From positions 32,001 through 96,000 of the IMG/VR virus record IMGVR_UViG_3300009431_000002: a stretch of DNA of 64,000 nucleotides; one strand, 5' to 3'. The notes below the pieces were generated by a model that saw nothing but the letters and a program-made list of their open reading frames with translations, ran no database searches and had not been told where the DNA came from. Below, piece after piece: positions 1-64,000 of this stretch. A program made the translations under genes and the position numbers. The stretch is from a virus. Taxonomy: Duplodnaviria; Caudoviricetes. The number at the start of each line of letters is the position of its first letter. Position 1 is the stretch's first letter.

Positions 1-837
1 GTCGTGGTGTTCAGTGACACCGGCTGCGAGTGGCCCCACACCTACGAGCTGGTGCCGCGACTGCACAAGCTGTGCACCGACAACGGCATCCCCTTCATCG
101 TGCTGGCCAAGCCGCCGTGCAAGCCGGACCCCAAGGACTACTCCTGGATCACCCACGAGCCGTGGACCGACAAGATCGGCGGCGGCGCCTACCACTACCG
201 CCTCGGCGTCCTCGAGGACTACCGCAGCCGCGAGACCGTGGTCTCCCTGGGCAAGGGGGACTGCACGGACAACCACAAGATCCAGCCGATCCGTAGGTTC
301 GTGCAGGATCTGTCCGTGCAGCGCTTCGGGCTCACCAACCGCCAGTACTCCGGCGAGGTCCGCAAGGGCGTCCGGGACCCCCACGTCAACCTCATCGGCA
401 TCGCCGCCGACGAGACGCGCCGGCTGTCCAACGCCGGCCGCAGCCCGGCCTACGTCACCGAGCTCTACCCGCTGGTAGACATGGGCATCCCCAAGGACGA
501 CGAGGCGGCCGTGCTCTCTCAGTGGGGGCTCAACGGCGTCAAGAAGTCCGGGTGCTTCGTGTGCCCGTACCAGCCCGCCGGCTGGTGGTGGGCGCTGTCC
601 GTGAGCGAGCCGGAGCTGTGGCAGCGCGCCGTCGAGTACGAGACCACGGCGCTGGCCCGCAACGCCAAGATGAGCGTCGCCAACGTCAAGGTCGCCGGCG
701 ATCTCCTCACCATCGACCAGGTCGTCCATCGCTGGCGCGAGCGGAACCCGCGCGCTACTGTCGAGGCCGTCCTGGCCAAGAGCTACACCCAGTGCCCCGC
801 CGAAGCGCGGGCTGACATGAAGGGCCTCTCCGAATGA
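1..837 (+). CDS. PAPS reductase / adenine nucleotide alpha-hydrolase family protein (5'-truncated by window edge)
   Basis: VFSDTGCEWP.TY PP-loop segment, LIGIAADE.RR, KSGCFVCPY Cys motif. Confidence 0.75.
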   Translation, partial: VVVFSDTGCEWPHTYELVPRLHKLCTDNGIPFIVLAKPPCKPDPKDYSWITHEPWTDKIGGGAYHYRLGVLEDYRSRETVVSLGKGDCTDNHKIQPIRRFVQDLSVQRFGLTNRQYSGEVRKGVRDPHVNLIGIAADETRRLSNAGRSPAYVTELYPLVDMGIPKDDEAAVLSQWGLNGVKKSGCFVCPYQPAGWWWALSVSEPELWQRAVEYETTALARNAKMSVANVKVAGDLLTIDQVVHRWRERNPRATVEAVLAKSYTQCPAEARADMKGLSE

Positions 838-1700
838 CCCCGTTCCTGAAGTGGTTGGGCGGCAAGGCCCGACACATCGACACCATCCACAAGCACCTGC
901 CCGAGCCCGCCGAGCACATGCACCGCCGCTTCCGGGTCTACGAGCCCTTCGTGGGCGGCGGGGCCGTGACGCTCTCGCTGCTGGACCGCCTGTCCGCCGC
1001 CCGGCCGCCGGTCATCCGCGACCTCAACCCCGCCCTGATCCTCACCTGGGAGGCGATCCGCGACGACGTGGAGGGCGTCATCGACGAGCTCGAGCAGCTG
1101 TGTCGCAACATGACCAAGGAGGCCTACGAGCTGGCCCGCGCCGACTTCAACCACGCCAAGAAGTTGATCCCCGACCTCATCGTCCGGCCGTCGGTCGTGC
1201 TGGCAGCGTACTTCGTGTACCTCAACAAGACCGGCTTCAACGGGATGTACCGGGAGAACAAGCAGGGCAGCTTCAACGTGCCGTGGGGCCAGAGGGAGAA
1301 CGCGGGCGTGTACCGCGCCTCCCACCTGCGCGCCGTGAGCCGGGCCCTCGACGACGCGGGCGCCATCATCGAGTGTGGCCCCTTCCAGGGCGTGCTGCCC
1401 GAGATCGGCAGCGACAGCTTCATGTACCTGGACCCGCCGTTCCCGCCGACGGCCGGCAAGGAGGGGTTCACGGACTACACGCCGGGCGGGTTCAACGACA
1501 TGGACCAGCTGGAGCTGGCCGTGTTCCTGCGCAGCGCCACAACGCAGGGCGGGAAGTGGATGCTCTCCATGCCCGACCAGCCCTACGTCCGGGAGTTGTA
1601 TCGTGGCTACAACTTCCACGAGATCCAGGCCCGCCGGGCCAACAGCGCAACCCCCGAAGGTCGAGGTGTGGTCAGCGAGCTGCTGATCACGAACTACTGA
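834..1700 (+). CDS. dam: Dam-family (D12 class) DNA adenine methyltransferase
   Basis: FLKWLGGK, EPFVGGGAV, DLNP.LI, YLNKTGFNGMYR.N..G.FNVPWG, YLDPPF (motif IV). Confidence 0.92.
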   Translation: MTPFLKWLGGKARHIDTIHKHLPEPAEHMHRRFRVYEPFVGGGAVTLSLLDRLSAARPPVIRDLNPALILTWEAIRDDVEGVIDELEQLCRNMTKEAYELARADFNHAKKLIPDLIVRPSVVLAAYFVYLNKTGFNGMYRENKQGSFNVPWGQRENAGVYRASHLRAVSRALDDAGAIIECGPFQGVLPEIGSDSFMYLDPPFPPTAGKEGFTDYTPGGFNDMDQLELAVFLRSATTQGGKWMLSMPDQPYVRELYRGYNFHEIQARRANSATPEGRGVVSELLITNY

Positions 1701-2245
1701 TGCACGCCACGTCACCGCACCACGTCGAGTGGGAGGACCTGGATGTCCAGCACCACGACGACGGCGTCGTGACCGTCGACATCCCCGGGCGCGTGCTGCC
1801 CATCGTCATCAACGTCGAGGCCGAGGACTGGAAGCTCGACGACCACAGGTCGTTCGTCCGCGGCGTCCTGTTGCAAGAGGGCTACCTCGTCCTGCCGCTG
1901 GAGTTCGTGGGCTACGGCCGCGCCATCCAGGCTGCCAACGGGAAGTGGTTGTGGATCCACCTCCTGCTGTACGACGACATCCCCATCCACGCCATGTCCG
2001 ACGACCGCGCCGTCCACATCCGAGTCTGCTACCAGGTTCCGGGGAGCATGCGACAGGACGAGCTGGTTGAGATCCGAACCCAGCTGGGTGAGCATGAGCA
2101 TCGCCTGGCCTACAAGCTGATGGACCTGATCGCAGATGAACTAGAGCTGGGACTGCGCTCGGTCAGCGCCCGGGCCCTCCTCAAGGTCGAGGGGTGGTCA
2201 CCGGACGTCGTGGCGGAGCATGTCACGCAGGAAGGAGGAGTATGA
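1700..2245 (+). CDS. hypothetical protein
   Basis: ATG overlaps the upstream TGA; coding-like from 1700 (the ORF track's earlier part is out-of-frame shadow). Confidence 0.7.
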   Translation: MHATSPHHVEWEDLDVQHHDDGVVTVDIPGRVLPIVINVEAEDWKLDDHRSFVRGVLLQEGYLVLPLEFVGYGRAIQAANGKWLWIHLLLYDDIPIHAMSDDRAVHIRVCYQVPGSMRQDELVEIRTQLGEHEHRLAYKLMDLIADELELGLRSVSARALLKVEGWSPDVVAEHVTQEGGV

Positions 2246-2613
2246 GCTGCGAACACCTGCCGACGGACGTGGGCTTCGGCTACGACGCCGGCAACATCAA
2301 GGTGACTGCGCGCTGCAACATCTGCGGCGCCAACCTGTACTACCACATCCCCCGCGACGAGTGGGGGGTCACCGACGACAGCCCCGTCGTGGTCGAGAAG
2401 TGGCAGGAGGCCGTCGATCTCTGCGACGACCTCATCGGCCGTGCCGAGGAGCTGATGGAGCCCCACGACGACATGGCCGCCAGCGCCATGGACTTCCTGG
2501 AGAGCGTTCGTGCCGACGCCGAGAGACGGCAGAGCGTCACGGACGCGCAGCTCGAGGGCATCGCCAAGTGGCGGACGGCCATCGAGAACGCGGAGGACCG
2601 GGCGTGCTACTAG
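2242..2613 (+). CDS. hypothetical protein with CxxC
   Basis: GGAGG RBS, ATGA overlap, RCNICG. Confidence 0.7.
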   Translation: MSCEHLPTDVGFGYDAGNIKVTARCNICGANLYYHIPRDEWGVTDDSPVVVEKWQEAVDLCDDLIGRAEELMEPHDDMAASAMDFLESVRADAERRQSVTDAQLEGIAKWRTAIENAEDRACY

Positions 2614-3152
2614 AGATCACTGCCCGGTACACCGAGCCGCACCGCGTCTACCACACCGTCGAGCATCCCGCACGGATGCTCCAAGAGGCCGCTAACCGCG
2701 GCATCCCCCTGACCGACACGCAGATCTGGGCCATCTGGGGCCACGACCTCGTCTACGAGCCAGGCGCCAGCGACAACGAGCGCCGCAGCGGGGAGCTGAT
2801 GGTGGAGATGCTCGACCGAGCCGGCCACCACCCCGACAAGGGCCGCATGGTCGAGCAGATCATTCTCGACACCAAGGACCACGTGCCGCACGTGCACCTC
2901 TCCGAGTTGGTCATCGACCTGGACCTGCTGGGCTTCGCCGACCTGGAGACCTCGCTGCGGAACATGCGCATGGTCCGCGAGGAGTTCACCCGCGCCCTCA
3001 AGCTGACCCACGAGCAGTGGGTCACGGGCCGCCGCGACTTCCTGCAGGGCATGCTGGAGCGCGACCCGTTCTTCGTGTCGGCGCCGTTCCGCAACCTGTC
3101 CAGCGCCGCGCGCGACAACATCGGCTACGAGCTCCAGAGGTTCCTGACGTGA
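2604..3152 (+). CDS. HD-superfamily metal-dependent phosphohydrolase (COG4339-like)
   Basis: YTEPHRVYHTVEH, WGHDLVYEP..SDNERRS, VIDLDL. Confidence 0.85.
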   Translation: MLLEITARYTEPHRVYHTVEHPARMLQEAANRGIPLTDTQIWAIWGHDLVYEPGASDNERRSGELMVEMLDRAGHHPDKGRMVEQIILDTKDHVPHVHLSELVIDLDLLGFADLETSLRNMRMVREEFTRALKLTHEQWVTGRRDFLQGMLERDPFFVSAPFRNLSSAARDNIGYELQRFLT

Positions 3153-3664
3153 AGGCCATGTACGCCGGGTCCTTCGACCCCCTGACCAACGGCCACCTCT
3201 GGGTCATCGCCGCCGCGTCGAACATCTTCGAGGAGATCGTCATCGGCGTCGGGTACAACCCCGCCAAGAGCGGCCACCTCCCCCTGGACCGCCGCATCAG
3301 CATCATCCAGCACGTGCTCATACGCATGGGCCTCGACGCCCTCGTCATCCCCGTGAGCACCGACACCTACCTGGTCCACAAGGCCGCCAGGCGTGGCTGC
3401 GGGGCGCTCATCCGCGGCGTCCGCAACTCCGAGGACCTGCGCTACGAGCAGATGGTCCAGGAGGTCAACCGCAACCTGGAGCCGGACGTCCAAACCGTCT
3501 TCCTGGTGCCCCCACCCCACCTCGCCAACGTCAGCTCCAGCCTGGTCCGGCAGCTCGTCGGGCCCGGCGGCTGGGAGAACATCGTGAACAAGTACGCGCC
3601 AATGGAGACCGTCCAGGCCCTGGCGCAGGCCCGTGCACGGGCCGAGGAGAACTCCAGTGGATGA
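3149..3664 (+). CDS. coaD: phosphopantetheine adenylyltransferase
   Basis: AMYAGSFDPLTNGHL, VGYNPAK, LIRGVRNSEDLRYE, N..LEPDVQTVFL, VSSSLVRQL. Confidence 0.88.
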   Translation: MKAMYAGSFDPLTNGHLWVIAAASNIFEEIVIGVGYNPAKSGHLPLDRRISIIQHVLIRMGLDALVIPVSTDTYLVHKAARRGCGALIRGVRNSEDLRYEQMVQEVNRNLEPDVQTVFLVPPPHLANVSSSLVRQLVGPGGWENIVNKYAPMETVQALAQARARAEENSSG

Positions 3665-4232
3665 GGCCATGTGGGTCCTGATCTTCGCCATCTGCAACGA
3701 CCGCTTCCTGCTGCGCCGGAAGACGCACCCTGCCCCGCAGGCTGGGAAGTGGAACGGCCTGGGAGGCAAGGTCTGCGACGACGACTACGCCGACCAGACT
3801 GCGGACCGTGACACCAAGGCGGGCTACTTCGACCTGCCGTACTACACGGCCATCCGCGAGTTCGCCGAGGAGGCCGGCGTCGACCTGCCGGGCCAGCGGC
3901 TCACCAACATGGCGACGCTGCACCTGCCGCTCGGCGAGCTCCACATCTTCCACGCCGACCTGACCGACGCCGAGGCCCAGCGCGTCGACACCACGCCGGA
4001 CAACACTGGCGAGTACAACCGCTGGTTCACCGTCGACGACGTCAACGACCTCGCCAACGAGGACCGCGTCGCCATGGACGAAGCCGGCATCGCCGTCAAC
4101 GACGACAGCGAGTGGGCCGTGGCGCACACCGTCGCGCTCATCGACCTCGTCCGCTCCCTGACCGGGGAGTGGGCCTCGATGGACCGCAGCGGCCCGCCCT
4201 ACGACCCCGCCTACCGGAAGCCGACCACCTGA
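3657..4232 (+). CDS. Nudix hydrolase
   Basis: GKWNGLGGKV ... TAIREFAEEAG Nudix box with an insertion. Confidence 0.85.
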   Translation: MDEAMWVLIFAICNDRFLLRRKTHPAPQAGKWNGLGGKVCDDDYADQTADRDTKAGYFDLPYYTAIREFAEEAGVDLPGQRLTNMATLHLPLGELHIFHADLTDAEAQRVDTTPDNTGEYNRWFTVDDVNDLANEDRVAMDEAGIAVNDDSEWAVAHTVALIDLVRSLTGEWASMDRSGPPYDPAYRKPTT

Positions 4233-4507
4233 TGCCTATGCAGGAGCGTGTGCAGCAGGAGATCGCGGCCGTCTGCGACGAGGTCAAGGAGCTGCTCCTG
4301 GCCAAGAACCGCGAGTACGGCAACAGTGCCTTGGAGCCTGTGCGGATCTTCTCCAAGGCGGACAGCGTCGAGCAGATCAAGGTCCGCATCGACGACAAGC
4401 TCTCCCGGCTGTCCACGGCCGGCGAGAAGACGATCACCGAGGACACGGAGATGGACCTCATCGGCTACCTGGTGCTGCTGAAGGTGGCTCAGAGGCTGCG
4501 GGACTGA
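4232..4507 (+). CDS. DUF1599 / nucleotide-modification-associated domain 1 (MazG-like) protein
   Basis: LLAKNREYGNS, VRIDDKLSRL, DTEMDLIGYLVL. Confidence 0.75.
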   Translation: MPMQERVQQEIAAVCDEVKELLLAKNREYGNSALEPVRIFSKADSVEQIKVRIDDKLSRLSTAGEKTITEDTEMDLIGYLVLLKVAQRLRD

Positions 4508-4749
4508 TGGACGTCGTCGTCTGCCAGCAGTGCGGCCTGGAGCACTTCCTGGACCAGCTGTACGAGGAGCGCCGGAACCGCTGCGATGGCTGCGGTGCCG
4601 GGCTCCCGCTGTCCAAGCCGGTCACCGTCGAGTCCGAGACTCCCGAGGTACCACCGGAGCTGGCAGAGGCCGACTTCCTGGGCCGGATGATGGCTCACGC
4701 CTACGTGACGGAGCTGACCGCCATCACCGGCAAGGTGCTGGAGGACTGA
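4507..4749 (+). CDS. zinc-ribbon protein
   Basis: CQQC...CDGC. Confidence 0.65.
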   Translation: MDVVVCQQCGLEHFLDQLYEERRNRCDGCGAGLPLSKPVTVESETPEVPPELAEADFLGRMMAHAYVTELTAITGKVLED

Positions 4750-4750
4750 C

Positions 4751-5716
4751 GTGCTGACGCGACCAGAGCTCGTCCACCACGCCAACCGCATCTACCGGAA
4801 GTACCGCCGCATGGACCTGTCGCTCACCCTGCGGCAGCTCTACTACCAGCTCGTGAAGCTGGGGCTCATCGTCAACAAGCAGACCGAGTACGGACGCCTG
4901 GGCAAGGCGCTCTCCAAGGCACGGCTCAACGGCGACTTCCCCCTCGAGGGGCTGGTCGACCGCGGCAGGCACGTGACCCCCGACACCGCCACCCTCTACA
5001 GCGACGACGTCGACATGGTCGAGCCCGTCGCCCAAGCCTACGCGGGCGCACTGCCCAAGTGGCTGCTCGACTACGGTCGCTGGGCTGGGCAGGAGAAGTA
5101 CGTCTGTGTCCTGTGCGAGAAGGAGGCGCTCGCGGGCGTCTTCCAAAGGCCGTGCAAGAGCCTCGGCGTCTCGTTCCTCGCCTGCAAGGGCTACCCCAGC
5201 ATCTCGTCCCTCTACGCCTGGGTCCTCCAGGCGAACCAAGCGATCAACGGTGGCCAGTGGACCGACGACCGCCACCTGCAGCACTGGGCGTTCGCACAGC
5301 GCGCCGTCATCCTGTACTTCGGCGACCTCGACCCCGACGGGTGGGCGGTCCCGAAGGTCGTGAGCGACCGGGTCGGGCGCATCCAGAGCTTGACGGGCAT
5401 GGAGTTCCCCGTGGATGTGGAGCGTGTCGCGCTGAACCTGGACCAGATCGAAGACCGCGGCCTCCCACCCTTCCCGGCAAAGGACAGCTCCTCGCGGTAC
5501 AAGAAGTACGTTCAGGAGGTCGGCATCGAGGACGCATGGGAGCTCGATGCCCTAGACCCGCCCGAGCTCATCGAGATGATCCAAGACGCCATCTCGGTCC
5601 ACTTCGATGAGCACGTGCACGCGTACAACAGCGACCGGATCGAGACCCTGCGGGACGACCTCCGTCGGCGCATGCTGACAGACGGATGGTTGGAAGACGC
5701 ACTGGGAGAGGAGTGA
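4751..5716 (+). CDS. Topo VI-A / Spo11-like TOPRIM protein
   Basis: TLRQLYY winged-helix Tyr, LCEKEAL, KGYPS, YFGDLDPDG, ERVALN..QI, WELDAL. Confidence 0.8.
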   Translation: MLTRPELVHHANRIYRKYRRMDLSLTLRQLYYQLVKLGLIVNKQTEYGRLGKALSKARLNGDFPLEGLVDRGRHVTPDTATLYSDDVDMVEPVAQAYAGALPKWLLDYGRWAGQEKYVCVLCEKEALAGVFQRPCKSLGVSFLACKGYPSISSLYAWVLQANQAINGGQWTDDRHLQHWAFAQRAVILYFGDLDPDGWAVPKVVSDRVGRIQSLTGMEFPVDVERVALNLDQIEDRGLPPFPAKDSSSRYKKYVQEVGIEDAWELDALDPPELIEMIQDAISVHFDEHVHAYNSDRIETLRDDLRRRMLTDGWLEDALGEE

Positions 5717-5718
5717 CG

Positions 5719-7098
5719 ATGAACTGGCGCTACTTCCGTCAGAAGGGCCGGCGGCACACGCTGGCCTGGCAGATCGCCGTCGCCGACGACACCGTCTTCG
5801 TCCACTACGGGATCGTGGACGGGCAGTTCCAAGACACCAGCGACACCAAGCGCCCCGTGAACGTGGGCAAGCGCAACGAGAAGTCCGCGGAGCAGGTGGC
5901 CCAGGAGAACGCCGAGAGGCAGATCCTGATGAAGCGCCGCTCCGGCTACTACGAGGTCGACGCCAAGGGCCGCCCGCTCGAGGCCGCGCCCGAGATGATG
6001 GACTTCGACGACATCCCCATCAGCCTCCGGTTCTGGAAGCCCACCAACACCCTGGGCGCCGGCATGGTCAAGAAGTTGGAGCGAGGGCACGCCTGGGCGG
6101 GCCGCAAGCGCAACGGCATGGCCTACCCGATGGTCGTCCAACCCGACGGGTCCGTGGACCTGTACAGCCGCGTGATGCTGCCGGCCCACCGCGAGGACCC
6201 GGAGACGCCGTGGAACCAGTACTTCCGCCACGTCGTGACCGAAGCCGAGGACATGGTCCGCCGGCACAGCATCCCGGGGGAGTCCATGCTCCTGGGCGAG
6301 CTGGTGGCCAGCCGCGACACCGACGACTTCTACTACGTCGAGTCCGTGACCGGCAGCCTGTGCGCCCGCGCGCAACGTCTGCAGGCCGAGCAGGGGCTCC
6401 TGCACTACTACTTCTGGGGCGTCGGCTTCTGGGGCGGCAAGCCCGCCTGCAGCCTGTGGCCGATGGGTCGGCAGTACGAGGTCCTCGAGGACCTGGCCTT
6501 CGGCGGCGAGTTCCTGCTGCCGCCCGACATCTTCTTCCCGGAGGAGATCGCTCGCTTCGTCGACAAGCACCAGACCGCCACGGCCGTCGTCGCCCTCCAA
6601 CAGGAGGCCATCGAGCGTGCGTGGGAGGGCTGGGTCGTCGTGGACCCCGAGCTCTCCCTCAAGGACCGCGCGTGGAACCTGCGGGGCAAGACCGACCGCT
6701 CCGCGCCGGTCGCCGGCAAGTGCAAGCCCATCTTCGAGGACGACTTCGTCGCCCTGTGGAACCCCGACGACGGCTACGGCAAGTGGGGCACTGGCAAGTT
6801 CCAGGGCTCCGTCGGCTCCGTGGCGCTGTACCAGTACACCACCAACGGCACGCTGACCTACATCTGCGACTGCAAGGGCGGCATCAAGGAGAAGGGCAAG
6901 GACCCCAAGGCTCCCCCCGACTCCTGCTGGCGCCACATCCTCGAGAACGTGGCCAGCTACCCGCTGGTCGTCGAGGTCCACTACGACTCCCGCACCTACG
7001 TCTCCAAGGGCGCCAAGACCGACGCCCTGTCCTTCCCGCGGATGGTCCGCATCCGCCACGACAAGGCCCCGGAGGAGTGCATCAACGAGGAGCTGTGA
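5719..7098 (+). CDS. ATP-dependent DNA ligase with WGR-like N-terminal domain
   Basis: KRNG motif I, LLGEL, EGWVV, KCKP, C-terminal OB fold ending LSFPR..RIRHDK...EC. Confidence 0.8.
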   Translation: MNWRYFRQKGRRHTLAWQIAVADDTVFVHYGIVDGQFQDTSDTKRPVNVGKRNEKSAEQVAQENAERQILMKRRSGYYEVDAKGRPLEAAPEMMDFDDIPISLRFWKPTNTLGAGMVKKLERGHAWAGRKRNGMAYPMVVQPDGSVDLYSRVMLPAHREDPETPWNQYFRHVVTEAEDMVRRHSIPGESMLLGELVASRDTDDFYYVESVTGSLCARAQRLQAEQGLLHYYFWGVGFWGGKPACSLWPMGRQYEVLEDLAFGGEFLLPPDIFFPEEIARFVDKHQTATAVVALQQEAIERAWEGWVVVDPELSLKDRAWNLRGKTDRSAPVAGKCKPIFEDDFVALWNPDDGYGKWGTGKFQGSVGSVALYQYTTNGTLTYICDCKGGIKEKGKDPKAPPDSCWRHILENVASYPLVVEVHYDSRTYVSKGAKTDALSFPRMVRIRHDKAPEECINEEL

Positions 7099-7113
7099 CG
7101 ACACTGTGTCGTC
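7097..7113. repeat. palindrome GACGACACTGTGTCGTC (copy 1 of dispersed operator-like site)
   Basis: 8-bp arms with a 1-nt centre, overlapping the ligase stop codon. Confidence 0.8.
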
Positions 7114-7129
7114 GACCGCGAAAGCGGTC
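7114..7129 (+). terminator. GNRA hairpin GACCGC-GAAA-GCGGTC after the ligase operon
   Basis: 6-bp stem with GAAA loop, no U-tract. Confidence 0.45.
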
Positions 7130-7138
7130 TACGATCCA

Positions 7139-7149
7139 GGGATAAGGGG
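7139..7149 (+). promoter_or_regulatory. phage promoter-like motif GGGATAAGGGG
   Basis: member of the recurrent G(G/C)NAYAAGG family, upstream of GGAGG and ATG. Confidence 0.6.
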
Positions 7150-7163
7150 TACGGAGGTGACCC

Positions 7164-7739
7164 ATGTATCGTTTCACGCTTCTCGCACTCCTGCTCGCCC
7201 TGGGGTGCACTCCGACCGTCTCGATGGAACCGGAGCCACAGTCCCACCACTGGCTCGACGATGACGACATCACGGCCGGCGACGACGACACCGTCGCTGA
7301 CGACGATGACGACGACTCGACGGGTGATGACGACACCGGCGACGACGACACCGCGGACGACGATGACGTTGGCGATGACGACTCCGCCGACGACGTCGGC
7401 ACCGTCACCGTCGACCCCGTGGAGATCGACCTCGGCGTGGTCCTCGTCGGCACCGACCGCTCCGAGATTCTGCACATGGAGGTGGTGGAGGGTGCCGGCA
7501 CGGTCGTCGTGGACATCGACGTCGCCGAGATCCTCGAGGCCGGCTTCACCGTCAATGGCTACGAGGCCGTGGTCGAACTCTCGGAGGATCCTTGGGCCAC
7601 GCCGGACTACTCGATGACGGTCATCGCGGAGCCGACCCTGGAGAGCCAGGTCGGCGTGTGGTCCGGAAGCATCTACATCGAGGCCTCACCAGGTGGCGAG
7701 GTCGTGGTGCCGGTGGTCGTGGAGGTGGTGCCGGAGTGA
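7164..7739 (+). CDS. predicted lipoprotein with Asp-rich GDDDT repeats and an Ig/ASH-like domain
   Basis: signal peptide with LALGC lipobox; (G/A)DDD(T/S) repeats; DPVEIDLGVVLVG. Confidence 0.75.
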   Translation: MYRFTLLALLLALGCTPTVSMEPEPQSHHWLDDDDITAGDDDTVADDDDDDSTGDDDTGDDDTADDDDVGDDDSADDVGTVTVDPVEIDLGVVLVGTDRSEILHMEVVEGAGTVVVDIDVAEILEAGFTVNGYEAVVELSEDPWATPDYSMTVIAEPTLESQVGVWSGSIYIEASPGGEVVVPVVVEVVPE

Positions 7740-7745
7740 CTGGTT

Positions 7746-7774
7746 CCCCGGGGGCCCTGCGGGGGCCTCCGGGG
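7746..7774. terminator. GC-rich hairpin between convergent genes
   Basis: CCCCGGGGGCCC...GGGGCCTCCGGGG. Confidence 0.55.
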
Positions 7775-7780
7775 CGGCGG

Positions 7781-7975
7781 TCAGGGGCTCAGCGCCATAG
7801 CCCCGAAGGACTTGCCGCACGCCGGGCACTGGCTGACCGCCCGGCCGCTGCGGCTGGGCCTCTTGACCAGCATGGCGCCGCCGCATCTCGGGCAGACGCT
7901 GTTGGCGGCTGCGGTGCCGCCCTTCTTCTTCAGCCTCTTGAGGTGGGGCGGGCTCTGCGTGCGGACCTTCGGCAT
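7781..7975 (-). CDS. small basic zinc-ribbon protein
   Basis: CPRCG...CPACG; GGAG RBS. Confidence 0.65.
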   Translation of the reverse strand: MPKVRTQSPPHLKRLKKKGGTAAANSVCPRCGGAMLVKRPSRSGRAVSQCPACGKSFGAMALSP

Positions 7976-7983
7976 GACGGCTC

Positions 7984-8628
7984 CTAGTCTTCGTCCTCAC
8001 CGAAGAACTGCGTGCCCTCGGCGTAGCCGGCGGCGACACCCTCCGCAGCGGCGGCCGTGGCCTCGGTGAGCTCCTTGTCGTTCAACTCATCGAGCTTCAT
8101 ACTATCGCGTTCCGCTGCCTCTTTGGCTACCTTTTCCTGCGCAGCCTTGAGCCGCTCGGCCTCCTCGAGGCGCTTCTTCTGGGCCTCGACGCGCTCGACC
8201 CTCGCGGAGTTGGCGCACTTGAGCAACATCTCGTCCGTGATGACGGGCGCCCAGCCCTTCGGCACCTCCTCGGCCGTGCGGCCGTCGCCGGCGAGCTGGG
8301 CCTCCAGGAGCCGCAGCCGCTGCTCGTGGTCCTCGGCGACCTGTGCCTGGACCGCCGAGTGCTCCCGGTACGCCCGCGCGATGCCGTGGAGCTTGTCCGC
8401 CACCTCGTCGATGTAGTCGCACAGCGTCTTGTCGTTGGTCGAAAAGGCGTCGTTGAAGCTCTTCATCGACTTGTTGACGTTGATGGAGATGCCGTGCACC
8501 TCCGTGCGCAACCCGTCGAGGGAGCCCTTCAACTCCTCGGCGAGCTTGAGGGCGCGCTCGGCGATGGTGAGCTTCTTCGGCTTGTCCTTGCCCTTCTTGC
8601 CGGGCTTCTTGGCGGGCTTCTTGGACAC
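7984..8628 (-). CDS. coiled-coil hypothetical protein
   Basis: Lys-rich N-terminus, helical composition, GGAGG RBS. Confidence 0.75.
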   Translation of the reverse strand: MSKKPAKKPGKKGKDKPKKLTIAERALKLAEELKGSLDGLRTEVHGISINVNKSMKSFNDAFSTNDKTLCDYIDEVADKLHGIARAYREHSAVQAQVAEDHEQRLRLLEAQLAGDGRTAEEVPKGWAPVITDEMLLKCANSARVERVEAQKKRLEEAERLKAAQEKVAKEAAERDSMKLDELNDKELTEATAAAAEGVAAGYAEGTQFFGEDED

Positions 8629-8630
8629 GA

Positions 8631-8894
8631 CTACACCTCCGCCTCGAGGATCTTGCCGATCTCGGTTTCGAGCGGCCCGACGAAGTCGTGCATCAGCTGC
8701 TCGCGCACGGCCTCGATAGCCTCCTGGCTCACCTTGGGCTCGGCGCAGTCCTCCGCCGTCAGAGCGACCTTCGGCTCCGGCCGGGCGTCGTCCACGGTGA
8801 GCTGCTCGTCCATGTGCTCCACCAAGTGATAGAAGACGGCCAGCTTGTGCTGCTTGGCCTTCAGCTCGTCCAACTTCTCCTGCATCGTCGCCAC
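8631..8894 (-). CDS. hypothetical protein
   Basis: GGAGG about 8 nt before GTG at 8894. Confidence 0.65.
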   Translation of the reverse strand: MATMQEKLDELKAKQHKLAVFYHLVEHMDEQLTVDDARPEPKVALTAEDCAEPKVSQEAIEAVREQLMHDFVGPLETEIGKILEAEV

Positions 8895-9048
8895 TGCAAG
8901 TCCCTCCAGGTCGGTGCTATAAGTGGAGTGGTCGGCGTGTACGGTTCCCGGTGACGCGCGGCTGGACACCCCATCGTCGACCGGTGCGTCGTCAGCCACC
9001 CCGTGGGTTCGGGGAAAGGGCGGCGCACCTCATACCACCCTCTTTTAC

Positions 9049-9732
9049 CTATGCTGTCAGCATCGCGTAGATGCGCTTCTCCAGTTCAGCGCCACCGGAC
9101 ACGTCCCGAAGGATGCGGTGGAGCGGGTACACCAGCTGCCCCCTGCTGATCCGGGCCTTGTGGGCACCCTGCAGCAGCACGGCCGTCTGGTAGCGGATGT
9201 CGTCCTGGGCGAACCGGGCGACGAGGTCGGCCGAGTGCTCGGCCACACGAAAGTAGTGGGCCATGGCCCGTGCGACGTTCCTGGTGGTCGCCCTGAAGTA
9301 GATCTGGCCGGTCAGGAACGCCGCGTTGATGAAGTTGTGGCAGTGCGGGCACATCGCCGCGCCGTCGTGGACGTACTGCGGCGCGATGAACTTGCCGCAA
9401 CCGCCACCGCCACCGGGGCGGCCGACCTCGAAGTTGTCGCGCTCCGAGCCGCTGTCGGCCTCACGGCACAGGTACAGCATCTCGTCCCCGCCGCCGTGGA
9501 GCTTGCTGCCACTGAGCCAGAAGGTCAGCACACCCTTGTTGGGGCCCTGCAGGGTTCGGTTGGTCCCGAAGTTGACCTGCACCTTGTACTTGGCGATGAC
9601 GCGGCTGGCCAGCTCCTGCTTCTTCATGTCCTGCAGCAGCGCCAGCCCGCGGGCGAGGCCCTGCGGCGTCGTGCCGCGCATCATCTCCTCGGCGGAGACG
9701 AGGTTCTCGAATCGCTCGTTCGTCATGCTCAC
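9049..9732 (-). CDS. hypothetical protein with Cys (zinc) motifs
   Basis: LYLC...GCGKFI...CPHC. Confidence 0.75.
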   Translation of the reverse strand: MSMTNERFENLVSAEEMMRGTTPQGLARGLALLQDMKKQELASRVIAKYKVQVNFGTNRTLQGPNKGVLTFWLSGSKLHGGGDEMLYLCREADSGSERDNFEVGRPGGGGGCGKFIAPQYVHDGAAMCPHCHNFINAAFLTGQIYFRATTRNVARAMAHYFRVAEHSADLVARFAQDDIRYQTAVLLQGAHKARISRGQLVYPLHRILRDVSGGAELEKRIYAMLTA

Positions 9733-10322
9733 CTACCGAGGATGCCCTTGGCACCCTTCTCACTCGGGATCATACGCCCCTCGGCGCCCTCGACCATCCC
9801 GCGCGGGATGTTCCGCATATTCGTGCCACCGGGCAGGCTCAGGACGAACTCCTTCTTCCTCCCGGACCGACGCTCGGCACGGATGTGCTCCTGCGAGACG
9901 GCCTCGCGCTTCCGGGTCCGCAGCACGTTGCGCTGCGCGTCCCGCATCTCGGGGTCCTCTTCGATCTTGGACTTCCGCGCCCGCGGGTCCTGGCTGCGGA
10001 CGGCGTAGTCCTGCTGCGGGTTCGAGAACGCGCGGCTGATGACCGCGAACATGGCGCGCAGCGACCCCTCGGCGTCCTGGGTCCACAACGACACGTTCCA
10101 CAGATACCCGCGCTGCCCATGGAGCTCGATGAGCTGCTTGGCCACGAACAGCTTGGAGTGCTTCAGGCAGTCCATCAGCGTGAACGCGAGCGTCTCCCAC
10201 CCATTCTCCTGCGCCGGCGTGATGCGGCACAGCACGGTGTACACGCCGTCCCTCTCGCCCTTCCACCGGACCGTGGCGTAGGGGATGCGGCCGATGATGT
10301 TGGCCAGGCCGTCAGCACTCAT
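9729..10322 (-). CDS. hypothetical protein
   Basis: coupled ORF with coding-like composition. Confidence 0.7.
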   Translation of the reverse strand: MSADGLANIIGRIPYATVRWKGERDGVYTVLCRITPAQENGWETLAFTLMDCLKHSKLFVAKQLIELHGQRGYLWNVSLWTQDAEGSLRAMFAVISRAFSNPQQDYAVRSQDPRARKSKIEEDPEMRDAQRNVLRTRKREAVSQEHIRAERRSGRKKEFVLSLPGGTNMRNIPRGMVEGAEGRMIPSEKGAKGILGR

Positions 10323-10629
10323 CGTCGTCGGGCTCCTTGCGCTCGGGGAGAGCGTACACGTTGTCGCGCCGCCCCTCCATGTCTTCGATCTGGCACTCCA
10401 GCGCCTGGATCATGTAGTCGAACTGCACAATCGACAGCCCGATGGCTCCCATCGCTGCCTGCGTCCCGGAGAAGTGGCGGACGTCCGAGGTGAGCTCGCC
10501 GGCGACGTCGCGGGCCTTGACATCGCTCAGCCGGTTCGACAGCACGCCCCTGGCGCGCATGAAGGCGGCCTTGTCGATCCGGACCTGCTCGAGGAGCTCC
10601 TTGAGCTGGTCGAGTGAGTACTCAGCCAT
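10312..10629 (-). CDS. hypothetical protein
   Basis: GAGGA RBS, helical ORF. Confidence 0.7.
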   Translation of the reverse strand: MAEYSLDQLKELLEQVRIDKAAFMRARGVLSNRLSDVKARDVAGELTSDVRHFSGTQAAMGAIGLSIVQFDYMIQALECQIEDMEGRRDNVYALPERKEPDDDEC

Positions 10630-11068
10630 CGTCCTCTTCCTTGCTCTTCACCGCCCGCAGCGGCGGGAACGTCTTGGGCTTCGGCGTCTCGGGCCGCGGC
10701 GCCCTCAGCTGGTCCCGCATGAACGGCGGCAGGTTCACGTCGTCGTCAGCCCTCGTCGGAGGGAGCCCCATCGGCGACGACTTGATCTCCAGCGGCCTCT
10801 GCACCCCCGGCGGATCCGGACCCATCGCCGCATCCGCCCTCGTCTGCGCGTTCCTGACCTGCTCCGCCTCCGTCTCGGTCATCGGCCGACCCAGGCTGGT
10901 GTCGATCTTCTCGACCACCATCTCCAGGACCAGCAGCTTCAGCTCCGCGAACAGCGTCTTGATGTTCGGCAGCTCCAGCCTCTGCCGGTTCTTCCCGATG
11001 TCCTCCCCTTCCAGCCGCAGCTTGTATCCCTCCGCCGTCTTGTAGATCGTGATCGAGTGGATCCGCAC
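10622..11068 (-). CDS. hypothetical protein
   Basis: GGAGG RBS before GTG at 11068 (RIHSITIYK...). Confidence 0.7.
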   Translation of the reverse strand: MRIHSITIYKTAEGYKLRLEGEDIGKNRQRLELPNIKTLFAELKLLVLEMVVEKIDTSLGRPMTETEAEQVRNAQTRADAAMGPDPPGVQRPLEIKSSPMGLPPTRADDDVNLPPFMRDQLRAPRPETPKPKTFPPLRAVKSKEEDDG

Positions 11069-11507
11069 CGTCGGCCTCCATTCCCAGGACGTACTTGGCG
11101 AGCTTCTCGAAGGCGCCGCCGTCCTTCGGTTCCTCGCCGATGAACGCGCCGAGGACGGGCGCGGGCGGCCCCGTGTCTCGCCGGGTCGGCGACGGCATGA
11201 CGACGTTCGGGTACGGGCAGCCGTCGTTCCGAAGACGCTTGGCCCCGCTGAACGGGATGCGCGTGGTCCAGATGCGACGTTCCTCGGTTGTGTCGCAAGG
11301 CCACGGGCCGCGCCCACGGCGCCACGGCGTCGTCCCTGGGCCCCACGGCGCGTCCTTCCGCATGATCGCGTCCTGGCGGGCCTTGGCGAGCTTCAGGGCG
11401 TTGTCGTAGTCGGTCAGCCCGACCTCTTCGGCTTGGCCCCGAACCGCGTGCTTGCCGCGGCGCAGGAGGCGCTTGACACGACGCTTGATTCGGTCCCGGA
11501 GTCTCAC
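10746..11507 (-). CDS. hypothetical basic protein with a long C-terminal overlap
   Basis: GTGA coupling at start; last ~320 nt overlap the next gene. Confidence 0.5.
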   Translation of the reverse strand: MRLRDRIKRRVKRLLRRGKHAVRGQAEEVGLTDYDNALKLAKARQDAIMRKDAPWGPGTTPWRRGRGPWPCDTTEERRIWTTRIPFSGAKRLRNDGCPYPNVVMPSPTRRDTGPPAPVLGAFIGEEPKDGGAFEKLAKYVLGMEADGADPLDHDLQDGGGIQAAAGRGGHREEPAEAGAAEHQDAVRGAEAAGPGDGGREDRHQPGSADDRDGGGAGQERADEGGCGDGSGSAGGAEAAGDQVVADGAPSDEG

Positions 11508-11947
11508 TCCATCACCTCCACAACGCAGCGGGTCCAGGGCGCGCCCTGGTAGGTCACCGCCGTCGCCTCCACGAGGTGGAGAGGCTCGTCGTTGGGCAGC
11601 GCCAAGCCCAGCGACGCGATGTTGGCCTGCGGCGAGTCCACGTAGAGCTCACCGCCCGCGCCGATGGAGGCCCGGACCAGCGCACCGCCCACCTTCAGGT
11701 TGATCCAGTCGTTGGGCAGGTCCAGGATGGTCTCGTCGGGCTCGTCGGTGGCGTCACCGAGCAGCTCGTCGAGCTCGTCGTTCAGCGCCTGGGCGCCCTC
11801 GATCCCGTCCGGCACGCTACCCTGGGCCGAACCATGCTGGTGGCTCATCGGTGGGAGCGCCCCCCTCTCCTCGAGAAACTGGAGCTGGTTCTTCGGGATC
11901 ACCCCATGAGTCGTCAACAGGTCCACGATCTTCTGCCGGTTCGACAT
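11504..11947 (-). CDS. hypothetical protein
   Basis: GGAGG RBS before MSNRQKIV. Confidence 0.7.
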   Translation of the reverse strand: MSNRQKIVDLLTTHGVIPKNQLQFLEERGALPPMSHQHGSAQGSVPDGIEGAQALNDELDELLGDATDEPDETILDLPNDWINLKVGGALVRASIGAGGELYVDSPQANIASLGLALPNDEPLHLVEATAVTYQGAPWTRCVVEVME

Positions 11948-12488
11948 AGCGTCCTCCAACCGTCATCTTGAGGGCCACCTGGGTCTCGGAGGGGCCCGCC
12001 CCGGCGCGCTTGGCACCGAAGACGATGACGACATCAGGCGGAAGCATCCGCGCCTCCACGACGCGGGCGTTGCAGATCATCCAGTCGTCCCCTGTGAGCC
12101 ACGCCTCCGCGCCCAACCAGCGCCGCAGCGCGTCCTTGTCGTGGCACAGAACGTGTGTGGGGACGAACTTGCCCGTGCCCACCAACATGAACAGCGAGAA
12201 CATCTGCGACCGCGGCTCCCTCGCCAGCTCGCCTGGGGCCGGAGCCCACTCGGCGAGGACCACGCGGTTGATCATGTCCTCCAACGTCAGCTCGGCCAAC
12301 AACGGGTCGTCCGGTGAGTCGACCTTGTCCGCCGGCGCAATCCGCTCGACGTAGATCGGCTCCCCGACGTTGAGAGCGATCATCTCGACATCGCCCGGCA
12401 TGGCGAGGATGCGGGCTACCGCGGCCGCAATCTCGTCGACCGTGGCCGGGCACGGATGGTGCTCAGTAACGCGTACCTTCCCTGGCAC
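11817..12488 (-). CDS. hypothetical protein
   Basis: GGAGG RBS; coding-like except the overlapping tail. Confidence 0.7.
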   Translation of the reverse strand: MPGKVRVTEHHPCPATVDEIAAAVARILAMPGDVEMIALNVGEPIYVERIAPADKVDSPDDPLLAELTLEDMINRVVLAEWAPAPGELAREPRSQMFSLFMLVGTGKFVPTHVLCHDKDALRRWLGAEAWLTGDDWMICNARVVEARMLPPDVVIVFGAKRAGAGPSETQVALKMTVGGRYVEPAEDRGPVDDSWGDPEEPAPVSRGEGGAPTDEPPAWFGPG

Positions 12489-12663
12489 TGTCTTCCTCCT
12501 CCTTCAGCGCGACCAGGTAGTCGCGGAGGATCTGGCTCAACGTGTTGGACTTGCGACGGGCGTAGGCGAGGGCCCACTGATGTAGGTCCTTCGGCAGCTT
12601 GATGTTGAGGCGGCTGGTCTCGCCGTCCCACTGGCCGCGCTTTCGGATGGGGATCTCAGGCAT
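12463..12663 (-). CDS. ribbon-helix-helix (CopG/Arc-like) DNA-binding protein
   Basis: SRLNIKLPKDLHQWALAYARRKSNTLSQILRDYL: alternating beta strand plus two helices. Confidence 0.75.
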   Translation of the reverse strand: MPEIPIRKRGQWDGETSRLNIKLPKDLHQWALAYARRKSNTLSQILRDYLVALKEEEDSAREGTRY

Positions 12664-12674
12664 GGCAGGCTCCG

Positions 12675-12703
12675 ATGGTACACACGCTGTACTTACCTGT
12701 CAA
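12675..12703 (-). promoter_or_regulatory. sigma70-like promoter TTGACA-17-TACCAT
   Basis: + strand TGTCAA at 12698-12703 and ATGGTA at 12675-12680. Confidence 0.75.
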
Positions 12704-13995
12704 GGCGGTCCTGCGAGCGAGTACCCCAACGCCTCCACGACGTCGGGATCGGCCGCGTCGCGCATCGCCTTGAGCAGCGGCTGGCTGTACCGACGCATGT
12801 ACTCCCCCTCGAGGTAGTACGCTCGCCGGGTGAAGGTCTTGTCTTCCAGCCCGTCGTCGCGGGAGAAGTGCTCCAACATCGGCGCAAGGCACCTGTCCGG
12901 CAGACGGACCACGCCGGGCACTGCTTCGCGCCCGAAGAGCGCCGCGACCCGCCGGAGCTCGACGCCCGGGTTGCGCAGGAGATCCTCGTAGCGCACGACC
13001 GCGGCGCGCTTGCCCTCGAAGAAGTCGAGCCAGGCACGGTGCAGCTTGTTCCAGCGCCCCATCCACTTCGTGACCGCTTCGGGCGTCACCGAGACCCGAC
13101 GCTTCGTGAGGCGTTCGGCCCATTCGGCGAAGCTGATGCACCAGGCGTAGGGGTTCTTCACGCTCAAGATGAAGCCGAGGTCGCCGCGGTCGTGGGCCGC
13201 CTTCACGTTGGTCTGCTCGTACTGCGAGGTGAACCCACGCGCGACGAGCGGCGACCAATCCCAATCGAGCTCCGCCGGCGCGTGGTGCTTCCCGCCGAGC
13301 GGGTTGGAGAGGACGCGGGCGTGGACGTACTCCTCGAGGAGCAGCTTGAGGAGGTTCGTGCCGGACCGCTCGATGCCGTACTGCTTGACGTAGAGCTTGC
13401 GTCCGCGGGGCTGGCTGCAGTTCGGGCCCGTGATGACCCGCCGGACGTCGGCGATCTCGGGACCAGTCGGCGGCTGCACCCGCCACCAATCTGTTCGCCA
13501 CCGACCGTTCGTGGTCTGCCCACCATCTGTTGCGAAGCGGCCGACGAGGTCCGCGCCGAAGTCGTAGTACCGCCGCTCAGCGTTGTCCAGCGCGATGACG
13601 CCGCCGCTGCGCACGGCGAGGAGTGCTGCCGCGAGGCAGCGGACGCGACGACGGCCATCCACGAGTGCGAAGTCAGCGCCCTGCAGGCCGACTGCGTCCA
13701 CGCCGGCCATCGGGTAGGCTGTCCGGTCGCCCCACACCGGCACGTGCTGCAGGCGGACCTGCTGGGGCAGCCTGGGGCGAAGGTCCTTGACGGCGGGAGC
13801 ATGGTGTTCGACCGACGACCACCCCTTCGTCCGGCGGGCGAACCACAGGGTCGACTCGCCGGAGCCCCACTCCAGGCCAACCCAGTTGCCCGTGTCCCAG
13901 GACTCGAAGAGGTCGATGAACTCGCGGGTCAGCCACGGCTCTCCGGGGCCACCGGTCAGCGCTTTGTACCTGTGCTTCGGGTTGATCCACGTCAT
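12700..13995 (-). CDS. class I SAM methyltransferase fused to a sulfotransferase
   Basis: LEWGSGESTLWF, SVEH, ALVDG.RR; YGIERSGTNLL (5'PSB), VKNPYAWCIS (3'PB), VVRYEDL. Confidence 0.8.
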   Translation of the reverse strand: MTWINPKHRYKALTGGPGEPWLTREFIDLFESWDTGNWVGLEWGSGESTLWFARRTKGWSSVEHHAPAVKDLRPRLPQQVRLQHVPVWGDRTAYPMAGVDAVGLQGADFALVDGRRRVRCLAAALLAVRSGGVIALDNAERRYYDFGADLVGRFATDGGQTTNGRWRTDWWRVQPPTGPEIADVRRVITGPNCSQPRGRKLYVKQYGIERSGTNLLKLLLEEYVHARVLSNPLGGKHHAPAELDWDWSPLVARGFTSQYEQTNVKAAHDRGDLGFILSVKNPYAWCISFAEWAERLTKRRVSVTPEAVTKWMGRWNKLHRAWLDFFEGKRAAVVRYEDLLRNPGVELRRVAALFGREAVPGVVRLPDRCLAPMLEHFSRDDGLEDKTFTRRAYYLEGEYMRRYSQPLLKAMRDAADPDVVEALGYSLAGPP

Positions 13996-14675
13996 CGGGG
14001 CACCCGGCAGTCGTACCCAAGGGCCCGCGCGAGCTGCGGCAGGGCCGCATCGCTCCGAAGGCGGCGACGCAGGGCCACGACATCCGCTGCAGAGCAAGTC
14101 TTCCACGGCTCGAGACGGCTCGGGTCGAGCGGCCGGTGGCCTCCCATCGCCTTGGTCGCCCACGGGTCGTCTGTCCTGAAGTGCCGGTGGCAGCCTGCGA
14201 AGGTGCGGCAGTCCTGGAGGTGGAAGGCGCGACGCAGCTGCCGCTGGATCGTCGCCGGGTCGGTGACCAGGGTCTCGAAGCGGACGACCTGAACATTCGC
14301 GTGCTGCCGAAACCGCAAGAGCATCCGCGCGGCGTAGGCCCACCGGCTCGGCGGGACGTAGAACTTGCCGCCGCTGGCGGGGTGGCGAGACAGCAGCACG
14401 GCCTTGGGGTCCCGGACCATGAACACGACGCCCACGCCAGCGGCCAGGGCCTCCCTGACGTCCTCCACCGACTCCGCGAGGTCCACCCAGTGCTTGGAGA
14501 CCATCCGCGGGTACTTCAGCGCCACGCACGACGACGGTGAGATGTGAACGTCCGGGACACACCGCCACTCGTGCTCCCCGGGTACGTGGGCGATGTCCCG
14601 GTACCCGGCGCCGATCAAGAAGTGCATCAGGGTGTTGCCCGAGCGAGCGCACCCGGTGGTGACGATCCGCCTCAC
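13992..14675 (-). CDS. sulfotransferase family protein
   Basis: TGCARSGNTLM, MVRDPKAVLLS, VRFETLVTDP. Confidence 0.8.
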   Translation of the reverse strand: MRRIVTTGCARSGNTLMHFLIGAGYRDIAHVPGEHEWRCVPDVHISPSSCVALKYPRMVSKHWVDLAESVEDVREALAAGVGVVFMVRDPKAVLLSRHPASGGKFYVPPSRWAYAARMLLRFRQHANVQVVRFETLVTDPATIQRQLRRAFHLQDCRTFAGCHRHFRTDDPWATKAMGGHRPLDPSRLEPWKTCSAADVVALRRRLRSDAALPQLARALGYDCRVPR

Positions 14676-15986
14676 CTACTTCTTCCCGAAGAACTCCTTC
14701 ACCACCTTCGGCCGCATGGCGACAGCGACCTTGCGGTTCGACAGGCACATCGAGCAGAAAGGTTGCTTCAGCCGGTCCTGCTGCAACAGGCGGTTGAGGA
14801 AGTGGGGCCGCAGGGTGTCGTGGAACTGCGGGAAGTTGTCGTAGTCGCGGCCGAGGTGCAGCGCCGTGTTCCGGCCGTTGGGGCAGATGTCGACCTTCCC
14901 CTCGCGCAGCGTGAACTTCGCGCAGTTGCAGTGCGCCGGCAACGACTTCGGCACCGGGACGACGGGGCCGTTCACCCGCTGCTCCCGTTCCGAGATGACG
15001 ATGTGCTTGGCCTCGCCGTACTTGCCGGCCTTCGGGAAGGCCTTGCGCACCGCGGCCACCTGGGCCTTGTTGCCGGAGTACTCCGAGATCCGAACGAGGT
15101 CGGCCATCTCCAGCACGGGCGCGTACTTCCTGGTGGTCTTCTCGGTGAAGGGCAGCACCGCGGTGAGGATGTCCACCTGGTCCGTCAGGCCGGACTCCTT
15201 GAGCCGCTTGACGCCGGCGGCGATGTACTTCCACATCAGAGGCTCGCCGCCGCAGAGCGTGATGACGCGGTAGTGGTAGCCCGACTGCTTGCTGTAGTCG
15301 ATGAAGCGGTCGACCTCGGCCAACGACATGTGGTGGTTGGGAGAGCCCTCCATCCACTCGCGGACGATGCAGGGCACGCACCCACCCGAGCAGGTCGTGG
15401 TGGCCATCAGCGTCATCTTCAGCACGGGTTTCCTGGCGAACCAGGTGCTCCCCGGGCCACGCTGGAGCTCCAGGCCCTGCAGGGCGCAGAACTCGTCCAC
15501 GGCGTGGATCACGCCTGGGAACCAGCCCGCGTAGTCGTGGCCCGCGAGCCACCCACCGGGCTTGACCTTGCCGTACCATGCCCGGAGGTCGGCCGAGACG
15601 TCCTTGTAGCCGTGGCCGGCGTCCACGAAGACCATGTCGAGGGTCCGGTCTCCGATCATCTCCGCCGCGTCCACCGACGGCATGTGCATCGGCCGCACGT
15701 CGCACTTGGCGTCGCCGCGCGTGATCTCCAGGAAGGTCGCCTTGGCGTCGCGGTGCTCCTGGACCGACTCGTCCCAGGAGTCCACGGCGTAGAGCACCGC
15801 GGGAGGAACGGCCTCGAGCATGTAGCTCGTGCTCAGCCCAGAATGGACCCCCACCTCGGCCATCGTCCGCACGCGCTTCTCCCGGACGAACTTGGCGTAC
15901 CACTCCCCCTCCTTGGGGAAGAACCACCCCATGACCTCGCGTCCGCGGAACTGCCTGCTGCCTCGACTCTTGAAGTTGATCGCCAC
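14676..15986 (-). CDS. Methyltransf_24-type O-methyltransferase fused to a radical SAM domain
   Basis: AEVGVHSG, AVDSW, VFVDAGH, KPGGWLAGHDY; CSGGCVPC (CX3CX2C), CGGEP, C-terminal Cys cluster. Confidence 0.85.
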   Translation of the reverse strand: MAINFKSRGSRQFRGREVMGWFFPKEGEWYAKFVREKRVRTMAEVGVHSGLSTSYMLEAVPPAVLYAVDSWDESVQEHRDAKATFLEITRGDAKCDVRPMHMPSVDAAEMIGDRTLDMVFVDAGHGYKDVSADLRAWYGKVKPGGWLAGHDYAGWFPGVIHAVDEFCALQGLELQRGPGSTWFARKPVLKMTLMATTTCSGGCVPCIVREWMEGSPNHHMSLAEVDRFIDYSKQSGYHYRVITLCGGEPLMWKYIAAGVKRLKESGLTDQVDILTAVLPFTEKTTRKYAPVLEMADLVRISEYSGNKAQVAAVRKAFPKAGKYGEAKHIVISEREQRVNGPVVPVPKSLPAHCNCAKFTLREGKVDICPNGRNTALHLGRDYDNFPQFHDTLRPHFLNRLLQQDRLKQPFCSMCLSNRKVAVAMRPKVVKEFFGKK

Positions 15987-15995
15987 GTCGTCCTC

Positions 15996-17825
15996 CTACC
16001 AGGCGTCCTTGCTGGAGACCCTGGGTCCAGTCACGCGATACTGGCACAGGAAGCCGTCGTGCGCACGAGCCTTCCGGTGCTTCTGCCTGTACCGCTTGTA
16101 GAAGTCGTAGTCGTGGCCCTTCTTCCAGACACCCTGTCCGGTGGACCACTCCTCGTCGTACATCGTCTCCAGCGCCCACGCAGTGCGGAACGCCACGCAG
16201 CCGCTGTGCGGGGCGAACCGGCGCCCCTCCTTGCCGTCCCATCGATGCTCCCCGACGCGCTCCCCGCCGTGGTCGATCAGCCGTGCGCTGCCCCAGAACA
16301 AGCCCAGCTGCGGGTCCTTCTCGAACGCCTCGACGGTGATCTTCAGCCGGTCGGGCAAGGAGATGTCGTCGTCGTCGTTGTTGGCGATGAGCGGGGCTCG
16401 CGCGTGCAACAGCACCTGGTTGCGCTTCCACGACAGGTTGCTGTTGGGGTAGTGGAACCACACGATCCGCGGGTCCCTGAAGGACTCCAGCACCTTCCGC
16501 ACCTTCGGGTCTGTGCTGTCGTCGATGATGATGAGCTCCCAGTCGCGCATCGACTGCGCCAGGATCCCCTCGATGGCCTGGAACAGGAACCGCGGCCGGT
16601 TGTGCGAGACCATCATCACCGTGACCTTCGGCGCGTTGGTCGCCGTCCGCAGGCCGTGCCGCCGTCGCCAGATATTGCCGAGGCGCATTAGGTCCTCCTT
16701 CTCCCAGTTCTGGTACATGTCCAAGCTCACCTCGGGGGCGTCGTCGGCGGCGAGCTCCTCGGCGAGCGCCCTTCGCCACTCGTCGAGGTCGTGCGGAGGC
16801 ACGAACACTCCGTGGTGCGGAAGGGCTTCGCGGATCCCAGGTAGGTCTGAGGCGATGACCCTCGCGCCCCCGATGGCCGCCTCCACAGCGGCCATGCCGT
16901 AGGTCTCGGTCTCCGAGGGCATGAGGTGAACCCGGCTGCGCGAGAAGAAGCGCCGCAGGTCCCGGGCCGGCCCCACCATCTGGACGTTCGGCAACACCTC
17001 CAGGCCCTCGACCTGGGTGCCGTAGCCGCCGCGGGCGATGAGGAAGTGCTGGTCGTTGAACTCCCGGGCCAGTTCCCGGACGATGTTGCCGCCCTTCGAC
17101 CCGGAGGGGTTGATCATGGTCACGCTGTCCCGCTTCGGCGCCAGTCCCCCGAGGATGCGCGACGTGTCGATGACTGGACGGACGATCACGCTGTCCTTCG
17201 GCTTCCCGCACTCCTCCCACAGCGAGTACGAGTTGAAGATCCATCCTGCGGGCTTGTACCCCTGTGAAAGCGGATGGTCGTAGCTCCACTTCACGTGGCA
17301 GTACAGGTAGACCGGCACGGTGCCGAGCTCGAGGAACGGATGCGCAGCCTCGAACTGCGCCACGACCACGTCCGGCCGCATCCGCGCGAGCAGGGGCTTG
17401 ACGTAGTGCCGTTCCCATCTTGGGAACCCGGAGTGCAGGAGCACCCCCTCCATCGACTCCACTCCGCCAGGGCCCTCGCCCTCGACTGCGACGACATCGA
17501 AGCCGTCCCGGACCAGGGCCTGGGCCAGCCCCATCATCGCGGTCTCGCCCCCGGCGTAGACGTAGGGGGGCAGCCTCGGGGACACGCACAGGACCAGTGG
17601 CTTGGTCTTGGGGGGCGCACCCGTCAGCAGGAGCATCGCGGCGCCCCGCCGTCCAGGCTTGACGTTCAGCGGGCGCCCTTCGATCTCGCCCATCCTCGTC
17701 ACGACGTTGCCTGCGAAGCGCGTGTAGCGCTCGGCGGGTACAGGGCTCGTCGGGGCCAGGACTGCGACGACGTCGCTGAACGTCTCGTAGATCCTATCCG
17801 AGATCAGGTGGATGTCGTCAGCCAC
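15996..17825 (-). CDS. GT4 plus GT2 fusion glycosyltransferase
   Basis: PSETETYGMAAVEA (EX7E), ASDLPGIRE; VSHNRP.FL.QAI, LIIIDDS, NNDDDD. Confidence 0.85.
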   Translation of the reverse strand: MADDIHLISDRIYETFSDVVAVLAPTSPVPAERYTRFAGNVVTRMGEIEGRPLNVKPGRRGAAMLLLTGAPPKTKPLVLCVSPRLPPYVYAGGETAMMGLAQALVRDGFDVVAVEGEGPGGVESMEGVLLHSGFPRWERHYVKPLLARMRPDVVVAQFEAAHPFLELGTVPVYLYCHVKWSYDHPLSQGYKPAGWIFNSYSLWEECGKPKDSVIVRPVIDTSRILGGLAPKRDSVTMINPSGSKGGNIVRELAREFNDQHFLIARGGYGTQVEGLEVLPNVQMVGPARDLRRFFSRSRVHLMPSETETYGMAAVEAAIGGARVIASDLPGIREALPHHGVFVPPHDLDEWRRALAEELAADDAPEVSLDMYQNWEKEDLMRLGNIWRRRHGLRTATNAPKVTVMMVSHNRPRFLFQAIEGILAQSMRDWELIIIDDSTDPKVRKVLESFRDPRIVWFHYPNSNLSWKRNQVLLHARAPLIANNDDDDISLPDRLKITVEAFEKDPQLGLFWGSARLIDHGGERVGEHRWDGKEGRRFAPHSGCVAFRTAWALETMYDEEWSTGQGVWKKGHDYDFYKRYRQKHRKARAHDGFLCQYRVTGPRVSSKDAW

Positions 17826-18558
17826 GGTCCAGCTCCAGCACCTTCCGGACGCCCCACGGCCGCGGGGCCACGCCGTCCCGTTTGATGGTCTCGAACATCT
17901 CGTTGTTGCGGTGGTGGTCCCCGGCCGCGGCCGCGGACGGATGGTCTTGGTGGATGATGAGCGGGTCGTCGATCCAGCTGATGTCGCCGACCTGGTCGGC
18001 CTTCCAGACGGCGTGGTCGTCTTCGGCGCCCCAGCCGACGAAGCGTTCGTCGACGCCGGAGATCGCAGCCCACAGGGCACGCTCCGCGCCCATCGACATA
18101 CCGTTGGCACACCGAGACCAGGGGTTGGGCTGCGACGACGCGAAGTAGGCGCCCCAGTCCGACGAGAGGTCCTCACCCTCGGCGGCCTCGCGGCCGCGCC
18201 GGTGCTCGCACATGAGCATCAGATTCGGCCGGAGCCGGGCCTCGTAGGTCTCGACGAAGTGGGGGGCTGCGACGGCGTCGACGTCCAGCACGACGACGTG
18301 GCGACTCCGGCTCACGCGGATGCCGCAGTTGATGCTCGCGGCCCGACTGAACCGCGGGTCCCGCCACTCCACACGGAGGAACGTGAAACCGAAGGACCTG
18401 GTGATGCCGCGGATGTTGTCGAGGTGGTCTGTCGCGCTGGACAGGTCCGAGACGACGACCTCCTCAGGAGGCACCGTCTGGCGCGCCAAGGCGTTGAGGC
18501 AGTTCCACAACCGGGCGCCGCCACGGTCGCGCTGCGGGATGACGACCGTGGTGCCCAT
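17818..18558 (-). CDS. GT2 / GT7C-like glycosyltransferase
   Basis: VVIPQRDR, VVSDLSS, FSRAASIN.G, LDVD, DERFVGWGAEDD. Confidence 0.88.
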   Translation of the reverse strand: MGTTVVIPQRDRGGARLWNCLNALARQTVPPEEVVVSDLSSATDHLDNIRGITRSFGFTFLRVEWRDPRFSRAASINCGIRVSRSRHVVVLDVDAVAAPHFVETYEARLRPNLMLMCEHRRGREAAEGEDLSSDWGAYFASSQPNPWSRCANGMSMGAERALWAAISGVDERFVGWGAEDDHAVWKADQVGDISWIDDPLIIHQDHPSAAAAGDHHRNNEMFETIKRDGVAPRPWGVRKVLELDRG

Positions 18559-18840
18559 CTACTCCGGCGGGACCTCCTGCTCCTGGACGTTCTGGAGCTT
18601 CGTCAGCCAGTCGTCCAGTCCCTCGAACATCGGGAAGCGCTCCCCGAGCCAGCAGGCGATGAACACGTGCGCCTCGCGCATGTCGCGCTCCGACGTCGTC
18701 AGCTCGCCGGCGAAGCGGTCGTTCAGCGCCTGGGCCAGCCGGATGTGCAGGTCACCCTGCACCGCGATGAAGGAGGGGAGGAGATCCCACCGGATCTCGA
18801 CGTTCCCCTCCTTGCGGCTACTGGGCCTGACGAGCAGCAC
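18559..18840 (-). CDS. hypothetical protein
   Basis: ORF in the gene array. Confidence 0.6.
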   Translation of the reverse strand: MLLVRPSSRKEGNVEIRWDLLPSFIAVQGDLHIRLAQALNDRFAGELTTSERDMREAHVFIACWLGERFPMFEGLDDWLTKLQNVQEQEVPPE

Positions 18841-19162
18841 TGGGCCAGTCCACCAGCTTGAAGTCGAGCTCGAAGCCCGGCACGCGGTACGCCATCTCCT
18901 GGATGCGGTCCACGAGCGGCACCGGAATGGTCTGGTCCTCGCGGTGGTACAGCTCCAGCTCCAGGTGCTGCGTGACCTCGCCGGTCTCCGGGTCCAGGTC
19001 GCAGGTGAACCGGCAGCGCTTCACCAGCTGCAGCGCTTGGCCGTCGACGGTGATGACCGTCTGGTCCGGCGTGGCGCCGACGAGGATCTGCACCGGGTGG
19101 TTCTGGGAGGCGGTGGGGCGGCGGCCTGGCCGCTGTACTCCTTGGTCGATTCGACGTACCAT
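18818..19162 (-). CDS. hypothetical protein
   Basis: GAGGAG RBS. Confidence 0.65.
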   Translation of the reverse strand: MVRRIDQGVQRPGRRPTASQNHPVQILVGATPDQTVITVDGQALQLVKRCRFTCDLDPETGEVTQHLELELYHREDQTIPVPLVDRIQEMAYRVPGFELDFKLVDWPSAARQAQ

Positions 19163-19172
19163 CGTGGTCTCC

Positions 19173-19529
19173 TCACATCACCGCGAGGTCGACGTCGTCG
19201 CCGACCTTCATCGTGATGTCGTTCATGTGCAGCAGGCAGTGCTCGACGTCCTCCACCTTCTTCAGGGGGATGGCGTCCTTGAGGAAGCGGCGGAAGGTGA
19301 TCCGGTCGCCCGGCTCCACCGGCGGCGTCAGGGTCACGCCCTTGTCGGTGAGCTGGCCGGGGCCGACGCGGACCACGCGGCCGACGCCCTCCATGACGTG
19401 CTCGCGGCCGACGTCCTGGTTGGGCCGGTACAGCCCGCCGCGGGTCTTCTCGCCGCGCGGCTCCACGGAGACGAGCACGTAGGGGCCCATCGGGCGGATG
19501 ACGTCGGGGTGGATGTCAGAGCTGTCCAT
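19173..19529 (-). CDS. groES: co-chaperonin GroES (Cpn10)
   Basis: IRPMGPYVLV, EKTRGGLY.P, GRVVRVGPG, VEPGDRITF, LLHMNDI. Confidence 0.85.
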   Translation of the reverse strand: MDSSDIHPDVIRPMGPYVLVSVEPRGEKTRGGLYRPNQDVGREHVMEGVGRVVRVGPGQLTDKGVTLTPPVEPGDRITFRRFLKDAIPLKKVEDVEHCLLHMNDITMKVGDDVDLAVM

Positions 19530-19869
19530 GGAGTGTGTCCTCGAGCTCGGCCTCGTCGACCTCGCCGTCGGGTCCGCCGATGTCCAGCATCTCCTCGTCC
19601 TCGCCGTCCACCACCCCGTCCAGCAGGTTGGCGACTTGACGACCCATCCGAGGGTGCATCGGGACCATGTCGAGGGTGAGGTCCTTCGGGAAGTTGAAGA
19701 AGGAGCGCGAGCCCTTCCCCTCCCCCATCATCAGGCAGAGCTGGGTCTTCTCCGCGTTGTTCCGGTCGATGTACCGGATGATGAAGACGTCACCCGGAAT
19801 CACCTCCAGTACCCTCGTCCCCAACGCTTGCGTAGTGCGCTGCCCAGGGTGGCGGCGTGCGTCCGTCAT
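19516..19869 (-). CDS. hypothetical protein with acidic C-terminus
   Basis: GAGGA RBS. Confidence 0.65.
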   Translation of the reverse strand: MTDARRHPGQRTTQALGTRVLEVIPGDVFIIRYIDRNNAEKTQLCLMMGEGKGSRSFFNFPKDLTLDMVPMHPRMGRQVANLLDGVVDGEDEEMLDIGGPDGEVDEAELEDTLHGQL

Positions 19870-20100
19870 TTGGATCCTCCACTTCGGGCAAGGTCATGCT
19901 GTGGACGCCGGTGTGGCATCCACACTGCCTGACGACCAGCCCATCGGCCGACGGCAGGTACCGGACGGGCTGCTCACAGACTGGGCAGACCGTCCCCGCT
20001 GTCATCGGAGGCGTCACCGCCTCCTGGTTGTGCTTGAGGTGCCACAGGATCAGGTCCTGCTTGTACTCGATCCTCGCCAGTGCCTCCATGATCGCCTTCA
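19790..20100 (-). CDS. hypothetical zinc-binding protein
   Basis: GGAGG before GTG at 20100; CPVC...CGC. Confidence 0.6.
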
Positions 20101-20525
20101 CGGATCTCCTCCACCCTGTAGATGACGGCGCCGCTCGTGCTGGGCCCGAAGTGGAGCGCGAAGCGGCCTCCATCCGGGAAGCCTAGCAGCATGCTGTGCA
20201 CCACGGTCTTCGGCGGCACGCCGACCGGCTCCACGTCGAGGGCGAGGACCTTGCCGTACTTGAGCATCTGGGCCACGGTGTCCGGCGAGGCGCCGTACTC
20301 ACCCGGCAGCCCCATCCCACGGGTGGCGCGGTAGAAGTCCTCGGCGCCCATGGTCGTGAGCCGGTAGGGCTCGCCCTCCTGCGCCGCCCGCCCGAGGACA
20401 GGGTGGCAGATCATGTGGCTCGCCTTGCACCACGGACACGTCGGCGTGTCCGTGGCCTCCACCAGCGAGCCGTCCGGTGAGACGATGGCGACAGCCGCGA
20501 GGCAACCGGTACAGACGAAGATCAC
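19974..20525 (-). CDS. hypothetical zinc-binding protein
   Basis: CTGC...CPWC; GTGA coupling. Confidence 0.65.
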   Translation of the reverse strand: MIFVCTGCLAAVAIVSPDGSLVEATDTPTCPWCKASHMICHPVLGRAAQEGEPYRLTTMGAEDFYRATRGMGLPGEYGASPDTVAQMLKYGKVLALDVEPVGVPPKTVVHSMLLGFPDGGRFALHFGPSTSGAVIYRVEEIREGDHGGTGEDRVQAGPDPVAPQAQPGGGDASDDSGDGLPSL

Positions 20526-20929
20526 AGCTGACCCACTCCTCCCTCACCGGGCATGGACGGCTCGTGGTTGTATGACTCCCAGTCCGGGGCGTCGTCCACC
20601 TCGATGCCGGCCTCCTCGTCCATGTCGCCGAACGGGTCCTCGAGGCTTTCCGTCCGCGGTGGCGGCTGCTGTAGGACCCGCACCTCCGCGCCATCGGTGT
20701 GCGGCGCGGCCGGTGCTGGTGGCGCGGCGGGCTGCGACGACACAGTGTCGCCGGCCGGTGCAGAAGCGCCGGAGTCGGACTTCACCAGCCCCACGACCTT
20801 GGAGAGCTCCCGCTGGTCGATGACGACCTCCGCGGTGAGGCCGACGTCGTTCTTCAGGACCAGCGTGGTCGCCATCTGGCCACCGCGCTCCAGGTCCATC
20901 AGCTCTCCGACTCGGATGAGCCTGATCAC
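20522..20929 (-). CDS. hypothetical protein
   Basis: AAGGAGG before GTG at 20929. Confidence 0.65.
   Translation of the reverse strand: MIRLIRVGELMDLERGGQMATTLVLKNDVGLTAEVVIDQRELSKVVGLVKSDSGASAPAGDTVSSQPAAPPAPAAPHTDGAEVRVLQQPPPRTESLEDPFGDMDEEAGIEVDDAPDWESYNHEPSMPGEGGVGQL
20735..20753. repeat. palindrome CGACGACACAGTGTCGCCG (copy 2, intragenic)
   Basis: 13-bp core exact, one flank mismatch. Confidence 0.75.
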
Positions 20930-22298
20930 GTCCGCCTCCTTGCCCTCCGGACCTTGGAGGGTCGGGCACCCGCCCGTTCTCGCCACTCCTTGCTGCCGAT
21001 CCGCACCAGGTTGCCAGACTCCATCGCCTCGGCCCGGAGCTTCTCGGCCGCCGCCCCTCGGCGGCGCAGCCGCGACACCTGGGCCTGATTCGTCGTCGGG
21101 CCCAGCGGCCGGACAGCGATGGGCCCCATCGACGTCCAGTCGTGCAGCACGGCCTTCGCCTGCTGCTCGCGCTCCTTGATCTGGTCCTTCCGGAACGGGT
21201 AGAGCGCGTTACTGAAGTCCTCCAGTGCCTGTTGCACGTGCTTGCCCTCCTTGGGCGTCACGATTGCCTGGGTCAAGAGCCTGGCTTCCGTCCGCTGGAT
21301 CTCCTGCTTCCGTTGCCAGACCAACACCATGAGCGCCTCCTGCCAGCCCCCAGGATCGGGCATGCCGGCGAACTTGTCGTAGAAGATGTTCGCCAGTGCC
21401 CAGCCGACAGGAGTCGTTAGCCATTTCCCAGTGTCTCCACGTTGATGGCGTCGCGGATGCGGTCGTCGAACCACCCGTGGTTGAGCCAGATGTCCTGGAG
21501 GATGACGAACGGCCGCGTGAGGAGGTCGAAGAACTTCTTCTCGAAGGTCTCCTCGTCCACCTCGCCGTTCGACTTGCGGTGCTCGAGGATCTCCTCGTCG
21601 TTGATGCGGGTCACCGACAGCGCCACCTGCACCATGCCCATGACGGTGTCGTGGTACATCTGGCTCGGCCGTTCGCCGACAGTGCTCTTGACCACGTCCC
21701 AGGTGTAGCGCTTGGCGAACAGGTCCTCCTGCCCGCTCAGAGCCCGGAAGGTCACCTCGAACTTGCCCTCGACGATGGGGACACGCTGGATGCCCCCGCG
21801 GCCCACCACGTAGTGCCGGATGTCGATGGGCTCGCACCGGGCCTCGATGGCCTCCCTCACCTCGGGGTTGTCGAGCTGGTCGGTGCGCTGCTGCATCAGC
21901 ATCTCGAAGAACTTGGGGTCGACGTCGGGGCGCGGCTTGTCACCCTCCTCCGCCTGCTCTTCGACCGCGGCGTCCGCCTGCTGCGCTGGCTGCTCCTCAC
22001 CCTCGTCCGGGGGCGGCGAGGCCGCGGCCGGCCCGGAGCCGAGACCGCCTGTGCGGATGGAGTCGCGGAGCTCGTCGGCCGTGAACGCCTCCTCCTGCTC
22101 CGGCATCATCGGGGGCGCGCCTCGGTGGGCGTGGTCGGTCAGGACCGGCGTGCCCGCGAGCGGCTTCGCGTGGCCGAGCGGGACACCGCCCTCCTGGCCT
22201 CCGCGTTGCGTCGCTGCGGCGATCCGCTGCTTGTAGTTCTCGACAGCCGCGTCGTCTGCGCCGTCGCCGAGTTCCAGAACTTGTCGCTTTGTCGCCAC
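20926..22298 (-). CDS. -1 frameshift product (GT-like) of the tail-assembly-chaperone-like gene
   Basis: the -1 frame after GGGAAAT is open (GKWLTTPVGW...) to 20926 and has no good start of its own. Confidence 0.7.
21417..22298 (-). CDS. tail-assembly-chaperone-like protein (G form)
   Basis: ends ...ETLGNG* across the slippery heptamer; disordered N-terminus. Confidence 0.6.
   Translation of the reverse strand: MATKRQVLELGDGADDAAVENYKQRIAAATQRGGQEGGVPLGHAKPLAGTPVLTDHAHRGAPPMMPEQEEAFTADELRDSIRTGGLGSGPAAASPPPDEGEEQPAQQADAAVEEQAEEGDKPRPDVDPKFFEMLMQQRTDQLDNPEVREAIEARCEPIDIRHYVVGRGGIQRVPIVEGKFEVTFRALSGQEDLFAKRYTWDVVKSTVGERPSQMYHDTVMGMVQVALSVTRINDEEILEHRKSNGEVDEETFEKKFFDLLTRPFVILQDIWLNHGWFDDRIRDAINVETLGNG
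21423..21429 (-). other. programmed -1 ribosomal frameshift heptamer G GGA AAT
   Basis: XXXYYYZ in the correct phase, one codon before the TAA stop. Confidence 0.75.
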
Positions 22299-22301
22299 GG
22301 T

Positions 22302-22730
22302 CTATCCCTCCGAGTAGTTCTTGCCCGGGTGCCGGTATGCCGGCGCGCCGGACGGAATGAAGTCCAACGGGGTGACGGGGGCGGCCGGCGGGGGCGCCGG
22401 CTGCGCCTGCAGCGCGGACTTCAACGTCGCGCCGACCGCCGACTCCCACTTGTTGCCGCACCCCTCTGCGAGGCACCGCCAGATGATCTTGCGCGGGCAC
22501 GTGGTGCCCTGCACCGCCGTGGACCCACACCTCGGGCACGTGGGCACGCGAGGTGCCTGCTTCTTCTCCGGGACCTTGCCTGTGCCCGCGGAGATCGCGT
22601 CTTGGATGCCGCCGATCCCCTGCTGGTGCTCGAGGTCCTCCAGCCACCGCTGCTCGTCGGGCGTCCGTTCCCCCGCCGGGATCGCCCGGAGCTTCCGGAG
22701 GATGTCCTGCCTCTTGGCGTCAAGACCCAA
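22302..22730 (-). CDS. zinc-ribbon protein
   Basis: CPRCG...WRC..EGCGNKW. Confidence 0.65.
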   Translation of the reverse strand: MGLDAKRQDILRKLRAIPAGERTPDEQRWLEDLEHQQGIGGIQDAISAGTGKVPEKKQAPRVPTCPRCGSTAVQGTTCPRKIIWRCLAEGCGNKWESAVGATLKSALQAQPAPPPAAPVTPLDFIPSGAPAYRHPGKNYSEG

Positions 22731-23388
22731 GGCGGTACTCCGCGGCCCGTCGGGTCTCGTCGAGCACCGCGGTGCCGTTCCGGGAGAAGGTGAGCTTCAG
22801 CTCGCCGTCCTCGATCTCCACGTCGACGGCCAGCGGCTCGGGGAAGTACAGCTTGCCGGCCTTCGGCGCGAACGCGTACATCCGGTCGACCTGCTGCAGG
22901 TCGCAGAAGAACAGGCTGCTCTCGCCGAGGCGCGCGTCGGGCTGCCGGCCGCGGCCGGGCATGTCGACGGCCATTCGACGGATGTCCTCATGCAGCGCGT
23001 CGCGCAGGCCCACCGGCGCCAGCCAGATGATGTCTCTCCCCAACAGCCCGAGTCCGGACTGGATGGCCTCACTCCAGGTGGGGAGCTGGAGGGCCCAGGT
23101 GACGTCGCGGCACGCGGCGTCGTCGATGACCTTGGACGCCGAGGACACCAGCTCCTCGACATCGCGCTGCAGCTTCGTGATGGGCACGTCCATCGGAAGC
23201 GCCGCGTCCCCCGCCACGACGAACGAGGCGCCATGCCCCGTCGGCGCGGGCCCGAGCTGGGTGACGAGGGCTGCGCTCGCCGCTGCGTGGTGACCGTCGC
23301 CGAAGGCCTTGTACACGAACTGGCGAACGCCGTTGATGAAGTGCCGGGGTGCCCGTTCCCACAGTTCCAGGGCGCTGAGATCGGTCAT
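22720..23388 (-). CDS. hypothetical protein
   Basis: GGAG before MTDLSALE. Confidence 0.7.
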   Translation of the reverse strand: MTDLSALELWERAPRHFINGVRQFVYKAFGDGHHAAASAALVTQLGPAPTGHGASFVVAGDAALPMDVPITKLQRDVEELVSSASKVIDDAACRDVTWALQLPTWSEAIQSGLGLLGRDIIWLAPVGLRDALHEDIRRMAVDMPGRGRQPDARLGESSLFFCDLQQVDRMYAFAPKAGKLYFPEPLAVDVEIEDGELKLTFSRNGTAVLDETRRAAEYRLGS

Positions 23389-23422
23389 GCGCGCTCCAAG
23401 GTGTGTACAGCGTATGTACTTA

Positions 23423-23698
23423 CTAGCGTTCGCGCTCGGTGTCAAGCGCGACGATGGTGATGTCGAGGCCAACAGCGTGCGCGAGCCGGCGCACGACGCG
23501 GATGCCTGGGCTCCTGGTTTTGCCGGACAGCGCGCCGTGTACGGTCTGGCGGGTGACGCCGCCGACTCGGTCTGCGACGTCCTGGTAGGAGAGGTTCTGA
23601 CGGACGCGCTGCGCCTCGATCACCTGGACGATGGGATCGGTGATGGCGGACCCTTCCTCACCAGCGAGATGCTCGGCACGTCGAAGTCCTCCTGGCAT
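23423..23698 (-). CDS. XRE-family helix-turn-helix protein (start uncertain)
   Basis: RVRQNLSYQDVADRVGGVTRQTVHGALSGKTRSPGIRVVRRLAHAVG. Confidence 0.75.
   Translation of the reverse strand: MPGGLRRAEHLAGEEGSAITDPIVQVIEAQRVRQNLSYQDVADRVGGVTRQTVHGALSGKTRSPGIRVVRRLAHAVGLDITIVALDTERER
23440..23445 (-). promoter_or_regulatory. TTGACA -35 box upstream of the 23388 gene (weak -10)
   Basis: TGTCAA on the + strand; no clear TANNNT at 17 nt. Confidence 0.4.
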
Positions 23699-23808
23699 CG
23701 TCCGCAGAAGTACTTGGACGTCCCCCTTCCCGTCGCCTTCACCCGGATCACCAGGTCCCTCTTCTTGCACTTCGGGCATAGAGCCGTGTTCAGCATGCGC
23801 AAGGTCAC
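23620..23808 (-). CDS. zinc-ribbon protein
   Basis: CPKC...YFCGRC; GTGA coupling. Confidence 0.6.
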   Translation of the reverse strand: MTLRMLNTALCPKCKKRDLVIRVKATGRGTSKYFCGRCQEDFDVPSISLVRKGPPSPIPSSR

Positions 23809-24092
23809 CGCGCAACTCCCCTCCTCACCTGCACCGAGCAGGTCGCCTCCGGCCACTCCTCCTCCACGAGCCGGCCGATGGCGTCCTCCACCGCGCGGTC
23901 CTCCGGCGCGTCCTCGATGACTCCGAGGAAGACGACGAAGCGGAGCGGGTCAGTCAACAGGCGAGGGTCGGTGTAGACGGACACGAAGATGACGAACGGC
24001 GCATCCAGCATGAGGATGCGCTCGCGGAGGCGCAGGGCCTCCTCGCGGTCCGTCGTGCGGACGTGGGGGGTCGGAGCCTTGAAGGCCGTCAC
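23805..24092 (-). CDS. hypothetical protein
   Basis: GGAGG before GTG at 24092. Confidence 0.65.
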   Translation of the reverse strand: MTAFKAPTPHVRTTDREEALRLRERILMLDAPFVIFVSVYTDPRLLTDPLRFVVFLGVIEDAPEDRAVEDAIGRLVEEEWPEATCSVQVRRGVAR

Positions 24093-24367
24093 CGCGCCTC
24101 CAGGCCCGATTCCATGAAGCGACTCAGCGTGCGGCCCCACTGCGTCTCCTGCACACGCTCGTGCTCGAGGATGTCGAAGGCCAGACTCCCCAGCGTTCCG
24201 CTACGGAAGTCCGTGTTGATGTAGGTCTTGACGCGGGCGAGGTTGCGGGCCAACCGGAACCCGTCCCGCACGTCCGGCTTCGCCGGCGTCTGGTACCTGC
24301 CGACTCGAGCGGCTCTGCGGAGGGTCGGCGCGACCTTGGGGTTAGGCTGGACGGGCACGGCTGTCAC
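24089..24367 (-). CDS. hypothetical protein
   Basis: GAGGA before GTG. Confidence 0.6.
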   Translation of the reverse strand: MTAVPVQPNPKVAPTLRRAARVGRYQTPAKPDVRDGFRLARNLARVKTYINTDFRSGTLGSLAFDILEHERVQETQWGRTLSRFMESGLEAR

Positions 24368-25412
24368 TCCTCAGCGGCGCCAGTTCCTTGTAGGCGTCCG
24401 CGTGGTCGTTCACCTTGTTGAGTCCGAACTGGGCCTCGCCGCGAGCGTACAGACGCTGGCGACGCGCCGGATCCGGCGCGTAGCCCCGCAGAGCGGGGAT
24501 GACCTGCGTGGGGTCGGTGCTGGCCACGTAGATGCCATCGGGTCCGAGGGTCTCGCGGGACGACCCAGAGTCGAGCGCGATGACCTCCTTCTTCGCCCCC
24601 ATCGCCAGCACGGCCTCGGTGCGGACGCTCTCGCTGCGGTCCCAGCTCAGTTCGAGCACGGCGTCCGCGGCGTTGATGAGCATCTCCTCCGGCTTGCTCT
24701 CGACCACGGTGACCCTGGGCCCAGCGGGCTGCGCCAGCGAGATGACCTGCTCCGCGGCCTCCTCGGCCGGGTCCGCGATGATGAGCTGGTAGCCCTCGTC
24801 CGACGAGGCGAGGTTGTTGATCACCGGCGTCAGGACCTCGATCTCCTCGACCGTCGGTTCCATGACGACCAGCGTCGTCTCCGCCGGCTGTACGCCGAGG
24901 TCGGCGCGGGCTTGAGCAGCCGGCCGCTGCTGCACCTTCTGGATGGGCGGCCGCAGGACCTTGATGCGTGGCTCCTCGATGCCGGCCGCCATGAGGGCGT
25001 TCTTCCCCCGGAAGTCCGGGACGACCCACAGCGAGATGCGCGAGTAGGCCAGTCGCTTGATGACGCCGCGCCGGACTGGACGGGCCCCGTAGCGGTGGGC
25101 CAGCATCCGCTGGCGCGTACCGTACAGGCCCATCACGCCGAGGCGCGACAGCTCCATGGAGTGGAAGATCACCAGGTCCGGGTTGATGAGCCGCGTCCGC
25201 TGCAGGATGTCGGCTCGCTCCAGCTGGAGACGCCTGTGGACCTCGATGGTGCGGTCGAGCACCCCGATGGCCCGCTTCCCAGCTTGACGCTGCTGGACAC
25301 GGTCGCCGAACCTCTCCAGGAAGATGTGCTCGTTGACCGCGTCGTTCTCGATCAGCGTCCGGACGAAACGGATGTGGGGGCCCCGCCGTGGGCCGATGTG
25401 AAGGAAACGCAT
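24342..25412 (-). CDS. GT-B fold (GT4-like) protein, possibly degenerate
   Basis: MRFLHIG, PDLVIFHS, INAADAVLELS, AMGAKKEVIA.DSGSSRE; second Glu of EX7E missing. Confidence 0.65.
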   Translation of the reverse strand: MRFLHIGPRRGPHIRFVRTLIENDAVNEHIFLERFGDRVQQRQAGKRAIGVLDRTIEVHRRLQLERADILQRTRLINPDLVIFHSMELSRLGVMGLYGTRQRMLAHRYGARPVRRGVIKRLAYSRISLWVVPDFRGKNALMAAGIEEPRIKVLRPPIQKVQQRPAAQARADLGVQPAETTLVVMEPTVEEIEVLTPVINNLASSDEGYQLIIADPAEEAAEQVISLAQPAGPRVTVVESKPEEMLINAADAVLELSWDRSESVRTEAVLAMGAKKEVIALDSGSSRETLGPDGIYVASTDPTQVIPALRGYAPDPARRQRLYARGEAQFGLNKVNDHADAYKELAPLRSDSRARPA

Positions 25413-25437
25413 GCCTGAAGAAGGGGGCGGTCGTTGT

Positions 25438-25447
25438 GGCATAAGGG
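25438..25447 (+). promoter_or_regulatory. phage promoter-like motif GGCATAAGGG
   Basis: recurrent motif, followed by GGAGGAG and ATG. Confidence 0.6.
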
Positions 25448-25472
25448 TACCTAACAGCAGGAGGAGAGTACC

Positions 25473-25649
25473 ATGCACAGTGTCAGGAGATCAACTGACA
25501 AGAAGAAGGCTCGGCGCGCCGCCGGCAAGGAGGCCGACGTGCTGTGTCCGAACTGCAACGAGATGATGGAGTTCCCGGTTGCGAGGCCGTGGCATCCCAT
25601 CCGGGCAACTCGCCGGTGCCCGGCGTGCGGCGTGGTGGAGCACCCCTAG
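25473..25649 (+). CDS. 58-aa zinc-ribbon protein (below the ORF-track cutoff)
   Basis: translated by hand: MHSVRRSTDKKKARRAAGKEADVLCPNCNE...RRCPACGVVEHP; strong RBS. Confidence 0.7.
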   Translation: MHSVRRSTDKKKARRAAGKEADVLCPNCNEMMEFPVARPWHPIRATRRCPACGVVEHP

Positions 25650-25656
25650 TCGGGGT

Positions 25657-25896
25657 TCACGCGCACTGCTCCAGATCCCCCTCCCACATCGCCTGGGAGG
25701 GGGACAGCGGCACGGGCAGTGTCCGCAGCTCCTCCTCCAGCTGACTCCGGAGGTCACGCAGCTCCTTGATGCGCTCGCCGACGCCCTCTTTGCGCTGGGT
25801 CTGGGGCCACTGGAGAAGCGCACGGATGGCTTCGTCCACGTCGTCCAACGACTCGAGGATGAACCGGCGTCGCACGTCTGGGTGCACGGTGCTCAT
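25657..25896 (-). CDS. hypothetical helical protein, probably leaderless
   Basis: ATG 6 nt downstream of the -10 box. Confidence 0.7.
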   Translation of the reverse strand: MSTVHPDVRRRFILESLDDVDEAIRALLQWPQTQRKEGVGERIKELRDLRSQLEEELRTLPVPLSPSQAMWEGDLEQCA

Positions 25897-25902
25897 ACCT
25901 TT

Positions 25903-25931
25903 ATGGTACGCACGCGCAATCCAACTGTCAA
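25903..25931 (-). promoter_or_regulatory. sigma70-like promoter TTGACA-17-TACCAT
   Basis: + strand TGTCAA at 25926-25931 and ATGGTA at 25903-25908. Confidence 0.8.
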
Positions 25932-25989
25932 CAAATTGCCTGACGCCTGGCCGGTAGCCGTTGTCGCACGGCTGTCTGATAATGGTCTT

Positions 25990-26171
25990 GGCGGTCGGGC
26001 GTTCTCCTCTGCAGGTTGGCGGAGAGGTTCGGCAACCGCGCCCGGCCGCCCTCGAAATTCCGCCCCCACTGCATGGTACAAGGTAGATAGACCGACCGGA
26101 GGAAACCTCCGTTGGGTGAGATTAGGTCTGGGTGCGGGTCCGGTCGGTTACCCGCACCCCGACCTTTACCT
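25990..26171 (+). ncRNA. candidate structured non-coding RNA
   Basis: several long stems and a loop complementary to an upstream segment; no credible ORF. Confidence 0.45.
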
Positions 26172-26192
26172 CGCAAAGGCCCGCGTCGGCCC

Positions 26193-26202
26193 GTCATAAG
26201 CG
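26193..26202 (+). promoter_or_regulatory. phage promoter-like motif GTCATAAGCG (variant)
   Basis: about 35 nt upstream of the 26236 ATG with GAGGAG. Confidence 0.45.
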
Positions 26203-26235
26203 ATGTAGATACCCATCAACCAGCTGAGGAGAGCT

Positions 26236-27165
26236 ATGCGCCACATCACCATCGACCGGAACTTCTGCCGGCTGTTCGCGTTCGTCGGAGACGACAGCCG
26301 ACCGCACCTGATGCCCATCTACATCGACGACGACGGCACCGCCTGGGCCACCAACGGCCACCTGATGCGCAAGGTCCCACTCCCGCCGCAGGGGAGCAAG
26401 GTGCCCCCCACCGCCCTCCTCTTCGACAAGCGGGTCAAACTCCTCGACGTGGATGAGACCGTGGTGCTCGACGTGGACGAGACCCCCACCAAGCACGCCG
26501 AGTACGGCACGTTCGCGGCGCCCGGCCGCCCCGGCATCAAGGGGAAGCTGGCCAACCTCGATGCCCGGCCGGACTACTCCTACGCCGTCCCGACGGTGGA
26601 CGAGGAGTTCGTCCTCCGCCGGCGCTACTTCATCGAGGTCCTGCGGTCGTTCGGCGACCACTTCGCCGTGCGCGCTGGTCTCCACCTCAGCTGGTCCGAC
26701 CGGCACCAGCGGCGCATCATCGACCCGTTCAGCGGCGTGCTCTTCAGCACACCCGACGCCCGCGACTTCGCCGTCGTGATGCCGGCGCGGCTGGACGACG
26801 TGGCGCACCTCCACGGCCGACGTCGGCGCGTGGTCGTCGAGTCCCCCTACGCTGGTTCGATGCCCGAGGAGATCCAGGCCAACGAGACCTACGCTCGGGC
26901 CTGCATGGTCGACTGCCTGTCGCGCAACGAGGACCCCATCGCCTCCCACCTCCTCTACCCCCAGGTCCTCGACGACACAGTGTCGTCGGAGCGAGAGACC
27001 GGCATGAACGCCGGCTTCAACTGGCGTGCTGTCGCAGACATGACCGTGGTATACGATGACCGAGGCATCACGCCGGGGATGCAGAAGGGCATCGAACACT
27101 CCGAGGCCATCGGCGTTCCGGTCGTGCGCCGCACCCTCAAGATGGAGACGGACGATGCTCGCTGA
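26236..27165 (+). CDS. sliding-clamp-like N-domain fused to a nucleoside deoxyribosyltransferase-like (DUF4406/DUF7768-type) domain
   Basis: AWATNGHLM, VVMPARL; VVVESPYAG, PIASHLLYPQVLDD, ERETGM, VVY.D.GITPGMQ.GI. Confidence 0.65.
   Translation: MRHITIDRNFCRLFAFVGDDSRPHLMPIYIDDDGTAWATNGHLMRKVPLPPQGSKVPPTALLFDKRVKLLDVDETVVLDVDETPTKHAEYGTFAAPGRPGIKGKLANLDARPDYSYAVPTVDEEFVLRRRYFIEVLRSFGDHFAVRAGLHLSWSDRHQRRIIDPFSGVLFSTPDARDFAVVMPARLDDVAHLHGRRRRVVVESPYAGSMPEEIQANETYARACMVDCLSRNEDPIASHLLYPQVLDDTVSSERETGMNAGFNWRAVADMTVVYDDRGITPGMQKGIEHSEAIGVPVVRRTLKMETDDAR
26970..26988. repeat. palindrome CGACGACACAGTGTCGTCG (copy 3, intragenic)
   Basis: perfect 9-bp arms inside a CDS. Confidence 0.8.
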
Positions 27166-27910
27166 CCCCCTGAAGGCCACCTACGACGACCTCCTCCGCC
27201 AGCTGAACCGCGGCATCATCCCCGATGGGTTCCAGGCCAAGGCGCGCTGTCCCCTCTGCCACGGCTCGAACACCATCCGCAAGCAGATCGGCTACGACGA
27301 CGAGAAGAAGAAGCCCGTCACGGCGCGCGTCGGCTGCCCGTGCATCGAGCGCCAGATCATCGCCGAGTACCACCGCGAGCAGCGGAAGCTCGCCAAGGCC
27401 GTCTCCTCGCCGGCGACGCCCGAGAAGAAGGGCCCGCGGCAGCCCACCAGGAAGGTGCTGGAGCGCCGCGCCCGGCTGCAGAACACCGTCGACTCCCGCA
27501 AGAAGAAGCTGGAGGGCGCCGAGCAGCTCGTCGCCGACCTCGAGGAGCAGGTCGAGCTGGGCACGGTCGAGATGCGCGAGGAGATGAACGAGCTTCAGGA
27601 GGAGCTGGGCCGGCTCAACGACGCGACCGGGCACGCCTACAAGGTCCACGACGAACTGGAGGAGACGGCCAAGGCCATCCAGGAGCAGCTGGCCCGCGTC
27701 CACGAGGCGCTGCGCGGCCTGGCGTCGGACAGGGAGGAGGTCAACGGCAAGGTGGAGGCGGTCGTCGCCCAGATCGACGGGGTCAAGGAGCGGCGCGCCG
27801 TGGACCTCGGCAGGGCCCGCGCCAGGATGGAGAACGCCCGCCGCAACTACGACACGTCGTTCGGCAAGCTCCAGAGCCTCGACAGGATGATCGATGCCGG
27901 CAACGCGTGA
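27155..27910 (+). CDS. zinc-binding coiled-coil protein
   Basis: CPLCHG...GCPC followed by a long heptad region. Confidence 0.7.
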   Translation: MLADPLKATYDDLLRQLNRGIIPDGFQAKARCPLCHGSNTIRKQIGYDDEKKKPVTARVGCPCIERQIIAEYHREQRKLAKAVSSPATPEKKGPRQPTRKVLERRARLQNTVDSRKKKLEGAEQLVADLEEQVELGTVEMREEMNELQEELGRLNDATGHAYKVHDELEETAKAIQEQLARVHEALRGLASDREEVNGKVEAVVAQIDGVKERRAVDLGRARARMENARRNYDTSFGKLQSLDRMIDAGNA

Positions 27911-29708
27911 GGAGATCACGCACTTCCACTTCTACTCCGGCATCGGCGGGTGCGCCATCGGCATGCAGGGCGGGCACGCCCGGGTCGGCCGCATGTACGC
28001 GTACCCCCACCTCCTGGGCGGCGTCGAGTCCGACCTGAAGCGCTGCTACGAGTTCGAGAAGCTGTCCGGCGTCCCCGCGGCCTGCTACGACCTCTTCACC
28101 GCCGATCAGTACGAGCTGTTCCACGGCCACGCGCCGCCGCGCAGCTGGCGGGAGGTCTCGGTCGACGACATCCGCAAGGCCGCCCGCGGCCGCCACCCCG
28201 ACGTAGTGTTCACCTCGCCGCCCTGCAAAGGCTTCAGCGGGCTGCTGAACTCCAAGGCCGCGGCCTCGCCGAAGTACCAGGCCCTCAACGAGCTGGTCTG
28301 CCGCGCCATCTTCCTGGCCATGGAGGCCTGGGGCGACGACCCACCCGCCTTCTTCCTGCTGGAGAACGTGCCGCGCATCGAGACCCGGGGCGGTCCCCTG
28401 CTTGAACAGGTGGAGCAGCTGCTGTGGCACTACGGCTACGCCGTCACCCGGAGCCGGCACGACTGCGGCGAGCTCGGCGGGATCCCCCAGCACCGCAACC
28501 GCTTCATGCTGGTCGCGCGGAACATGGAGAAGATCCCGCCCTTCCTGTACGAGCCGCCGAAGCGCAGGGTCAAGGCGGTCGGCGAGCTCCTCAGCACGCT
28601 GCCCATGCCCGAGGACCCGGCCGCTGGCCCCATGCACACGCTGTCCCGACTGGAGTGGCGCACGTGGGTCCGGCTGGCGCTCATCCAGGCCGGCAAGGAC
28701 TGGCGCTGCCTCGAAGGGTTGGACTGGGAGAACTACGGCATCGTGCCGGGCGAGGTGGCCTGGCACCGCGGCATCCTGGGTGTCCAGCGCTGGGACCAGC
28801 CGTCGGGGACCGTGACCAGTCGCGGCTCCGTGACCTGCGGTCGGTTCGCCGTCGCAGACCCCCGCTCCCACACGTCCCACCGCGGCCGTGGCAAGTACCG
28901 CATCACCCGGATGGACGAGCCTGCGGGCACGGTCATCGCGGCCAACGGCACCGGCAACGGCGCGTTCGCCCTCGCCGACCCTACGCCGCACCGGGACATC
29001 GGACGGTACCAGCCCTACGGTGTGCTCCGCGAAGACCAGCCCGGCCACACCGTCACTGGGCAGGCCGACGTCGGCGCAGGCCCCTACTCCATCGCGGACC
29101 CGCGGCTCCGCGGCGACAACTTCAACAACATCTACGCCGTGGTCCACTTCGGGGACCCCGCACACGCCGTCACAGCCGGAATGTCGCCGAGCTCCGGCGG
29201 CCAGGCCGTCGGCGACCCGCGCGTCGGCCGGTCCATCGCCCGCCGCAAGGACTTCCGCAACTCCCGGCTCTACGGCGTCTGTCGGTACACAGATCCGTCG
29301 CTGGCCGTCATCGCCCACATGAAGCACGACAACACCCAGGGATCCGTCGCCGACCCCCGCATCCCTGCTGAGCGCGACCGGCCGGACCCCGTGCCGATCA
29401 TCATCAGCCTGGACGGGACGTGGCACCGTCCCTTCACGACCTGGGAGCTCGCGGCCCTGCAGGGCTTCCCGGTGCTCGACGCGGACAACGAGCCCCTCGT
29501 CTTCGAGGGACGCTCGCACTCCATGTGGCGCGAGTGGATCGGCAACGCCGTCCCACCGCCCGCCGCGGAGGCCATCATGTCCGTCATCGCCGAGACCATC
29601 CTCATGTCGAGGCTCGGCGTGCAGGGCCACTTCAACCTGTTCGACCCGGTCTGGGTCCGCGAGATCAAGACCGCACTGAGCGTGGAGACCGCCCATGGAC
29701 CCCAATGA
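27894..29708 (+). CDS. C5 DNA cytosine methyltransferase with a repeated variable region
   Basis: FYSGIGG, TSPPCKGFS, LLENV, PQHRNRF, ELAALQGFP, IGNAVPP. Confidence 0.92.
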   Translation: MPATREEITHFHFYSGIGGCAIGMQGGHARVGRMYAYPHLLGGVESDLKRCYEFEKLSGVPAACYDLFTADQYELFHGHAPPRSWREVSVDDIRKAARGRHPDVVFTSPPCKGFSGLLNSKAAASPKYQALNELVCRAIFLAMEAWGDDPPAFFLLENVPRIETRGGPLLEQVEQLLWHYGYAVTRSRHDCGELGGIPQHRNRFMLVARNMEKIPPFLYEPPKRRVKAVGELLSTLPMPEDPAAGPMHTLSRLEWRTWVRLALIQAGKDWRCLEGLDWENYGIVPGEVAWHRGILGVQRWDQPSGTVTSRGSVTCGRFAVADPRSHTSHRGRGKYRITRMDEPAGTVIAANGTGNGAFALADPTPHRDIGRYQPYGVLREDQPGHTVTGQADVGAGPYSIADPRLRGDNFNNIYAVVHFGDPAHAVTAGMSPSSGGQAVGDPRVGRSIARRKDFRNSRLYGVCRYTDPSLAVIAHMKHDNTQGSVADPRIPAERDRPDPVPIIISLDGTWHRPFTTWELAALQGFPVLDADNEPLVFEGRSHSMWREWIGNAVPPPAAEAIMSVIAETILMSRLGVQGHFNLFDPVWVREIKTALSVETAHGPQ

Positions 29709-29916
29709 GACGATGCGTCTGCTCCGGCAGGCCGTCAAGAACCTCGACTTCGACAAGGCCGTCGAGTACGCCGAGTACCTCGTCGAGTGGCTGGAGAAGG
29801 GAGGCTTCGCCCCCGAGCCACCGACGCTGACCATCCCGGCCTCCTGGACCCGCACCTGGCTCCGGACGGCCGCGGACGTCATCAACCATCAGATCGAGAA
29901 GGGCACAGCCGAATGA
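29695..29916 (+). CDS. small hypothetical phage protein
   Basis: MDPN start, RBS. Confidence 0.65.
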   Translation: MDPNETMRLLRQAVKNLDFDKAVEYAEYLVEWLEKGGFAPEPPTLTIPASWTRTWLRTAADVINHQIEKGTAE

Positions 29917-30203
29917 TCGGATCGTTCAAGCAGCTCTGGAACCTCATCCCCATGGCCTACGGCATGTGGGAGATCGTCGAGATCCCCGACCCGCCGAGCA
30001 CGCAGCACGAGCTGTTCACCGCCGGGCAGAAGCCCGCGCCGGTGGGCAGCTGGTTCATCATCAAGGACGCCGGCGGCCGCGAGGTGGCCCGCACACGCAT
30101 CAAGCTCATGGCCAAGGTCATCAGCTCGCTGCCGTTGGTCTACGAGCCCGACCTGCGCAGCGACAGGGACATCTACATCGTCGGCATCCGCAAGGCGTCG
30201 TAG
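29913..30203 (+). CDS. hypothetical protein
   Basis: ATGA coupling. Confidence 0.65.
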   Translation: MIGSFKQLWNLIPMAYGMWEIVEIPDPPSTQHELFTAGQKPAPVGSWFIIKDAGGREVARTRIKLMAKVISSLPLVYEPDLRSDRDIYIVGIRKAS

Positions 30204-30226
30204 CGCGGCAGACCCGTGGCTCTTCT

Positions 30227-30237
30227 GGGTACAAGGG
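30227..30237 (+). promoter_or_regulatory. phage promoter-like motif GGGTACAAGGG
   Basis: recurrent motif, then GGAGGAG and ATG at 30261. Confidence 0.6.
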
Positions 30238-30260
30238 TGGTACACCCAACTGGAGGAGTC

Positions 30261-30599
30261 ATGGTGAAGCTGAGACGAATGTTGTTGCCCCTGGAAGACC
30301 ACCACCTCGCGGCTCTCCGCGAGTCGCTCGCCCGTCGGGACGCCGAGACCACGGCGTCCCACATCGCCCGCATCCTCGCCGACCGCGGCCGCATGCCCGT
30401 CACCACGACCCGCGTGGAGGGCGCCGTGGTCGAGCTGTTCGAGGAGGAAGGTGACCGTGCCTTCGACGAGATGTGCTTCGTCCTGACCGGCGAGCACCTC
30501 GAGGACGGTGACCGGAGCTGGATGGACCCCGACGAGTACGCCGTCGAGGTCCTCACGGAGCACGCGCTGGATGCCGTGAGCGCGCTGCCCGCCTGCTGA
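30261..30599 (+). CDS. hypothetical protein
   Basis: GGAGGAG RBS. Confidence 0.7.
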   Translation: MVKLRRMLLPLEDHHLAALRESLARRDAETTASHIARILADRGRMPVTTTRVEGAVVELFEEEGDRAFDEMCFVLTGEHLEDGDRSWMDPDEYAVEVLTEHALDAVSALPAC

Positions 30600-30646
30600 T
30601 TCGGCCCGCCGCCGTGGGGCGTCCATGACCACGCGCGGCGAGGCCG

Positions 30647-30672
30647 CGGGCCGCCCTTCACCGGGCGGCCCG
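30647..30672 (+). terminator. perfect 10-bp hairpin CGGGCCGCCC/GGGCGGCCCG followed by ATTAGC
   Basis: intergenic, after a stop codon. Confidence 0.6.
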
Positions 30673-30691
30673 TCATTAGCTGGCGAATCTC

Positions 30692-30703
30692 GGCACAAGG
30701 GGG
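30692..30703 (+). promoter_or_regulatory. phage promoter-like motif GGCACAAGGGGG
   Basis: recurrent motif. Confidence 0.6.
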
Positions 30704-30734
30704 TCAACTACATCGAAGGAGGGCTACCGATTCA

Positions 30735-31016
30735 ATGATCCACAAGCTGATCTGGTTCGTGTGCATCTACGCTGCCGTGGCGCCGTTCGGGCTCATCCTG
30801 GACGTCGCCATCCGGAAGCTGTGGCCACGGATCCGACGAGAGTACATCCGCGCCCGCGTCCGACATCGGAACGAGACCTACGGTCGTCGCCCATGGCCGT
30901 CGAGGCGACGGGTCAAGGGCATGAGCTACCCGAAGAAGGGGCCTGGATTCAAGAAGGGCCGCAGGAAGCCGAAACGGAAGGGCGCCAAGAAGCCCGGGAA
31001 GAGGAAGAACCGATGA
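30735..31016 (+). CDS. membrane protein with a basic tail
   Basis: one hydrophobic helix, then K/R-rich. Confidence 0.6.
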   Translation: MIHKLIWFVCIYAAVAPFGLILDVAIRKLWPRIRREYIRARVRHRNETYGRRPWPSRRRVKGMSYPKKGPGFKKGRRKPKRKGAKKPGKRKNR

Positions 31017-31210
31017 CCCCCAAGACCCGCAAGGCCCACGCCGAGCTGCCGCACGGCGCCCTGATCGTCACGCCCATCGAGGCTGGCGTGAACCCCTGCC
31101 TGTCCTGCGAGTACCTGTACATGCGGGACACGGAGACGGACGAGCACTGCTACATGTTCCAGGAGGAGCCGAGCTGCCAGTGTGCGCAGCTCCGGGAGGT
31201 GCTGCCATGA
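31013..31210 (+). CDS. Cys-rich small protein
   Basis: CLSC..HC..CQC; ATGA coupling. Confidence 0.6.
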   Translation: MTPKTRKAHAELPHGALIVTPIEAGVNPCLSCEYLYMRDTETDEHCYMFQEEPSCQCAQLREVLP

Positions 31211-31809
31211 GCCACGAACGCCGACGCCCCTGGAGGCCGAAGGATCTCCTGCGGCTCGACACGTTCTACAACCGCATCTGCCACAACCACGTGAGCCTCC
31301 CGGAGCGAGGCGGCGACGGCCAGGTGATGGTGAAGGAGCACCACGAGTCCGAGGCCTACAGGGCCGCCATCAACGTGCTCAGTGACCTCCCCTGGGACAT
31401 GCGCATCGTGATGACCCTCAAGCACTTCTGCGACATCCACATGTCCAACACCGAGATCGGCCTCGCCGCCGGGACGGACGCGAAGGCCGTCACGCGCCTG
31501 CAGGTGGCCGCACTGCGTCGCCTTCGGAAGCGCGAGGCGTACCGCGAGTTCCTCCACCTCCTGTCGCCCCGACGGGGCTGGCCGCTCCAGAAGCAGGAGA
31601 CGCCGGCGGAGATCCTCGACCATCGCCAGTACCAGATGTACCTGGACACCAACGTGGGATGTCCGTTCTGCGGACGACACGAGGACGCCACGGTCGAAGG
31701 CGGCCCCGTGGACATCCAAGGCCCCATCGCCGTCCAGGAGTGCTGGTGCCTCGACTGCGGCAAGCACTGGAACGCGTCGTTCCGGCTGGAGGGCATCGGC
31801 GGTGACTGA
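31207..31809 (+). CDS. sigma70 region-4-like HTH plus C-terminal zinc ribbon
   Basis: LSDLP.DMRIVM.L...MSNTEIG...GT...VTRLQVAALRRLRK; CPFCG...CLDCG. Confidence 0.6.
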   Translation: MSHERRRPWRPKDLLRLDTFYNRICHNHVSLPERGGDGQVMVKEHHESEAYRAAINVLSDLPWDMRIVMTLKHFCDIHMSNTEIGLAAGTDAKAVTRLQVAALRRLRKREAYREFLHLLSPRRGWPLQKQETPAEILDHRQYQMYLDTNVGCPFCGRHEDATVEGGPVDIQGPIAVQECWCLDCGKHWNASFRLEGIGGD

Positions 31810-32893
31810 CCTGCTGAACCTCGTCTACCACGAGCGCCTGGTCCGCCACGAGCCCGGCGTGGCGAACCTCCGGACCGACGCGGACCTCCGCGCCGCGATC
31901 CTCCTCACGCTGGTCGAGCAGATGCCGCAGCAGGAGCTGGACGAGGCCACGCACACGGCCTTCCTGGAGCGTCTGCAGGAGCTGGGCGCCGATGGCGACG
32001 GTGCGGTGGGGTTTATGAACAGGGTGATGTCCATCCCCGCCGCGGCCGCCATGTTCCTCGCGTTCAAGCACTGGGACGTCGGTTCGCCGGTCTACGTCGT
32101 CGGGCCGCGGCTCCAGTCGATGTTCACGCGGACGAAGCTCGACAGTGCCCGACAGGAGGACTTCCGCCTGCCGTACAGCACCGTCTACCTGGCGCTCCCG
32201 GAGTGCGAGCTCACCGTCTGGGGCGGCTCGGCACGCCACCGGCTCATCGGAGCCTTCGTCCACCGATCCAGCTTCCAGGTCCTCGCCGACGACGGCTCCT
32301 CATCCGAGGGGCTCTACATCATCCTCGCCGGCGAGGACCACAGCCCGCCAGGTGAGTTCGGCGACGACGCCCTGCGCACCATGCCCATCCGGCTCGACCT
32401 GCCCATCGAAGGGCAGATCGGCCGCAAGTCGTTCTACGACGCCTCCCACCCGGACGACGACGACCGGCAGCTGGACCGGGAGGCCATGAGCCTCGCTGTC
32501 CGCATCATCATCAACGCCCTGCTCTACATCACCACCGGACTACCGTCCGAGGAGACCGCGGAGAGCAAGAAGCGGCTGGCGAAGCGGCAGAAGCTGCTGC
32601 GGAGGACCGGGAAGAAGGCCAAGAAGGCCCACAGCATCGCGGGCAAGCTGAGCCCCGTGTCCGTGGTCTGGCTCGGCCGCTCTGTCGAGCAGACCGCGCA
32701 CCAAGGCGGCACCCACGAGTCGCCGCGCCAGCACTGGGTCACCGGCCACTGGCACACCTACCTGTACGGCCCCGGCCGCACGGAGCGCCGGCTCAAGTGG
32801 GTCCAGCCGTTCTTGCGCGGCGACCCGCAACGTGGTGAGGTCCAGACCCGGGTCCACCACATGGAGGAGACCGATGCCTCAGATGACTCGTGA
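31802..32893 (+). CDS. conserved phage protein with a C-terminal HW.xGHW motif
   Basis: SPRQHWVTGHWHTY..GPGR.ERRLKWVQPF.RG. Confidence 0.75.
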   Translation: MTDLLNLVYHERLVRHEPGVANLRTDADLRAAILLTLVEQMPQQELDEATHTAFLERLQELGADGDGAVGFMNRVMSIPAAAAMFLAFKHWDVGSPVYVVGPRLQSMFTRTKLDSARQEDFRLPYSTVYLALPECELTVWGGSARHRLIGAFVHRSSFQVLADDGSSSEGLYIILAGEDHSPPGEFGDDALRTMPIRLDLPIEGQIGRKSFYDASHPDDDDRQLDREAMSLAVRIIINALLYITTGLPSEETAESKKRLAKRQKLLRRTGKKAKKAHSIAGKLSPVSVVWLGRSVEQTAHQGGTHESPRQHWVTGHWHTYLYGPGRTERRLKWVQPFLRGDPQRGEVQTRVHHMEETDASDDS

Positions 32894-33158
32894 GCAACTG
32901 ATCCGCCACGCCATGAAGCCGTGGAAGCGACTGGCCCTGCTCCTGGGGATCCCCGTCATGGCCGCCAGCTTCACCTTCGCCGTCGCCCTCTGCCCGGACT
33001 TCGCCGCCTGGCAGTTCTGGGCGGCGCTCGCCTTCATTCCAACCCTGTACACCATTCTGCAACTGACATTCGGGCGCATGGACGCCCGCGCGCGAGCCGA
33101 GATCAAGGCTGACGCGCTGATCCAGAGGATCGAGAGGAGAGAACAAGCTGATGGATGA
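32874..33158 (+). CDS. two-helix membrane protein
   Basis: two hydrophobic segments. Confidence 0.65.
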   Translation: MPQMTREQLIRHAMKPWKRLALLLGIPVMAASFTFAVALCPDFAAWQFWAALAFIPTLYTILQLTFGRMDARARAEIKADALIQRIERREQADG

Positions 33159-33780
33159 CGTTCTGCCGCCCTGCTGCTTCGCCACCGACGGCGACCCGCC
33201 GGGCAAGAAGTGCTACGCCGCCTACAACTACGCCGGAGAGCACCGCGGCCTCAACTACCGCGGCGAGCCCTGCCCCGAGTGGGACGACCTGACCCAGGAC
33301 ATCCGTGACAAGTGGGACGCTGTGGCCGCGGCCAAGGAGTCCCCGCAGGTCATGGACCTGACGGCCAAGGACCTCGACCCCGACCTGATGGAGCGCCTGC
33401 ACGAGGAGATCTCGCGCTGGAAGGCGGACGGGACGTACATCCCCGTGCTGCCCGACCAGCCGCTCATCGCCACCCAGGGCCACCTCTTCGACGCCGAGGT
33501 CCTCAAGATGCCGCGGGCGGTCACCGACGACCCCCACTTCCTCCTGGGGATGCTGCGGGTCAACGCGCAGTGCTTCTACATGGAGTGCTTCCGCATCGCC
33601 GACGAGGACGACGGCCCGACCACCAAGGAGCGCCGCGCCCACCCCGACATGGATCCCGAGCACGTCGAGCAGCTCAACGAGCTCTGGCACGCCGCCGAGC
33701 CCGATGCCTGCTTCGAGGTGATGGAGATCCCGGCCCAGCCCGGCCAGTGGATCGTCATCATGTGGCCGCACTGCGAATGA
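33151..33780 (+). CDS. hypothetical protein
   Basis: coupled ORF. Confidence 0.7.
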   Translation: MDDVLPPCCFATDGDPPGKKCYAAYNYAGEHRGLNYRGEPCPEWDDLTQDIRDKWDAVAAAKESPQVMDLTAKDLDPDLMERLHEEISRWKADGTYIPVLPDQPLIATQGHLFDAEVLKMPRAVTDDPHFLLGMLRVNAQCFYMECFRIADEDDGPTTKERRAHPDMDPEHVEQLNELWHAAEPDACFEVMEIPAQPGQWIVIMWPHCE

Positions 33781-34256
33781 CTGGCATCCGACGCATCCAC
33801 AGCCGCAGCGGGTTGGTCCGCGACATCCTCACCCTCGCCGAGCACCTCAAGGTCACGGTCGACGAGCCGGACCGGGTCATGGAGGCCCTGCACCGCGAGA
33901 ATCCCAACACCTGGGGCTGCTCCAAGTGCGGCCGCTGCTGCCGTCGCTGGACCGCTCCAGCGCCCCGTGCCGCGGCGCCACTACAAGGGGTCGTCGTGCA
34001 TCCCCTGACCACGGCCAATGTGGCCCTCCACAACATGGAGCAGCGGCACCGCGCCGAGAAGGACGCGCTGCTGCTGGGCCGGGGCTACCTCGCTGACGTC
34101 AGCGAGAGCATGGTCGTGGCCATCGACCCCGCTCTGATCCGCGTCACGGACCTGGGCACGCCCATGCTCATCGAAGACCTGGGGGACAAGCTGGAGGCGC
34201 GGAACATCCGCGCCGTCCCCCCACCGCCCGAGCTCAAGCTGCTGGAGGGATCATGA
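33777..34256 (+). CDS. hypothetical protein with Cys motif
   Basis: CSKCGRCC; ATGA coupling. Confidence 0.6.
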   Translation: MTGIRRIHSRSGLVRDILTLAEHLKVTVDEPDRVMEALHRENPNTWGCSKCGRCCRRWTAPAPRAAAPLQGVVVHPLTTANVALHNMEQRHRAEKDALLLGRGYLADVSESMVVAIDPALIRVTDLGTPMLIEDLGDKLEARNIRAVPPPPELKLLEGS

Positions 34257-34765
34257 AATCGCCACTACTCGCTGCGTTCCAAATGCTGGTCTGGGTTGGG
34301 CTGGTGGTCGGGGGCATCGAGCTCCTGAACACCAACCACTCCTGGCTTGGAATCGTCCTGTGCCTGCTGTCGCTCCTGGCCGGCCGGCAGGGCATCACGT
34401 ACCTGCAGGGCCTGCTGCAAGAGGCGCAGGTCCGCGGCGCTGAAGAGTACCGCCGCAAGGTCTTCGCCATCCGCCGCGCGCAGGTCACGGACCACACTGG
34501 CGCAGTCCGCTGGTACCGCGAGTCCCCTGGCGCCGACTTCGGCGTCCTGTACGCTGTGACAGCCCGGGGCTACCGAATCTCCGAGGTCTGCTGCGACACC
34601 GAGCACCCCCTGGGGTTCGCTCGGCACGTGCCGGACGCTGCTGCCCAGGTCCGCGATCTCGGCCACGAGTTCGAGGTCCGCCCAGTACTGGTCGTCGACG
34701 CCTTCGAGACCGACCCGCCAGCCGGCAACAACCCACGAGTCACTGGAAGGGCGGCCGCACCATGA
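34253..34765 (+). CDS. membrane-anchored hypothetical protein
   Basis: two N-terminal TM segments. Confidence 0.65.
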   Translation: MKSPLLAAFQMLVWVGLVVGGIELLNTNHSWLGIVLCLLSLLAGRQGITYLQGLLQEAQVRGAEEYRRKVFAIRRAQVTDHTGAVRWYRESPGADFGVLYAVTARGYRISEVCCDTEHPLGFARHVPDAAAQVRDLGHEFEVRPVLVVDAFETDPPAGNNPRVTGRAAAP

Positions 34766-34974
34766 TCCCGAAACTCGGTGCCATCCTCGCCAGCGTCCTG
34801 CGCCTCTGCATCACCTGCTTCTTCCGTGATCTCCGCTCCGCCGATGGCGCCATCCTGTGCTCGCGTGACGGCGGCCCCACATCCGACTGCAACGAGTGCC
34901 CGCTCTGGACCCAGGCCCGCGTGCCCGAGTTCGAGCTGCTGCATCGACAAGAGAGGGCGCTGCGATGGCGGTGA
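34762..34974 (+). CDS. Cys-rich small protein
   Basis: CITC..C..CNECP. Confidence 0.55.
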   Translation: MIPKLGAILASVLRLCITCFFRDLRSADGAILCSRDGGPTSDCNECPLWTQARVPEFELLHRQERALRWR

Positions 34975-35234
34975 GACTCAGCGAGAACATGCGGGGCCTG
35001 TTGGCCCACATCCGCGAGCACGCCACCGCTGCCCGCCCGTGGGTCAAGATCGGGTGGGGCTCCCACTGGGACGGCCGGACCATCGGCGCCCTGGACCGCC
35101 GTGGCCTCGTGGACGTGCGCTACCGCACCGAGGCCCTGAACCCCAACGACGTGCCCAAGCTGACTACGCGCCAGTTCATGCACGAGAACCTCGTCACCGA
35201 GCCCTGGTGCCGGCTGACTGAGGAGGACGCGTGA
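34965..35234 (+). CDS. small winged-helix-like hypothetical protein
   Basis: RTIGALDRRGLV. Confidence 0.6.
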   Translation: MAVRLSENMRGLLAHIREHATAARPWVKIGWGSHWDGRTIGALDRRGLVDVRYRTEALNPNDVPKLTTRQFMHENLVTEPWCRLTEEDA

Positions 35235-35533
35235 GCACGCCTGAAGTCCGCGTCTTCTGCGCTGTGTGCGGCGACGAGCTGTACGACCCCTATGTCGAGG
35301 TCGAGGACGGGACGATCATCGTCACCGTCTCCGGCGTCTGCGAGCGCGAACACCGCCAAGCCCTGGAGCAGGCCGGCTGGGAGCACCGGCAGGCCCTCCA
35401 GCGGCAGCAGGAGCAGGCAGACCGCCGGCTCCGAGACCAACGACAGCACCACGAAACCCAGACGTTCCTGCGCGACGAGCAGGACCGCAAGGAGAAGGAG
35501 CGGCGGGGCTTCCGCCGGCTCCTCGGGAGGTAG
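35231..35533 (+). CDS. zinc-binding coiled-coil protein
   Basis: FCAVCG; Q/E-rich helix. Confidence 0.65.
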   Translation: MSTPEVRVFCAVCGDELYDPYVEVEDGTIIVTVSGVCEREHRQALEQAGWEHRQALQRQQEQADRRLRDQRQHHETQTFLRDEQDRKEKERRGFRRLLGR

Positions 35534-35535
35534 AG

Positions 35536-35835
35536 TTGATCCACAACCTGCGTGACCCGAACAACAACACGGTCGTCGACGTCGAGACCACGGATGATGA
35601 CCTGCTCCACGCCACTGTCGTCGTCGAGCCCTTCGCCCGCATGCTGCTGGCCCGCGTCAGCGGTGGCCTGACTCTCGACGACTTCATCGCTGACATGGCT
35701 GCCCTGCAGGACCTGAAGGGCGAGTGGTTCCTGTGCGTCGAGCACCGGAAGCCGGACTCGCCGCGGTCCCTCGCCACGCGTCGGCTGCGCGAGGTCGCTG
35801 CCCGCTACGGCGGCCTGGACTACGTGGAGGACTGA
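35536..35835 (+). CDS. hypothetical protein
   Basis: GGAGG before TTG. Confidence 0.6.
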   Translation: MIHNLRDPNNNTVVDVETTDDDLLHATVVVEPFARMLLARVSGGLTLDDFIADMAALQDLKGEWFLCVEHRKPDSPRSLATRRLREVAARYGGLDYVED

Positions 35836-36047
35836 TGGGAGTCAAGACCCAGCGAGTCGTCAGCACCTGCACCCCCGATGGCCAGCCCGCGCTCGACGAG
35901 GTCAGGTTCGAGTCCGTGAACGCGGGCATCCGCGGCCTCGTCTGCATCCAACTGCCTGGCGGAGAGCCTGGGCAGCCGATACCTGTCGCCTTCGTCCGGC
36001 TGTCCGACTTCCTCAAGGTCGCGTCCATTCTGCGGGAGGAGAAGTGA
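35835..36047 (+). CDS. hypothetical protein
   Basis: TGATG coupling. Confidence 0.6.
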   Translation: MGVKTQRVVSTCTPDGQPALDEVRFESVNAGIRGLVCIQLPGGEPGQPIPVAFVRLSDFLKVASILREEK

Positions 36048-36691
36048 TTCCCGTCGACCAGACTGTGTTCGGCGCGCCGGACGGCAACTGCTACTCCGCC
36101 GCGCTCGCCTCCATCCTGGAGATCCCGCTGGAAGACGTGCCGCACTTCACCAAGTTGGTGCCCTATGAGACCACGGGCCCGGAGTGGCACCGCGTCACCA
36201 ATGAGTGGGCGCTGACGCAGGGCTTCTTCCTGCTCGCCCTCGACGCCGAGGCCAACATCGCCGTGTACCAGGAGGCTGACCTGCCCATGCCCTGGGCTGA
36301 CGCCTACCACCTGATCTGCGGCGAAGCACGCCGCGGGGACGACCTCATCCGGCACGTCGTGGTCGGCAAGGGCGGAGAGATGGTCCACGACCCCAACTCC
36401 GAACACCGCAATGGGTTGGAGACCGTCGACCTCTTCGAGTTCCTGGTCCCCCTGGACCCGGCTCGTCGGGAGGTCAGTGCACTACGGCGGCTCGTGGCCA
36501 TGCGCCTGCTGGACTTCAACCGACCGACGGTCGAGAACATCGCGGCCGAGATGGGCTACGACGCCCCGGACGGCGTGGCTGTCGCCACACTCGTCCGATG
36601 GATGGTCGACCGCCCCGTCGAGATGCTGAAGGCCCGACTCCTGCCTGGGTGGGAGAAGACGCTCGGCGACATCTTCGGAGGCAGGCCATGA
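36044..36691 (+). CDS. putative papain-like (C39-type) Cys-His-Asp protein
   Basis: QT...GNCYSAALASIL, VPHF, HVVV, VHDPN. Confidence 0.5.
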   Translation: MIPVDQTVFGAPDGNCYSAALASILEIPLEDVPHFTKLVPYETTGPEWHRVTNEWALTQGFFLLALDAEANIAVYQEADLPMPWADAYHLICGEARRGDDLIRHVVVGKGGEMVHDPNSEHRNGLETVDLFEFLVPLDPARREVSALRRLVAMRLLDFNRPTVENIAAEMGYDAPDGVAVATLVRWMVDRPVEMLKARLLPGWEKTLGDIFGGRP

Positions 36692-37062
36692 GCCGCCCCT
36701 ACTGGTGGGTCGTCACGATCCCCAAGACCACGCCTTGGGACGAGTATCGCCGCGAGCTTGCTGCGGTCGAGGCCGACCCCCACATGACCCTGAACTTCCG
36801 CGTCCCGCACTTCCCCCGCGAGATGAAGGTCGGCGACCGCTGCTACGTCGTGTGGAATGGCCGCATCCGCGGATGGATGGAGATCGTCGGCCTCGACGAG
36901 TTCGACCGCGGTTGGACCTGCGAGGTCACCGGCCGCGAGTGGCCGCCGGGCAAGTACATCCAGCGCAAGGGCAAGTTCCACCACCTCAACCACCAGCCCG
37001 AAATGACCGGCTTCCGAGGCGTGCAGCAGCTCGTCAAGTGGCCGGACGAGGAGGCGACGTGA
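36688..37062 (+). CDS. ASCH/PUA-like domain protein
   Basis: MKVGDRCYVVWNGRIRGWMEI, GFRG. Confidence 0.5.
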   Translation: MSRPYWWVVTIPKTTPWDEYRRELAAVEADPHMTLNFRVPHFPREMKVGDRCYVVWNGRIRGWMEIVGLDEFDRGWTCEVTGREWPPGKYIQRKGKFHHLNHQPEMTGFRGVQQLVKWPDEEAT

Positions 37063-37298
37063 TCAAGATCAACTTCCACATCAGCATCGAGACCGACAAC
37101 GTCAGCGGCATCCGGCACGCCACCGAGGTCCAGCTCCCCAGCGGGAAGATGGATCTGGAAGAGGCGCAGCGACTGGTCGACAAGTACGCCAAACTCATCT
37201 CGACGGACATCTCCGAGATCGGGGAGGCGGGGCACGAGGCGCTGACCACCACTGAGGACGCGGTGACCTACGTCGAGAAGTTCGAGGAGGGGACATGA
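37059..37298 (+). CDS. hypothetical protein
   Basis: GGAGG before GTG. Confidence 0.6.
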   Translation: MIKINFHISIETDNVSGIRHATEVQLPSGKMDLEEAQRLVDKYAKLISTDISEIGEAGHEALTTTEDAVTYVEKFEEGT

Positions 37299-37549
37299 GC
37301 CAGGGGTGGATGGGCTCCCAGCAGGAGCTGCTTGACGCACTGGCTGCCGTCGGCGCAGACCGCGACGGCAACGGCAACTTCCTCATCCACTACGGCGGCG
37401 TGACGTCCTTCATGGGCGTCGATGACCCGAACAACGACGTGGTCGTTGATGACATCGCCTGCTACTCAGTTGGCGGGCAGATGCGCAACCTCTCCGAGAT
37501 GATGAACGGCCGCGGCGTCGGCCTGTGCAACGTGGTGGTGATCTCGTGA
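37295..37549 (+). CDS. hypothetical protein
   Basis: ATGA coupling. Confidence 0.6.
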   Translation: MSQGWMGSQQELLDALAAVGADRDGNGNFLIHYGGVTSFMGVDDPNNDVVVDDIACYSVGGQMRNLSEMMNGRGVGLCNVVVIS

Positions 37550-37788
37550 CCCGCATGGCCACCATCACCGTGCAGTGCGGCAGCGGGCAACGACAGCTCA
37601 AGGTGCCGCAGGACATCCGAGACGCCTTGGACGACCTCGCCAAGACCCAGATGGCTGTGGTCGACCTCCGACGCCGCGACGACGGTCGGTGGGAGATGGT
37701 GGTCGGCGACGAAGTCCGAGTCCTGGAGACGGAGGTGCCGGACGACATGGAGGAGGGGTTTGTCTTTCCGAAGGTCGTGGTCTTCTAG
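37546..37788 (+). CDS. hypothetical protein
   Basis: GTGA coupling. Confidence 0.6.
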   Translation: MTRMATITVQCGSGQRQLKVPQDIRDALDDLAKTQMAVVDLRRRDDGRWEMVVGDEVRVLETEVPDDMEEGFVFPKVVVF

Positions 37789-38021
37789 TGCGCTTCGACG
37801 AGCGTGACCTCCGGCGCCGCGGCCACAGGTTCCGGGTCGCCAACGGTACAGGCTACGTCACCGACACTCCGCATTTGGATCGAGCGTTGCGCGTGGGTGG
37901 GCGGTCAGCCCTGAACTTCGTGCTGTGGCTCGAGCCCGAGACGCGAGACTGGGTCCAGGTCAGTGCAGCTGGGAGCGACGAACTCCTACCGCGCGGGCAA
38001 TGGCACGTCTCGCTGTACTGA
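37788..38021 (+). CDS. hypothetical protein
   Basis: TAGTG coupling. Confidence 0.55.
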   Translation: MRFDERDLRRRGHRFRVANGTGYVTDTPHLDRALRVGGRSALNFVLWLEPETRDWVQVSAAGSDELLPRGQWHVSLY

Positions 38022-38026
38022 CCACG

Positions 38027-38053
38027 GGGAGGCCTGCCAGCCTCTCCATTAGC
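38027..38053 (+). terminator. hairpin GGGAGGC...GCCTCTCC followed by ATTAGC
   Basis: intergenic, after a stop codon. Confidence 0.5.
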
Positions 38054-38074
38054 CTGCAATTACGGGGGGTTGTC

Positions 38075-38085
38075 GGCATAAGGGG
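38075..38085 (+). promoter_or_regulatory. phage promoter-like motif GGCATAAGGGG
   Basis: recurrent motif, then AGGAGG and ATG at 38113. Confidence 0.65.
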
Positions 38086-38112
38086 TCCAACAACCCGAAG
38101 AGGAGGTATCGT

Positions 38113-39330
38113 ATGCCAGACAGGTTCAGACTCGAAGACCATTGCCAGCTGGTGCGCATCAGCGACGAGTGGTGGGCTGCGGACATCGTGCTCACAGAGT
38201 CGCTGGCCAAGCTGTTCATCCGCACCATGCTCCCCAACCGCCGGATCACGTGGCGCCACGTCCACCGCATGGCCATCGACATCCTCGAGGGGAACTACCC
38301 GTTCAACCCCTTCGAGCCGATGGAGTTCGATGTCGACACGGGCCGGATGCGGGGCGGCCAGCAGCGCTGCCACGCCCTCCTGCTGGCGTGCAAACGCCGT
38401 CCTGGGACCACCGTGAGGGTGGCCATCGTCAAGTGCCCCAAGACCGCGATGTACGGACAGGGACTGCCGCAGAAGCCCAAGGACTTTCTGGATACGCCGA
38501 GGGCCGCGCTGAAGACGAAGGTGGCGGCGTTCCTGTGGCTGCTCGAGCGCGGGCCGCGGGCTGTCACTGGATCCTGGCGACCGACTACCGCGCAGATCCT
38601 GGAGACTTACATGGCGTGGCAGGACCTGGTGGATGTCTCGGCCGAGGAGATCCCGACGATGGGCGGGGTGGATTTCCGGCACCACTGCTGCGGCAACTAC
38701 GCGTGGTTCATCGCCCTGGACTGCATCTTCCGGAAGATCGACGACACCAACGCCCGGATCTTCAGGCGACAGGTCGTGGTGGGCGAGGGCCTGGAGGAGG
38801 GCGATCCGGCGCGGACGCTGCGCATCCGCCTCAACGGCCTCGCCACCGACCTGAAGTCCGGTGCCAAGATGAAGTACCACCACAAGCAGCCGTGGTACCG
38901 GATGGCCATGGCTATCCTGGCGTGGAACGCCTTCTCCCAGGACAACGCGCTCAAGCGCCTTACTCAGTCCGCCGACCCCGACACCTTCCCGGAGATCCGC
39001 GGCTGGCTGCGGTGGGTGAGCATCTCATGGCGCCCGCCCAAGACGCGGCCGACGGATCTGTACCTGGAGATGGAGGGCAAGCTCGAGCCCCAGGCCGGCC
39101 CCCCGCAGCCCCCCGAAGACGACATCAAGAAGGAGATGGCGCGACGCGTCGACGGCACCGGCAAGTACTGCTACGACATCTCGAGGTTGCGCCACGTCGC
39201 CGTTGTGACGGGGCTGATGACCGAGGTTGTGGCCGAGACCATGGTCCGCCAGCAGCTGGTGGACGCGATCAAGGCGTCGGGGCTGTCGGTGGAGGCGTTC
39301 CGGACCGAGGTGTGGGGTGACCACGCCTGA
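38113..39330 (+). CDS. ParB/Srx-like N-terminal domain protein
   Basis: NRRIT..HV.RMA.DILEG......MEFD..G.MRGGQQRCHAL (variant of DGQHRL). Confidence 0.6.
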   Translation: MPDRFRLEDHCQLVRISDEWWAADIVLTESLAKLFIRTMLPNRRITWRHVHRMAIDILEGNYPFNPFEPMEFDVDTGRMRGGQQRCHALLLACKRRPGTTVRVAIVKCPKTAMYGQGLPQKPKDFLDTPRAALKTKVAAFLWLLERGPRAVTGSWRPTTAQILETYMAWQDLVDVSAEEIPTMGGVDFRHHCCGNYAWFIALDCIFRKIDDTNARIFRRQVVVGEGLEEGDPARTLRIRLNGLATDLKSGAKMKYHHKQPWYRMAMAILAWNAFSQDNALKRLTQSADPDTFPEIRGWLRWVSISWRPPKTRPTDLYLEMEGKLEPQAGPPQPPEDDIKKEMARRVDGTGKYCYDISRLRHVAVVTGLMTEVVAETMVRQQLVDAIKASGLSVEAFRTEVWGDHA

Positions 39331-40177
39331 TGGTGGCGCGGCGCTTGAGGCGCACCGGCTCATGCAAGAGGCGTTGGATCGTCTCGGCGCCGGGGATGTC
39401 GTCCGGGCGAAGCGCGCCGCGAAACGCGCGTTCTTGCTGCTGGGCGATGTGGTTGCTGCGTCGAAGCAGCCCGTTCCGCTGCTCCGCTCCGATGAGGTGG
39501 ACTGGTCCAGGTGGGACGGGCTGCTCGGTGTGATCGACGACGAGTCCCTCGCACCGCTGATCGGTTGCAGCGTCTGGGCCGTTGGCAGGCGGCGTTGCAA
39601 GCGCGGAATCCGCCACTCCAGGTGGGTCGAGTGGACCCCGAGTGCGCTGGCGCTTCTAGGCCGCGTGAGCGACACGGATGCTGCTGCTGTGCTCGGGTGC
39701 ACCCACTCTTCGGTTCGACAGAAGCGGCTGTCGTTGGGCATCCCCCTCTACCGTGCCGAGCCGCCGGAGTGGCGCGGCCTTGTGGGCAAGGTGCCCGATG
39801 CGGAACTGGCACGTGAGTATGGCGTATCTGTCCACACAGTGCGGGATCGTCGTCGAGCTGCCGGGAAGAAGCCCTGCCCAGGTACAGGCAGCGGCCTGGA
39901 GTGGATCGATGAGGACGATGCGATTCTGGGCACCATGCCTGATTCCCGTGTAGCCAAGCTCGTGGGTTGTTCGGCGTCGTCTGTCGGAAACCGCCGGCGT
40001 GAACTGGGGATCCCCGCGTTCTCAAAGTACGACTGGGCTCCGCATGAGCACCTGCTCGGCAAGATCTCGGATGAGGAGATGGCGCGTCTCGTTGGCTGCA
40101 CTGTGCGCGGCGCAGAGAATCGGCGGCGGAAGCGGGCGCGGGGTATTCCCATGCCGGGACGTTGGCCGAAGTCGTGA
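39317..40177 (+). CDS. protein with tandem ~40-aa HTH-like repeats
   Basis: five LLG.(V/M/I).D...A...G.S...V..RR..LGI repeats. Confidence 0.7.
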   Translation: MTTPDGGAALEAHRLMQEALDRLGAGDVVRAKRAAKRAFLLLGDVVAASKQPVPLLRSDEVDWSRWDGLLGVIDDESLAPLIGCSVWAVGRRRCKRGIRHSRWVEWTPSALALLGRVSDTDAAAVLGCTHSSVRQKRLSLGIPLYRAEPPEWRGLVGKVPDAELAREYGVSVHTVRDRRRAAGKKPCPGTGSGLEWIDEDDAILGTMPDSRVAKLVGCSASSVGNRRRELGIPAFSKYDWAPHEHLLGKISDEEMARLVGCTVRGAENRRRKRARGIPMPGRWPKS

Positions 40178-40210
40178 CGGGAGGTGGCCAGCCGGCCCCT
40201 CTCCATTAGC
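40178..40210 (+). terminator. hairpin GGGAGGTGGCC...GGCCCCTCTCC followed by ATTAGC
   Basis: immediately after a stop codon. Confidence 0.5.
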
Positions 40211-40233
40211 TCGCAAATGCAACTACGGCAGTT

Positions 40234-40242
40234 GGGATAAGG
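40234..40242 (+). promoter_or_regulatory. phage promoter-like motif GGGATAAGG
   Basis: recurrent motif. Confidence 0.6.
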
Positions 40243-40268
40243 ATCACAACACCCGAAAGGAGAGGATC

Positions 40269-40436
40269 ATGATCGATACGAAGACGATGGCTGACGCAGT
40301 TCGCAAGGCCATGAAGGAGAACGGAGTCGACGACGCCGTCATCACCATCACCCAAGGCGACACGGCCCGGGTCACGGGCTACGGCGTGCGCAAGGATGGC
40401 GCGAAGGTGTCGATGAAGCTCGAGGTGACGCCATGA
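40269..40436 (+). CDS. small hypothetical protein
   Basis: AGGAGAGG RBS. Confidence 0.65.
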   Translation: MIDTKTMADAVRKAMKENGVDDAVITITQGDTARVTGYGVRKDGAKVSMKLEVTP

Positions 40437-40873
40437 CCTACGAGTTCCCGTGGGGCCGCGCCGCCAAGCCGCTGCAGGTCTGCGAGCGGACCTACCACGA
40501 CCACACTGTCAAGTTCATCCCAACAGAGCGGTTGGCCACGAAGGTCGAGTGCCTGACCTGCGCCGAAGTCCTGCATGAAGGCACGTTCGAGCCCAAGTCC
40601 TTCGCCGCCAAGCACTGGGACGCCGTCAAGAAGTGGGGGTTCGAGGAGCGCGAGCACCTCCGCCAGCACTACAAGCTGCCCTACGTCGAGGACGTGTCCC
40701 AGCTGTACCCGCAGCAGTCCATTGCTGGGCTACGTGGGATCATCGCTTCTCGACGCGACATGCAGCTGCGCAAGAAGCCGGAGCGACAGCTCATCCACTT
40801 GGCCCTGCGTACCGGGGACGTGCGGCGTGTCCTCGACGGCCTGGCACTGCTGGGGGCGCAGGAGCAGGAGTGA
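40433..40873 (+). CDS. hypothetical protein
   Basis: ATGA coupling; CLTC. Confidence 0.7.
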   Translation: MTYEFPWGRAAKPLQVCERTYHDHTVKFIPTERLATKVECLTCAEVLHEGTFEPKSFAAKHWDAVKKWGFEEREHLRQHYKLPYVEDVSQLYPQQSIAGLRGIIASRRDMQLRKKPERQLIHLALRTGDVRRVLDGLALLGAQEQE

Positions 40874-41482
40874 ACGGCTCCCTACGGGGAGACGTGGAGG
40901 GACCGCCACCTCCCGTTTACCTGTAGAAGTCCACCAGTCCCCCTCACTGACGGGATTCCAACTTCGTCACCAGTTGGAATACGCCACCACCACAACAAAA
41001 AAATTTGGTATCCAAGTTGAGACCGTCACTCTGACTCCCGGGGCCCCTTGTAGCGAAGGGGTACCCCAGATCATAGCTGCACGCCAATACGACGCAAAGA
41101 TGAACGAGCACTCGTGATAAGGGTGTTGTCGGCAGTCGTGGCTCGCCACCACGCAACGGCACGAGAGGCTTTGATTTTAGCCCGTGATTGCGCTGTTCGG
41201 CTGTAGGACACGTAGCGCTACGACCCGTACAGGGCCAACACAACTCCAGTTGGGTTTGCTGAAGGTTGAGCTAGGGCATGGATGACCCCTAGAAGGAAAC
41301 AACGCACTTGCTAGCAACCACGAGGGTTGGACACAAGGGCCCACAAGGCACACGAGAGCATCGCCCTGTACCCCTACACACCACCTGCCCTCCTACAACA
41401 CCTCTTTGTGCGCGGCTGACCACGGCAAAGGGCATGACCGCAGGGTATAAGGGGCCCGAACTTACTGAAGAAGGGAGAATCG
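40874..41482. other. ~600-bp lower-GC non-coding region with hairpins and promoter motifs
   Basis: no coding-like ORF; A7 tract; 3 or more stems; motifs at 41114, 41329 and 41443. Confidence 0.6.
41443..41454 (+). promoter_or_regulatory. phage promoter-like motif GGGTATAAGGGG
   Basis: recurrent motif. Confidence 0.65.
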
Positions 41483-41674
41483 ATGGATCACGACATCAAC
41501 GGGGTACTGCTGTGCCCCACCTGCATCCGCAGCACCTTCGAGCGCACACCGCCTGACCCCGTGGAGCGGGGTGTCTGCGGCCTGTGCGAGAAGGACACGG
41601 GCGTAGTCGCCCTGCCCTGCCCCACCGACGTCCCGTACCCCCACACCAGCTGCCTCCACCGGAGGACGCTGTGA
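41483..41674 (+). CDS. Cys-rich zinc-finger protein
   Basis: CPTC, CGLC, C..H. Confidence 0.65.
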   Translation: MDHDINGVLLCPTCIRSTFERTPPDPVERGVCGLCEKDTGVVALPCPTDVPYPHTSCLHRRTL

Positions 41675-41943
41675 CCACCAATCCGTTCAAGGTCGGCGAC
41701 GTCATCGAGGGCTACGCAGGCGGCCTGTTCGGGCGAGACAGCTACAGCGACAAGCGCGTTGAGGCCGTCGGCCCGGACTGGTGTGTCCTGCGATCCCTGG
41801 ACCCCGATCACGACTACGGCCGCAGTGAGCGCGACCGCAAGCACGGCAGCGTGTTCTTGATCGACGCCGACGACTTCGAGCTTGCCATGGGACACAAGCA
41901 GGGCCCCAAGCGATGCACCGCCTGCGGGCACGAGGAGGAATGA
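41671..41943 (+). CDS. small phage protein
   Basis: GGAGG before GTG; VGDVI.GYAGG.FGRDSY. Confidence 0.65.
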   Translation: MTTNPFKVGDVIEGYAGGLFGRDSYSDKRVEAVGPDWCVLRSLDPDHDYGRSERDRKHGSVFLIDADDFELAMGHKQGPKRCTACGHEEE

Positions 41944-42461
41944 TGAAGCCACACATGCTGATGCTCAGTCCCGAGCACACCGTCACCATCCGGTCCGAGC
42001 GCCTGCCCATGTCGGGCGAAGAGGCGACGGGCCGAGACCCCAAGCTGTCGAGAGCCGCCACCTACTACGTCTGCCGGGAGGTCGAGCGCATCTTCAACAA
42101 CGGCTCGCCGAGATCGCTCGAGCCCGCAGACCTCGAGGCCACGGTCACCTACGACGTGGGTGCCGATGCCCCGGTGGTCCTGCGCTTCCTCGAGGCGCGC
42201 ATGCCCCTGCTGCTGGTGGAGCCCAGCATCCGGCAGACCGACCTGCTCGTCACGGTGCCCGAGAACATCGTGCGCCACGGCGAGCGGGAGGCCTACCACC
42301 ACGACGCCGCCCGCCTGCTGGTCAACAACCTGGCCGAGTGCATCATGCCCGAGCACGTCGAGCTCCTGGACAACCGCACCGCCGAGCTCCTGGCCCTCAA
42401 GATGGGGTGCCAGGTCGGCGAGATCGCCGAGTGCCTCACCGACTACCGGAGCCAGCCATGA
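41940..42461 (+). CDS. hypothetical protein
   Basis: GAGGAGG RBS. Confidence 0.7.
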   Translation: MMKPHMLMLSPEHTVTIRSERLPMSGEEATGRDPKLSRAATYYVCREVERIFNNGSPRSLEPADLEATVTYDVGADAPVVLRFLEARMPLLLVEPSIRQTDLLVTVPENIVRHGEREAYHHDAARLLVNNLAECIMPEHVELLDNRTAELLALKMGCQVGEIAECLTDYRSQP

Positions 42462-42961
42462 CCTTCCAGGAGTGGCTGAGTCGAGAGGGTGCCTGCGATG
42501 ACGGCGTGACGTGGGTCGGCGGCAAGCCCTGGCGTGCAGCCTGGGAGGAGTGCCGGCTGCCTGCGTGGCTGTTCTGGCTGGCATGGAAGTGCGGCGCGCC
42601 CGACAAGGAGCTCTTCGAGGCCGCACTGATCCTGTGGACCGAAGAGCTCCGAGAGTCCGGGGACAAAGGCGCTGCGGCCCTGGAGTACATCGAGGACCTG
42701 CAGGCCCGCTCGAGCGAGAGCCTAGCACACGCCCGCGTGCGCGGCGACGAGCCGTACGTCACCTTCCGCTACGCGGTCCTCGGCACTCGACTTGACTGGT
42801 CCCTCGAGCCTCACACAGCGTTCATCGACCAGGGCGAGGACGACCTCCAGCAGGACGAGGAGCTGCACTTCTTCCTCGACATGGAGCGGGGCTTCTGCGA
42901 CCAGATCCGAGAGTTCTTCACCCACTACGTCGAGGAGGCTGACCTGCCATGCGCACCCTGA
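42458..42961 (+). CDS. hypothetical Trp-rich phage protein
   Basis: WL..EGAC..G..W, AWLFWLAW. Confidence 0.65.
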   Translation: MTFQEWLSREGACDDGVTWVGGKPWRAAWEECRLPAWLFWLAWKCGAPDKELFEAALILWTEELRESGDKGAAALEYIEDLQARSSESLAHARVRGDEPYVTFRYAVLGTRLDWSLEPHTAFIDQGEDDLQQDEELHFFLDMERGFCDQIREFFTHYVEEADLPCAP

Positions 42962-43512
42962 CCATCCGTGTCGGCGCCATCCACTGCCGTGTCGAACTGC
43001 CGAAGGGCAGCTACGTCCTGTCCAGGTCCGCCCATCACGTGCTGGTGGGCGGTCTCACCCGTGCCCTGCAGGCACGACAGAGCCGCACCGCCGTCAGCGA
43101 GGTCCCGTTCAAGCTGACGACCGTCGAGGACGGCGGCATGCACCTCGCCACCACCGACAGCAGCCCCGTGTTCGTCGAGATCCCCGAGCTCACGCCCCTG
43201 AGCCACACCATCCACACCATCGAGGAGGCGGCCGCCCAGCTCGAACTGGAGTCTGAGCGGCTGCTGGAGCAGGCCGAGAAGCTCCGCATCCGCATCAACA
43301 CCCTGGCCCGGGAGCGGGAGGGCATCCGCCCCGCCACCAGGGAGGAGTGGGAGGGCAGCCTGGAGATGGAGCGGGAGGACGCCACGCACCCCTGCAACCA
43401 CCACGACCCAGACATCTGCGACTGCCGTGGCGCGTGCTCCTGCCACTGGCGCAAGGACCCGCCTGGCGACGGGCACAAGGGGTCCACTACCGAAGGAAGG
43501 GAGATCACGTGA
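42949..43512 (+). CDS. hypothetical protein with a Cys/His tail
   Basis: GGAGG RBS; CNHH..ICDC..ACSCH. Confidence 0.65.
   Translation: MRTLTIRVGAIHCRVELPKGSYVLSRSAHHVLVGGLTRALQARQSRTAVSEVPFKLTTVEDGGMHLATTDSSPVFVEIPELTPLSHTIHTIEEAAAQLELESERLLEQAEKLRIRINTLAREREGIRPATREEWEGSLEMEREDATHPCNHHDPDICDCRGACSCHWRKDPPGDGHKGSTTEGREIT
43471..43482 (+). promoter_or_regulatory. phage promoter-like motif GGGCACAAGGGG inside the end of the upstream gene
   Basis: same spacing to RBS and GTG (43509) as the other copies. Confidence 0.55.
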
Positions 43513-43922
43513 CCGCTGCCAATCCGAACATGCACTCCACCAACGTCTTCACGGGCGGGCGGATGCTCACCATCAACTACGAGGCCGCCGGCATCACCGA
43601 GTTCGCCCAAGCGCGGCTGGAGAAGGCCGCCATGGACGCCTTCGACTTGCCCAAGGGGACGCTCGACAAGGTCGTGAACTGGGTGCTCTCCTGGTCCCAC
43701 ACGGGCCAGACCGCCGCACTCGTCGCTGTCGCCATGTCCGGCCCCATCCACATCACGCCGCTGCCCGGCGTCGCCCTGCGCACCAAGTGGTTCCGCGCCA
43801 CCGAGGACCTCGTGGAGGAGCGGGACAACCTGGAGCGGACCGTCAAGGCCCTCGAGGACCACATCGTGGGCCACAAGGCCGAGATCGAGAAGCTCGACGA
43901 GCTGCTGCGGGAGGTCGTATGA
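43509..43922 (+). CDS. hypothetical protein with C-terminal coiled coil
   Basis: AGGGAG RBS. Confidence 0.65.
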   Translation: MTAANPNMHSTNVFTGGRMLTINYEAAGITEFAQARLEKAAMDAFDLPKGTLDKVVNWVLSWSHTGQTAALVAVAMSGPIHITPLPGVALRTKWFRATEDLVEERDNLERTVKALEDHIVGHKAEIEKLDELLREVV

Positions 43923-44845
43923 AGGCCGAGATGCTCCGACACGAGCTCGAGTTCCTGATGAAGTGGCGAGACATCGACTTCGGTGTCGTCGCAGACGAGG
44001 CCGGGACCTCGTGCCTCGGCACCACCATCCAGGCGTTCGTCCAGCACCCGTCTCGCTGCCCCACCCTGCCCGGCCGTGACCTCGGCCGACTCGAGCGCTG
44101 GTCGCTCCGTGAGCGGCTGGCCGAGAAGGTCGGCCTGTCGCTGGACAACACGCGCAAGGCGGCCGACAAGCTCGGTATTCAGTGGGACGACGTGGACGAC
44201 ATGGTCCAGCGCCGCATGATGCCCCGTGGGTGGATGGTCGTCCGCCTCTACCGGGCGATCCACCTCGAAATCAACGTGATCGGCCTCGCCAACACGGCGC
44301 TCGCTGTCGTCGCAACCGGCAAGCACGAACCCCACAGGCTCCGGGAGAAGTGGGGCCTGACCCAGGACGTGCTCCGCAGCCTGCGCAAGTTCGTCGCCGC
44401 GCCCACGGTGGGCTACAACCCCTCGCTGCAGACCATCCAGCGCCTGCAGAAGTTCGCGGGGGACAACGACAAGGCCCCGAGCCAGCTGTCGCTGACCCTC
44501 ACCGACATGCCGCAGCAGGCCGCCAAGCCGAAGAAGGCGGGCCGCGTGCCGCGGCGGGCGCCGGCCAGGGAGAGGCACGCCCAGCCCAAGCAGGCCATCC
44601 GCGGCGTGCCTGAGGGCCTCAGCGGCGAGTGCCTGCAGGTGGTGTTCCGCCTCGACGTCTCCGTCCGCACGAGCGAGACTGCCTTCGACCTCAGGGATGA
44701 GGAGGATCCGCGCGCCGGCGAGCACCACGAGCAGTTCGTCAGTGGCTACCTCAGCGGGGCGAAGGCCGCGCTCGAGGCCCTGGGGCACCGGGACGTGGTT
44801 GCTTCGGCCAACGAAACGTGCTGGATGCAGGTGCTGGTGCGCTGA
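43919..44845 (+). CDS. hypothetical protein
   Basis: GGAGG, ATGA coupling. Confidence 0.7.
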   Translation: MKAEMLRHELEFLMKWRDIDFGVVADEAGTSCLGTTIQAFVQHPSRCPTLPGRDLGRLERWSLRERLAEKVGLSLDNTRKAADKLGIQWDDVDDMVQRRMMPRGWMVVRLYRAIHLEINVIGLANTALAVVATGKHEPHRLREKWGLTQDVLRSLRKFVAAPTVGYNPSLQTIQRLQKFAGDNDKAPSQLSLTLTDMPQQAAKPKKAGRVPRRAPARERHAQPKQAIRGVPEGLSGECLQVVFRLDVSVRTSETAFDLRDEEDPRAGEHHEQFVSGYLSGAKAALEALGHRDVVASANETCWMQVLVR

Positions 44846-45228
44846 TGGCAGTCATCCACCCCTTCATGCACGTCCCCACGTTCCTGGCCAAGGTCCTCGA
44901 GGAGGTCGAGGTCGACCAGACGACGTGGGAGGCCATCGCCGACGAGATGGGGCTCACGCCCCAGGACCTCGAGGACCTCGTGGTGTGGTGCCAGTCCAAG
45001 CACAAGGACACCCACCGCTTCTGCTGCTTCATGCGCCGTGCGTTCGCGCACGACGTCGAGGAGTGGGGCGTCTTCAACCCCTACGCCGACGGCGAGGCCT
45101 TCCCCGAGGAATGGAAGGAGCCCGCCGACGCCATCCGTGATGGCTGGGAGCCCTACAGCCACTCCAACTCCTCCCTCGAGGACCCACCCTGTGTGATAGA
45201 ACGTGTCTTCCTGCGGAGGCCGTGCTGA
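44845..45228 (+). CDS. hypothetical protein
   Basis: TGATG coupling. Confidence 0.65.
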   Translation: MAVIHPFMHVPTFLAKVLEEVEVDQTTWEAIADEMGLTPQDLEDLVVWCQSKHKDTHRFCCFMRRAFAHDVEEWGVFNPYADGEAFPEEWKEPADAIRDGWEPYSHSNSSLEDPPCVIERVFLRRPC

Positions 45229-46478
45229 TGGAGCTGTCCGAGAAGAAGCAATCGCTGTTCGACCTCACCCGTGAGCTGCTGGACATCGCCTGGAAGGCCG
45301 ACAAGAAGTCACCGACGTCCGTGGCGCTCGCATGCCTCTCGTCCGTGGGGGCCATGAAGACCTACGTCCAGAGCCAGGACACGCTGCAGCGGCGGGTCAG
45401 GCGCCTCGGCGTGGAGGAGGAGTACACGGCGATGCGCTCCTTCCTCTACGAGGCGCTGGTCCGCATCTGCGGCCACCCCGAGGTGGACTGGGTGAGGGGC
45501 GACAACGAACTCCACCGCTTCGACCTCAACGGCACCCACGCCTACTTCCTCAAGGCCAAGAACGAGCCCGAGGTGAAGAACGGCGCCTACCTCTCCAACA
45601 AGGAGGCGTTCGGCCGGGTCTTCCGACGCATGTTCTGGGAGAAGCAGGGCGGCGACGCCGTCACCCTGCTCACACGCAAGCACCGCTGGATGACCTTCAT
45701 CGTCCCCCACCAGTGGGTCGGCGAGGCTGGGGCCGTGGTCGGCAAGCACGACCCCGAGACCCTGCTGGAGCGCCTGCAGCCCTTCCTCGACCGGGGCATC
45801 GGCTGCACCCTCCTCATCGCCGGGCAGCCCGGCACAGGCAAGACCTCGCTGGCCCGCCGTGTGGCGGGCACACGGGGCAAGGTCCTGCGCGTCACACCCG
45901 AGGCCATGGAGCACATCCCAGCGCCCACCTTCATCGAGATCGTGGAACTCACGGCGCCCGACGTCCTGCTGCTCGACGACTTCGACCGGGCCGGGAGCTG
46001 GTGGACCACCCGCTTCCTGGAGCAGATCGAGTCCCTCAACGAGCAGGCACGGTCGACCGGGAGGCTCGTCATCGCCACGGTGAACAGCCTCAAGTCCCTC
46101 GACAGCGCCCTGAAGCGGCCCGGCCGCTTCGACATGCTCGTCGTGGTGGACCTGCCTACGGCCACGGAGCGGCGTGCCATCCTGGCCCACTACCTCGAGA
46201 AGATGGGGGTCCGTGGTGTCACCCACCAACGGCTCGTGGCGCTGGGGCGCAAGACCAAGGGCATGCCCGGGGCCTACCTCGAGCTGCTCGCCGAGCGCAT
46301 CTCCATCTACGGCGTCGAGCACATCAACCGGGAGATGGCCGACATCAAGCAGCACTTCGAGCTGTGCCACGACTTCGAGGAGTCCAAGTACATCCACGAC
46401 CTACTCAGCGGCGCCCTAGCCAAGCAACGTGAGGAGGGCGGGAGCGAGAGCGGTCCGTCGACCGTGGAGAAGGCGTGA
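45228..46478 (+). CDS. AAA+ ATPase (classical clade, BCS1-like architecture)
   Basis: GQPGTGKT, LLLDD, ATVN..LD.ALKRPGRFD. Confidence 0.88.
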   Translation: MELSEKKQSLFDLTRELLDIAWKADKKSPTSVALACLSSVGAMKTYVQSQDTLQRRVRRLGVEEEYTAMRSFLYEALVRICGHPEVDWVRGDNELHRFDLNGTHAYFLKAKNEPEVKNGAYLSNKEAFGRVFRRMFWEKQGGDAVTLLTRKHRWMTFIVPHQWVGEAGAVVGKHDPETLLERLQPFLDRGIGCTLLIAGQPGTGKTSLARRVAGTRGKVLRVTPEAMEHIPAPTFIEIVELTAPDVLLLDDFDRAGSWWTTRFLEQIESLNEQARSTGRLVIATVNSLKSLDSALKRPGRFDMLVVVDLPTATERRAILAHYLEKMGVRGVTHQRLVALGRKTKGMPGAYLELLAERISIYGVEHINREMADIKQHFELCHDFEESKYIHDLLSGALAKQREEGGSESGPSTVEKA

Positions 46479-47107
46479 GCCCCCTGCCTCCAGACTTCGA
46501 CATCCTGCAGCACATCAACCTCGCCATCGTGCCCGAGGAGCGGCCCCGAGACGAGAATGGCCTGCTACTGGGCACAGCGAGGTTCTGGGTGGCGACGCAG
46601 GGCATGGCGAAGTTCAGCCGGCCCGAGCTGGAGATGCGCTACCTGCACTTCCTGTCCGTGCCCCAGGCCCTCCAGACCCTCGGCACCCTCGCCCACCACA
46701 GCGTGGCCGTGAACCCCATCCGGCCTGGTCAGCAGATCAAGGACGTGACGGGGTTCACCCCCTGCTACCTGCAGGGCGTGGCGACCGACAACCCCTTCTG
46801 GAAGGGCAAGGGCGTGCAGTGCGTGCGGCTCGTGGTCGTGCGCATCGAGTTCCACGCCTGCGGGCAGTGCGGCACCAAGAGCGGTGACGCAGCAGTGGGC
46901 GAGGGCATCGCCGTCGACCCAGAGTTCATGTCCGCCTTGGTGCTGGTCCACGGCCTCGGCTGTCCCGACGACGAGCAGGACGCCGTGGACTTCTGGGCGC
47001 CCATCCTCGCCGACACGTTCCCCTGGCCAGACGACAAGATCGAGCGGCTGTGCCGCACGATCCACCGCAACATCGTTGCGAAGCACGGTGAGTCCGGGGG
47101 AGGATGA
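46475..47107 (+). CDS. hypothetical protein
   Basis: GTGA coupling. Confidence 0.65.
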   Translation: MSPLPPDFDILQHINLAIVPEERPRDENGLLLGTARFWVATQGMAKFSRPELEMRYLHFLSVPQALQTLGTLAHHSVAVNPIRPGQQIKDVTGFTPCYLQGVATDNPFWKGKGVQCVRLVVVRIEFHACGQCGTKSGDAAVGEGIAVDPEFMSALVLVHGLGCPDDEQDAVDFWAPILADTFPWPDDKIERLCRTIHRNIVAKHGESGGG

Positions 47108-47136
47108 ATTTCGACCCGGGGCTACTGCACGACGAT

Positions 47137-47478
47137 TCAGCGGCGGCCCCGATTGGAGCTCCCCTCTTGGCGCTTCGGCGCACGGGGACCCCCTCCCCCG
47201 GGTGAGGGAGGGGAGCTCCTCTTTAGCCTGGGAAGCTGCAGCATCTTGAGCATCAGGGCAGCGAGGCCCGGACGCTTCTTCTCCGGTGGCGTGCAGATCC
47301 GCAGCCTGTCCCCGGGCTTGGGCGTGCGGTGGGTCGGGAACCGCACCCACGTACTGCCGTTCCACACCTGGACGCCGAACTTGGCCGCCTCAGGCATCCA
47401 GCCGAGCTGGTGCAGGACGAGGTTCAGCGGCCGCGCAGGGATCTCACGGGTCTGCCCACGGTTCGTGATGGTCGTCAT
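47137..47478 (-). CDS. possible ThiS/MoaD-like beta-grasp protein with a basic extension
   Basis: ITNRGQTREI..PLNLVLHQLG...VQV.N...PKPGDRLRI. Confidence 0.4.
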   Translation of the reverse strand: MTTITNRGQTREIPARPLNLVLHQLGWMPEAAKFGVQVWNGSTWVRFPTHRTPKPGDRLRICTPPEKKRPGLAALMLKMLQLPRLKRSSPPSPGGGGPRAPKRQEGSSNRGRR

Positions 47479-47687
47479 GCCTCGGCTGCCCCGGGGTAGA
47501 GGTGATCGAGGAGCTCGGGATGCAGCCGCAGGAGGTTGACGAGCGCCGGGGCGAAGGTCGCTGCCGCCAGGCGCGCCGCCAGGTCCTCGGCGAAGCCCTC
47601 GGGGCAGTCGTCGATGGTCTCCTGCAGCGTACGCTCCAGCAGTGGCGACACTGTGTCGGCGAACGCCGTGTGCAGGGGGTCGGTCAT
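47475..47687 (-). CDS. hypothetical protein
   Basis: ATGA coupling. Confidence 0.6.
   Translation of the reverse strand: MTDPLHTAFADTVSPLLERTLQETIDDCPEGFAEDLAARLAAATFAPALVNLLRLHPELLDHLYPGAAEA
47646..47658. repeat. palindrome CGACACTGTGTCG (copy 4, intragenic)
   Basis: exact 13-bp core. Confidence 0.7.
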
Positions 47688-48022
47688 CGTAGTCCGAACG
47701 CATCCGGGTGCAGGGCGAACCCGTTGACGTACTGGCCGGTCGAGTCCTCGAGGGTCAGGTAGAGGATCACGTCCTCCACGTTGAAGCCCACCTGGATGTC
47801 GCCGTTGATCACACGCTCCAGGTAGGACGTGACGGCCTCTGCGAGGGCCTTGGGCTCTGCGATGTGGCCCTCGTCCGTGAGCTTGAAGGCCGGCAGCACG
47901 TCTCGCTCGAGCAACCGCCGCACATGGAGTGAACGAACCTCACCAGCGGGCATGCGCTGGTCAACAGCGCCGCCGTCGATGGCAACTACCTTCCTGGGCG
48001 CAGGCTCAGGACGTGTCCGCAT
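47684..48022 (-). CDS. hypothetical protein
   Basis: GGAGG RBS. Confidence 0.7.
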   Translation of the reverse strand: MRTRPEPAPRKVVAIDGGAVDQRMPAGEVRSLHVRRLLERDVLPAFKLTDEGHIAEPKALAEAVTSYLERVINGDIQVGFNVEDVILYLTLEDSTGQYVNGFALHPDAFGLR

Positions 48023-48025
48023 GAG

Positions 48026-49021
48026 CTACACCTCCACTTCGGGGGTTTCTGGAACACCCACCGCTTCATCATCCCGCCGCACTGAGGGCATCGGCGCGTC
48101 ACCGGCGCGCCTTTCCGGCATCACCCCCGTGGGAGCGGGCGCTTCGTCCGTCGTTTCTTGCTTCGCACTGGCTCTCCTTGCGTTGCGGGCGGCCAACCTG
48201 TCGCTGAACGATGTCGGCAGCCTCGTCGGCGCCACCGCAGGGCCTGCGGGACGCCTCGGGGTCACTGTAGCAGGGTTCTGGACGTCCACGTCGGCCAAAC
48301 GAGCCCGTTCAGCCCTCTGTAGGCGTGCCCGACGGGCCCTGTCGGCCGTCGTGAGGCCGCGGAAGGCACTCCCACGGCCGTAGATGGCCCCCAAGGTGTC
48401 CACAGGGACGCCTTTGAAGCCTCGACCGAGCATCTCGGCGACCAGACGCTGGTCCTCACCACGTCCAGGGGTCCACCAGATGCCCGACTTGGCCCCCACG
48501 ACGCCTGCGCGGTGCATCAACTCGTCCGGGATGACCGTCCCGAGCTGCCAGGGGATGCCCGGACCGAACTTGGGCTCGGCCACGAGCCGCTCGTGGACCG
48601 AGTTCTCCCAGTCCGGGCCCTGGTTGCGCACGAACATGGTCCTGGACCAGCAGAAGTCGATGTCTGGGCGGGCGTCCATCACCTTCACCCGGTGCTCGAG
48701 GGCCCAGGGGGTCATCACGTCGTCGTCATCGAGGTAGGCGATGTACTTGCCCTTGGCGATCTTGACGCCCTCGTTGCGCTGCAGGCCCCCTGAGATGCCC
48801 AGGGCCACTGGGAGCCGCAGAACACGCAGCCTGGGGTCGTACTTGCGCAGGATCTCGAGGATGTCGGCCGTGTGGTCGGTCGTGGCGTCGTCGACGACAA
48901 TCACCTCGATGTCCTGCAGCGTCTGGCCGAGGCACGAGAGCACGGCGCCCGCCATGATGCGGTCGCGTGACTCGCCCGGCGGGCCTCCAGTGGGGATGAT
49001 GACGCTGGCTACGACGTTCAA
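48026..49021 (-). CDS. GT2 glycosyltransferase with a basic/disordered tail
   Basis: SVIIPT, QTLQDIEVIVVDDATTD, RNEGVKIAKGKYIAYLDDDD; TTG start after GGAG. Confidence 0.88.
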   Translation of the reverse strand: MNVVASVIIPTGGPPGESRDRIMAGAVLSCLGQTLQDIEVIVVDDATTDHTADILEILRKYDPRLRVLRLPVALGISGGLQRNEGVKIAKGKYIAYLDDDDVMTPWALEHRVKVMDARPDIDFCWSRTMFVRNQGPDWENSVHERLVAEPKFGPGIPWQLGTVIPDELMHRAGVVGAKSGIWWTPGRGEDQRLVAEMLGRGFKGVPVDTLGAIYGRGSAFRGLTTADRARRARLQRAERARLADVDVQNPATVTPRRPAGPAVAPTRLPTSFSDRLAARNARRASAKQETTDEAPAPTGVMPERRAGDAPMPSVRRDDEAVGVPETPEVEV

Positions 49022-49653
49022 CGAGCTCTCCTGGTGCGCGCCGGCTGCCGGCGGCCGCGCTGGGGTGGGCCAGCTTGGCCGGCCCGGCGGAAGACCAGGA
49101 GGTTGTCGCAGAAGTAGTGCACCACGCCCTTGGAGCGCCAGTCGCGGACCCACCGCTGCATCACGGTGGTCTGCAGCTGGAACCCTCGACGCTCGAAGTG
49201 CCCGATCCAGTGGTCCGCGGGCATGAGATTGACGTGGTGGTGGCCGGGCTGTCCAGGAGGGGCGGCCGAGAAGACCAGCCAGTCCTTGGCGTGCCGCGCG
49301 ATGGTGTGGCAGGCGATGTCCGCCGTGTGGGCGGGCAGGTGCTCCAAGACCTCCATGCAGATGACCACGTCGACCTGCAGCCGGAGGTCCAGAGCCCTGG
49401 TGAGGTCGTGGATGTGGACCGGAGTGCCGGGATCCGCGAAGTCGAGGGCATGCGACGAGCCGTCGACGCCTGCGGCATCGCACCTGCGCTTGCGCAAGGC
49501 GTTGATGACACCGCAGGGGCCGCAGCCGATGTCCAGGGCGACCTTCGGCTTGATGTGCCGGGCGATGGTGTCGGCGATGACCACGGAGGAGTGCCGCTCC
49601 GTGGCGGCCACGGCCTCCATCCACTCCTTCGTGTACAGGTCGTTGAGGCTCAT
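49018..49653 (-). CDS. class I SAM methyltransferase (glycan-associated type)
   Basis: ALDIGCG, GVDGS, DVVICMEVLEHLP, FSAAPPGQPGHHHVN. Confidence 0.85.
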   Translation of the reverse strand: MSLNDLYTKEWMEAVAATERHSSVVIADTIARHIKPKVALDIGCGPCGVINALRKRRCDAAGVDGSSHALDFADPGTPVHIHDLTRALDLRLQVDVVICMEVLEHLPAHTADIACHTIARHAKDWLVFSAAPPGQPGHHHVNLMPADHWIGHFERRGFQLQTTVMQRWVRDWRSKGVVHYFCDNLLVFRRAGQAGPPQRGRRQPARTRRAR

Positions 49654-50351
49654 GCCTTCCTCGTCGGTGCGGGTGGGCAGCGCAGCCGCGGCTTCACCGG
49701 CGCGGGCTGGATCGGTGGCGGCGACGGCGGCCCGTCCCACCAAGTCCTGGTGTAGTCGACCTCCGGCGTGTGGATCCAGACGTTGGGCACGGGCTGGTCC
49801 ACCTCGTGGTCGAAGTGGGCGTGGACTGCGTCCCTCACGTCCGGCCAGTGGTAGTCGTGGCCGGCGATCACACGCGTCTTGGGCGACCAGTCTCGGATGT
49901 CCTGGTCCACAGCGGCGTTGGAGTGGTCCCCGTCGATGAAGACCATGTCGGCGAGCACAGGCACGTGCTTCACGGCCTCGTGGGAGGTCATCTTCAACAT
50001 CACGACGGGCACCTCGAACGCCGCAGCCAGCTGCTGGAAGGTGCGGTAAGCCCACGCGTCCTCCCAGGGGTCGATGGCGTACACGCACTCCAGGCACGGG
50101 GCGTCGAGGACGTAGCTGAGGCTGAGACCGGCGTGGACGCCGATCTCGACGAGCGTGCGGACCTGGTGCTCCAGGATCGTCCGGCGGTACCACTCCCCTT
50201 GCTGGTCGTCGAACCAGCCGGAGGTCTGTACGCCTCGGACGGTCCGGCTCAGCGCAGGTCCCAGCGGAGCGAGGGCACGGCGTCCACCAGCTCCACGTCC
50301 TCGAAGTCCAGGCCGCAGCCCTCGTAGTCGATGGTCACGCCCGGGAACCAC
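49650..50351 (-). CDS. Methyltransf_24-type methyltransferase (start uncertain)
   Basis: LVEIGVHAG, AIDPW, DMVFIDGDHS, IAGHDY. Confidence 0.8.
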   Translation of the reverse strand: MVPGRDHRLRGLRPGLRGRGAGGRRALAPLGPALSRTVRGVQTSGWFDDQQGEWYRRTILEHQVRTLVEIGVHAGLSLSYVLDAPCLECVYAIDPWEDAWAYRTFQQLAAAFEVPVVMLKMTSHEAVKHVPVLADMVFIDGDHSNAAVDQDIRDWSPKTRVIAGHDYHWPDVRDAVHAHFDHEVDQPVPNVWIHTPEVDYTRTWWDGPPSPPPIQPAPVKPRLRCPPAPTRKA

Positions 50352-50959
50352 ACCTGCCCCTCACCAGCGGCCACCGCCAGTACCGTGTCGGTGATGAAGG
50401 ACTCCAGTCCCTGGGTGTCGTCTCCGAGGATCCCCATCCAGATCTCCGCCTGGATGCAAGCCGGGCCCTCGGGCTCCTGGTTCGACATGATGAAGAGCTT
50501 CACAGTGCCCACCGCGGCCGGCACCGTGGACTGCATCACGAGGATCACCTGCTCGTTTGGCTCCACCGGCGGCCACGGGTCGGGCACGTCGTGCATCTCG
50601 AAGCAGCGGTGGACGTCGATGATGCCGCCCTCGAGCGTCAGGTGGCCGTCGGGGTTCACCGCCTCGTCCTTGATGGGGTCCACCCAGGCCGCTGCGATGG
50701 TCAAGGCGCCCTTGGACGGGTCCGCAGCCATGCAGGGGTCGAAGCTGGGCTCGGTGCTCACCGTGGCCCAGGCCTCGGCGAGCTCGATGCCGTACACGGC
50801 CGTCTCGAAGCTCAGCTCGAGGTTGTCGGCGAACTTCTCCGGGTCCATCGGCTCGTCGGGCTGCTGTTCGCCGCCGGTCTCCGCCGGAGTGCGGCAGTCG
50901 GTGTTGCCCATCAGCATGGCCAGCGCGGCCAGCAGCAGGATCTGTGCGAGTCGTCTCAT
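50249..50959 (-). CDS. predicted secreted protein or lipoprotein
   Basis: MRRLAQILLLAALAMLMGNTDC signal; acidic mature part. Confidence 0.7.
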   Translation of the reverse strand: MRRLAQILLLAALAMLMGNTDCRTPAETGGEQQPDEPMDPEKFADNLELSFETAVYGIELAEAWATVSTEPSFDPCMAADPSKGALTIAAAWVDPIKDEAVNPDGHLTLEGGIIDVHRCFEMHDVPDPWPPVEPNEQVILVMQSTVPAAVGTVKLFIMSNQEPEGPACIQAEIWMGILGDDTQGLESFITDTVLAVAAGEGQVWFPGVTIDYEGCGLDFEDVELVDAVPSLRWDLR

Positions 50960-51054
50960 CGTCCCTTCCTCCCTTTGGGCTTCTCGCCCTTCTTTGTGGT
51001 CTTCTTCACGCGCGCCTTCTTGCGCTTCTTGCTCCCCAAGCGGCGGTGCTTCAC
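50956..51054 (-). CDS. 32-aa Lys/Arg-rich microprotein
   Basis: translated by hand: MKHRRLGSKKRKKARVKKTTKKGEKPKGRKGR; 4-nt overlaps at both ends. Confidence 0.6.
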   Translation of the reverse strand: MKHRRLGSKKRKKARVKKTTKKGEKPKGRKGR

Positions 51055-51455
51055 TCGGGCACCTCGCCGGCGGAGTCGTCATCGTCAAAGTAGCCCAGGG
51101 ACTCTGCCCACATGGCGTCCCCTTCCGTCGGTGGGTAGTGGGCGTCTTCCTCCCACTCCCAGGGGGTGTCGTAGTAGCCCATGTCGTCGAGCAGGAAGTC
51201 GTCGCGGCTGTCCCCGCGCGTCTGGATCCAGGCGTAGACGCACACGCCCATGAGCGCCACGCCGCAGACAGAGACCATGATCAGCGAGACGCCCTTCACA
51301 CTGAAGAACTTCCCGATCTTCACTTCGCCGACCGACTCGTCCTTGCCGAAGATGGCGAGGAGGAAGCATCCGAGCGCACCCAGGAAGGTGAGCGTGGCGC
51401 CCATGCAGGTACCGGCGAGCAGGAAGATGAAGGTCTCGCTATACCACATCACCAC
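51051..51455 (-). CDS. two-TM membrane protein with an acidic tail
   Basis: two hydrophobic helices. Confidence 0.65.
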   Translation of the reverse strand: MVMWYSETFIFLLAGTCMGATLTFLGALGCFLLAIFGKDESVGEVKIGKFFSVKGVSLIMVSVCGVALMGVCVYAWIQTRGDSRDDFLLDDMGYYDTPWEWEEDAHYPPTEGDAMWAESLGYFDDDDSAGEVPE

Positions 51456-51988
51456 CTCAGCGTGAGGGCGGGCTCCATCGTAGCAGGCTCGTCCTGTGCG
51501 TTGTCCACCAGGGCCACGATGAGGACGGTGACTGCGACGCCGATGCCCACGCCCACACCGAAGAGGATGGGCATGCCCTTCTCAGCGCGGTAGGCCCTGA
51601 GCTCGGCCTTCTCGACCTTCTGCTGCAGAGCGTCGATCTGGATGCCGGTGCCGGTCTCGATGCGCTCCCGGAGCTCCGACTCCTCCGCGTAGAGCGTTCT
51701 GTACTTGGTGTGCCCCGCGGCGTCCTCGATGGTGAGGTCGAAGGCCGTGTCGCCGAACAACGAGCCGAAGTACCACATGCCGGGCACGCAGTCCTGGCTC
51801 TCGTGGGGCACCTCTGGGCAGCGGACGACCGTAGGGAACGGGCCGAACCCATCCAGGATGGGGTCGTCTACAGCGCCCGTCCCCACGGTCTCTCCGTAGT
51901 CTGCTTCCTGGGCCTGGCAGGGCCAGGCGGCGATGACCATGCAGGTCACGGCAACAGCGAGCATGATCACGGCTGCGCGAAAGGTCAT
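51449..51988 (-). CDS. signal peptide plus C-terminal TM protein (lysis cassette, spanin-like?)
   Basis: N-terminal signal, coiled coil, PILFGVGVGIGVAV TM. Confidence 0.6.
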   Translation of the reverse strand: MTFRAAVIMLAVAVTCMVIAAWPCQAQEADYGETVGTGAVDDPILDGFGPFPTVVRCPEVPHESQDCVPGMWYFGSLFGDTAFDLTIEDAAGHTKYRTLYAEESELRERIETGTGIQIDALQQKVEKAELRAYRAEKGMPILFGVGVGIGVAVTVLIVALVDNAQDEPATMEPALTLRW

Positions 51989-52377
51989 GGTCCCTGCCTC
52001 GCCTTCTCCAGCAGCATCCGCTTGCGCAGGTGCCGGTCGAACACGTCGCTGGACTGGTTGATCTCCTCCAGCTTCGTCGTCACCTGGTCGTGGGCCCAGG
52101 TCGCCTCTCGCTTCTTGACCTCGGCCTCGAGCTTGGCGTCGATGATCGACTCCTTGGCTCCCTCGATGACCTTGTCCAGCGGGTCGTCGCGCTTCACCGA
52201 CCCTCCCCTGCGCCCCAGGACCACCAGGACGAGCACGAGGAGGCTGACTGCGATGACGACGAAGGCCGGCCACCACGTCTTGATGAACGGACGAGTGGCC
52301 GGGAGGGCGTAGAGCACGCCGATGGCCGCGCAAACGCTGATGGCGGCGGCGATGAGGACAATGGCCCAGGGATCCAT
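51985..52377 (-). CDS. two-TM plus coiled-coil protein (holin or i-spanin candidate)
   Basis: position after the endolysin and predicted topology. Confidence 0.55.
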   Translation of the reverse strand: MDPWAIVLIAAAISVCAAIGVLYALPATRPFIKTWWPAFVVIAVSLLVLVLVVLGRRGGSVKRDDPLDKVIEGAKESIIDAKLEAEVKKREATWAHDQVTTKLEEINQSSDVFDRHLRKRMLLEKARQGP

Positions 52378-52448
52378 CAGCTCACTCCAATCCAGACCAG
52401 GAGACCGAGGACCAAGGCAGCCCAGAACTCCAGGCTGCCGAGGTCCAC
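52377..52448 (-). CDS. 23-aa single-TM micropeptide
   Basis: translated by hand: MDLGSLEFWAALVLGLLVWIGVS; TGATG coupling to the next gene. Confidence 0.45.
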   Translation of the reverse strand: MDLGSLEFWAALVLGLLVWIGVS

Positions 52449-52471
52449 GTCCCCTGGCAGGTACTCCAGCA

Positions 52472-53377
52472 TCAGGCGACGCCGGCGGCCTTGGCCCTCG
52501 CCACGGCGTCAGCGATCTTGGCGCCGTAGTCCTGGGCCTTGCCCGGGCCGTTGTAGTACCGGGCGAATGTGACGTAGTCGCCGTCCTTGAGCGCCTGGTG
52601 CATCTTGACGTTGCTCTCGATGAACTCGAACATGCCGTCGATCTGCTCGGCGGCGGACTTGGACCACGCGTTGACCATGGCCACGGCGTTGTCGTAGCCG
52701 CAGGTCTCGGCGTTGAAGCCCATCATCTGGGGCAGGCCGAACGAGGTGGCGTCGTAGGCGGCCTCGGCGTCCAGGGACACGGCCAGGGCCAGCACCTTCC
52801 ACTCGTTCTTCTGGGTGCCGTGGCACTTCTCCCACTCGCCGTCGGGCTCGAAGCGCACCATGTGGCCGGTCCAGCGCTTGTCGGCGTTGTACTTGAAGTG
52901 CTGACGGAACTTGGCCTTGTTCGCCTCGCTCTTCTTGCCCCAGTAGTCCCAGAACACGTGGTTCTCGAACCGGGCCAGGAGGGCGCCCTTGTAGCCGAAG
53001 GCCATCCCGCCGGCCTCGACGAGCAGCACGGCCAGCACGGCCGACGGGGCGAACCCCATCTCGACCGCCTGCTCCTGCAGCACCTTGCCGTACTTGTTCC
53101 AGGTCTGCGCGAGGCGGGAGCCACCGCTCAGCAGGGTGTCCGGCTCCATGCCGGTCTTGGGCGGGTCGTCGATCAGCTTGAGCCAGATGTGCGGGCCGAC
53201 AGCGCCGTCGAAGGTGAGGTCGTTCTTCCGGCAGAAGTCCTTGACCGCACGCTCGGTGCCGCGGCCGAAGATGCCGTCGGGCCGACCGGCGTTGCAGTTG
53301 TGGATGTTCAGCCGCTCCTGCAGCTCCTTGACGGTGTCGTTGCGGTCGCCACGCTTCACGATGTCTCTGCTTGTCAC
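52472..53377 (-). CDS. modular endolysin: PG-binding domain plus N-acetylmuramidase (DUF3380/PF11860-like)
   Basis: GDRNDTVKELQERL..DGIFG..T..AVKDF; VEAGG, RFENHVF, SFGLPQMMGFN, FARYYNGP. Confidence 0.9.
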   Translation of the reverse strand: MTSRDIVKRGDRNDTVKELQERLNIHNCNAGRPDGIFGRGTERAVKDFCRKNDLTFDGAVGPHIWLKLIDDPPKTGMEPDTLLSGGSRLAQTWNKYGKVLQEQAVEMGFAPSAVLAVLLVEAGGMAFGYKGALLARFENHVFWDYWGKKSEANKAKFRQHFKYNADKRWTGHMVRFEPDGEWEKCHGTQKNEWKVLALAVSLDAEAAYDATSFGLPQMMGFNAETCGYDNAVAMVNAWSKSAAEQIDGMFEFIESNVKMHQALKDGDYVTFARYYNGPGKAQDYGAKIADAVARAKAAGVA

Positions 53378-53793
53378 GTCGTCTCCTTGATGAGTCTGTG
53401 GTACCCCTCGGCAGTGAGGTCCCGTTGTAGTTCCTTCAGGCTGCCAGCACCATAGACTGCGCGCAACAGCTTGTCGCGGTCCTCACGTAAGTGCGTCTCG
53501 TTGCGGACGTGCTGCTCGGCCGTCGCCTTCCACGCCACGGCATCTGGATGGACGGGGTCGCCCTGCTCGACGCAGGTTTTGCCGACCTGGGAGCACTGGA
53601 TGGTCGGCACCCCGCCCAGCATCCGAGCGTCCTCATCAGCGAGGTTGACGGTGGTGCCGTCCTCCACGGGAACCCACGCGGGGTCGTCGAGGTCCTGCTC
53701 TTCGAGGACGAACAAGTCGCCCTTCCTGAGCTCCATGAAGTCGACCGCCACCTTGTCGAGGCGGTGGCACTTGCGCGTCTTCGGGTCGCTCAC
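53374..53793 (-). CDS. hypothetical protein
   Basis: GTGA coupling. Confidence 0.65.
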   Translation of the reverse strand: MSDPKTRKCHRLDKVAVDFMELRKGDLFVLEEQDLDDPAWVPVEDGTTVNLADEDARMLGGVPTIQCSQVGKTCVEQGDPVHPDAVAWKATAEQHVRNETHLREDRDKLLRAVYGAGSLKELQRDLTAEGYHRLIKETT

Positions 53794-54017
53794 GGCTCGC
53801 GCACCTCGATGGGGTCCCACTCGCAGCCCTTGGGCGCGCCGGGGCAAGCGAGGATCCAGCTCTCGCCGGTCCGGGGGTTGAAACGGATGCACTCGTGGTC
53901 CGAGCACTCCACGTCGTAGAGCACTGGGCCATCGCTCGATGCGTCCGCGTCGAGGAGCACACCGACGCCGATGCAGGCGGTGGCGAGGATGACCGCCAGG
54001 AAAGTGTTGAGCTTCAT
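53790..54017 (-). CDS. small secreted Cys-containing protein
   Basis: MKLNTFLAVILATA signal; four mature Cys. Confidence 0.65.
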   Translation of the reverse strand: MKLNTFLAVILATACIGVGVLLDADASSDGPVLYDVECSDHECIRFNPRTGESWILACPGAPKGCEWDPIEVREP

Positions 54018-54526
54018 GTCCTGTCCTCCCTCGGGTAGCGGACCTCGATGGCTGTGCGCGCCACCTCGTAGTCACCCTCGACGTCCGTCGTCATGTGGAT
54101 GCGCGCCGGAAGGCCATCCTCGTTCGGTGACAGCACGTGGATGAGCTTGTGCTCCGACTCGGGCTTCCCGTCTTCCCCCGGGAAGCTCACCGTGCCGACG
54201 ATCATCAGTTCGTGGGCCAGCATGGGCCACCGCTTGCTGGGGTAGTCGCCCGACGCACCCACACCGCCCACCCACGGCACGCCAATCACCGGCAGATCCC
54301 CGGTGACGTCGACGAACACCTCCGGCACGAAGTCTCCCCACTGCTGGTGGTCTCGGCCGGTCTTCTGCCACCGTCGGGCAGCGACCATGCCTGCGTCGAC
54401 GGCCCGGATGCCCTCGTCGGGGCGCTGGACATCCACGATGAAGTGGAACACCCCTGAGTCGTCGCGCATCTCCACGACAATCCGCTTGTGGCCTCTGCCG
54501 ACGACGGCATCGCCGACCCCCGTCAT
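54014..54526 (-). CDS. hypothetical protein
   Basis: ATGA coupling. Confidence 0.65.
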   Translation of the reverse strand: MTGVGDAVVGRGHKRIVVEMRDDSGVFHFIVDVQRPDEGIRAVDAGMVAARRWQKTGRDHQQWGDFVPEVFVDVTGDLPVIGVPWVGGVGASGDYPSKRWPMLAHELMIVGTVSFPGEDGKPESEHKLIHVLSPNEDGLPARIHMTTDVEGDYEVARTAIEVRYPREDRT

Positions 54527-55173
54527 GTCCAGATCTCCTGCACCCAGCGGCACTCCTTGGGCTTGGGTCCACGGACGCCCGTGTGGTCCTTGTACATCAG
54601 CCGCCAGGGGTGAACGGGGTCATGGCCAAGCAGCAGTCCATGCCCGAGCTCGTGGGCGAGGACGCAGACGCTGTCGAACTTGGACAGGTCGTCAGGGATG
54701 AAGATGCGGCCGGCGATGACCTTGCGGCTGAGGTTCCAGAACAGCTCGCAGTCGCCGAGCTCCTCCCCCTTGCCCTGCGGCGACGTGGATGTGTCGCCGT
54801 GGACGCCGAACCCGCCGACGGTGCTGGCGCCGAACTGGGTCTTGCCGTCGAGCGGCTCGAAGTCCCGGCACCCCACCATCAAGTCCTTGCTGCCCAGGTA
54901 GTCGAAGTCCACCAGCATGAAGGCGGGGCCGATGCCGGCGCGCTTCTTGAGCCGGTGGTTCCAGATCTCCGTGGCGCGGCGCAGCGCGTCCTGGACGTGG
55001 TCCGGTGTGTCGGGCCACCAGCCCACGCGCAGGGGCAGCGGGTGCTCTGGAAGCAGGACGGGCTGGGCCATCTGGGCCTTGCGCAGCTTGCGCGGGCGCC
55101 CAACCAACTCCTCGGCCATGTCCGGGTCCAGCGGGACCCGCAGGCGAATCTTCTCAGCGGTCAGCGGCATCAC
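54523..55173 (-). CDS. matrixin/metzincin (M10-like) metalloprotease
   Basis: HELGHGLLLGH (HExxHxxxxxH) and the LMY Met-turn. Confidence 0.85.
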   Translation of the reverse strand: MMPLTAEKIRLRVPLDPDMAEELVGRPRKLRKAQMAQPVLLPEHPLPLRVGWWPDTPDHVQDALRRATEIWNHRLKKRAGIGPAFMLVDFDYLGSKDLMVGCRDFEPLDGKTQFGASTVGGFGVHGDTSTSPQGKGEELGDCELFWNLSRKVIAGRIFIPDDLSKFDSVCVLAHELGHGLLLGHDPVHPWRLMYKDHTGVRGPKPKECRWVQEIWT

Positions 55174-55528
55174 TTCCCCCAGCGGCCTTGAGCCTACGAT
55201 CTCGTTCCACCAGTGCCAAGACGATCTCCTCCTCGCCCATGCCCCGGGCCACCATCTGTCGGATGGCCTCGTCCTCGGGCAGGGCGTCGAGGACGGCCGT
55301 GGTCGGTAGGGCGATGGGCTTGCCGTCGATGGTCACCCGCCACGGCTCGACGAGCTGAACGGCCCCCTCGTCGCCGACGAGCGTGAACGTGCAGTGCCCG
55401 TACTCCAGCAGCTGCATGACGAGCAGGGCGCCGAGCTCCCACCGACAGGCCTCCGAGGTCATCGTCTTTCGGTCGATGGGGACCTCTTCCGAGGCCGTCT
55501 TGGCGCGCTGCTTTGACTTGACTCGCAT
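55154..55528 (-). CDS. hypothetical protein, probably leaderless
   Basis: ATG 7 nt after a GATACT -10-like box. Confidence 0.65.
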   Translation of the reverse strand: MRVKSKQRAKTASEEVPIDRKTMTSEACRWELGALLVMQLLEYGHCTFTLVGDEGAVQLVEPWRVTIDGKPIALPTTAVLDALPEDEAIRQMVARGMGEEEIVLALVERDRRLKAAGGSDAADR

Positions 55529-55535
55529 CGGCACG

Positions 55536-55565
55536 AGTATCGTTCCGTAGCGTTCAGTCTGTCAA
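55536..55565 (-). promoter_or_regulatory. sigma70-like promoter TTGACA-18-GATACT
   Basis: + strand TGTCAA at 55560-55565 and AGTATC at 55536-55541. Confidence 0.55.
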
Positions 55566-55632
55566 CCGATTCCATGACAAACTCCAGGCTGTTGCAACGG
55601 AAACTCCTCTACGAGAGGCAGGGCACCTTGGG

Positions 55633-55657
55633 GGTCGACGACACTGTGTCGTCGACC
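55633..55657. repeat. 25-bp palindrome GGTCGACGACAC-T-GTGTCGTCGACC (copy 5)
   Basis: perfect 12-bp arms between divergent promoters. Confidence 0.85.
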
Positions 55658-55707
55658 AGTCGAGGCGAACTGCGACGGGGCAACGAAGCGAAAGCTGCGA
55701 GTTGTTC

Positions 55708-55717
55708 GCTATAAGGG
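55708..55717 (+). promoter_or_regulatory. phage promoter-like motif GCTATAAGGG
   Basis: recurrent motif, then GGAGG and GTG at 55746. Confidence 0.6.
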
Positions 55718-55745
55718 CCCCAACTAGCAATCACCTGGAGGTACC

Positions 55746-56696
55746 GTGAATCAGATCCCCACCATGCGGATGAGCATCGAGGACTCCATCGTCCTCAATG
55801 AGCCGCCGTACGTGGACGCGACCGGCCTGGCCGCGTTCCTCGCAGACCACCTGAAGTTCGTCCCGACCGTGCTGTACGGCCCCAAGGGCATCGGCAAGAC
55901 GCTGTGCCTCGAGTGGCTGGCGCACACGCTCAACCTCGCCAACCTGCAGGTCTCGTGCACCGAGGGGACCAAGGAGAAGCACCTCTTCGGTGCCATGGCC
56001 CCGAGCGACACTCCCGACCAGTACTGGTTCGTCCTCGGAGCCCTGGCCGCGGCCACCGACATGGCCAACGAGATCGCCAAGACCAAGGAGTGCGACGGCG
56101 TGATGCTGCGACTCGGCGAGGTCAACGCCCTGACGCCCCAGATGCAGAAGTCGCTCAACGCCTTCACGGACTGGCAGCAGGCCGTTCACCTCCCGCAGAT
56201 CGGGCGGGCGCTCCAGCTCGCCGAGGAGGCCAGGGTCTGGGTCGTCGCCGACATGAATCCCAGCGCCCACGGCGGCGTCTTCGACCTCAACGAGGACCTC
56301 AAGTCCAGGTTCCAGGAGGTGTGGCTCTCCTACCCGCACCCCACGCAGGAGCGCGTCATCCTCAACACGGTCGTGCCCGGCATCGACAGCGACGTCATCA
56401 CCAACATGCTCGACCTCGCCACCCAGACGCGGCAGGGCTCACTGTCCTACGCGCTGTCGACCCGCGACCTCGTCGCCTGCCTCCAGAACGCCTATGGCCG
56501 CGACGACAACAAGCCCATGGGCCTGGACAAGGCGCTCAAGCTCCTGTCCTACCGCTACACCGAGGGCGAGGACCGCGACGCCTTCCACGCGCGGACCAAG
56601 GCCAAGACCGACATCGACCTGGCCGGCATCGCGTTGATGACCCCGCCCAACCTCTCGTCGCCGGCGACGCCCGGCCGCGCCCGGGCATCGATCTGA
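55746..56696 (+). CDS. MoxR/CbbQ/NorQ-type AAA+ ATPase
   Basis: YGPKGIGKT, VSCTEGT...LFG, LGEVN (Walker B D to G), MNP..HGG..DLNEDLKSRF, STRDL. Confidence 0.85.
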   Translation: MNQIPTMRMSIEDSIVLNEPPYVDATGLAAFLADHLKFVPTVLYGPKGIGKTLCLEWLAHTLNLANLQVSCTEGTKEKHLFGAMAPSDTPDQYWFVLGALAAATDMANEIAKTKECDGVMLRLGEVNALTPQMQKSLNAFTDWQQAVHLPQIGRALQLAEEARVWVVADMNPSAHGGVFDLNEDLKSRFQEVWLSYPHPTQERVILNTVVPGIDSDVITNMLDLATQTRQGSLSYALSTRDLVACLQNAYGRDDNKPMGLDKALKLLSYRYTEGEDRDAFHARTKAKTDIDLAGIALMTPPNLSSPATPGRARASI

Positions 56697-56947
56697 TGCC
56701 TGACGACAAGCACAAGACCCGCTGGCTCCAGATCGGCGAGCTCTGGGTGAAGGAGGGCGACGTCTCCGACCTCAAGGCCAGCGGCTTCCTCAGCATGGGG
56801 CTGCTCGGCGAGGTCTCCGTCATCCTGCGGCCGCAGAGGCACGACACCAGCCGGCTCAGCATCCTCATCGCCAAGGACAGCACGCCGCTCAAGCTGCTCG
56901 AGCGGCTCGTCAAGGCCGTGGAGGGAGGTGAAGATGTCCCATTCTGA
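56696..56947 (+). CDS. hypothetical protein
   Basis: TGATG coupling. Confidence 0.6.
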   Translation: MPDDKHKTRWLQIGELWVKEGDVSDLKASGFLSMGLLGEVSVILRPQRHDTSRLSILIAKDSTPLKLLERLVKAVEGGEDVPF

Positions 56948-57347
56948 CCCGTTCGGCGCGTTCCGCGGCCGCGACGTCCCGCACGCCTGGAACTGCGGCC
57001 ACTGCGGCGCCGAGGGCAAGGGCCACGAGCTCCTGCTGGACTCCGGCGGCGACTGGCACTGCCCCGACTGCTGCTCGAGCTCCGACCTCGACCTCGGCCT
57101 GCCTGCGCCCCTGGCGCTGGTTCGCATCACCATCCCGGCCTACACCGTCCAGTGCCTCCGTGGCGCCTTCCAGCTGGCCGAGGGTGAAGAACTGAGGCTC
57201 GTTCAGGTCCTCGACCTCATCGGCGACGAGATCCAGGTCTACGGCCGTGAGCACGACCGCGAGGTCCTCGACGCCGTGCCCATCCAGATCGCCACCACCG
57301 TCAAGATCATCGAGCCCGAGGACGAGCCATGCCCGACATCCGAGTAG
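56934..57347 (+). CDS. zinc-ribbon protein
   Basis: CGHCG...WHCPDC. Confidence 0.65.
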   Translation: MSHSDPFGAFRGRDVPHAWNCGHCGAEGKGHELLLDSGGDWHCPDCCSSSDLDLGLPAPLALVRITIPAYTVQCLRGAFQLAEGEELRLVQVLDLIGDEIQVYGREHDREVLDAVPIQIATTVKIIEPEDEPCPTSE

Positions 57348-57685
57348 AGCTGGCCTTCGACGCCTTCGACATCGACGAGCAGTACACCACCGAAGACGCG
57401 CTGATCGCCGCCTGCGCACAGGTGAGCGAGCGCATCCCAGGCCTGGACCCCCGCACCGCCTTCACCTGCACTATGCCCAACGGCGACCGCTTCCTCGTCG
57501 ACTACTTCGAGGCCGACGTGCACGGCAGCCCCAAGATCACGGAGCTCGACCTCCCGCCCGAGAAGAGCGAGGAGGAACAGGAACTGGAGCGGCTGGAGGC
57601 TGCGCTCGAGGAGAGCGGTGGTCGTGGCGTCGAGCTGGCTGAGCGCATCGACGAGCTCCGACGCGACCTCGGGAAGGAGCTCTGA
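57329..57685 (+). CDS. hypothetical protein
   Basis: GAGGA RBS. Confidence 0.65.
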   Translation: MPDIRVELAFDAFDIDEQYTTEDALIAACAQVSERIPGLDPRTAFTCTMPNGDRFLVDYFEADVHGSPKITELDLPPEKSEEEQELERLEAALEESGGRGVELAERIDELRRDLGKEL

Positions 57686-57894
57686 TGCCTGACCCGACCA
57701 AGCCCGACTTCTCCCGCGTCGTCGAGATGGCCGAAGGGACCTGGAACTCCACCGAGATCGCCCTGTACACCGACCGCCTGACAGACGAGCAGCAGGCGGA
57801 GATCCGCCGCATCCTCGTCGACGCCACTGCCGAGTACGCCGCCAAGGTCGCGGAGGCCTGGACCCTCGTCCTCAACTCGTGGAAGGAGGCCTGA
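57685..57894 (+). CDS. hypothetical protein
   Basis: TGATG coupling. Confidence 0.65.
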   Translation: MPDPTKPDFSRVVEMAEGTWNSTEIALYTDRLTDEQQAEIRRILVDATAEYAAKVAEAWTLVLNSWKEA

Positions 57895-58361
57895 TGCCCT
57901 GGTTCGTCTGCGCCACCTCGAGCAGCAACCCCGACTACAACGGCGATGGCGACTACGCCCTCGTCTACATCGGCCACAGGGCCACCACGAACACGCCCTA
58001 CAACTTGCTGCGCTTCATCGGCGACGTCGCACGACTCAAGCACAGCATCGGCGCCCTGTACAAGCTGGTGCTGTGGGACTCGTCGGTCCGCTACTTCTCC
58101 TCGTTCTTCGTCGACGCCGAGGGCGGTGGGTCCGATCTCCCGGAGGAGCTGGTGGCGGCCGACGATGAGATCACCGAGGTCTCGGAGGAGTTCGCCAAGT
58201 CCTGCGTCGACCACCAGATCAGCGTCGAGGCCGACACGCTCCACGTGACCCACGAGAAGGTCTTCTGGACCGCCCACGTCAAGCACTCGGACGTCGTCCT
58301 GACCACATCCACACGATTCACCAAGGAGCTCCTGCTGGGGCTCGAGAAGAGGGAGAGGTGA
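57894..58361 (+). CDS. hypothetical protein
   Basis: TGATG coupling. Confidence 0.65.
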   Translation: MPWFVCATSSSNPDYNGDGDYALVYIGHRATTNTPYNLLRFIGDVARLKHSIGALYKLVLWDSSVRYFSSFFVDAEGGGSDLPEELVAADDEITEVSEEFAKSCVDHQISVEADTLHVTHEKVFWTAHVKHSDVVLTTSTRFTKELLLGLEKRER

Positions 58362-58876
58362 TGGCAACCTACGTTCTCGCTGCGTTCCTGGTCGACGATG
58401 ACGACCCCGAGGTCGCTCGGGGCATCGTCCGCAACTCCACGGCCTTCGACTGCGTCGGGGCCAGCCCGCGCATCCGCGACGGCCGCATCTTCGCCGTCGC
58501 GTCCGAGGAGGAGTACCTCGGCGCCAAGCCCCCGCCCGACTTCTCCGACCAGGCGGCCGAGATCGCCCACTGGTTCACGACCAAGGAGGTCGTCTCCGAG
58601 TACCTGGACGAGGCGATCCACGGCGAGAAGGGGAGGGAGGGGTCTGCGGTCAACAACGCCGACCTCGCCGAGCAGGTCGAGTACCTGCTCGGCCGCAACT
58701 GGTCGGAGCACGACATCTGCGTCGCCGTGATGGGCGAAGCGTCGCACATCGACCTCGTCGTCGAGTGCGGCAGCTGCCGCCGCGCGACGTCCAAGCGCGT
58801 CGCGGAGGTCAAGGGCAAAGGCCCGGGCGTCCGGCGCTGGCAGTGCCCCGACTGCGACGACAACTCGGGGGCCTGA
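58358..58876 (+). CDS. hypothetical protein with C-terminal zinc ribbon
   Basis: CGSC...WQCPDC. Confidence 0.65.
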   Translation: MMATYVLAAFLVDDDDPEVARGIVRNSTAFDCVGASPRIRDGRIFAVASEEEYLGAKPPPDFSDQAAEIAHWFTTKEVVSEYLDEAIHGEKGREGSAVNNADLAEQVEYLLGRNWSEHDICVAVMGEASHIDLVVECGSCRRATSKRVAEVKGKGPGVRRWQCPDCDDNSGA

Positions 58877-58878
58877 TC

Positions 58879-58888
58879 GGGCACAAGG
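58879..58888 (+). promoter_or_regulatory. phage promoter-like motif GGGCACAAGG
   Basis: recurrent motif, leading to a 7-codon ORF. Confidence 0.5.
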
Positions 58889-59021
58889 AGTACAACGCCA
58901 ACCGAGGGAGGTACCAGAGCATGCAGTCGCTCGACGGCTTATGACCCCCAACGGGGTGGTCCGGCGTCCGACCACGGGCGCCGGGCCGCCTGCTCCCTCC
59001 CGGCAATTAGCTGGAGATGGC

Positions 59022-59033
59022 GGCACAAGAAGG
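59022..59033 (+). promoter_or_regulatory. phage promoter-like motif GGCACAAGAAGG preceded by ATTAGC
   Basis: near-identical context to 30692. Confidence 0.6.
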
Positions 59034-59050
59034 ACAACTACTACGAGGAG

Positions 59051-59410
59051 ATGCCCATGCCTGTACCCAAGCCCAGTGACGTCCCCGAGGGGGACAAGGT
59101 CCTCTTCCTCACGATCCGCGACGACCACGCCGTCATCCTGGCCCGCGCCAAGGTCGACGGCGAGTACGCCACCCTCGCCTGCCACATGGTCAAGCCACAC
59201 AGCGCCGTCGGCCCCTCCTTCGAGGGCCCCGACGGCACGCGCATCGTACCCATTGGCGTCGTCTCGGGGCTGACCGAGGCCGACTTCGCTCGCGTCACCG
59301 ACCTCGAGGGCGCGCCCCTGCAGAAGCTGAAGCTGGATGAAGATGGACCCGGACCTGCTGATCGTGATCCTGCTGCTGACGGTGCTGGCCGTGGCGGCGT
59401 GGAGAAGTAG
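59051..59410 (+). CDS. hypothetical protein
   Basis: GAGGAG RBS. Confidence 0.65.
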   Translation: MPMPVPKPSDVPEGDKVLFLTIRDDHAVILARAKVDGEYATLACHMVKPHSAVGPSFEGPDGTRIVPIGVVSGLTEADFARVTDLEGAPLQKLKLDEDGPGPADRDPAADGAGRGGVEK

Positions 59411-61429
59411 GTGAGCGCTGCCGCTCCGTCGTACCGCGACATCATCGAGGCCCTGCCCCGCTGCTTCCAAGTGCCCCAGTGGCGCCGACGCCAGATGTGC
59501 GTCCACACCGTCGAGATCTTCAACGGGATCATGAAGCGCGAGTTCTGGCTCAAGCACGCGGACCAAGGCGCCACGGACTGCGCGAAGTGGATCTGGGTCG
59601 ACCTCTCGGACCCCGAGTGCTACGTCGTCACCTGCCACGAGATCTCCCACCCCTACTTCGGCTCCGACATGGTGGCCCGGGACCTGTTTGTCAAGGAGTA
59701 CTCTGAGCGGCTGATCCTCAAGTACAAGCGCACGGGCTCGCCACTCATCATGCAGCCGCTGTTCCCCGAGAAGCTCAAGACCATGCTGCACTTCCTCGTC
59801 AACTACTTCGACGACCACCGCTGCTGCCACCTGTGGGGCCAGATCTACCCAGGCGACCTGGGCATGACGCAGACCCGGTGGAGCCGGTTCGCCCGGCAGT
59901 TCATCGCGCAGGGGCGCGCCGAGCGGGAGTTCTTCCCCTACGCCTTCGCCATCGCCGACGGCGTGGCTGACGAAGTCAAGCACCCCAAGCCCGAGTTCCT
60001 GGCCATCCGGCCGGTGATGGAAGACGCACTGCGGGAGGTGCGCTTCACCGACTTCCGCGGGTGCCTCGTGGTCACGCGCAAGACCCTCGACCGCATCGTC
60101 AACGTCCTGCTCGACGACATGGCCGACCCGCCGTCTTCCGCGGCCTCCGGTGGCATGCAGATCCACAAGGCGCAGGCCCTGGTGGCCTCGGCGCTCGATG
60201 ACGACCGCGACGACGCCGACGGTGACGGCGACGCGGCCGACGGCGACGCCGGCGACCCCGCTGGGCAGAAGAAGGGCGGCCAGGCCAAGGTCGACCGCAA
60301 GCAGCTCGACAAGGACCGCGCCACGATGTTGGGGTTCCTCTGCAACTCCCTCGCCGGCGCCGGTGACGACGACCTCGGCCAGGATGGCAGCGAGCGGTAC
60401 GACGACGCCAAGCCGTCCAAGTACCGTGCAGGACGCAAGCAGGCGCTCTCCAAGGCCTGGTCCGTGGTCAACGATGCCCTGGACGTGGATCCGCACGACT
60501 CCGACGACCTGCAGTCCTACATGGACATGGGCGCTCAGGACATGCAGCGCAAGGTCGACGATGCACGCGCCTACGTCAAGTCCATCCAGAAGGACGACTG
60601 GCTGAGCAAGGAGAGCAAGTGCAAGGTCGTGTTCCACGACGTCGACGACTCCGAGCTCGGCCTGCCTGTGGCGCTGTCCGGACCCGAGCGCAGCGCCGCC
60701 GAGGCCATGAAGGTGGGGTTCATCCGCATCCTCGGCTCCCAGCGGGCCGATCTCGACGACGCTGGCGACGACATCGACATCGACGCCGTCATCGCCCGCA
60801 AGTTCGACCCCACCATCACGGAGCTGTTCAACGTCGACGACCCCGCGTCCGGCTTCTACGCCCTGCTGTCCTGCGACGCCAGCATCTCGATGAGGGGCAG
60901 CCCGTTCGAGGCCGTCGAGACCGCCGAGACCATGCTGCGGCGGGGCATGGACTTCCCGTTCGTCGAGATCGAGAAGTGGGCGTGGACCCAGCTCGCCGAT
61001 GGGCAAATCGACCTGTTCCGCATCGACCCCAAGGCCAAGGGCTCATTCGCCGACCGCACGGACACGTGGGGCTACACGCCCCTGCACGAGGCCATCCGCG
61101 TCTCGGCCCGGCAGTGCATGCTGACCAACAAGGTCCGGCGGCTGTTCGTGCTCACCGACGGCATGCCCGTGTACACCGGCCACGGCGGCGCCCAGTTCGC
61201 CGAAGACCAGCTGGTGCGCTTCGCCGCCCAGAACGCCGAGATGGCCCGCCGCAACAACGTGGGCCTGTTCGGGCTGGTCATCGGTGGAGCCATCGACGAC
61301 GCCGCCATGAACACCATCTTCGGCGGTCCGAGGTTCTGGCGTCGAGCGCCCGGTGTGGGCGATACTGCCCCGGCGCTCACCGACCTCGTGACCGAGCAAT
61401 TCAACCACTGGCTGAGGACCAGACACTGA
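59411..61429 (+). CDS. vWA-domain protein (CobT/NorD-like partner of MoxR ATPases)
   Basis: MIDAS DASISM, GYTPL, FVLTDGMP; acidic linker. Confidence 0.85.
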   Translation: MSAAAPSYRDIIEALPRCFQVPQWRRRQMCVHTVEIFNGIMKREFWLKHADQGATDCAKWIWVDLSDPECYVVTCHEISHPYFGSDMVARDLFVKEYSERLILKYKRTGSPLIMQPLFPEKLKTMLHFLVNYFDDHRCCHLWGQIYPGDLGMTQTRWSRFARQFIAQGRAEREFFPYAFAIADGVADEVKHPKPEFLAIRPVMEDALREVRFTDFRGCLVVTRKTLDRIVNVLLDDMADPPSSAASGGMQIHKAQALVASALDDDRDDADGDGDAADGDAGDPAGQKKGGQAKVDRKQLDKDRATMLGFLCNSLAGAGDDDLGQDGSERYDDAKPSKYRAGRKQALSKAWSVVNDALDVDPHDSDDLQSYMDMGAQDMQRKVDDARAYVKSIQKDDWLSKESKCKVVFHDVDDSELGLPVALSGPERSAAEAMKVGFIRILGSQRADLDDAGDDIDIDAVIARKFDPTITELFNVDDPASGFYALLSCDASISMRGSPFEAVETAETMLRRGMDFPFVEIEKWAWTQLADGQIDLFRIDPKAKGSFADRTDTWGYTPLHEAIRVSARQCMLTNKVRRLFVLTDGMPVYTGHGGAQFAEDQLVRFAAQNAEMARRNNVGLFGLVIGGAIDDAAMNTIFGGPRFWRRAPGVGDTAPALTDLVTEQFNHWLRTRH

Positions 61430-61439
61430 GGAGGAGACA

Positions 61440-61997
61440 GTGCCCGACGAGAAGATCCCACTGAGGAAGGCCGTCGACGGCCCGACCGATCCACCTGCGC
61501 TCGATGACCTGATCGAGACGATGCGCGACCACGCCGGCAAGTCCACGGACGGACGGCTGTGGCTGCTGCGCATCACCCAGGCCGCCACCATCGTCCTGAC
61601 CGAGCTGCACACCAACACCAGCCACCCCAAGGGGACCGGCGAGCCTCCCAAGCGCGACTTCCCGAGCGTCATCCACGACGGCAGCCGCATCCAGGTGACC
61701 GCCCATGAGGTCGAGCTCCTCGAGGGTGGCGCGCAGTGCATCTTCGTCCCCGGCAAGTTCAACCCCGGCCACCTCAACAAGTACGAGCTGTACCGCGGCG
61801 ACAAGAAGCTGGGCTACCGCGTCGTATCCACCCACTCCGACCGGCTCTGCAACATCATCCAGGGCGGGGGCACCCAGGACGAGGTGTCGTCCCGGCTCGG
61901 CGTGAGCGGCCGCATCGCCGAGATCACGCAGCTGTGGGTCCGCAAGCCGCAGCAGCACCCGGCGGGCCAGGACCACACGCGGAACACGCCCGCGTGA
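61440..61997 (+). CDS. hypothetical protein
   Basis: GGAGGAG RBS. Confidence 0.7.
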   Translation: MPDEKIPLRKAVDGPTDPPALDDLIETMRDHAGKSTDGRLWLLRITQAATIVLTELHTNTSHPKGTGEPPKRDFPSVIHDGSRIQVTAHEVELLEGGAQCIFVPGKFNPGHLNKYELYRGDKKLGYRVVSTHSDRLCNIIQGGGTQDEVSSRLGVSGRIAEITQLWVRKPQQHPAGQDHTRNTPA

Positions 61998-62218
61998 GCA
62001 AGCACCGCCTCGAGGTCTCGCTGTCCCCGTCGTCCATGAGGCTACTGGGACGGCTGAAGCAGCGCGCCAGAGAGGCGATGGGACGAGAACCGACATGGAG
62101 CGAGGTGCTGGATGGACTCTGCGCGACCGTTGACCGTTATGCCGACACCCGAAGCGTGCCTGAGGAGCTGCGTCCGACCGGACATCTCCGACTGCCCGGA
62201 CATCGTGATCGACGGTGA
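61994..62218 (+). CDS. possible ribbon-helix-helix protein
   Basis: HRLEVSLSPSSMRLLGRLK...TWSEVL. Confidence 0.45.
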   Translation: MSKHRLEVSLSPSSMRLLGRLKQRAREAMGREPTWSEVLDGLCATVDRYADTRSVPEELRPTGHLRLPGHRDRR

Positions 62219-62342
62219 CGTCCGTCACTGCAAGCTGGACGCGAAGTATAGCTGCGCCGACCCCGACTGGAGCGACCTGCCGTACAAGCGGCGCGCGCCG
62301 AAGGCCGGGGACCCACGCAAAATTCGCCGCAGAGGGCCCTGA
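62139..62342 (+). CDS. small Cys-rich protein
   Basis: five Cys; start uncertain. Confidence 0.4.
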   Translation: MPTPEACLRSCVRPDISDCPDIVIDGDVRHCKLDAKYSCADPDWSDLPYKRRAPKAGDPRKIRRRGP

Positions 62343-62349
62343 GCCCTCG

Positions 62350-62373
62350 CTGGAGGGCAATCGCGCCCTCCAG
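62350..62373. terminator. hairpin CTGGAGGGC/GCCCTCCAG between convergent genes
   Basis: perfect 9-bp stem. Confidence 0.65.
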
Positions 62374-62375
62374 TC

Positions 62376-63101
62376 TTAGCCGTAATGGCTGGGGTGGGCG
62401 GCGGCGCGCTGCCGGCGCTGAAGGTAGTGTGACGTGCCCAGGAGACCGCCGGCGCCGAGCACCGTGCCCGCGCCGAAGGTCATCATCCCCTTGCGGACGG
62501 GGCTCATCGGGGCCTTGGCGCCCTCTTCCACGACCTCCTTGGCCGCCTGGGTGCCTGCGGCGGCCTCGGGCGCCACCTTGCCGGCGACGGCGCCAGCTGT
62601 CTCGTCAGCCGTGCCCGGGAAGCCACGCACGACGTCTTCCGCTTGGTCCAGGCTGCGGTGCGGGAGCACCCGTTCGCCGTGGCCTGCGCCTCGGAGGCGA
62701 GCGACCTCCGCTGCCGGGTCGTCGAAGTGCTGGGCCGGAAGGTGCGGCCGCGTGCCGGAGACAGCCTCATCCCAGCTCTTGGGCAGCTGCTCCATGCCCT
62801 CCTGCCAGCCCTTCCGCATGCGGCTGAGCAGCCCCGGCTTGCCGAGGGTGGACGAGAACATCTGCGACGCGTCGTCGGCGCGGCTCCCGATGGCCTTGAC
62901 GGCGCCGGAGACGGCACGCCCAAGCGTGGCCTCCTTCTCCATGGCGAGCTTCGCGTGGTCCCGGGCCAGCAGTCGCCCGCTGGCGTCGGCCATCAGCATC
63001 ATGGAGAGCACACGGTCCTCGACCTGGGAGGTCTTCTCGGGCTTGCCGAGCGCAAGGAGCTCGTCCAGGTTCTTGGCCTGGAGGATGTCGAGAGGGGACA
63101 A
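62376..63101 (-). CDS. hypothetical Ala/Gly-rich protein (virion-associated?)
   Basis: follows the tail tube gene; Gly-rich hydrophobic C-terminal segment. Confidence 0.6.
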   Translation of the reverse strand: MSPLDILQAKNLDELLALGKPEKTSQVEDRVLSMMLMADASGRLLARDHAKLAMEKEATLGRAVSGAVKAIGSRADDASQMFSSTLGKPGLLSRMRKGWQEGMEQLPKSWDEAVSGTRPHLPAQHFDDPAAEVARLRGAGHGERVLPHRSLDQAEDVVRGFPGTADETAGAVAGKVAPEAAAGTQAAKEVVEEGAKAPMSPVRKGMMTFGAGTVLGAGGLLGTSHYLQRRQRAAAHPSHYG

Positions 63102-63110
63102 GGTCGCCTC

Positions 63111-63842
63111 CTACGCGGCGATCTCCTCGCCCGTGATGCCGCTGATCAGGTTCACGGCGCCGACGGCGATGGGAACCTGCCGCTCGTACTGCAGGCCAGC
63201 GGACTCCTGGAGCACCACGCCCTGCGCGTCCATGGCGAGGTTGTGGTTCGGGACCACGCACGCCTCGAGGTAGGTCGCGCCCAACGAGTCCTCGTTGCTG
63301 TCCCGCAGGTACAGCATCATCCCGATGGGCTGACCGAACAGGTCGGACGCCAGGTTGAGGTACAGGTTCCGGTGGCCCGGCGGGATCTTCACGTCGTGGG
63401 GGTTGGCCACGCCGGCGATGCCGGGGTTGTTGAAGACCGCGGGGATCGTGGTCGGGGGGACCAGGTCCTGGTAGTACGCGTACAGCGTGCGGAGCAGCGA
63501 GGGGCCGTGGTACAGGATGCGGCTCAGGCCGAGCTGTCCGACGGTGCGTCCGGAGATCACGTAGCTCCGCTCGGAGCCGATCTCCCAGAACCGGCTGAAC
63601 TGCCGGTTGCTGCCCAGGTTCATGGTCTGCGTGATGCCGATGGGGTGCACGAGCTCCAGACCGCCTGCTCCCCCGCCACCAGCGGCGCCCGCCAGTGCCT
63701 CTGCACCGGCGGAGCCGCTCATGGCCGAGAGGCGGGGTGGCCCCGACGCCAGGAGGGTGAAGGCGGCCGACGCGAACCGGCCGTCTACGAGTCCGTCCTG
63801 GACGTAATTCTCGTACGCCCTCCAGTCGCCAATGGAGCTCAT
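63111..63842 (-). CDS. probable tail tube protein
   Basis: PIGITQTMNLGSNRQFSRFWEIGS..SYVISG.T.GQLGLSRILY, YLEAC. Confidence 0.6.
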   Translation of the reverse strand: MSSIGDWRAYENYVQDGLVDGRFASAAFTLLASGPPRLSAMSGSAGAEALAGAAGGGGAGGLELVHPIGITQTMNLGSNRQFSRFWEIGSERSYVISGRTVGQLGLSRILYHGPSLLRTLYAYYQDLVPPTTIPAVFNNPGIAGVANPHDVKIPPGHRNLYLNLASDLFGQPIGMMLYLRDSNEDSLGATYLEACVVPNHNLAMDAQGVVLQESAGLQYERQVPIAVGAVNLISGITGEEIAA

Positions 63843-63854
63843 CCGCTACCTCCT

Positions 63855-63998
63855 CTACGCTGCGTCGGCCTGGGCCTGCCAGCTGACCAGCGCACCCGCT
63901 GCCGGGTTGATGCCGCTGTCGGTCAGCGTGACGGCGAACATGTCGCCCACGCCCATGTCGACGATCACGAACCCCACCGCGCCCGCGGCGAGGTCGGC
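63855..63998 (-). CDS. C-terminus of a structural-type protein (5'-truncated)
   Basis: translated by hand: ADLAAGAVGFVIVDMGVGDMFAVTLTDSG...QADAA*. Confidence 0.55.
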   Translation of the reverse strand, partial: ADLAAGAVGFVIVDMGVGDMFAVTLTDSGINPAAGALVSWQAQADAA

Positions 63999-64000
63999 GA

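Follow-up and report, generated by a model that had tools for sequence, protein, structure and literature searches.

An intact-looking CoaD gene beside an HD-fold hydrolase gene in an uncultured large phage, and recurrent linkage of the two families in other genomes

Gene content and organization of the locus

Why would a phage carry a gene for coenzyme A (CoA) synthesis, and do the genes around it belong to the same pathway? CoaD converts 4'-phosphopantetheine and ATP to dephospho-CoA, the second-last step of CoA synthesis, after which CoaE carries out the last phosphorylation. Phage CoaDs have been annotated in several giant phages, but to our knowledge nobody has shown their purpose. We analyzed a 64,000-nucleotide stretch (here called the window; IMG/VR record IMGVR_UViG_3300009431_000002, positions 32,001 to 96,000) of the 202-kb genome of an uncultured phage, in which an intact-looking CoaD gene lies beside three small hydrolase-type genes. 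From a GC3 frame plot and the sequence, four overlapping plus-strand genes were placed at window positions 2604 to 4507, with one ORF flanking them on each side:

2242..2613, + strand: cysteine-rich ORF, 123 aa, overlapping the HD start (GC3 frame and RBS; flanking, module membership not claimed)
2604..3152, + strand: predicted HD-fold metal-dependent phosphohydrolase or phosphodiesterase, 182 aa (GTG start, GGAGG 7 nt upstream)
3149..3664, + strand: CoaD, predicted phosphopantetheine adenylyltransferase (PPAT), 171 aa (GTGA overlap with the HD gene)
3657..4232, + strand: divergent Nudix hydrolase, 191 aa (GTG start, GAGGAG 8 nt upstream; alternative start ATG at 3669)
4232..4507, + strand: DUF1599-like (Nmad1-like) three-helix protein, 91 aa, predicted homodimer (TGATG overlap with the Nudix gene)
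4507..4749, + strand: CxxC...CxxC zinc-ribbon ORF, 80 aa, abutting the DUF1599-like gene (sequence; flanking, module membership not claimed)

Family-profile searches returned no family match for the 123-aa ORF and weak zinc-ribbon matches for the 80-aa ORF, while a Pfam search of further flanking ORFs (1700 to 2245, 7164 to 7739, and six on the minus strand) gave nothing useful. A sequence-only reading of this DNA had described the four genes as coupled. Their overlaps are real but not specific to them, since window positions 1 to 7098 hold eleven co-directional genes that all overlap or abut, with no promoter- or terminator-like sites seen inside the block. Because all eleven are joined alike, gene overlap alone is uninformative about the function of the four-gene set. 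Upstream of the four genes, the block also contains genes for a Dam methylase and a PAPS-reductase-like protein. The family calls of that reading (HD, CoaD, Nudix, and DUF1599) were right at the superfamily level, as judged by profiles, the HD fold, and hhalign comparisons.

Among the CoA-pathway genes sought, CoaD was the only one found in the genome; profile searches recovered no CoaE, PP-binding (ACP), or ACPS (ACP synthase) gene. The same searches found no NAPRTase/NAMPT, MazG, second Nudix, or second CTP_transf_like gene, and no ThyA-like, ThyX, or TGT/DpdA base-modification gene was present in the genome. Close relatives were not recovered by a megablast search of positions 2000 to 8000 against phages or by single-protein scans of IMG/VR with the CoaD, HD, and Spo11-like proteins. 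A 236-kb contig carrying the best DUF1599-like match was considered as a relative and rejected as unrelated (44% GC, one weak shared match).

CoaD is predicted to be a working adenylyltransferase

The CoaD protein passed the NCBIfam equivalog model TIGR01510 (130.6 bits, cut-off 103.3) and scored 19 to 27 bits against NMNAT models, whose cut-offs are 112 to 181. All 34 matches in a PDB sequence search were PPATs. The motifs claimed by the sequence-only reading, namely, GSFDPLTNGH (of the (T/H)xGH type), RGVR...D..YE, and SSS, were all found in the protein. Across 48 sequences, including that of the window phage, G7, S8, F9, D10, P11, T13, G15, H16, K40, R89, G90, R92, D96, E100, and N107 are invariant, and seven of these (H16, K40, R89, R92, D96, E100, and N107) align with known catalytic or substrate-binding residues. 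Of 47 strongly conserved columns, 41 are unchanged and the other 6 carry conservative changes. The phage protein is therefore motif complete, and its conserved residues predict a working PPAT. It resembles bacterial CoaD (TIGR01510; Escherichia coli structure 1B6T) in fold family, length, motifs, and every position invariant in the 48 relatives; it differs in being phage encoded and in having an HD gene upstream, whereas CoaD has its usual housekeeping neighbors in loci L001 to L004.

A phylogeny of CoaD had been proposed as a check together with the sequence-only reading, and near identity to a host copy was one half of the outcome named there as counting against it; that half did not occur. 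No copy found exceeds 47% identity to the window CoaD, whose terminal branch is long (1.1 changes per site), weakly resolved in its placement, and nested in no host clade. The CoaDs of other large phages (Brevundimonas jumbo phages, Myxococcus phage Mx1, Lak megaphages, and LR756500) are scattered over the tree and 31 to 37% identical to the window protein, a polyphyly which indicates separate acquisitions by several large phages. In each of these phages, as in ours, CoaD is a lone CoA-pathway gene, usually set among genes for nucleotide or cofactor metabolism. The immediate neighbors nevertheless differ from those in the window phage: the Brevundimonas phages have Pth beside CoaD, Mx1 has a second cytidylyltransferase, NAMPT also being close by, and a Lak phage has Ham1 and SAICAR synthase on either side. 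LR756500 is the only compared phage with an HD partner for CoaD, and there the two are fused. That the window CoaD was acquired independently, is old, and remains intact speaks for selection on the supply of CoA in infected cells.

The upstream gene encodes a predicted HD-fold hydrolase

The protein encoded upstream of CoaD matched phrog_19425, "phosphohydrolase," in PHROG (2.8e-23) but no Pfam model, including the HD model PF01966, even at E values up to 10. It belongs to an uncharacterized family of 6314 representative clusters, of which 3 of 65 members examined matched PF01966, weakly (best, 6e-4). In the alignment of 65 sequences, R14, H17, H21, H47, E59, S62, T90, D107, and E127 are invariant and D48 is nearly so; these include an HD-type metal-binding set, H...HD...D, made up of H17/H21, H47-D48, and D107. 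The AF2 model (pLDDT 98) had essentially only HD-superfamily or HD-domain-bearing proteins among its best 50 VIA-align matches, including PDE1B (Z 13.6), 2pq7 (Z 13.2), YpgQ (Z 11.3), and YedJ (Z 10.8). The predicted fold and the conserved H...HD...D residues thus confirm the HD label without Pfam support. PDB sequence matches of the family were to TAL effector repeats sharing an "LT..Q..AI..HD" word and were discarded as spurious.

Alignment with the phosphodiesterase catalytic domain covered 181 to 182 of 182 residues (Z 13.6, rmsd 3.4), although by the tool's own note a Z of ~13 also occurs among unrelated helical folds, and Foldseek matched a class I cyclic-nucleotide phosphodiesterase at an E value of 4e-3. 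The model spans the core alone of the 270- to 330-residue class I catalytic domain, and the second histidine of the phosphodiesterase signature HD..H.G is a tyrosine in the phage protein (HDLVYEPG). In E. coli, the HD-superfamily ACP phosphodiesterase AcpH (193 aa) frees 4'-phosphopantetheine, the substrate of CoaD. AcpH may serve as a working analog of the window HD protein, being an HD-type phosphodiesterase of similar size; it is not a member of the family, with which it had no sequence similarity by hhalign (probability 0.2%).

HD and CoaD genes are linked across many phyla

We asked whether the pairing seen in the phage recurs in genomes sampled independently of it. Among 80 cellular loci picked on CoaD similarity alone, with HD and CoaD genes called by HMMs built from our own alignments, an HD-family gene lies directly 3' of coaD on the same strand, with a gap of 51 to 211 nt, in 18. 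These 18 loci span nine or more phyla, with carriers among the Verrucomicrobiota, Planctomycetota, Acidobacteriota, Kiritimatiellota, Bdellovibrionota, Pseudomonadota, candidate-phyla bacteria, and Woesearchaeota, and their flanks are otherwise not conserved. CoaD and HD are encoded in a single ORF in loci L103, L129, L156, and L180, the carriers being a bdellovibrio-like bacterium, an archaeon, a candidate-phyla bacterium, and one 462-kb uncultured phage (LR756500, locus L180). In a sample taken from the HD side, CoaD was attached in 5 of 19 HD-bearing Planctomycetota, and 4 of these 5 HDs are parts of 605- to 640-aa CoaD-CoaE-HD proteins, the middle part of which matches dephospho-CoA kinases (2grj, 2.7e-13). 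This association between the HD family and CoaD is new in this analysis. In a search of a limited library, we found no paper tying CoaD to an HD partner, no match for COG4339, and no description of a third, C-terminal HD domain on CoaD-CoaE proteins.

The phage pair does not fit neatly into this pattern. Its gene order is HD followed by CoaD, the reverse of the cellular order. In the HD tree, the window HD falls in a half (28 rows, 99% support) without other CoaD-linked members, and all 24 CoaD-linked HDs fall in the opposite half. Its nearest relatives of known context adjoin MazG, YfbR-like nucleotidase, arginase, or RlaP/radical-SAM/Dam genes, and none is beside CoaD. The Brevundimonas jumbo phages encode both an HD protein and CoaD, about 25 kb apart. 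The functional module proposed by the sequence-only reading therefore survives in part: adjacency and fusions elsewhere argue for an HD-CoaD unit, tempered by the position of the window HD in a family branch without other CoaD links, while the Nudix and DUF1599-like genes have no conserved tie to CoaD.

The Nudix and DUF1599-like proteins

The sole Nudix gene of the genome encodes a divergent protein that matched PF00293 at 32.7 bits (cut-off 21.1) over profile positions 44 to 128 only. Compared with the canonical box GX5EX7REUXEEXGU, the distance from the GG(K) glycine to RE is 29 residues rather than 13 and the first glutamate is an aspartate; the box contains an acidic insert (~16 residues) and keeps its REFAEEAGV helix intact, and the protein has a C-terminal extension. 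Its N terminus carries an MTH1-like KWNGLGGK motif, with weak MTH1 matches over residues 5 to 52, and neither a second domain nor a zinc motif of the NudC type was seen in the sequence. No relative was found by tblastn in 50,697 phage records. A Nudix gene occurs in the flanks of 1 of the 18 cellular CoaD-HD loci and beside CoaD in none of the other phage contexts examined, so no conserved Nudix-CoaD link was found. In having a nucleotidyltransferase next to a Nudix gene, the locus is reminiscent of NadM-Nudix (NMN adenylyltransferase/ADP-ribose pyrophosphatase) fusions, whose transferase belongs to the same superfamily; unlike in those fusions, the transferase here is CoaD type rather than NMNAT type, and the genome has no NAMPT. 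Structural neighbors of the Nudix protein in the Atlas include viral CTP_transf_like+NUDIX fusion clusters, a lead only.

The 91-aa protein matched phrog_1485 (1.7e-16) and belongs to a very conserved, mostly viral family of more than 6800 clusters at 60 to 76% identity, none with a Pfam domain. The protein itself had no match to PF07659, "nucleotide modification associated domain 1" in Pfam, at the cut-off of 25 bits; 1 of 51 relatives matched (E value, 0.053), and one relative reached 16 bits over the full profile. By hhalign, the family is nonetheless homologous to gp57 of Geobacillus phage PK5.1 (probability 97.7%, E value of 1.5e-12, 80 columns), a bona fide DUF1599 protein (33.5 bits against PF07659). 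The two share the motifs KN.(D/E)YG(N/D)S, R(I/L).DKL.R, and EDT..D(L/I).GY. The DUF1599 label given by the sequence-only reading is thus borne out by profile comparison, below the Pfam threshold, and these profiles and motifs identify the family as a hidden branch of DUF1599, with its own mostly viral subfamily. The AF2 model (pLDDT 87; predicted homodimer score 0.69 versus 0.00 for the best control) had weak full-length fold matches within the MazG-like superfamily only (2p06, Z 7.1; 2yxh, Z 6.1; 4qgp, Z 5.8; 7ody, Z 5.7). Profile comparison by hhalign with two MazG-type proteins detected no similarity, Foldseek returned nothing significant from the PDB, and the family profile had chance matches only among PDB sequences.

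Upstream neighbors of the DUF1599-like family include GMP reductase/IMPDH, UDG, and Nudix genes. A general Nudix/DUF1599-like pairing was considered and set aside, as 3 of 52 distinct upstream neighbors are Nudix genes and the pairs in loci L006, L007, and L013 represent one syntenic lineage. Sixteen long viral contigs with the DUF1599-like family held no full-length CoaD; their single CTP_transf_like match covers only model positions 2 to 39, at a marginal 24.5 bits. We found no conserved link between this family and CoaD.

Possible roles of CoaD and its neighbors

The explanation we favor, at about even confidence, is that the predicted working CoaD is an auxiliary gene for CoA supply and that the upstream HD enzyme most likely serves that pathway too, as part of a salvage or finishing unit. 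CoaD would make dephospho-CoA, host CoaE would carry out the last phosphorylation, and CoA synthesis would thereby keep running during infection. The HD enzyme, as a metal-dependent phosphodiesterase or phosphohydrolase, might free 4'-phosphopantetheine from a conjugate, whether CoA, one of its derivatives, or a holo-carrier protein, or might instead clear a product such as pyrophosphate. That HD and CoaD form a CoA salvage or finishing unit is plausible because their adjacency and fusion recur elsewhere; every substrate, and the partnership of the phage's own HD protein with its CoaD, is something we infer. Of the three roles put forward by the sequence-only reading, the one in best agreement with the evidence is that of a CoA-boosting auxiliary gene. 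The Nudix and DUF1599-like proteins would be nucleotide-pool or nucleotide-binding enzymes, and we propose that they are present here because the early block gathers nucleotide and DNA-metabolism genes. The Nudix enzyme could conceivably feed the same CoA route.

It is also possible, at clearly lower probability, that the four genes are an unlinked auxiliary assortment in a dense early block, with the HD protein a (d)NTP phosphohydrolase of the YpgQ/YfbR kind beside CoaD by chance. On this account, CoaD would boost CoA synthesis, and the Nudix and DUF1599-like proteins would have the task of cleaning or sensing the nucleotide pool. The grouping of the window HD with phage-type stand-alone HDs beside MazG or YfbR-like genes, the structural matches to YpgQ and YedJ, the nucleotide-related genes upstream of the DUF1599-like family, the Ham1 and SAICAR synthase flanks of the Lak CoaD, and the separation of HD and CoaD in the Brevundimonas phages are all consistent with it. 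Yet two given genes among about 250 would be adjacent by chance in only ~1% of genomes, and adjacency or fusion of these two families recurs many times in other genomes, another giant phage among them. A counter-defense role, in which the HD protein destroys cyclic-nucleotide immune signals and has nothing to do with CoaD, appears very improbable. Its best fold matches are class I phosphodiesterase catalytic domains over the whole model (Z 12 to 13.6, with the Foldseek match in agreement), and the family keeps an invariant set of H-x3-H, HD, E, T, and D; however, the generic HD hydrolase 2pq7 gives an equal score, in a range reached by unrelated helical folds, the signature reads HDLVY where a second histidine is expected, and cellular genomes commonly encode the family, with fusions to CoA enzymes.

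Two further roles raised from the sequence bear on CoaD itself. Transcripts can be initiated with dephospho-CoA (dpCoA), and dpCoA caps are removed by NudC and several other Nudix enzymes (PMC9283932). CoaD could raise dpCoA for transcript starts by RNA polymerase and the adjacent, overlapping Nudix gene could encode the cap remover, but we found no support for such a write/erase pair and regard it as highly unlikely: CoaD and Nudix genes are not conserved as neighbors in either cellular or phage contexts, and the window Nudix, lacking detectable phage relatives and NudC-type features, has an N terminus like those of MTH1-type sanitizers. We consider it just as improbable that the CoaD fold has been repurposed to adenylylate another substrate, so that this enzyme and the DUF1599-like (Nmad1-like) protein together supply a precursor for DNA modification. 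The long CoaD branch, the Pfam name of DUF1599, and the Dam methylase and PAPS-reductase-like genes upstream might suggest this, but CoaD passes the equivalog cut-off with its conserved positions intact, the genome has no ThyA-like, ThyX, or TGT/DpdA gene, and the 16 viral contigs with the DUF1599-like family carry no full-length CoaD. Neither this repurposing nor its counter-defense variant, both proposed by the sequence-only reading, found support.

Beyond this phage, we raise more tentatively that the HD family as a whole is an unrecognized CoA-metabolism enzyme working alongside CoaD and CoaE in many phyla, whether by releasing 4'-phosphopantetheine from carrier proteins or CoA derivatives or by clearing a product, and that large phages would carry HD plus CoaD so as to rebuild CoA from host material while infecting. 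The recurrent linkage to CoaD and to CoaD plus CoaE gives a concrete, cheap biochemical hypothesis for an HD family of thousands and may mark a missing CoA salvage step in Planctomycetota, Verrucomicrobiota, candidate-phyla bacteria, and DPANN archaea. Joining the last steps of CoA synthesis has a precedent in the bifunctional CoA synthase (COASY), a PPAT-DPCK fusion. The window phage departs from COASY in having CoaD and HD as separate genes and no CoaE. The Planctomycetota CoaD-CoaE-HD proteins follow it in placing CoaD before a dephospho-CoA kinase and differ from it in their extra C-terminal HD domain.

Gene organization

The virus record is a single sequence of 201,921 bp with a G+C content of ~67%, of which the window is a part. 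The sequence-only reading described four coupled genes at 2604-4507, encoding an HD hydrolase, CoaD (phosphopantetheine adenylyltransferase [PPAT]), a Nudix protein, and a DUF1599 protein. Gene calls from the sequence and a frame-specific GC3 plot confirm this stretch. It lies within a block of 11 co-directional genes, window 1-7098, in which stop and start codons overlap or abut at every junction:

1-837, +, PAPS-reductase-like gene, first of the block
834-1700, +, Dam
1700-2245, +, ORF
2242-2613, +, cysteine-rich ORF
2604-3152, +, HD-like gene; GTG start, GGAGG 7 nt upstream
3149-3664, +, CoaD; GTG start, GTGA overlap with the HD stop
3657-4232, +, Nudix; GTG start, GAGGAG 8 nt upstream
4232-4507, +, 91-codon gene; TGATG overlap with the Nudix stop
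4507-4749, +, zinc-ribbon ORF
4751-5716, +, Topo VI-A/Spo11-like gene
5686-7098, +, ligase-like gene, last of the block

No promoter-like or terminator-like sites were found upstream of 7904, including inside the block itself. The coupling of the four genes is thus real but not peculiar to them, since all 11 are joined in the same way. The four are flanked by two small ORFs rich in cysteine, at 2242-2613 and 4507-4749.

Conservation and origin of the phage CoaD

The phage CoaD scored 130.6 bits on the NCBIfam PPAT equivalog model (cut-off, 103.3), and all 34 of its PDB sequence matches are PPATs. Aligned with 47 relatives, it keeps every invariant position (GSFDP.T.GH, K40, R89, G90, R92, D96, E100, and N107) as well as 41 of 47 columns with ≥80% conservation in the other aligned sequences, and the changes in the six differing columns are conservative (I/L, E/D, G/A, C/A, A/V, and T/V). 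Nothing in this sequence suggests an altered active site, and the suggestion that a CoaD-fold enzyme was repurposed for DNA modification therefore finds no support. The best identity to any copy found was 47%, and the nearest named relatives are spread across Bdellovibrionota, Verrucomicrobiota, Planctomycetota, and others. Placed in an 89-sequence tree, the phage CoaD has a long terminal branch of 1.1 changes per site and no supported sister group. Given this low identity, long branch, and scatter of relatives, the gene is not a recent host copy. The CoaDs of Brevundimonas jumbo phages, Myxococcus phage Mx1, Lak, and the uncultured 462-kb phage LR756500 occupy separate places in the same tree, so large phages have gained CoaD several times. 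Searches of the phage genome for CoaE (dephospho-CoA kinase), PP-binding, and ACPS, and for NAMPT or a second nucleotidyltransferase of the CoaD superfamily, found none. Altogether, the sequence points to a genuine, anciently acquired auxiliary PPAT, in agreement with the proposal of an auxiliary gene; phage-borne CoaD is an auxiliary gene of an already known kind.

The closest CoaD relative (47% identity) lies on a contig binned as a Deltaproteobacteria MAG (L099:341-3694), where it is surrounded by small co-directional ORFs without Pfam matches; this contig looks like a phage or mobile element rather than a chromosome. In Prevotella phage Lak-B5 (L179:1793-3849), a Ham1 ITPase and SAICAR synthase flank CoaD. 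In Mx1 (L096:3495-7125), a second cytidylyltransferase-like gene comes after CoaD, and four genes past it there is a nicotinamide phosphoribosyltransferase.

The HD protein and the recurrent association of its family with CoaD

The HD protein had no match to Pfam models and matched a PHROG annotated as a phosphohydrolase. An exhaustive search recovered 6,314 representative clusters of relatives. Among 65 aligned members, only three of which gave weak matches to the Pfam HD model, the residue pattern is H...HD...D, with R14, H17, H21, H47, E59, S62, T90, D107, and E127 invariant and D48 nearly so. An AlphaFold model (pLDDT, 98) was searched against known structures independently of Foldseek, and essentially all of the best 50 matches are HD-superfamily or HD-domain-bearing proteins; a Foldseek search was concordant. 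Catalytic domains of class I cyclic-nucleotide phosphodiesterases aligned over ~180 of 182 residues (Z, 12 to 13.6; rmsd, 3.3 to 3.5), followed by or alongside the predicted HD hydrolase 2pq7 (Z, 13.2), YpgQ (Z, 11.3), and YedJ (Z, 10.8), with alarmone hydrolases at a Z of ~8. The original "HD hydrolase" label therefore holds at the level of fold.

A tBLASTn search of all window proteins against all compared loci placed HD matches directly downstream of CoaD in many cellular loci. Using HMMs built from the CoaD and HD alignments, we found a same-strand HD-family gene 51 to 211 nt downstream of coaD in 19 of 88 loci, 18 of them within the 80 cellular loci, which had been selected on CoaD similarity alone. 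The 18 cellular pairs represent Verrucomicrobiota, Planctomycetota, Acidobacteriota, Kiritimatiellota, Bdellovibrionota, a Dongiaceae proteobacterium, two candidate-phyla bacteria, and Woesearchaeota. Since the flanking genes differ in nearly every locus, the pair itself has the hallmark of a functional unit of two genes. Both domains share one reading frame in L103, L129, L156, and phage LR756500 (L180). The LR756500 fusion is a 386-aa ORF (LR756500.1; L180:2492-3652) in which Pfam detects only the CoaD part and the C-terminal 190 residues match the HD HMM (1.3e-28).

Among 151 Planctomycetota genomes, 19 carry the HD family, and CoaD is attached in 5 of these 19. In four cases the domains lie in one ORF of 605 to 640 aa (L218:286-2064, L220, L221, and L222, from genomes G167, G119, G186, and G093, respectively). 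The 250-residue middle part of one matches dephospho-CoA kinases (PDB 2grj; 2.7e-13), which makes all four CoaD-CoaE-HD fusions, by sequence three-domain CoA-finishing proteins. Within the literature searched, no link of CoaD to an HD partner and no description of such a three-domain protein turned up. The recurrent CoaD(-CoaE)-HD association is thus undescribed as far as we could find, and it is the part of this analysis that deserves follow-up.

For the phage pair itself, this link has limits. The HD tree splits in two, with all 24 CoaD-linked HDs in one half and the phage HD in the other, within a 28-member set (99% support). Its relatives of known context there were found on phage-like contigs, next to a YfbR-like nucleotidase, MazG, arginase, or RlaP/radical-SAM/Dam genes, and CoaD was not seen beside them. 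Furthermore, the phage order, HD then CoaD, reverses the cellular order, and in Brevundimonas jumbo phages the two genes are both present ~25 kb apart. The phage pair is therefore an independent juxtaposition of families linked elsewhere. Since two given genes among ~250 would be adjacent by chance roughly 1% of the time, the juxtaposition fits a functional tie without proving one, and HD and CoaD plausibly form a functional unit. By analogy with AcpH, the E. coli ACP phosphodiesterase, and by the logic of fused pathway enzymes, the HD protein might free 4′-phosphopantetheine from a conjugate or clear a product of PPAT; a profile comparison of the HD family with AcpH found no similarity.

The Nudix and DUF1599-like proteins

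The sequence-only reading is thus partly supported: HD and CoaD may constitute a unit, but inclusion of the Nudix and DUF1599-like proteins in one module is unsupported. Likewise, a dpCoA RNA-cap write/erase pair has no support, as no conserved CoaD-Nudix pairing was found in the contexts examined. The Nudix protein, the only one in the phage genome, scores above the Pfam cut-off with only the second half of the model matched. Its N terminus (KWNGLGGK) resembles MTH1-type enzymes, and its REFAEEAGV helix is intact; ~16 extra, mostly acidic residues (DDDYADQTADRD...) are inserted in the Nudix box between the GGK glycine and that helix. A tBLASTn search of 50,697 phage records returned no match. 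Its structural neighbors in the Atlas include viral cytidylyltransferase-Nudix fusions, which recall NadM-Nudix enzymes and offer only a lead.

The 91-aa protein belongs to a family of >6,800 clusters (60 to 76% identity) in which 19 positions are invariant. The family lacks a Pfam domain and any annotation, and IMG/VR alone contains >590 stretches that match it. The protein itself fails the Pfam DUF1599 model, and one relative reaches 16 bits over the whole profile. However, the family profile aligns to gp57 of Geobacillus phage PK5.1 (probability, 97.7%; E, 1.5e-12), which passes the DUF1599 cut-off (33.5 bits versus 25), so the label survives as remote homology. The model has three helices (pLDDT, 87), and its only full-length fold matches are weak ones to all-alpha NTP pyrophosphatases (Z, 5.7 to 7.1). 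No similarity to two MazG-type proteins emerged from profile comparison; since two phages carry both MazG-type and DUF1599-type genes, these are probably not redundant. The protein is predicted to form a homodimer, with a score of 0.69 (best of three controls, 0.00). Of 30 proteins solved as same-chain pairs, 20 reached that mark, against 1 of 23 whose structures are single chains. Agreement between runs is ≥98% of contacts, with partner pLDDT of at least 84. Helices 1 and 3 would form the interface, leaving invariant R52, D54, D55, K56, and R59 of helix 2 exposed.

A full-length CoaD was absent from all 16 long viral contigs with this family that were compared; one of them had a short, marginal CTP_transf_like match (24.5 bits). 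Upstream genes in 52 viral loci represent mixed nucleotide metabolism, including GMP reductase/IMPDH (5), Nudix (3), and UDG (3), with the three Nudix cases belonging to one syntenic lineage. The family (window 4232-4507, L013-L092) is among the most conserved small viral proteins we have met, and in Synechococcus phage S-CRM01 the 287-aa protein g157 carries it as its N-terminal part. In one lineage of low-GC (37 to 44%) marine jumbo phages (L006:4585-5297, L007:4595-5291, and L013:3502-4249), the DUF1599-like gene lies immediately downstream of a MutT-like Nudix gene, in a syntenic neighborhood that further includes topoisomerase I, NifU, DUF6356, an Fe-S assembly gene, and superoxide dismutase. 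The Nudix-to-DUF1599-like order is common to that lineage and this unrelated high-GC phage.

Follow-up and report, generated by a model that had tools for sequence, protein, structure and literature searches.

An evenly dispersed 13-base palindrome in a 202-kb phage genome and its switched form in a sister lineage

Why should a phage carry the same short palindrome, letter for letter, at sites scattered along its chromosome and often inside its genes? Dispersed invariant palindromes have been seen in phages since at least the Cluster O mycobacteriophages, and their function is unexplained. The window analysed here is a stretch of 64,000 nucleotides from a phage genome (G000) of 201,921 bp. The first-pass annotation of this window had reported five exact copies of CGACACWGTGTCG, an odd palindrome of 13 bases with a central W, had put the number expected by chance near zero, and had placed three copies inside coding sequence, where they use uncommon codons. 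All five copies are found where it located them, and 100 dinucleotide-preserving shuffles of the window give 0.00 copies. The sites are as follows.

7099..7111 (genome 39099), no strand: site 1, intergenic, directly after the stop codon (TGA) of a 461-aa gene upstream, with the next gene 112 bp on; a separate hairpin, GACCGC-GAAA-GCGGTC, follows it
20738..20750 (genome 52738), no strand: site 2, within the minus-strand ORF 20522-20986, in a D-T-V-S frame
20522..20986, minus strand: ORF carrying site 2 (peptide AGDTVSSQ), uncalled by the gene caller; GC by codon position 0.75/0.48/0.85, the GC3 of 0.85 being coding-like
26973..26985 (genome 58973), no strand: site 3, within the plus-strand gene 26236-27165 (DUF7768 domain), where GAC-ACA-GTG-TCG reads DTVS
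47646..47658 (genome 79646), no strand: site 4, near the 5' end of the small minus-strand gene 47475-47687, in a DTVS frame
55639..55651 (genome 87639), no strand: site 5, intergenic, extended to a palindrome of 23 bp, between the divergent genes 55154-55534 (minus strand) and 55746-56696 (plus strand, AAA_5 ATPase)

The whole genome contains 15 exact copies, a count in favour of a site set, and CGACACWGTGTCG is its commonest 12- and 13-mer. The core is invariant in 15/15 copies, and with its flanks the dyad reaches about 21 bp (tCGA-CGACAC-W-GTGTCG-TCGa). Nothing is conserved past 10 bp on either side of the palindrome centre, and therefore the palindromes lack a -10 element. Inexact copies occur at chance level. 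Allowing two mismatches adds only one such match in the window, and the genome holds one site with one mismatch and three with two, as expected by chance after masking of the true sites. The masking also abolishes an apparent depletion of sites with one or two mismatches, so that only the 3-mismatch class remains low.

Ten of the 15 copies are intragenic and five intergenic, in a genome that is about 90% coding. The three intragenic copies in the window, at 20738 (minus-strand ORF), 26973 (plus-strand gene) and 47646 (minus-strand gene), are all read in the frame GAC-ACW-GTG-TCG. The called proteome has seven D-T-V-S tetrapeptides against 0.93 expected from composition, and 7/7 are spelled in this way, as is an eighth in the ORF left out by the gene caller. 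The codons in question are indeed uncommon, since ACA accounts for 4% and ACT for 3% of Thr codons (ACW together for only 7%). Codon shuffling leaves about 0.2 intragenic palindromes, compared with 9 observed in called genes, which favours selection at the DNA level. Two fragments of a sister lineage, G003 and G004, are only 86% identical around six shared sites, yet 78/78 of the core bases there are the same (P ~ 1e-5); on this comparison the palindrome cores are under purifying selection. Together these results show that the palindromes are real and are selected at the DNA level.

The distribution along the chromosome is also constrained. There is about one palindrome per 13 kb, the smallest gap being 5.7 kb and the largest at most 24 kb, and the spacing is far more even than chance (coefficient of variation, CV, 0.40; P = 4e-4 for a linear and 2e-4 for a circular genome). 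The palindromes of the G003 fragment are similarly even (CV 0.36, P = 9e-3). The result rests on 15 and 8-11 sites, respectively, in two related lineages. Since the 15 sites are evenly distributed chromosome-wide, their job is most likely on the whole chromosome.

The sister lineage (G003, G004 and G006), whose major capsid protein is 85% identical to that of this phage, carries a switched palindrome, CGACAGWCTGTCG, at similar density and spacing: G003 has 8 sites in 74 kb, G004 has 6 in 40 kb and G006 has 8 in 63 kb. The change is symmetric, from C6/G8 to G6/C8, in the innermost pair flanking the central base, and no cross-use or hybrid site occurs in either lineage. The sister lineage recodes its genes to fit. 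For instance, a conserved D-R-L-S in its RNA polymerase (RNAP) and in its large terminase subunit (TerL) is spelled GAC-AGA-CTG-TCG, while common codons occupy the same spots in this phage (D-R-L-S in RNAP, D-R-L-A in TerL). Density is thus kept between the lineages but intragenic positions are not; the sister ortholog of the gene 47475-47687 (minus strand), for example, has no palindrome site. Only two of the site positions compared are orthologous, both intergenic, one in a divergent promoter region and one at a convergent gene end. At the position of site 5 (55639) the sister lineage also has a palindrome, in its own form of the motif. Orthologs of the site-bearing gene and of the DGQHR-like gene (38113) also exist in a third lineage (samples ERZ247946xx).

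The switch bears directly on whether the palindrome acts as a folded single strand. A hairpin in RNA or single-stranded DNA could serve as terminator, processing site or hairpin promoter; a stem of 9-10 bp is possible with the flanks, the copy at 55639 folds strongly (z = -4.8), and a palindrome gives an identical hairpin from either transcribed strand. Nevertheless, the fold z ranges from +0.3 to -4.8 over the five window copies, one of which leaves the palindrome unused. The sites lack a downstream T-run, 10 of the 15 are intragenic, and the intergenic copies at 150188 and 39099 are each followed by a separate, ordinary hairpin. The arms do not covary but are invariant, and the base pair that switched is one that any loop must include. 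We consider this explanation extremely unlikely, and the intrinsic terminator or RNA hairpin was rejected. A phage promoter was rejected as well, the palindrome being symmetric and carrying no information past 10 bp from its centre; the bipartite promoter candidate of this genome has only 2 copies, neither at palindromes. Since the switched pair sits where a hairpin cannot pair, dyad symmetry appears to have been kept for a symmetric reader of the duplex. The sequence comparison thus favours a reader of duplex DNA with two-fold symmetry over an RNA hairpin, promoter or terminator.

We propose that a single sequence-specific, dimeric reader of duplex DNA recognises the palindrome, and that the evenly spread set serves a chromosome-wide job; we assign this reading a probability of about 0.5. 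The putative dimeric protein, itself two-fold symmetric and probably encoded by the phage, would read duplex DNA and co-evolve with its sites. At the palindromes the protein would load or be anchored, and from there it would spread, slide or bridge, in the manner of KorB on O_B sites, ParB on parS or Noc on NBS. The palindromes may also tag the phage DNA as self versus the host genome. Any explanation of dispersed invariant phage palindromes now faces three more constraints: spacing far more even than chance in two lineages, a density that is kept while positions mostly are not, and a concerted switch at every copy with recoding to rare codons. Even spacing, kept density and the concerted switch argue for a job on the whole chromosome. 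The reader also becomes searchable, as its specificity should differ between the two lineages.

The two sites kept in place across lineages are also compatible with local regulatory roles. A repressor or activator dimer of the phage could use the intergenic copies as operators and the intragenic ones as stoperator-like roadblocks, for which Cluster A stoperators set a precedent (PMC6550527). Five of the 15 sites are intergenic despite the largely coding genome, one of them between divergent tRNA operons, and the two retained positions are of the kind expected for such control. XRE-family helix-turn-helix (HTH) proteins are encoded, among them that of gene 188, which has an ortholog in the sister lineage; their predicted recognition helices, SGEYIRQ here and STEYIRL in the sister, differ at two residues. 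However, the sites are symmetric, and the central base is not oriented to transcription: on the coding strand it is A in 5 and T in 3 of the in-frame sites (ACA 5 and ACT 2 in called genes, 5 to 3 with the site in the uncalled ORF). The first-pass analogy with stoperators fails on this symmetry and orientation. Furthermore, intragenic positions change between lineages while density and even spacing persist, sister sites lie inside essential late genes (RNAP, TerL), and no integrase is found among the Pfam families listed (25/43 and 25/36; called proteins of at most 700 aa). Local transcription control is therefore rather unlikely, and gene-by-gene promoter control is less likely than a whole-chromosome job.

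The all-or-none character of the sites brings in a different class of protein. Strict conservation of all 13 bp, with no surrounding set of weaker sites, is seen more typically with nucleases and recombinases than with regulators, and by our own reckoning 13 invariant bases hold more information than 15 positions in 202 kb require. The palindromes could be sites of cleavage or nicking, or of recombination and replication initiation, for a phage nuclease, with spaced breaks seeding recombination-dependent replication. The candidates are a PD-(D/E)XK homing-endonuclease-like protein in the tRNA cluster and an HNH protein. A PDDEXK_5 protein is encoded (E = 6e-38), of the family of I-Ssp6803I, an enzyme that cuts a pseudo-palindrome, and RecA-like and RusA-like genes are present. 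Nevertheless, double-strand cutting at symmetric sites would break the genome into fragments. The endonuclease gene lies in the tRNA cluster, as selfish homing genes do, and its homolog is not seen in 104 kb of sister-lineage DNA, the equivalent region being outside it. We regard the nuclease as improbable.

If the proposed reader is a phage protein, three genes of the window are candidates for encoding it.

38113..39330, plus strand: candidate reader A, 405 aa, N-terminal part ParB/Srx-like, with the motif GGQQR where its family has DGQHR
39362..40177, plus strand: candidate reader B, an uncalled ORF whose longest reading overlaps the end of candidate A; 4-5 tandem HTH-like repeats
23423..23623, minus strand: candidate reader C, a 66-aa XRE-family HTH_3 protein

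Candidate A had been called ParB-like. It has no match in Pfam, NCBIfam or PDB sequences, and what stands of the claim is a weak likeness in fold. In its AF2 model (pLDDT 83), the top structural matches of residues 16-118 are Srx, PadC, ParB, Noc and KorB (85 residues, rmsd 3.5-4.7 A), with Z 4-5.1, below the advised trust level, and comparison with the Atlas 'DGQHR' clusters gives TM 0.55-0.8. The model weakly suggests a remote ParB/Srx-type protein, over the N-terminal ~100 residues only, and the C-terminus may be a 3-helix HTH, predicted at low confidence. A search for ParB_N (PF02195) in the six-frame genome returned nothing at E <= 1, while control genomes respond, and ParA is absent among the Pfam families listed (25/43 and 25/36; called proteins of at most 700 aa). 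Candidate B matches Pfam HTH_AsnC-type and HTH_23 models above cut-offs. The XRE protein named by the first pass is real, and the two RHH proteins it offered as binders were not found. An HTH_17 protein adjoining the terminase gene is ranked low because it is conserved in relatives without palindromes. Only 28/229 proteins are detectable in distant relatives, too few to filter by presence or absence for a clade-specific binder. One specific version of the chromosome-wide reading makes the palindromes loading sites for a non-canonical ParB/Srx-superfamily protein, that of 38113 together with the overlapping multi-HTH gene, which would spread from each site and coat or mark the phage chromosome as self during lytic infection. 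We consider this version improbable. If it were true, there would be phage-wide chromosome marking in which the ~13-kb spacing, rather than position, is selected.

With the phage binder only at the candidate stage, the sites might instead be read by a host protein that the phage exploits, perhaps a nucleoid-associated protein or a global regulator, and the switch in the sister lineage could then follow a change of host. However, a 15-mer scan of GTDB genomes gave, among the matches listed, scattered single matches in unrelated phyla, which weighs weakly against such a reader, and some of the samples behind the two lineages are siblings (3300013111, 3300013112, 3300013120). A host reader is very unlikely.

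The phage is a member of a very large, uncultured family whose ~200-kb phages have a single-chain RNA polymerase and are relatives of Salmonella phage Arash. When 10 kb of the window was compared with GenBank phages by megablast, no match appeared, Rfam has none in the window, and RNAP searches of metagenome contigs yielded no additional high-GC relatives. An exact 15-mer scan of IMG/VR found 51 contigs with single, chance-like matches and no other carrier of CGACACWGTGTCG. No dispersed palindrome, nor any other dispersed 12-mer, occurs in about 100 more distant relatives, covered as loci of 10-26 kb and one 133-kb record. Repeated 12-mers in G005 and L017 were rejected as dispersed motifs, being a CRISPR-like array and a coding tandem repeat, respectively.

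The systems parS/ParB, Noc/NBS and matS/MatP use high-information palindromes, often intragenic, to mark a replicon or region for a dimeric reader; CGACACWGTGTCG fits none of their consensus sites. The first pass had proposed a genome-wide, protein-read site system and had cited parS and matS. A DNA-level selected set with dyad symmetry, the kind that proteins read, is borne out; identity with parS or matS is not. The parS consensus is 16 bp of the TGTTNCACGTGAAACA type, from which CGACACWGTGTCG differs, and ParB_N is not encoded; moreover, parS sites cluster near an origin whereas the palindromes here spread evenly. The matS consensus is the 13-bp odd palindrome GTGACRNYGTCAC, with a spacer of N3 between GAC and GTC instead of the N5 found here.

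Stoperators of Cluster A phages resemble the present set in being many 13-bp sites across a phage genome, some inside genes, whose motif diverges between lineages together with the reader, here a putative one. They are, however, asymmetric, oriented to transcription and bound by the monomeric immunity repressor of temperate phages (PMC6550527, PMC9283540), whereas the palindromes are perfectly symmetric and unoriented.

Of published systems, those closest to the present set in these features are the dyad repeats of Cluster O mycobacteriophages, 17 bp long, and the operators that KorB binds on plasmid RK2. Cluster O phages such as Corndog carry TGTTCGG-N3-CCGAACA, 34 times in ~70 kb, with a sizeable intragenic share and independently of promoters; these phages are apparently not temperate and encode proteins with ParB-like domains, and the authors predict a dimeric DNA-binding reader, the function being unexplained (PMC4351075). 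Both sets have invariant inverted-repeat arms, dispersed genome-wide and partly intragenic, with no link to promoters, and the 15 invariant cores found here, 10 intragenic and 5 intergenic with no conserved promoter element, make up a dispersed dyad set of the Cluster O type. Here the core, with W as its one central base, is an odd palindrome of 13 bp rather than 7+3+7, its density is lower (15 in 202 kb), and two-thirds of the copies are intragenic. The spacing is significantly even, unlike the Cluster O repeats, which are denser toward one genome end, and here the motif is seen to have switched in concert in a sister lineage. KorB loads at O_B sites of the IncP plasmid RK2, slides and acts at a distance (PMC11790492). 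O_B is likewise a palindrome with an odd central base, dispersed on a mobile genome with some copies distant from promoters. O_B and the palindrome are unrelated in sequence. KorB is a CTPase with a ParB_N domain, which is undetectable in this phage, and RK2 is a plasmid, whereas the palindromes belong to a phage of 202 kb that is probably lytic and has its own RNA polymerase. Sliding by KorB offers a mechanistic model for why distributed sites matter.

A 13-bp odd palindrome, CGACACWGTGTCG, had been claimed by the first-pass annotation at five places in the window. A pattern search recovered all five exact matches, at 7099, 20738, 26973, 47646 and 55639, with none in 100 dinucleotide-preserving shuffles of the window; allowing two mismatches added one window match, which is chance level. 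The genome-wide count that had been proposed as a check gave 15 exact copies in the whole record, where the motif outnumbers every other 12-mer and 13-mer. Alignment of the 15 sites leaves 13 positions invariant, the central base being A or T. Partial conservation of the flanks (T 23/30, C 24/30, G 21/30 and A 14/30, per half-site) widens the dyad to about 21 bp, tCGA-CGACAC-W-GTGTCG-TCGa, and no flank conservation is found in this alignment more than 10 bp from the motif centre. Every CGACA-N3-TGTCG in the genome is the motif. When variants were counted against codon-shuffled genomes, those with one or two mismatches were at chance level and those with three were fewer (27 vs 41.7 ± 5.6).

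The IMG/VR virus record, of which the window covers bases 32001–96000, is 201,921 bp long, has 67.3% G+C and is rated complete by CheckV; a GC3-based caller gave 229 genes and 90% coding. It encodes a fused beta-beta' RNA polymerase (RNAP) of 2025 aa, 29 tRNAs, DNA polymerase A, a DnaB-like helicase and a large terminase, together with a sigma-like protein, an IHF/HU-like protein, and D12 and C5 DNA methyltransferases. The RNAP has distant kin in Vibrio phages D181/D148/D69 and Salmonella phage Arash, and IMG/VR contains at least 288 relatives of the major capsid protein, many on 180–210 kb contigs. The phage therefore belongs to a large uncultured family of ~200-kb phages. Repeats go unmentioned in the Arash paper. 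A more distant relative (G005; 50% GC, 133 kb) carries a CRISPR-like array at record 68575–69580 (L030:8575–9580), with 16 copies of a 36-bp repeat whose 3′ end is ...CAAAGAAGTAGGTACAG, spacers of ~36 bp and a period of ~72 bp. In the window, a 1.1-kb stretch (19825–20925) holds no genes from the GC3 caller, yet shows minus-strand coding periodicity in two open reading frames:

19974–20525, minus strand, ORF with coding periodicity
20522–20986, minus strand, ORF with coding periodicity

Five sites are intergenic (genome 15183, 39099, 87639, 103984 and 150188) and ten are intragenic, one of them in an ORF overlooked by the gene caller. The site at 15183 is flanked by a divergent pair of tRNA operons and overlaps a TTGACG hexamer (L001:14957–15327). 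Eight of the ten intragenic sites share the frame GAC-ACW-GTG-TCG, read as D-T-V-S, a frame that needs fewer rare codons than any other. The called proteome contains seven DTVS tetrapeptides, against 0.93 expected from composition, and the motif spells every one of them. The use of uncommon codons noticed earlier is borne out: just 7% of Thr codons are ACA or ACT. When synonymous codons are shuffled within genes, which leaves the intergenic copies in place, the intragenic copies fall to ~0.2, as the earlier claim required. Selection on the motif is at the DNA level and not at the protein level.

Relatives were retrieved through the RNAP and capsid genes. A sister lineage, with 85% identity in the capsid and 65–67% in RNAP, is represented by G001, G002, G003 and G006, which are pieces of one phage, and by G004, which has diverged somewhat. 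The commonest 12-mers of this lineage form another palindrome, CGACAGWCTGTCG, bordered by g...c, with 8 copies in 74 kb of G003, 8 in 63 kb of G006 (5 of these common to the G003 fragment) and 6 in 40 kb of G004. Our phage contains no copy of the sister motif, the sister lineage none of ours, and hybrids are absent from both. In the 150-bp flanks on either side of six sites that they share, G003 and G004 are 86% identical, whereas 78/78 core bases, central base included, are identical (P ~1e-5 at the flank rate). The sister motif is used in the same frame, reading D-S/R-L-S. A conserved D-R-L-S of RNAP is GAC-AGA-CTG-TCG in the sister lineage and GAC-CGG-CTC-TCC in our phage; in terminase, the motif spells R-D-R-L-S in the sister lineage, where our phage has R-D-R-L-A in common codons. 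Sites are therefore installed where protein sequence permits, and as the motif changed, so did the places open to it. The sister terminase (G003 45070–48036, L036) is 988 aa long vs 589 aa in our phage, and Hint/LAGLIDADG inteins occur in P0003 and P0005, homologs of a site-bearing 563-aa gene; inteins are thus gained and lost among the core genes of the family.

Among comparable sites only two positions are common to both lineages, both intergenic:

window 55639 = G006 50051, between the divergent genes 121 and 122
genome 150188 = G003 22567, between the convergent genes 182 and 183

Where genes 182 and 183 converge, the sister palindrome grows to ~23 bp, gggtgCGACAGaCTGTCGcgccc (L035:2540–2600, G003 ~22555–22590); our phage instead has the palindrome followed by a separate GC-rich hairpin with a T-run. 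These two conserved positions, and the enrichment of intergenic sites, favour the main rival explanation, that the sites are local operators or roadblocks. The intragenic sites fall in other genes, or at other places in the same gene, while site density is similar in both lineages. Gaps between sites are 5.7–23.9 kb (CV 0.40), much more even than random placement (P = 4e-4 with the record linear, 2e-4 circular), and the G003 fragment agrees (CV 0.36, P = 9e-3). We regard even spacing as the main clue to function. What is kept seems to be a distributed set rather than particular addresses.

Several identities were rejected. A promoter is disfavoured by the lack of a conserved second element beside the sites; a bipartite promoter candidate occurs twice, both times away from them. 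A terminator or a hairpin in RNA is contradicted by the uneven folding of the five copies in the window (z-scores +0.3 to -4.8), by the lack of a T-run after the sites, by the intragenic position of 10 copies, and by two intergenic copies at which the palindrome is followed by an ordinary hairpin of its own. The base pair switched between lineages, C6/G8 to G6/C8, adjoins the central base and would sit in the obligatory loop of a hairpin; a symmetric switch there is sensible only if the reader itself has two-fold symmetry and acts on duplex DNA. The suggested likeness to parS or matS did not hold, as the motif differs from both consensus sequences and PF02195 has no match in the genome at E <= 1.

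We infer that a dimeric protein recognises a 13–21-bp duplex site with very high stringency. The reader is probably encoded by the phage, because the motif switch is lineage-specific. By our reckoning, 13 invariant bases hold more information than singling out 15 positions in 202 kb requires, enough that a chance copy in a host genome is unlikely; the sites could thus serve to tell phage DNA from that of the host. The all-or-none site sequence would also suit a nuclease or nickase target, a lesser rival. Even spacing and lost positional conservation suggest a protein acting outward from each site, which might slide, spread or bridge and so would cover the whole chromosome. The chain from site to dimer to spreading is our inference.

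Candidate readers and a nuclease-like gene are:

38113–39330, DGQHR-like protein
39362–40177, plus strand, uncalled ORF with 4 or 5 tandem HTH-like repeats
23423, XRE protein of 66 aa, present as first annotated
gene 188, HTH_31 protein
357 bp downstream of site 165661, IHF-like protein
near terminase, excisionase-type HTH protein
L001:13434–13829, minus strand, PDDEXK_5 (I-Ssp6803I-type) homing-endonuclease-like gene between tRNA-Ser and tRNA-Val in the tRNA cluster

The 38113–39330 protein has no sequence match in Pfam, NCBIfam or PDB. An exhaustive HMMER search found 287 relatives, with a consensus D-G-Q-H-R where this protein has G-G-Q-Q-R. None of 60 relatives matched Pfam models of ParB or DndB, and the sole family matched was GHMP_kinases_N (one member, E 0.004). 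In its AlphaFold model (pLDDT 83), residues 16–118 align weakly (Z 4–5.1), consistently with sulfiredoxin, PadC, ParB, Noc and KorB on top, and Atlas structure matches are viral 'DGQHR domain' clusters. We conclude that the product, labelled 'ParB-like' earlier, is probably a remote ParB/Srx-superfamily protein and not a ParB. The longest reading of ORF 39362–40177 overlaps the end of this gene. It has HTH_AsnC-type and HTH_23 matches above cut-offs, the repeat pattern LGxSxxSVxxRRxxLGIP and a lower local G+C (0.62), and the pair seems to be present in a third lineage. Two residues in the predicted recognition helix distinguish gene 188 from its sister-lineage ortholog, and the ortholog carries a motif site inside its own gene. 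The excisionase-type protein is conserved in relatives without palindromes.

For the proposed reader, KorB acting from O_B (PMC11790492), and ParB and Noc, offer models of proteins that act outward from their own sites. Dispersed phage palindromes are already known, their function still unexplained. The closest case in the literature is a 17-bp dyad repeat in Cluster O mycobacteriophages, with 34 copies in Corndog, invariant arms, about one third intragenic and no link to promoters, for which a dimeric binder was predicted (PMC4351075). New features of the present case are a spacing that is statistically even in both lineages, a documented switch of the motif in concert, in which the sites also relocated, conserved peptides that were recoded, and the occurrence of all this in a jumbo phage that encodes a single-chain RNA polymerase.
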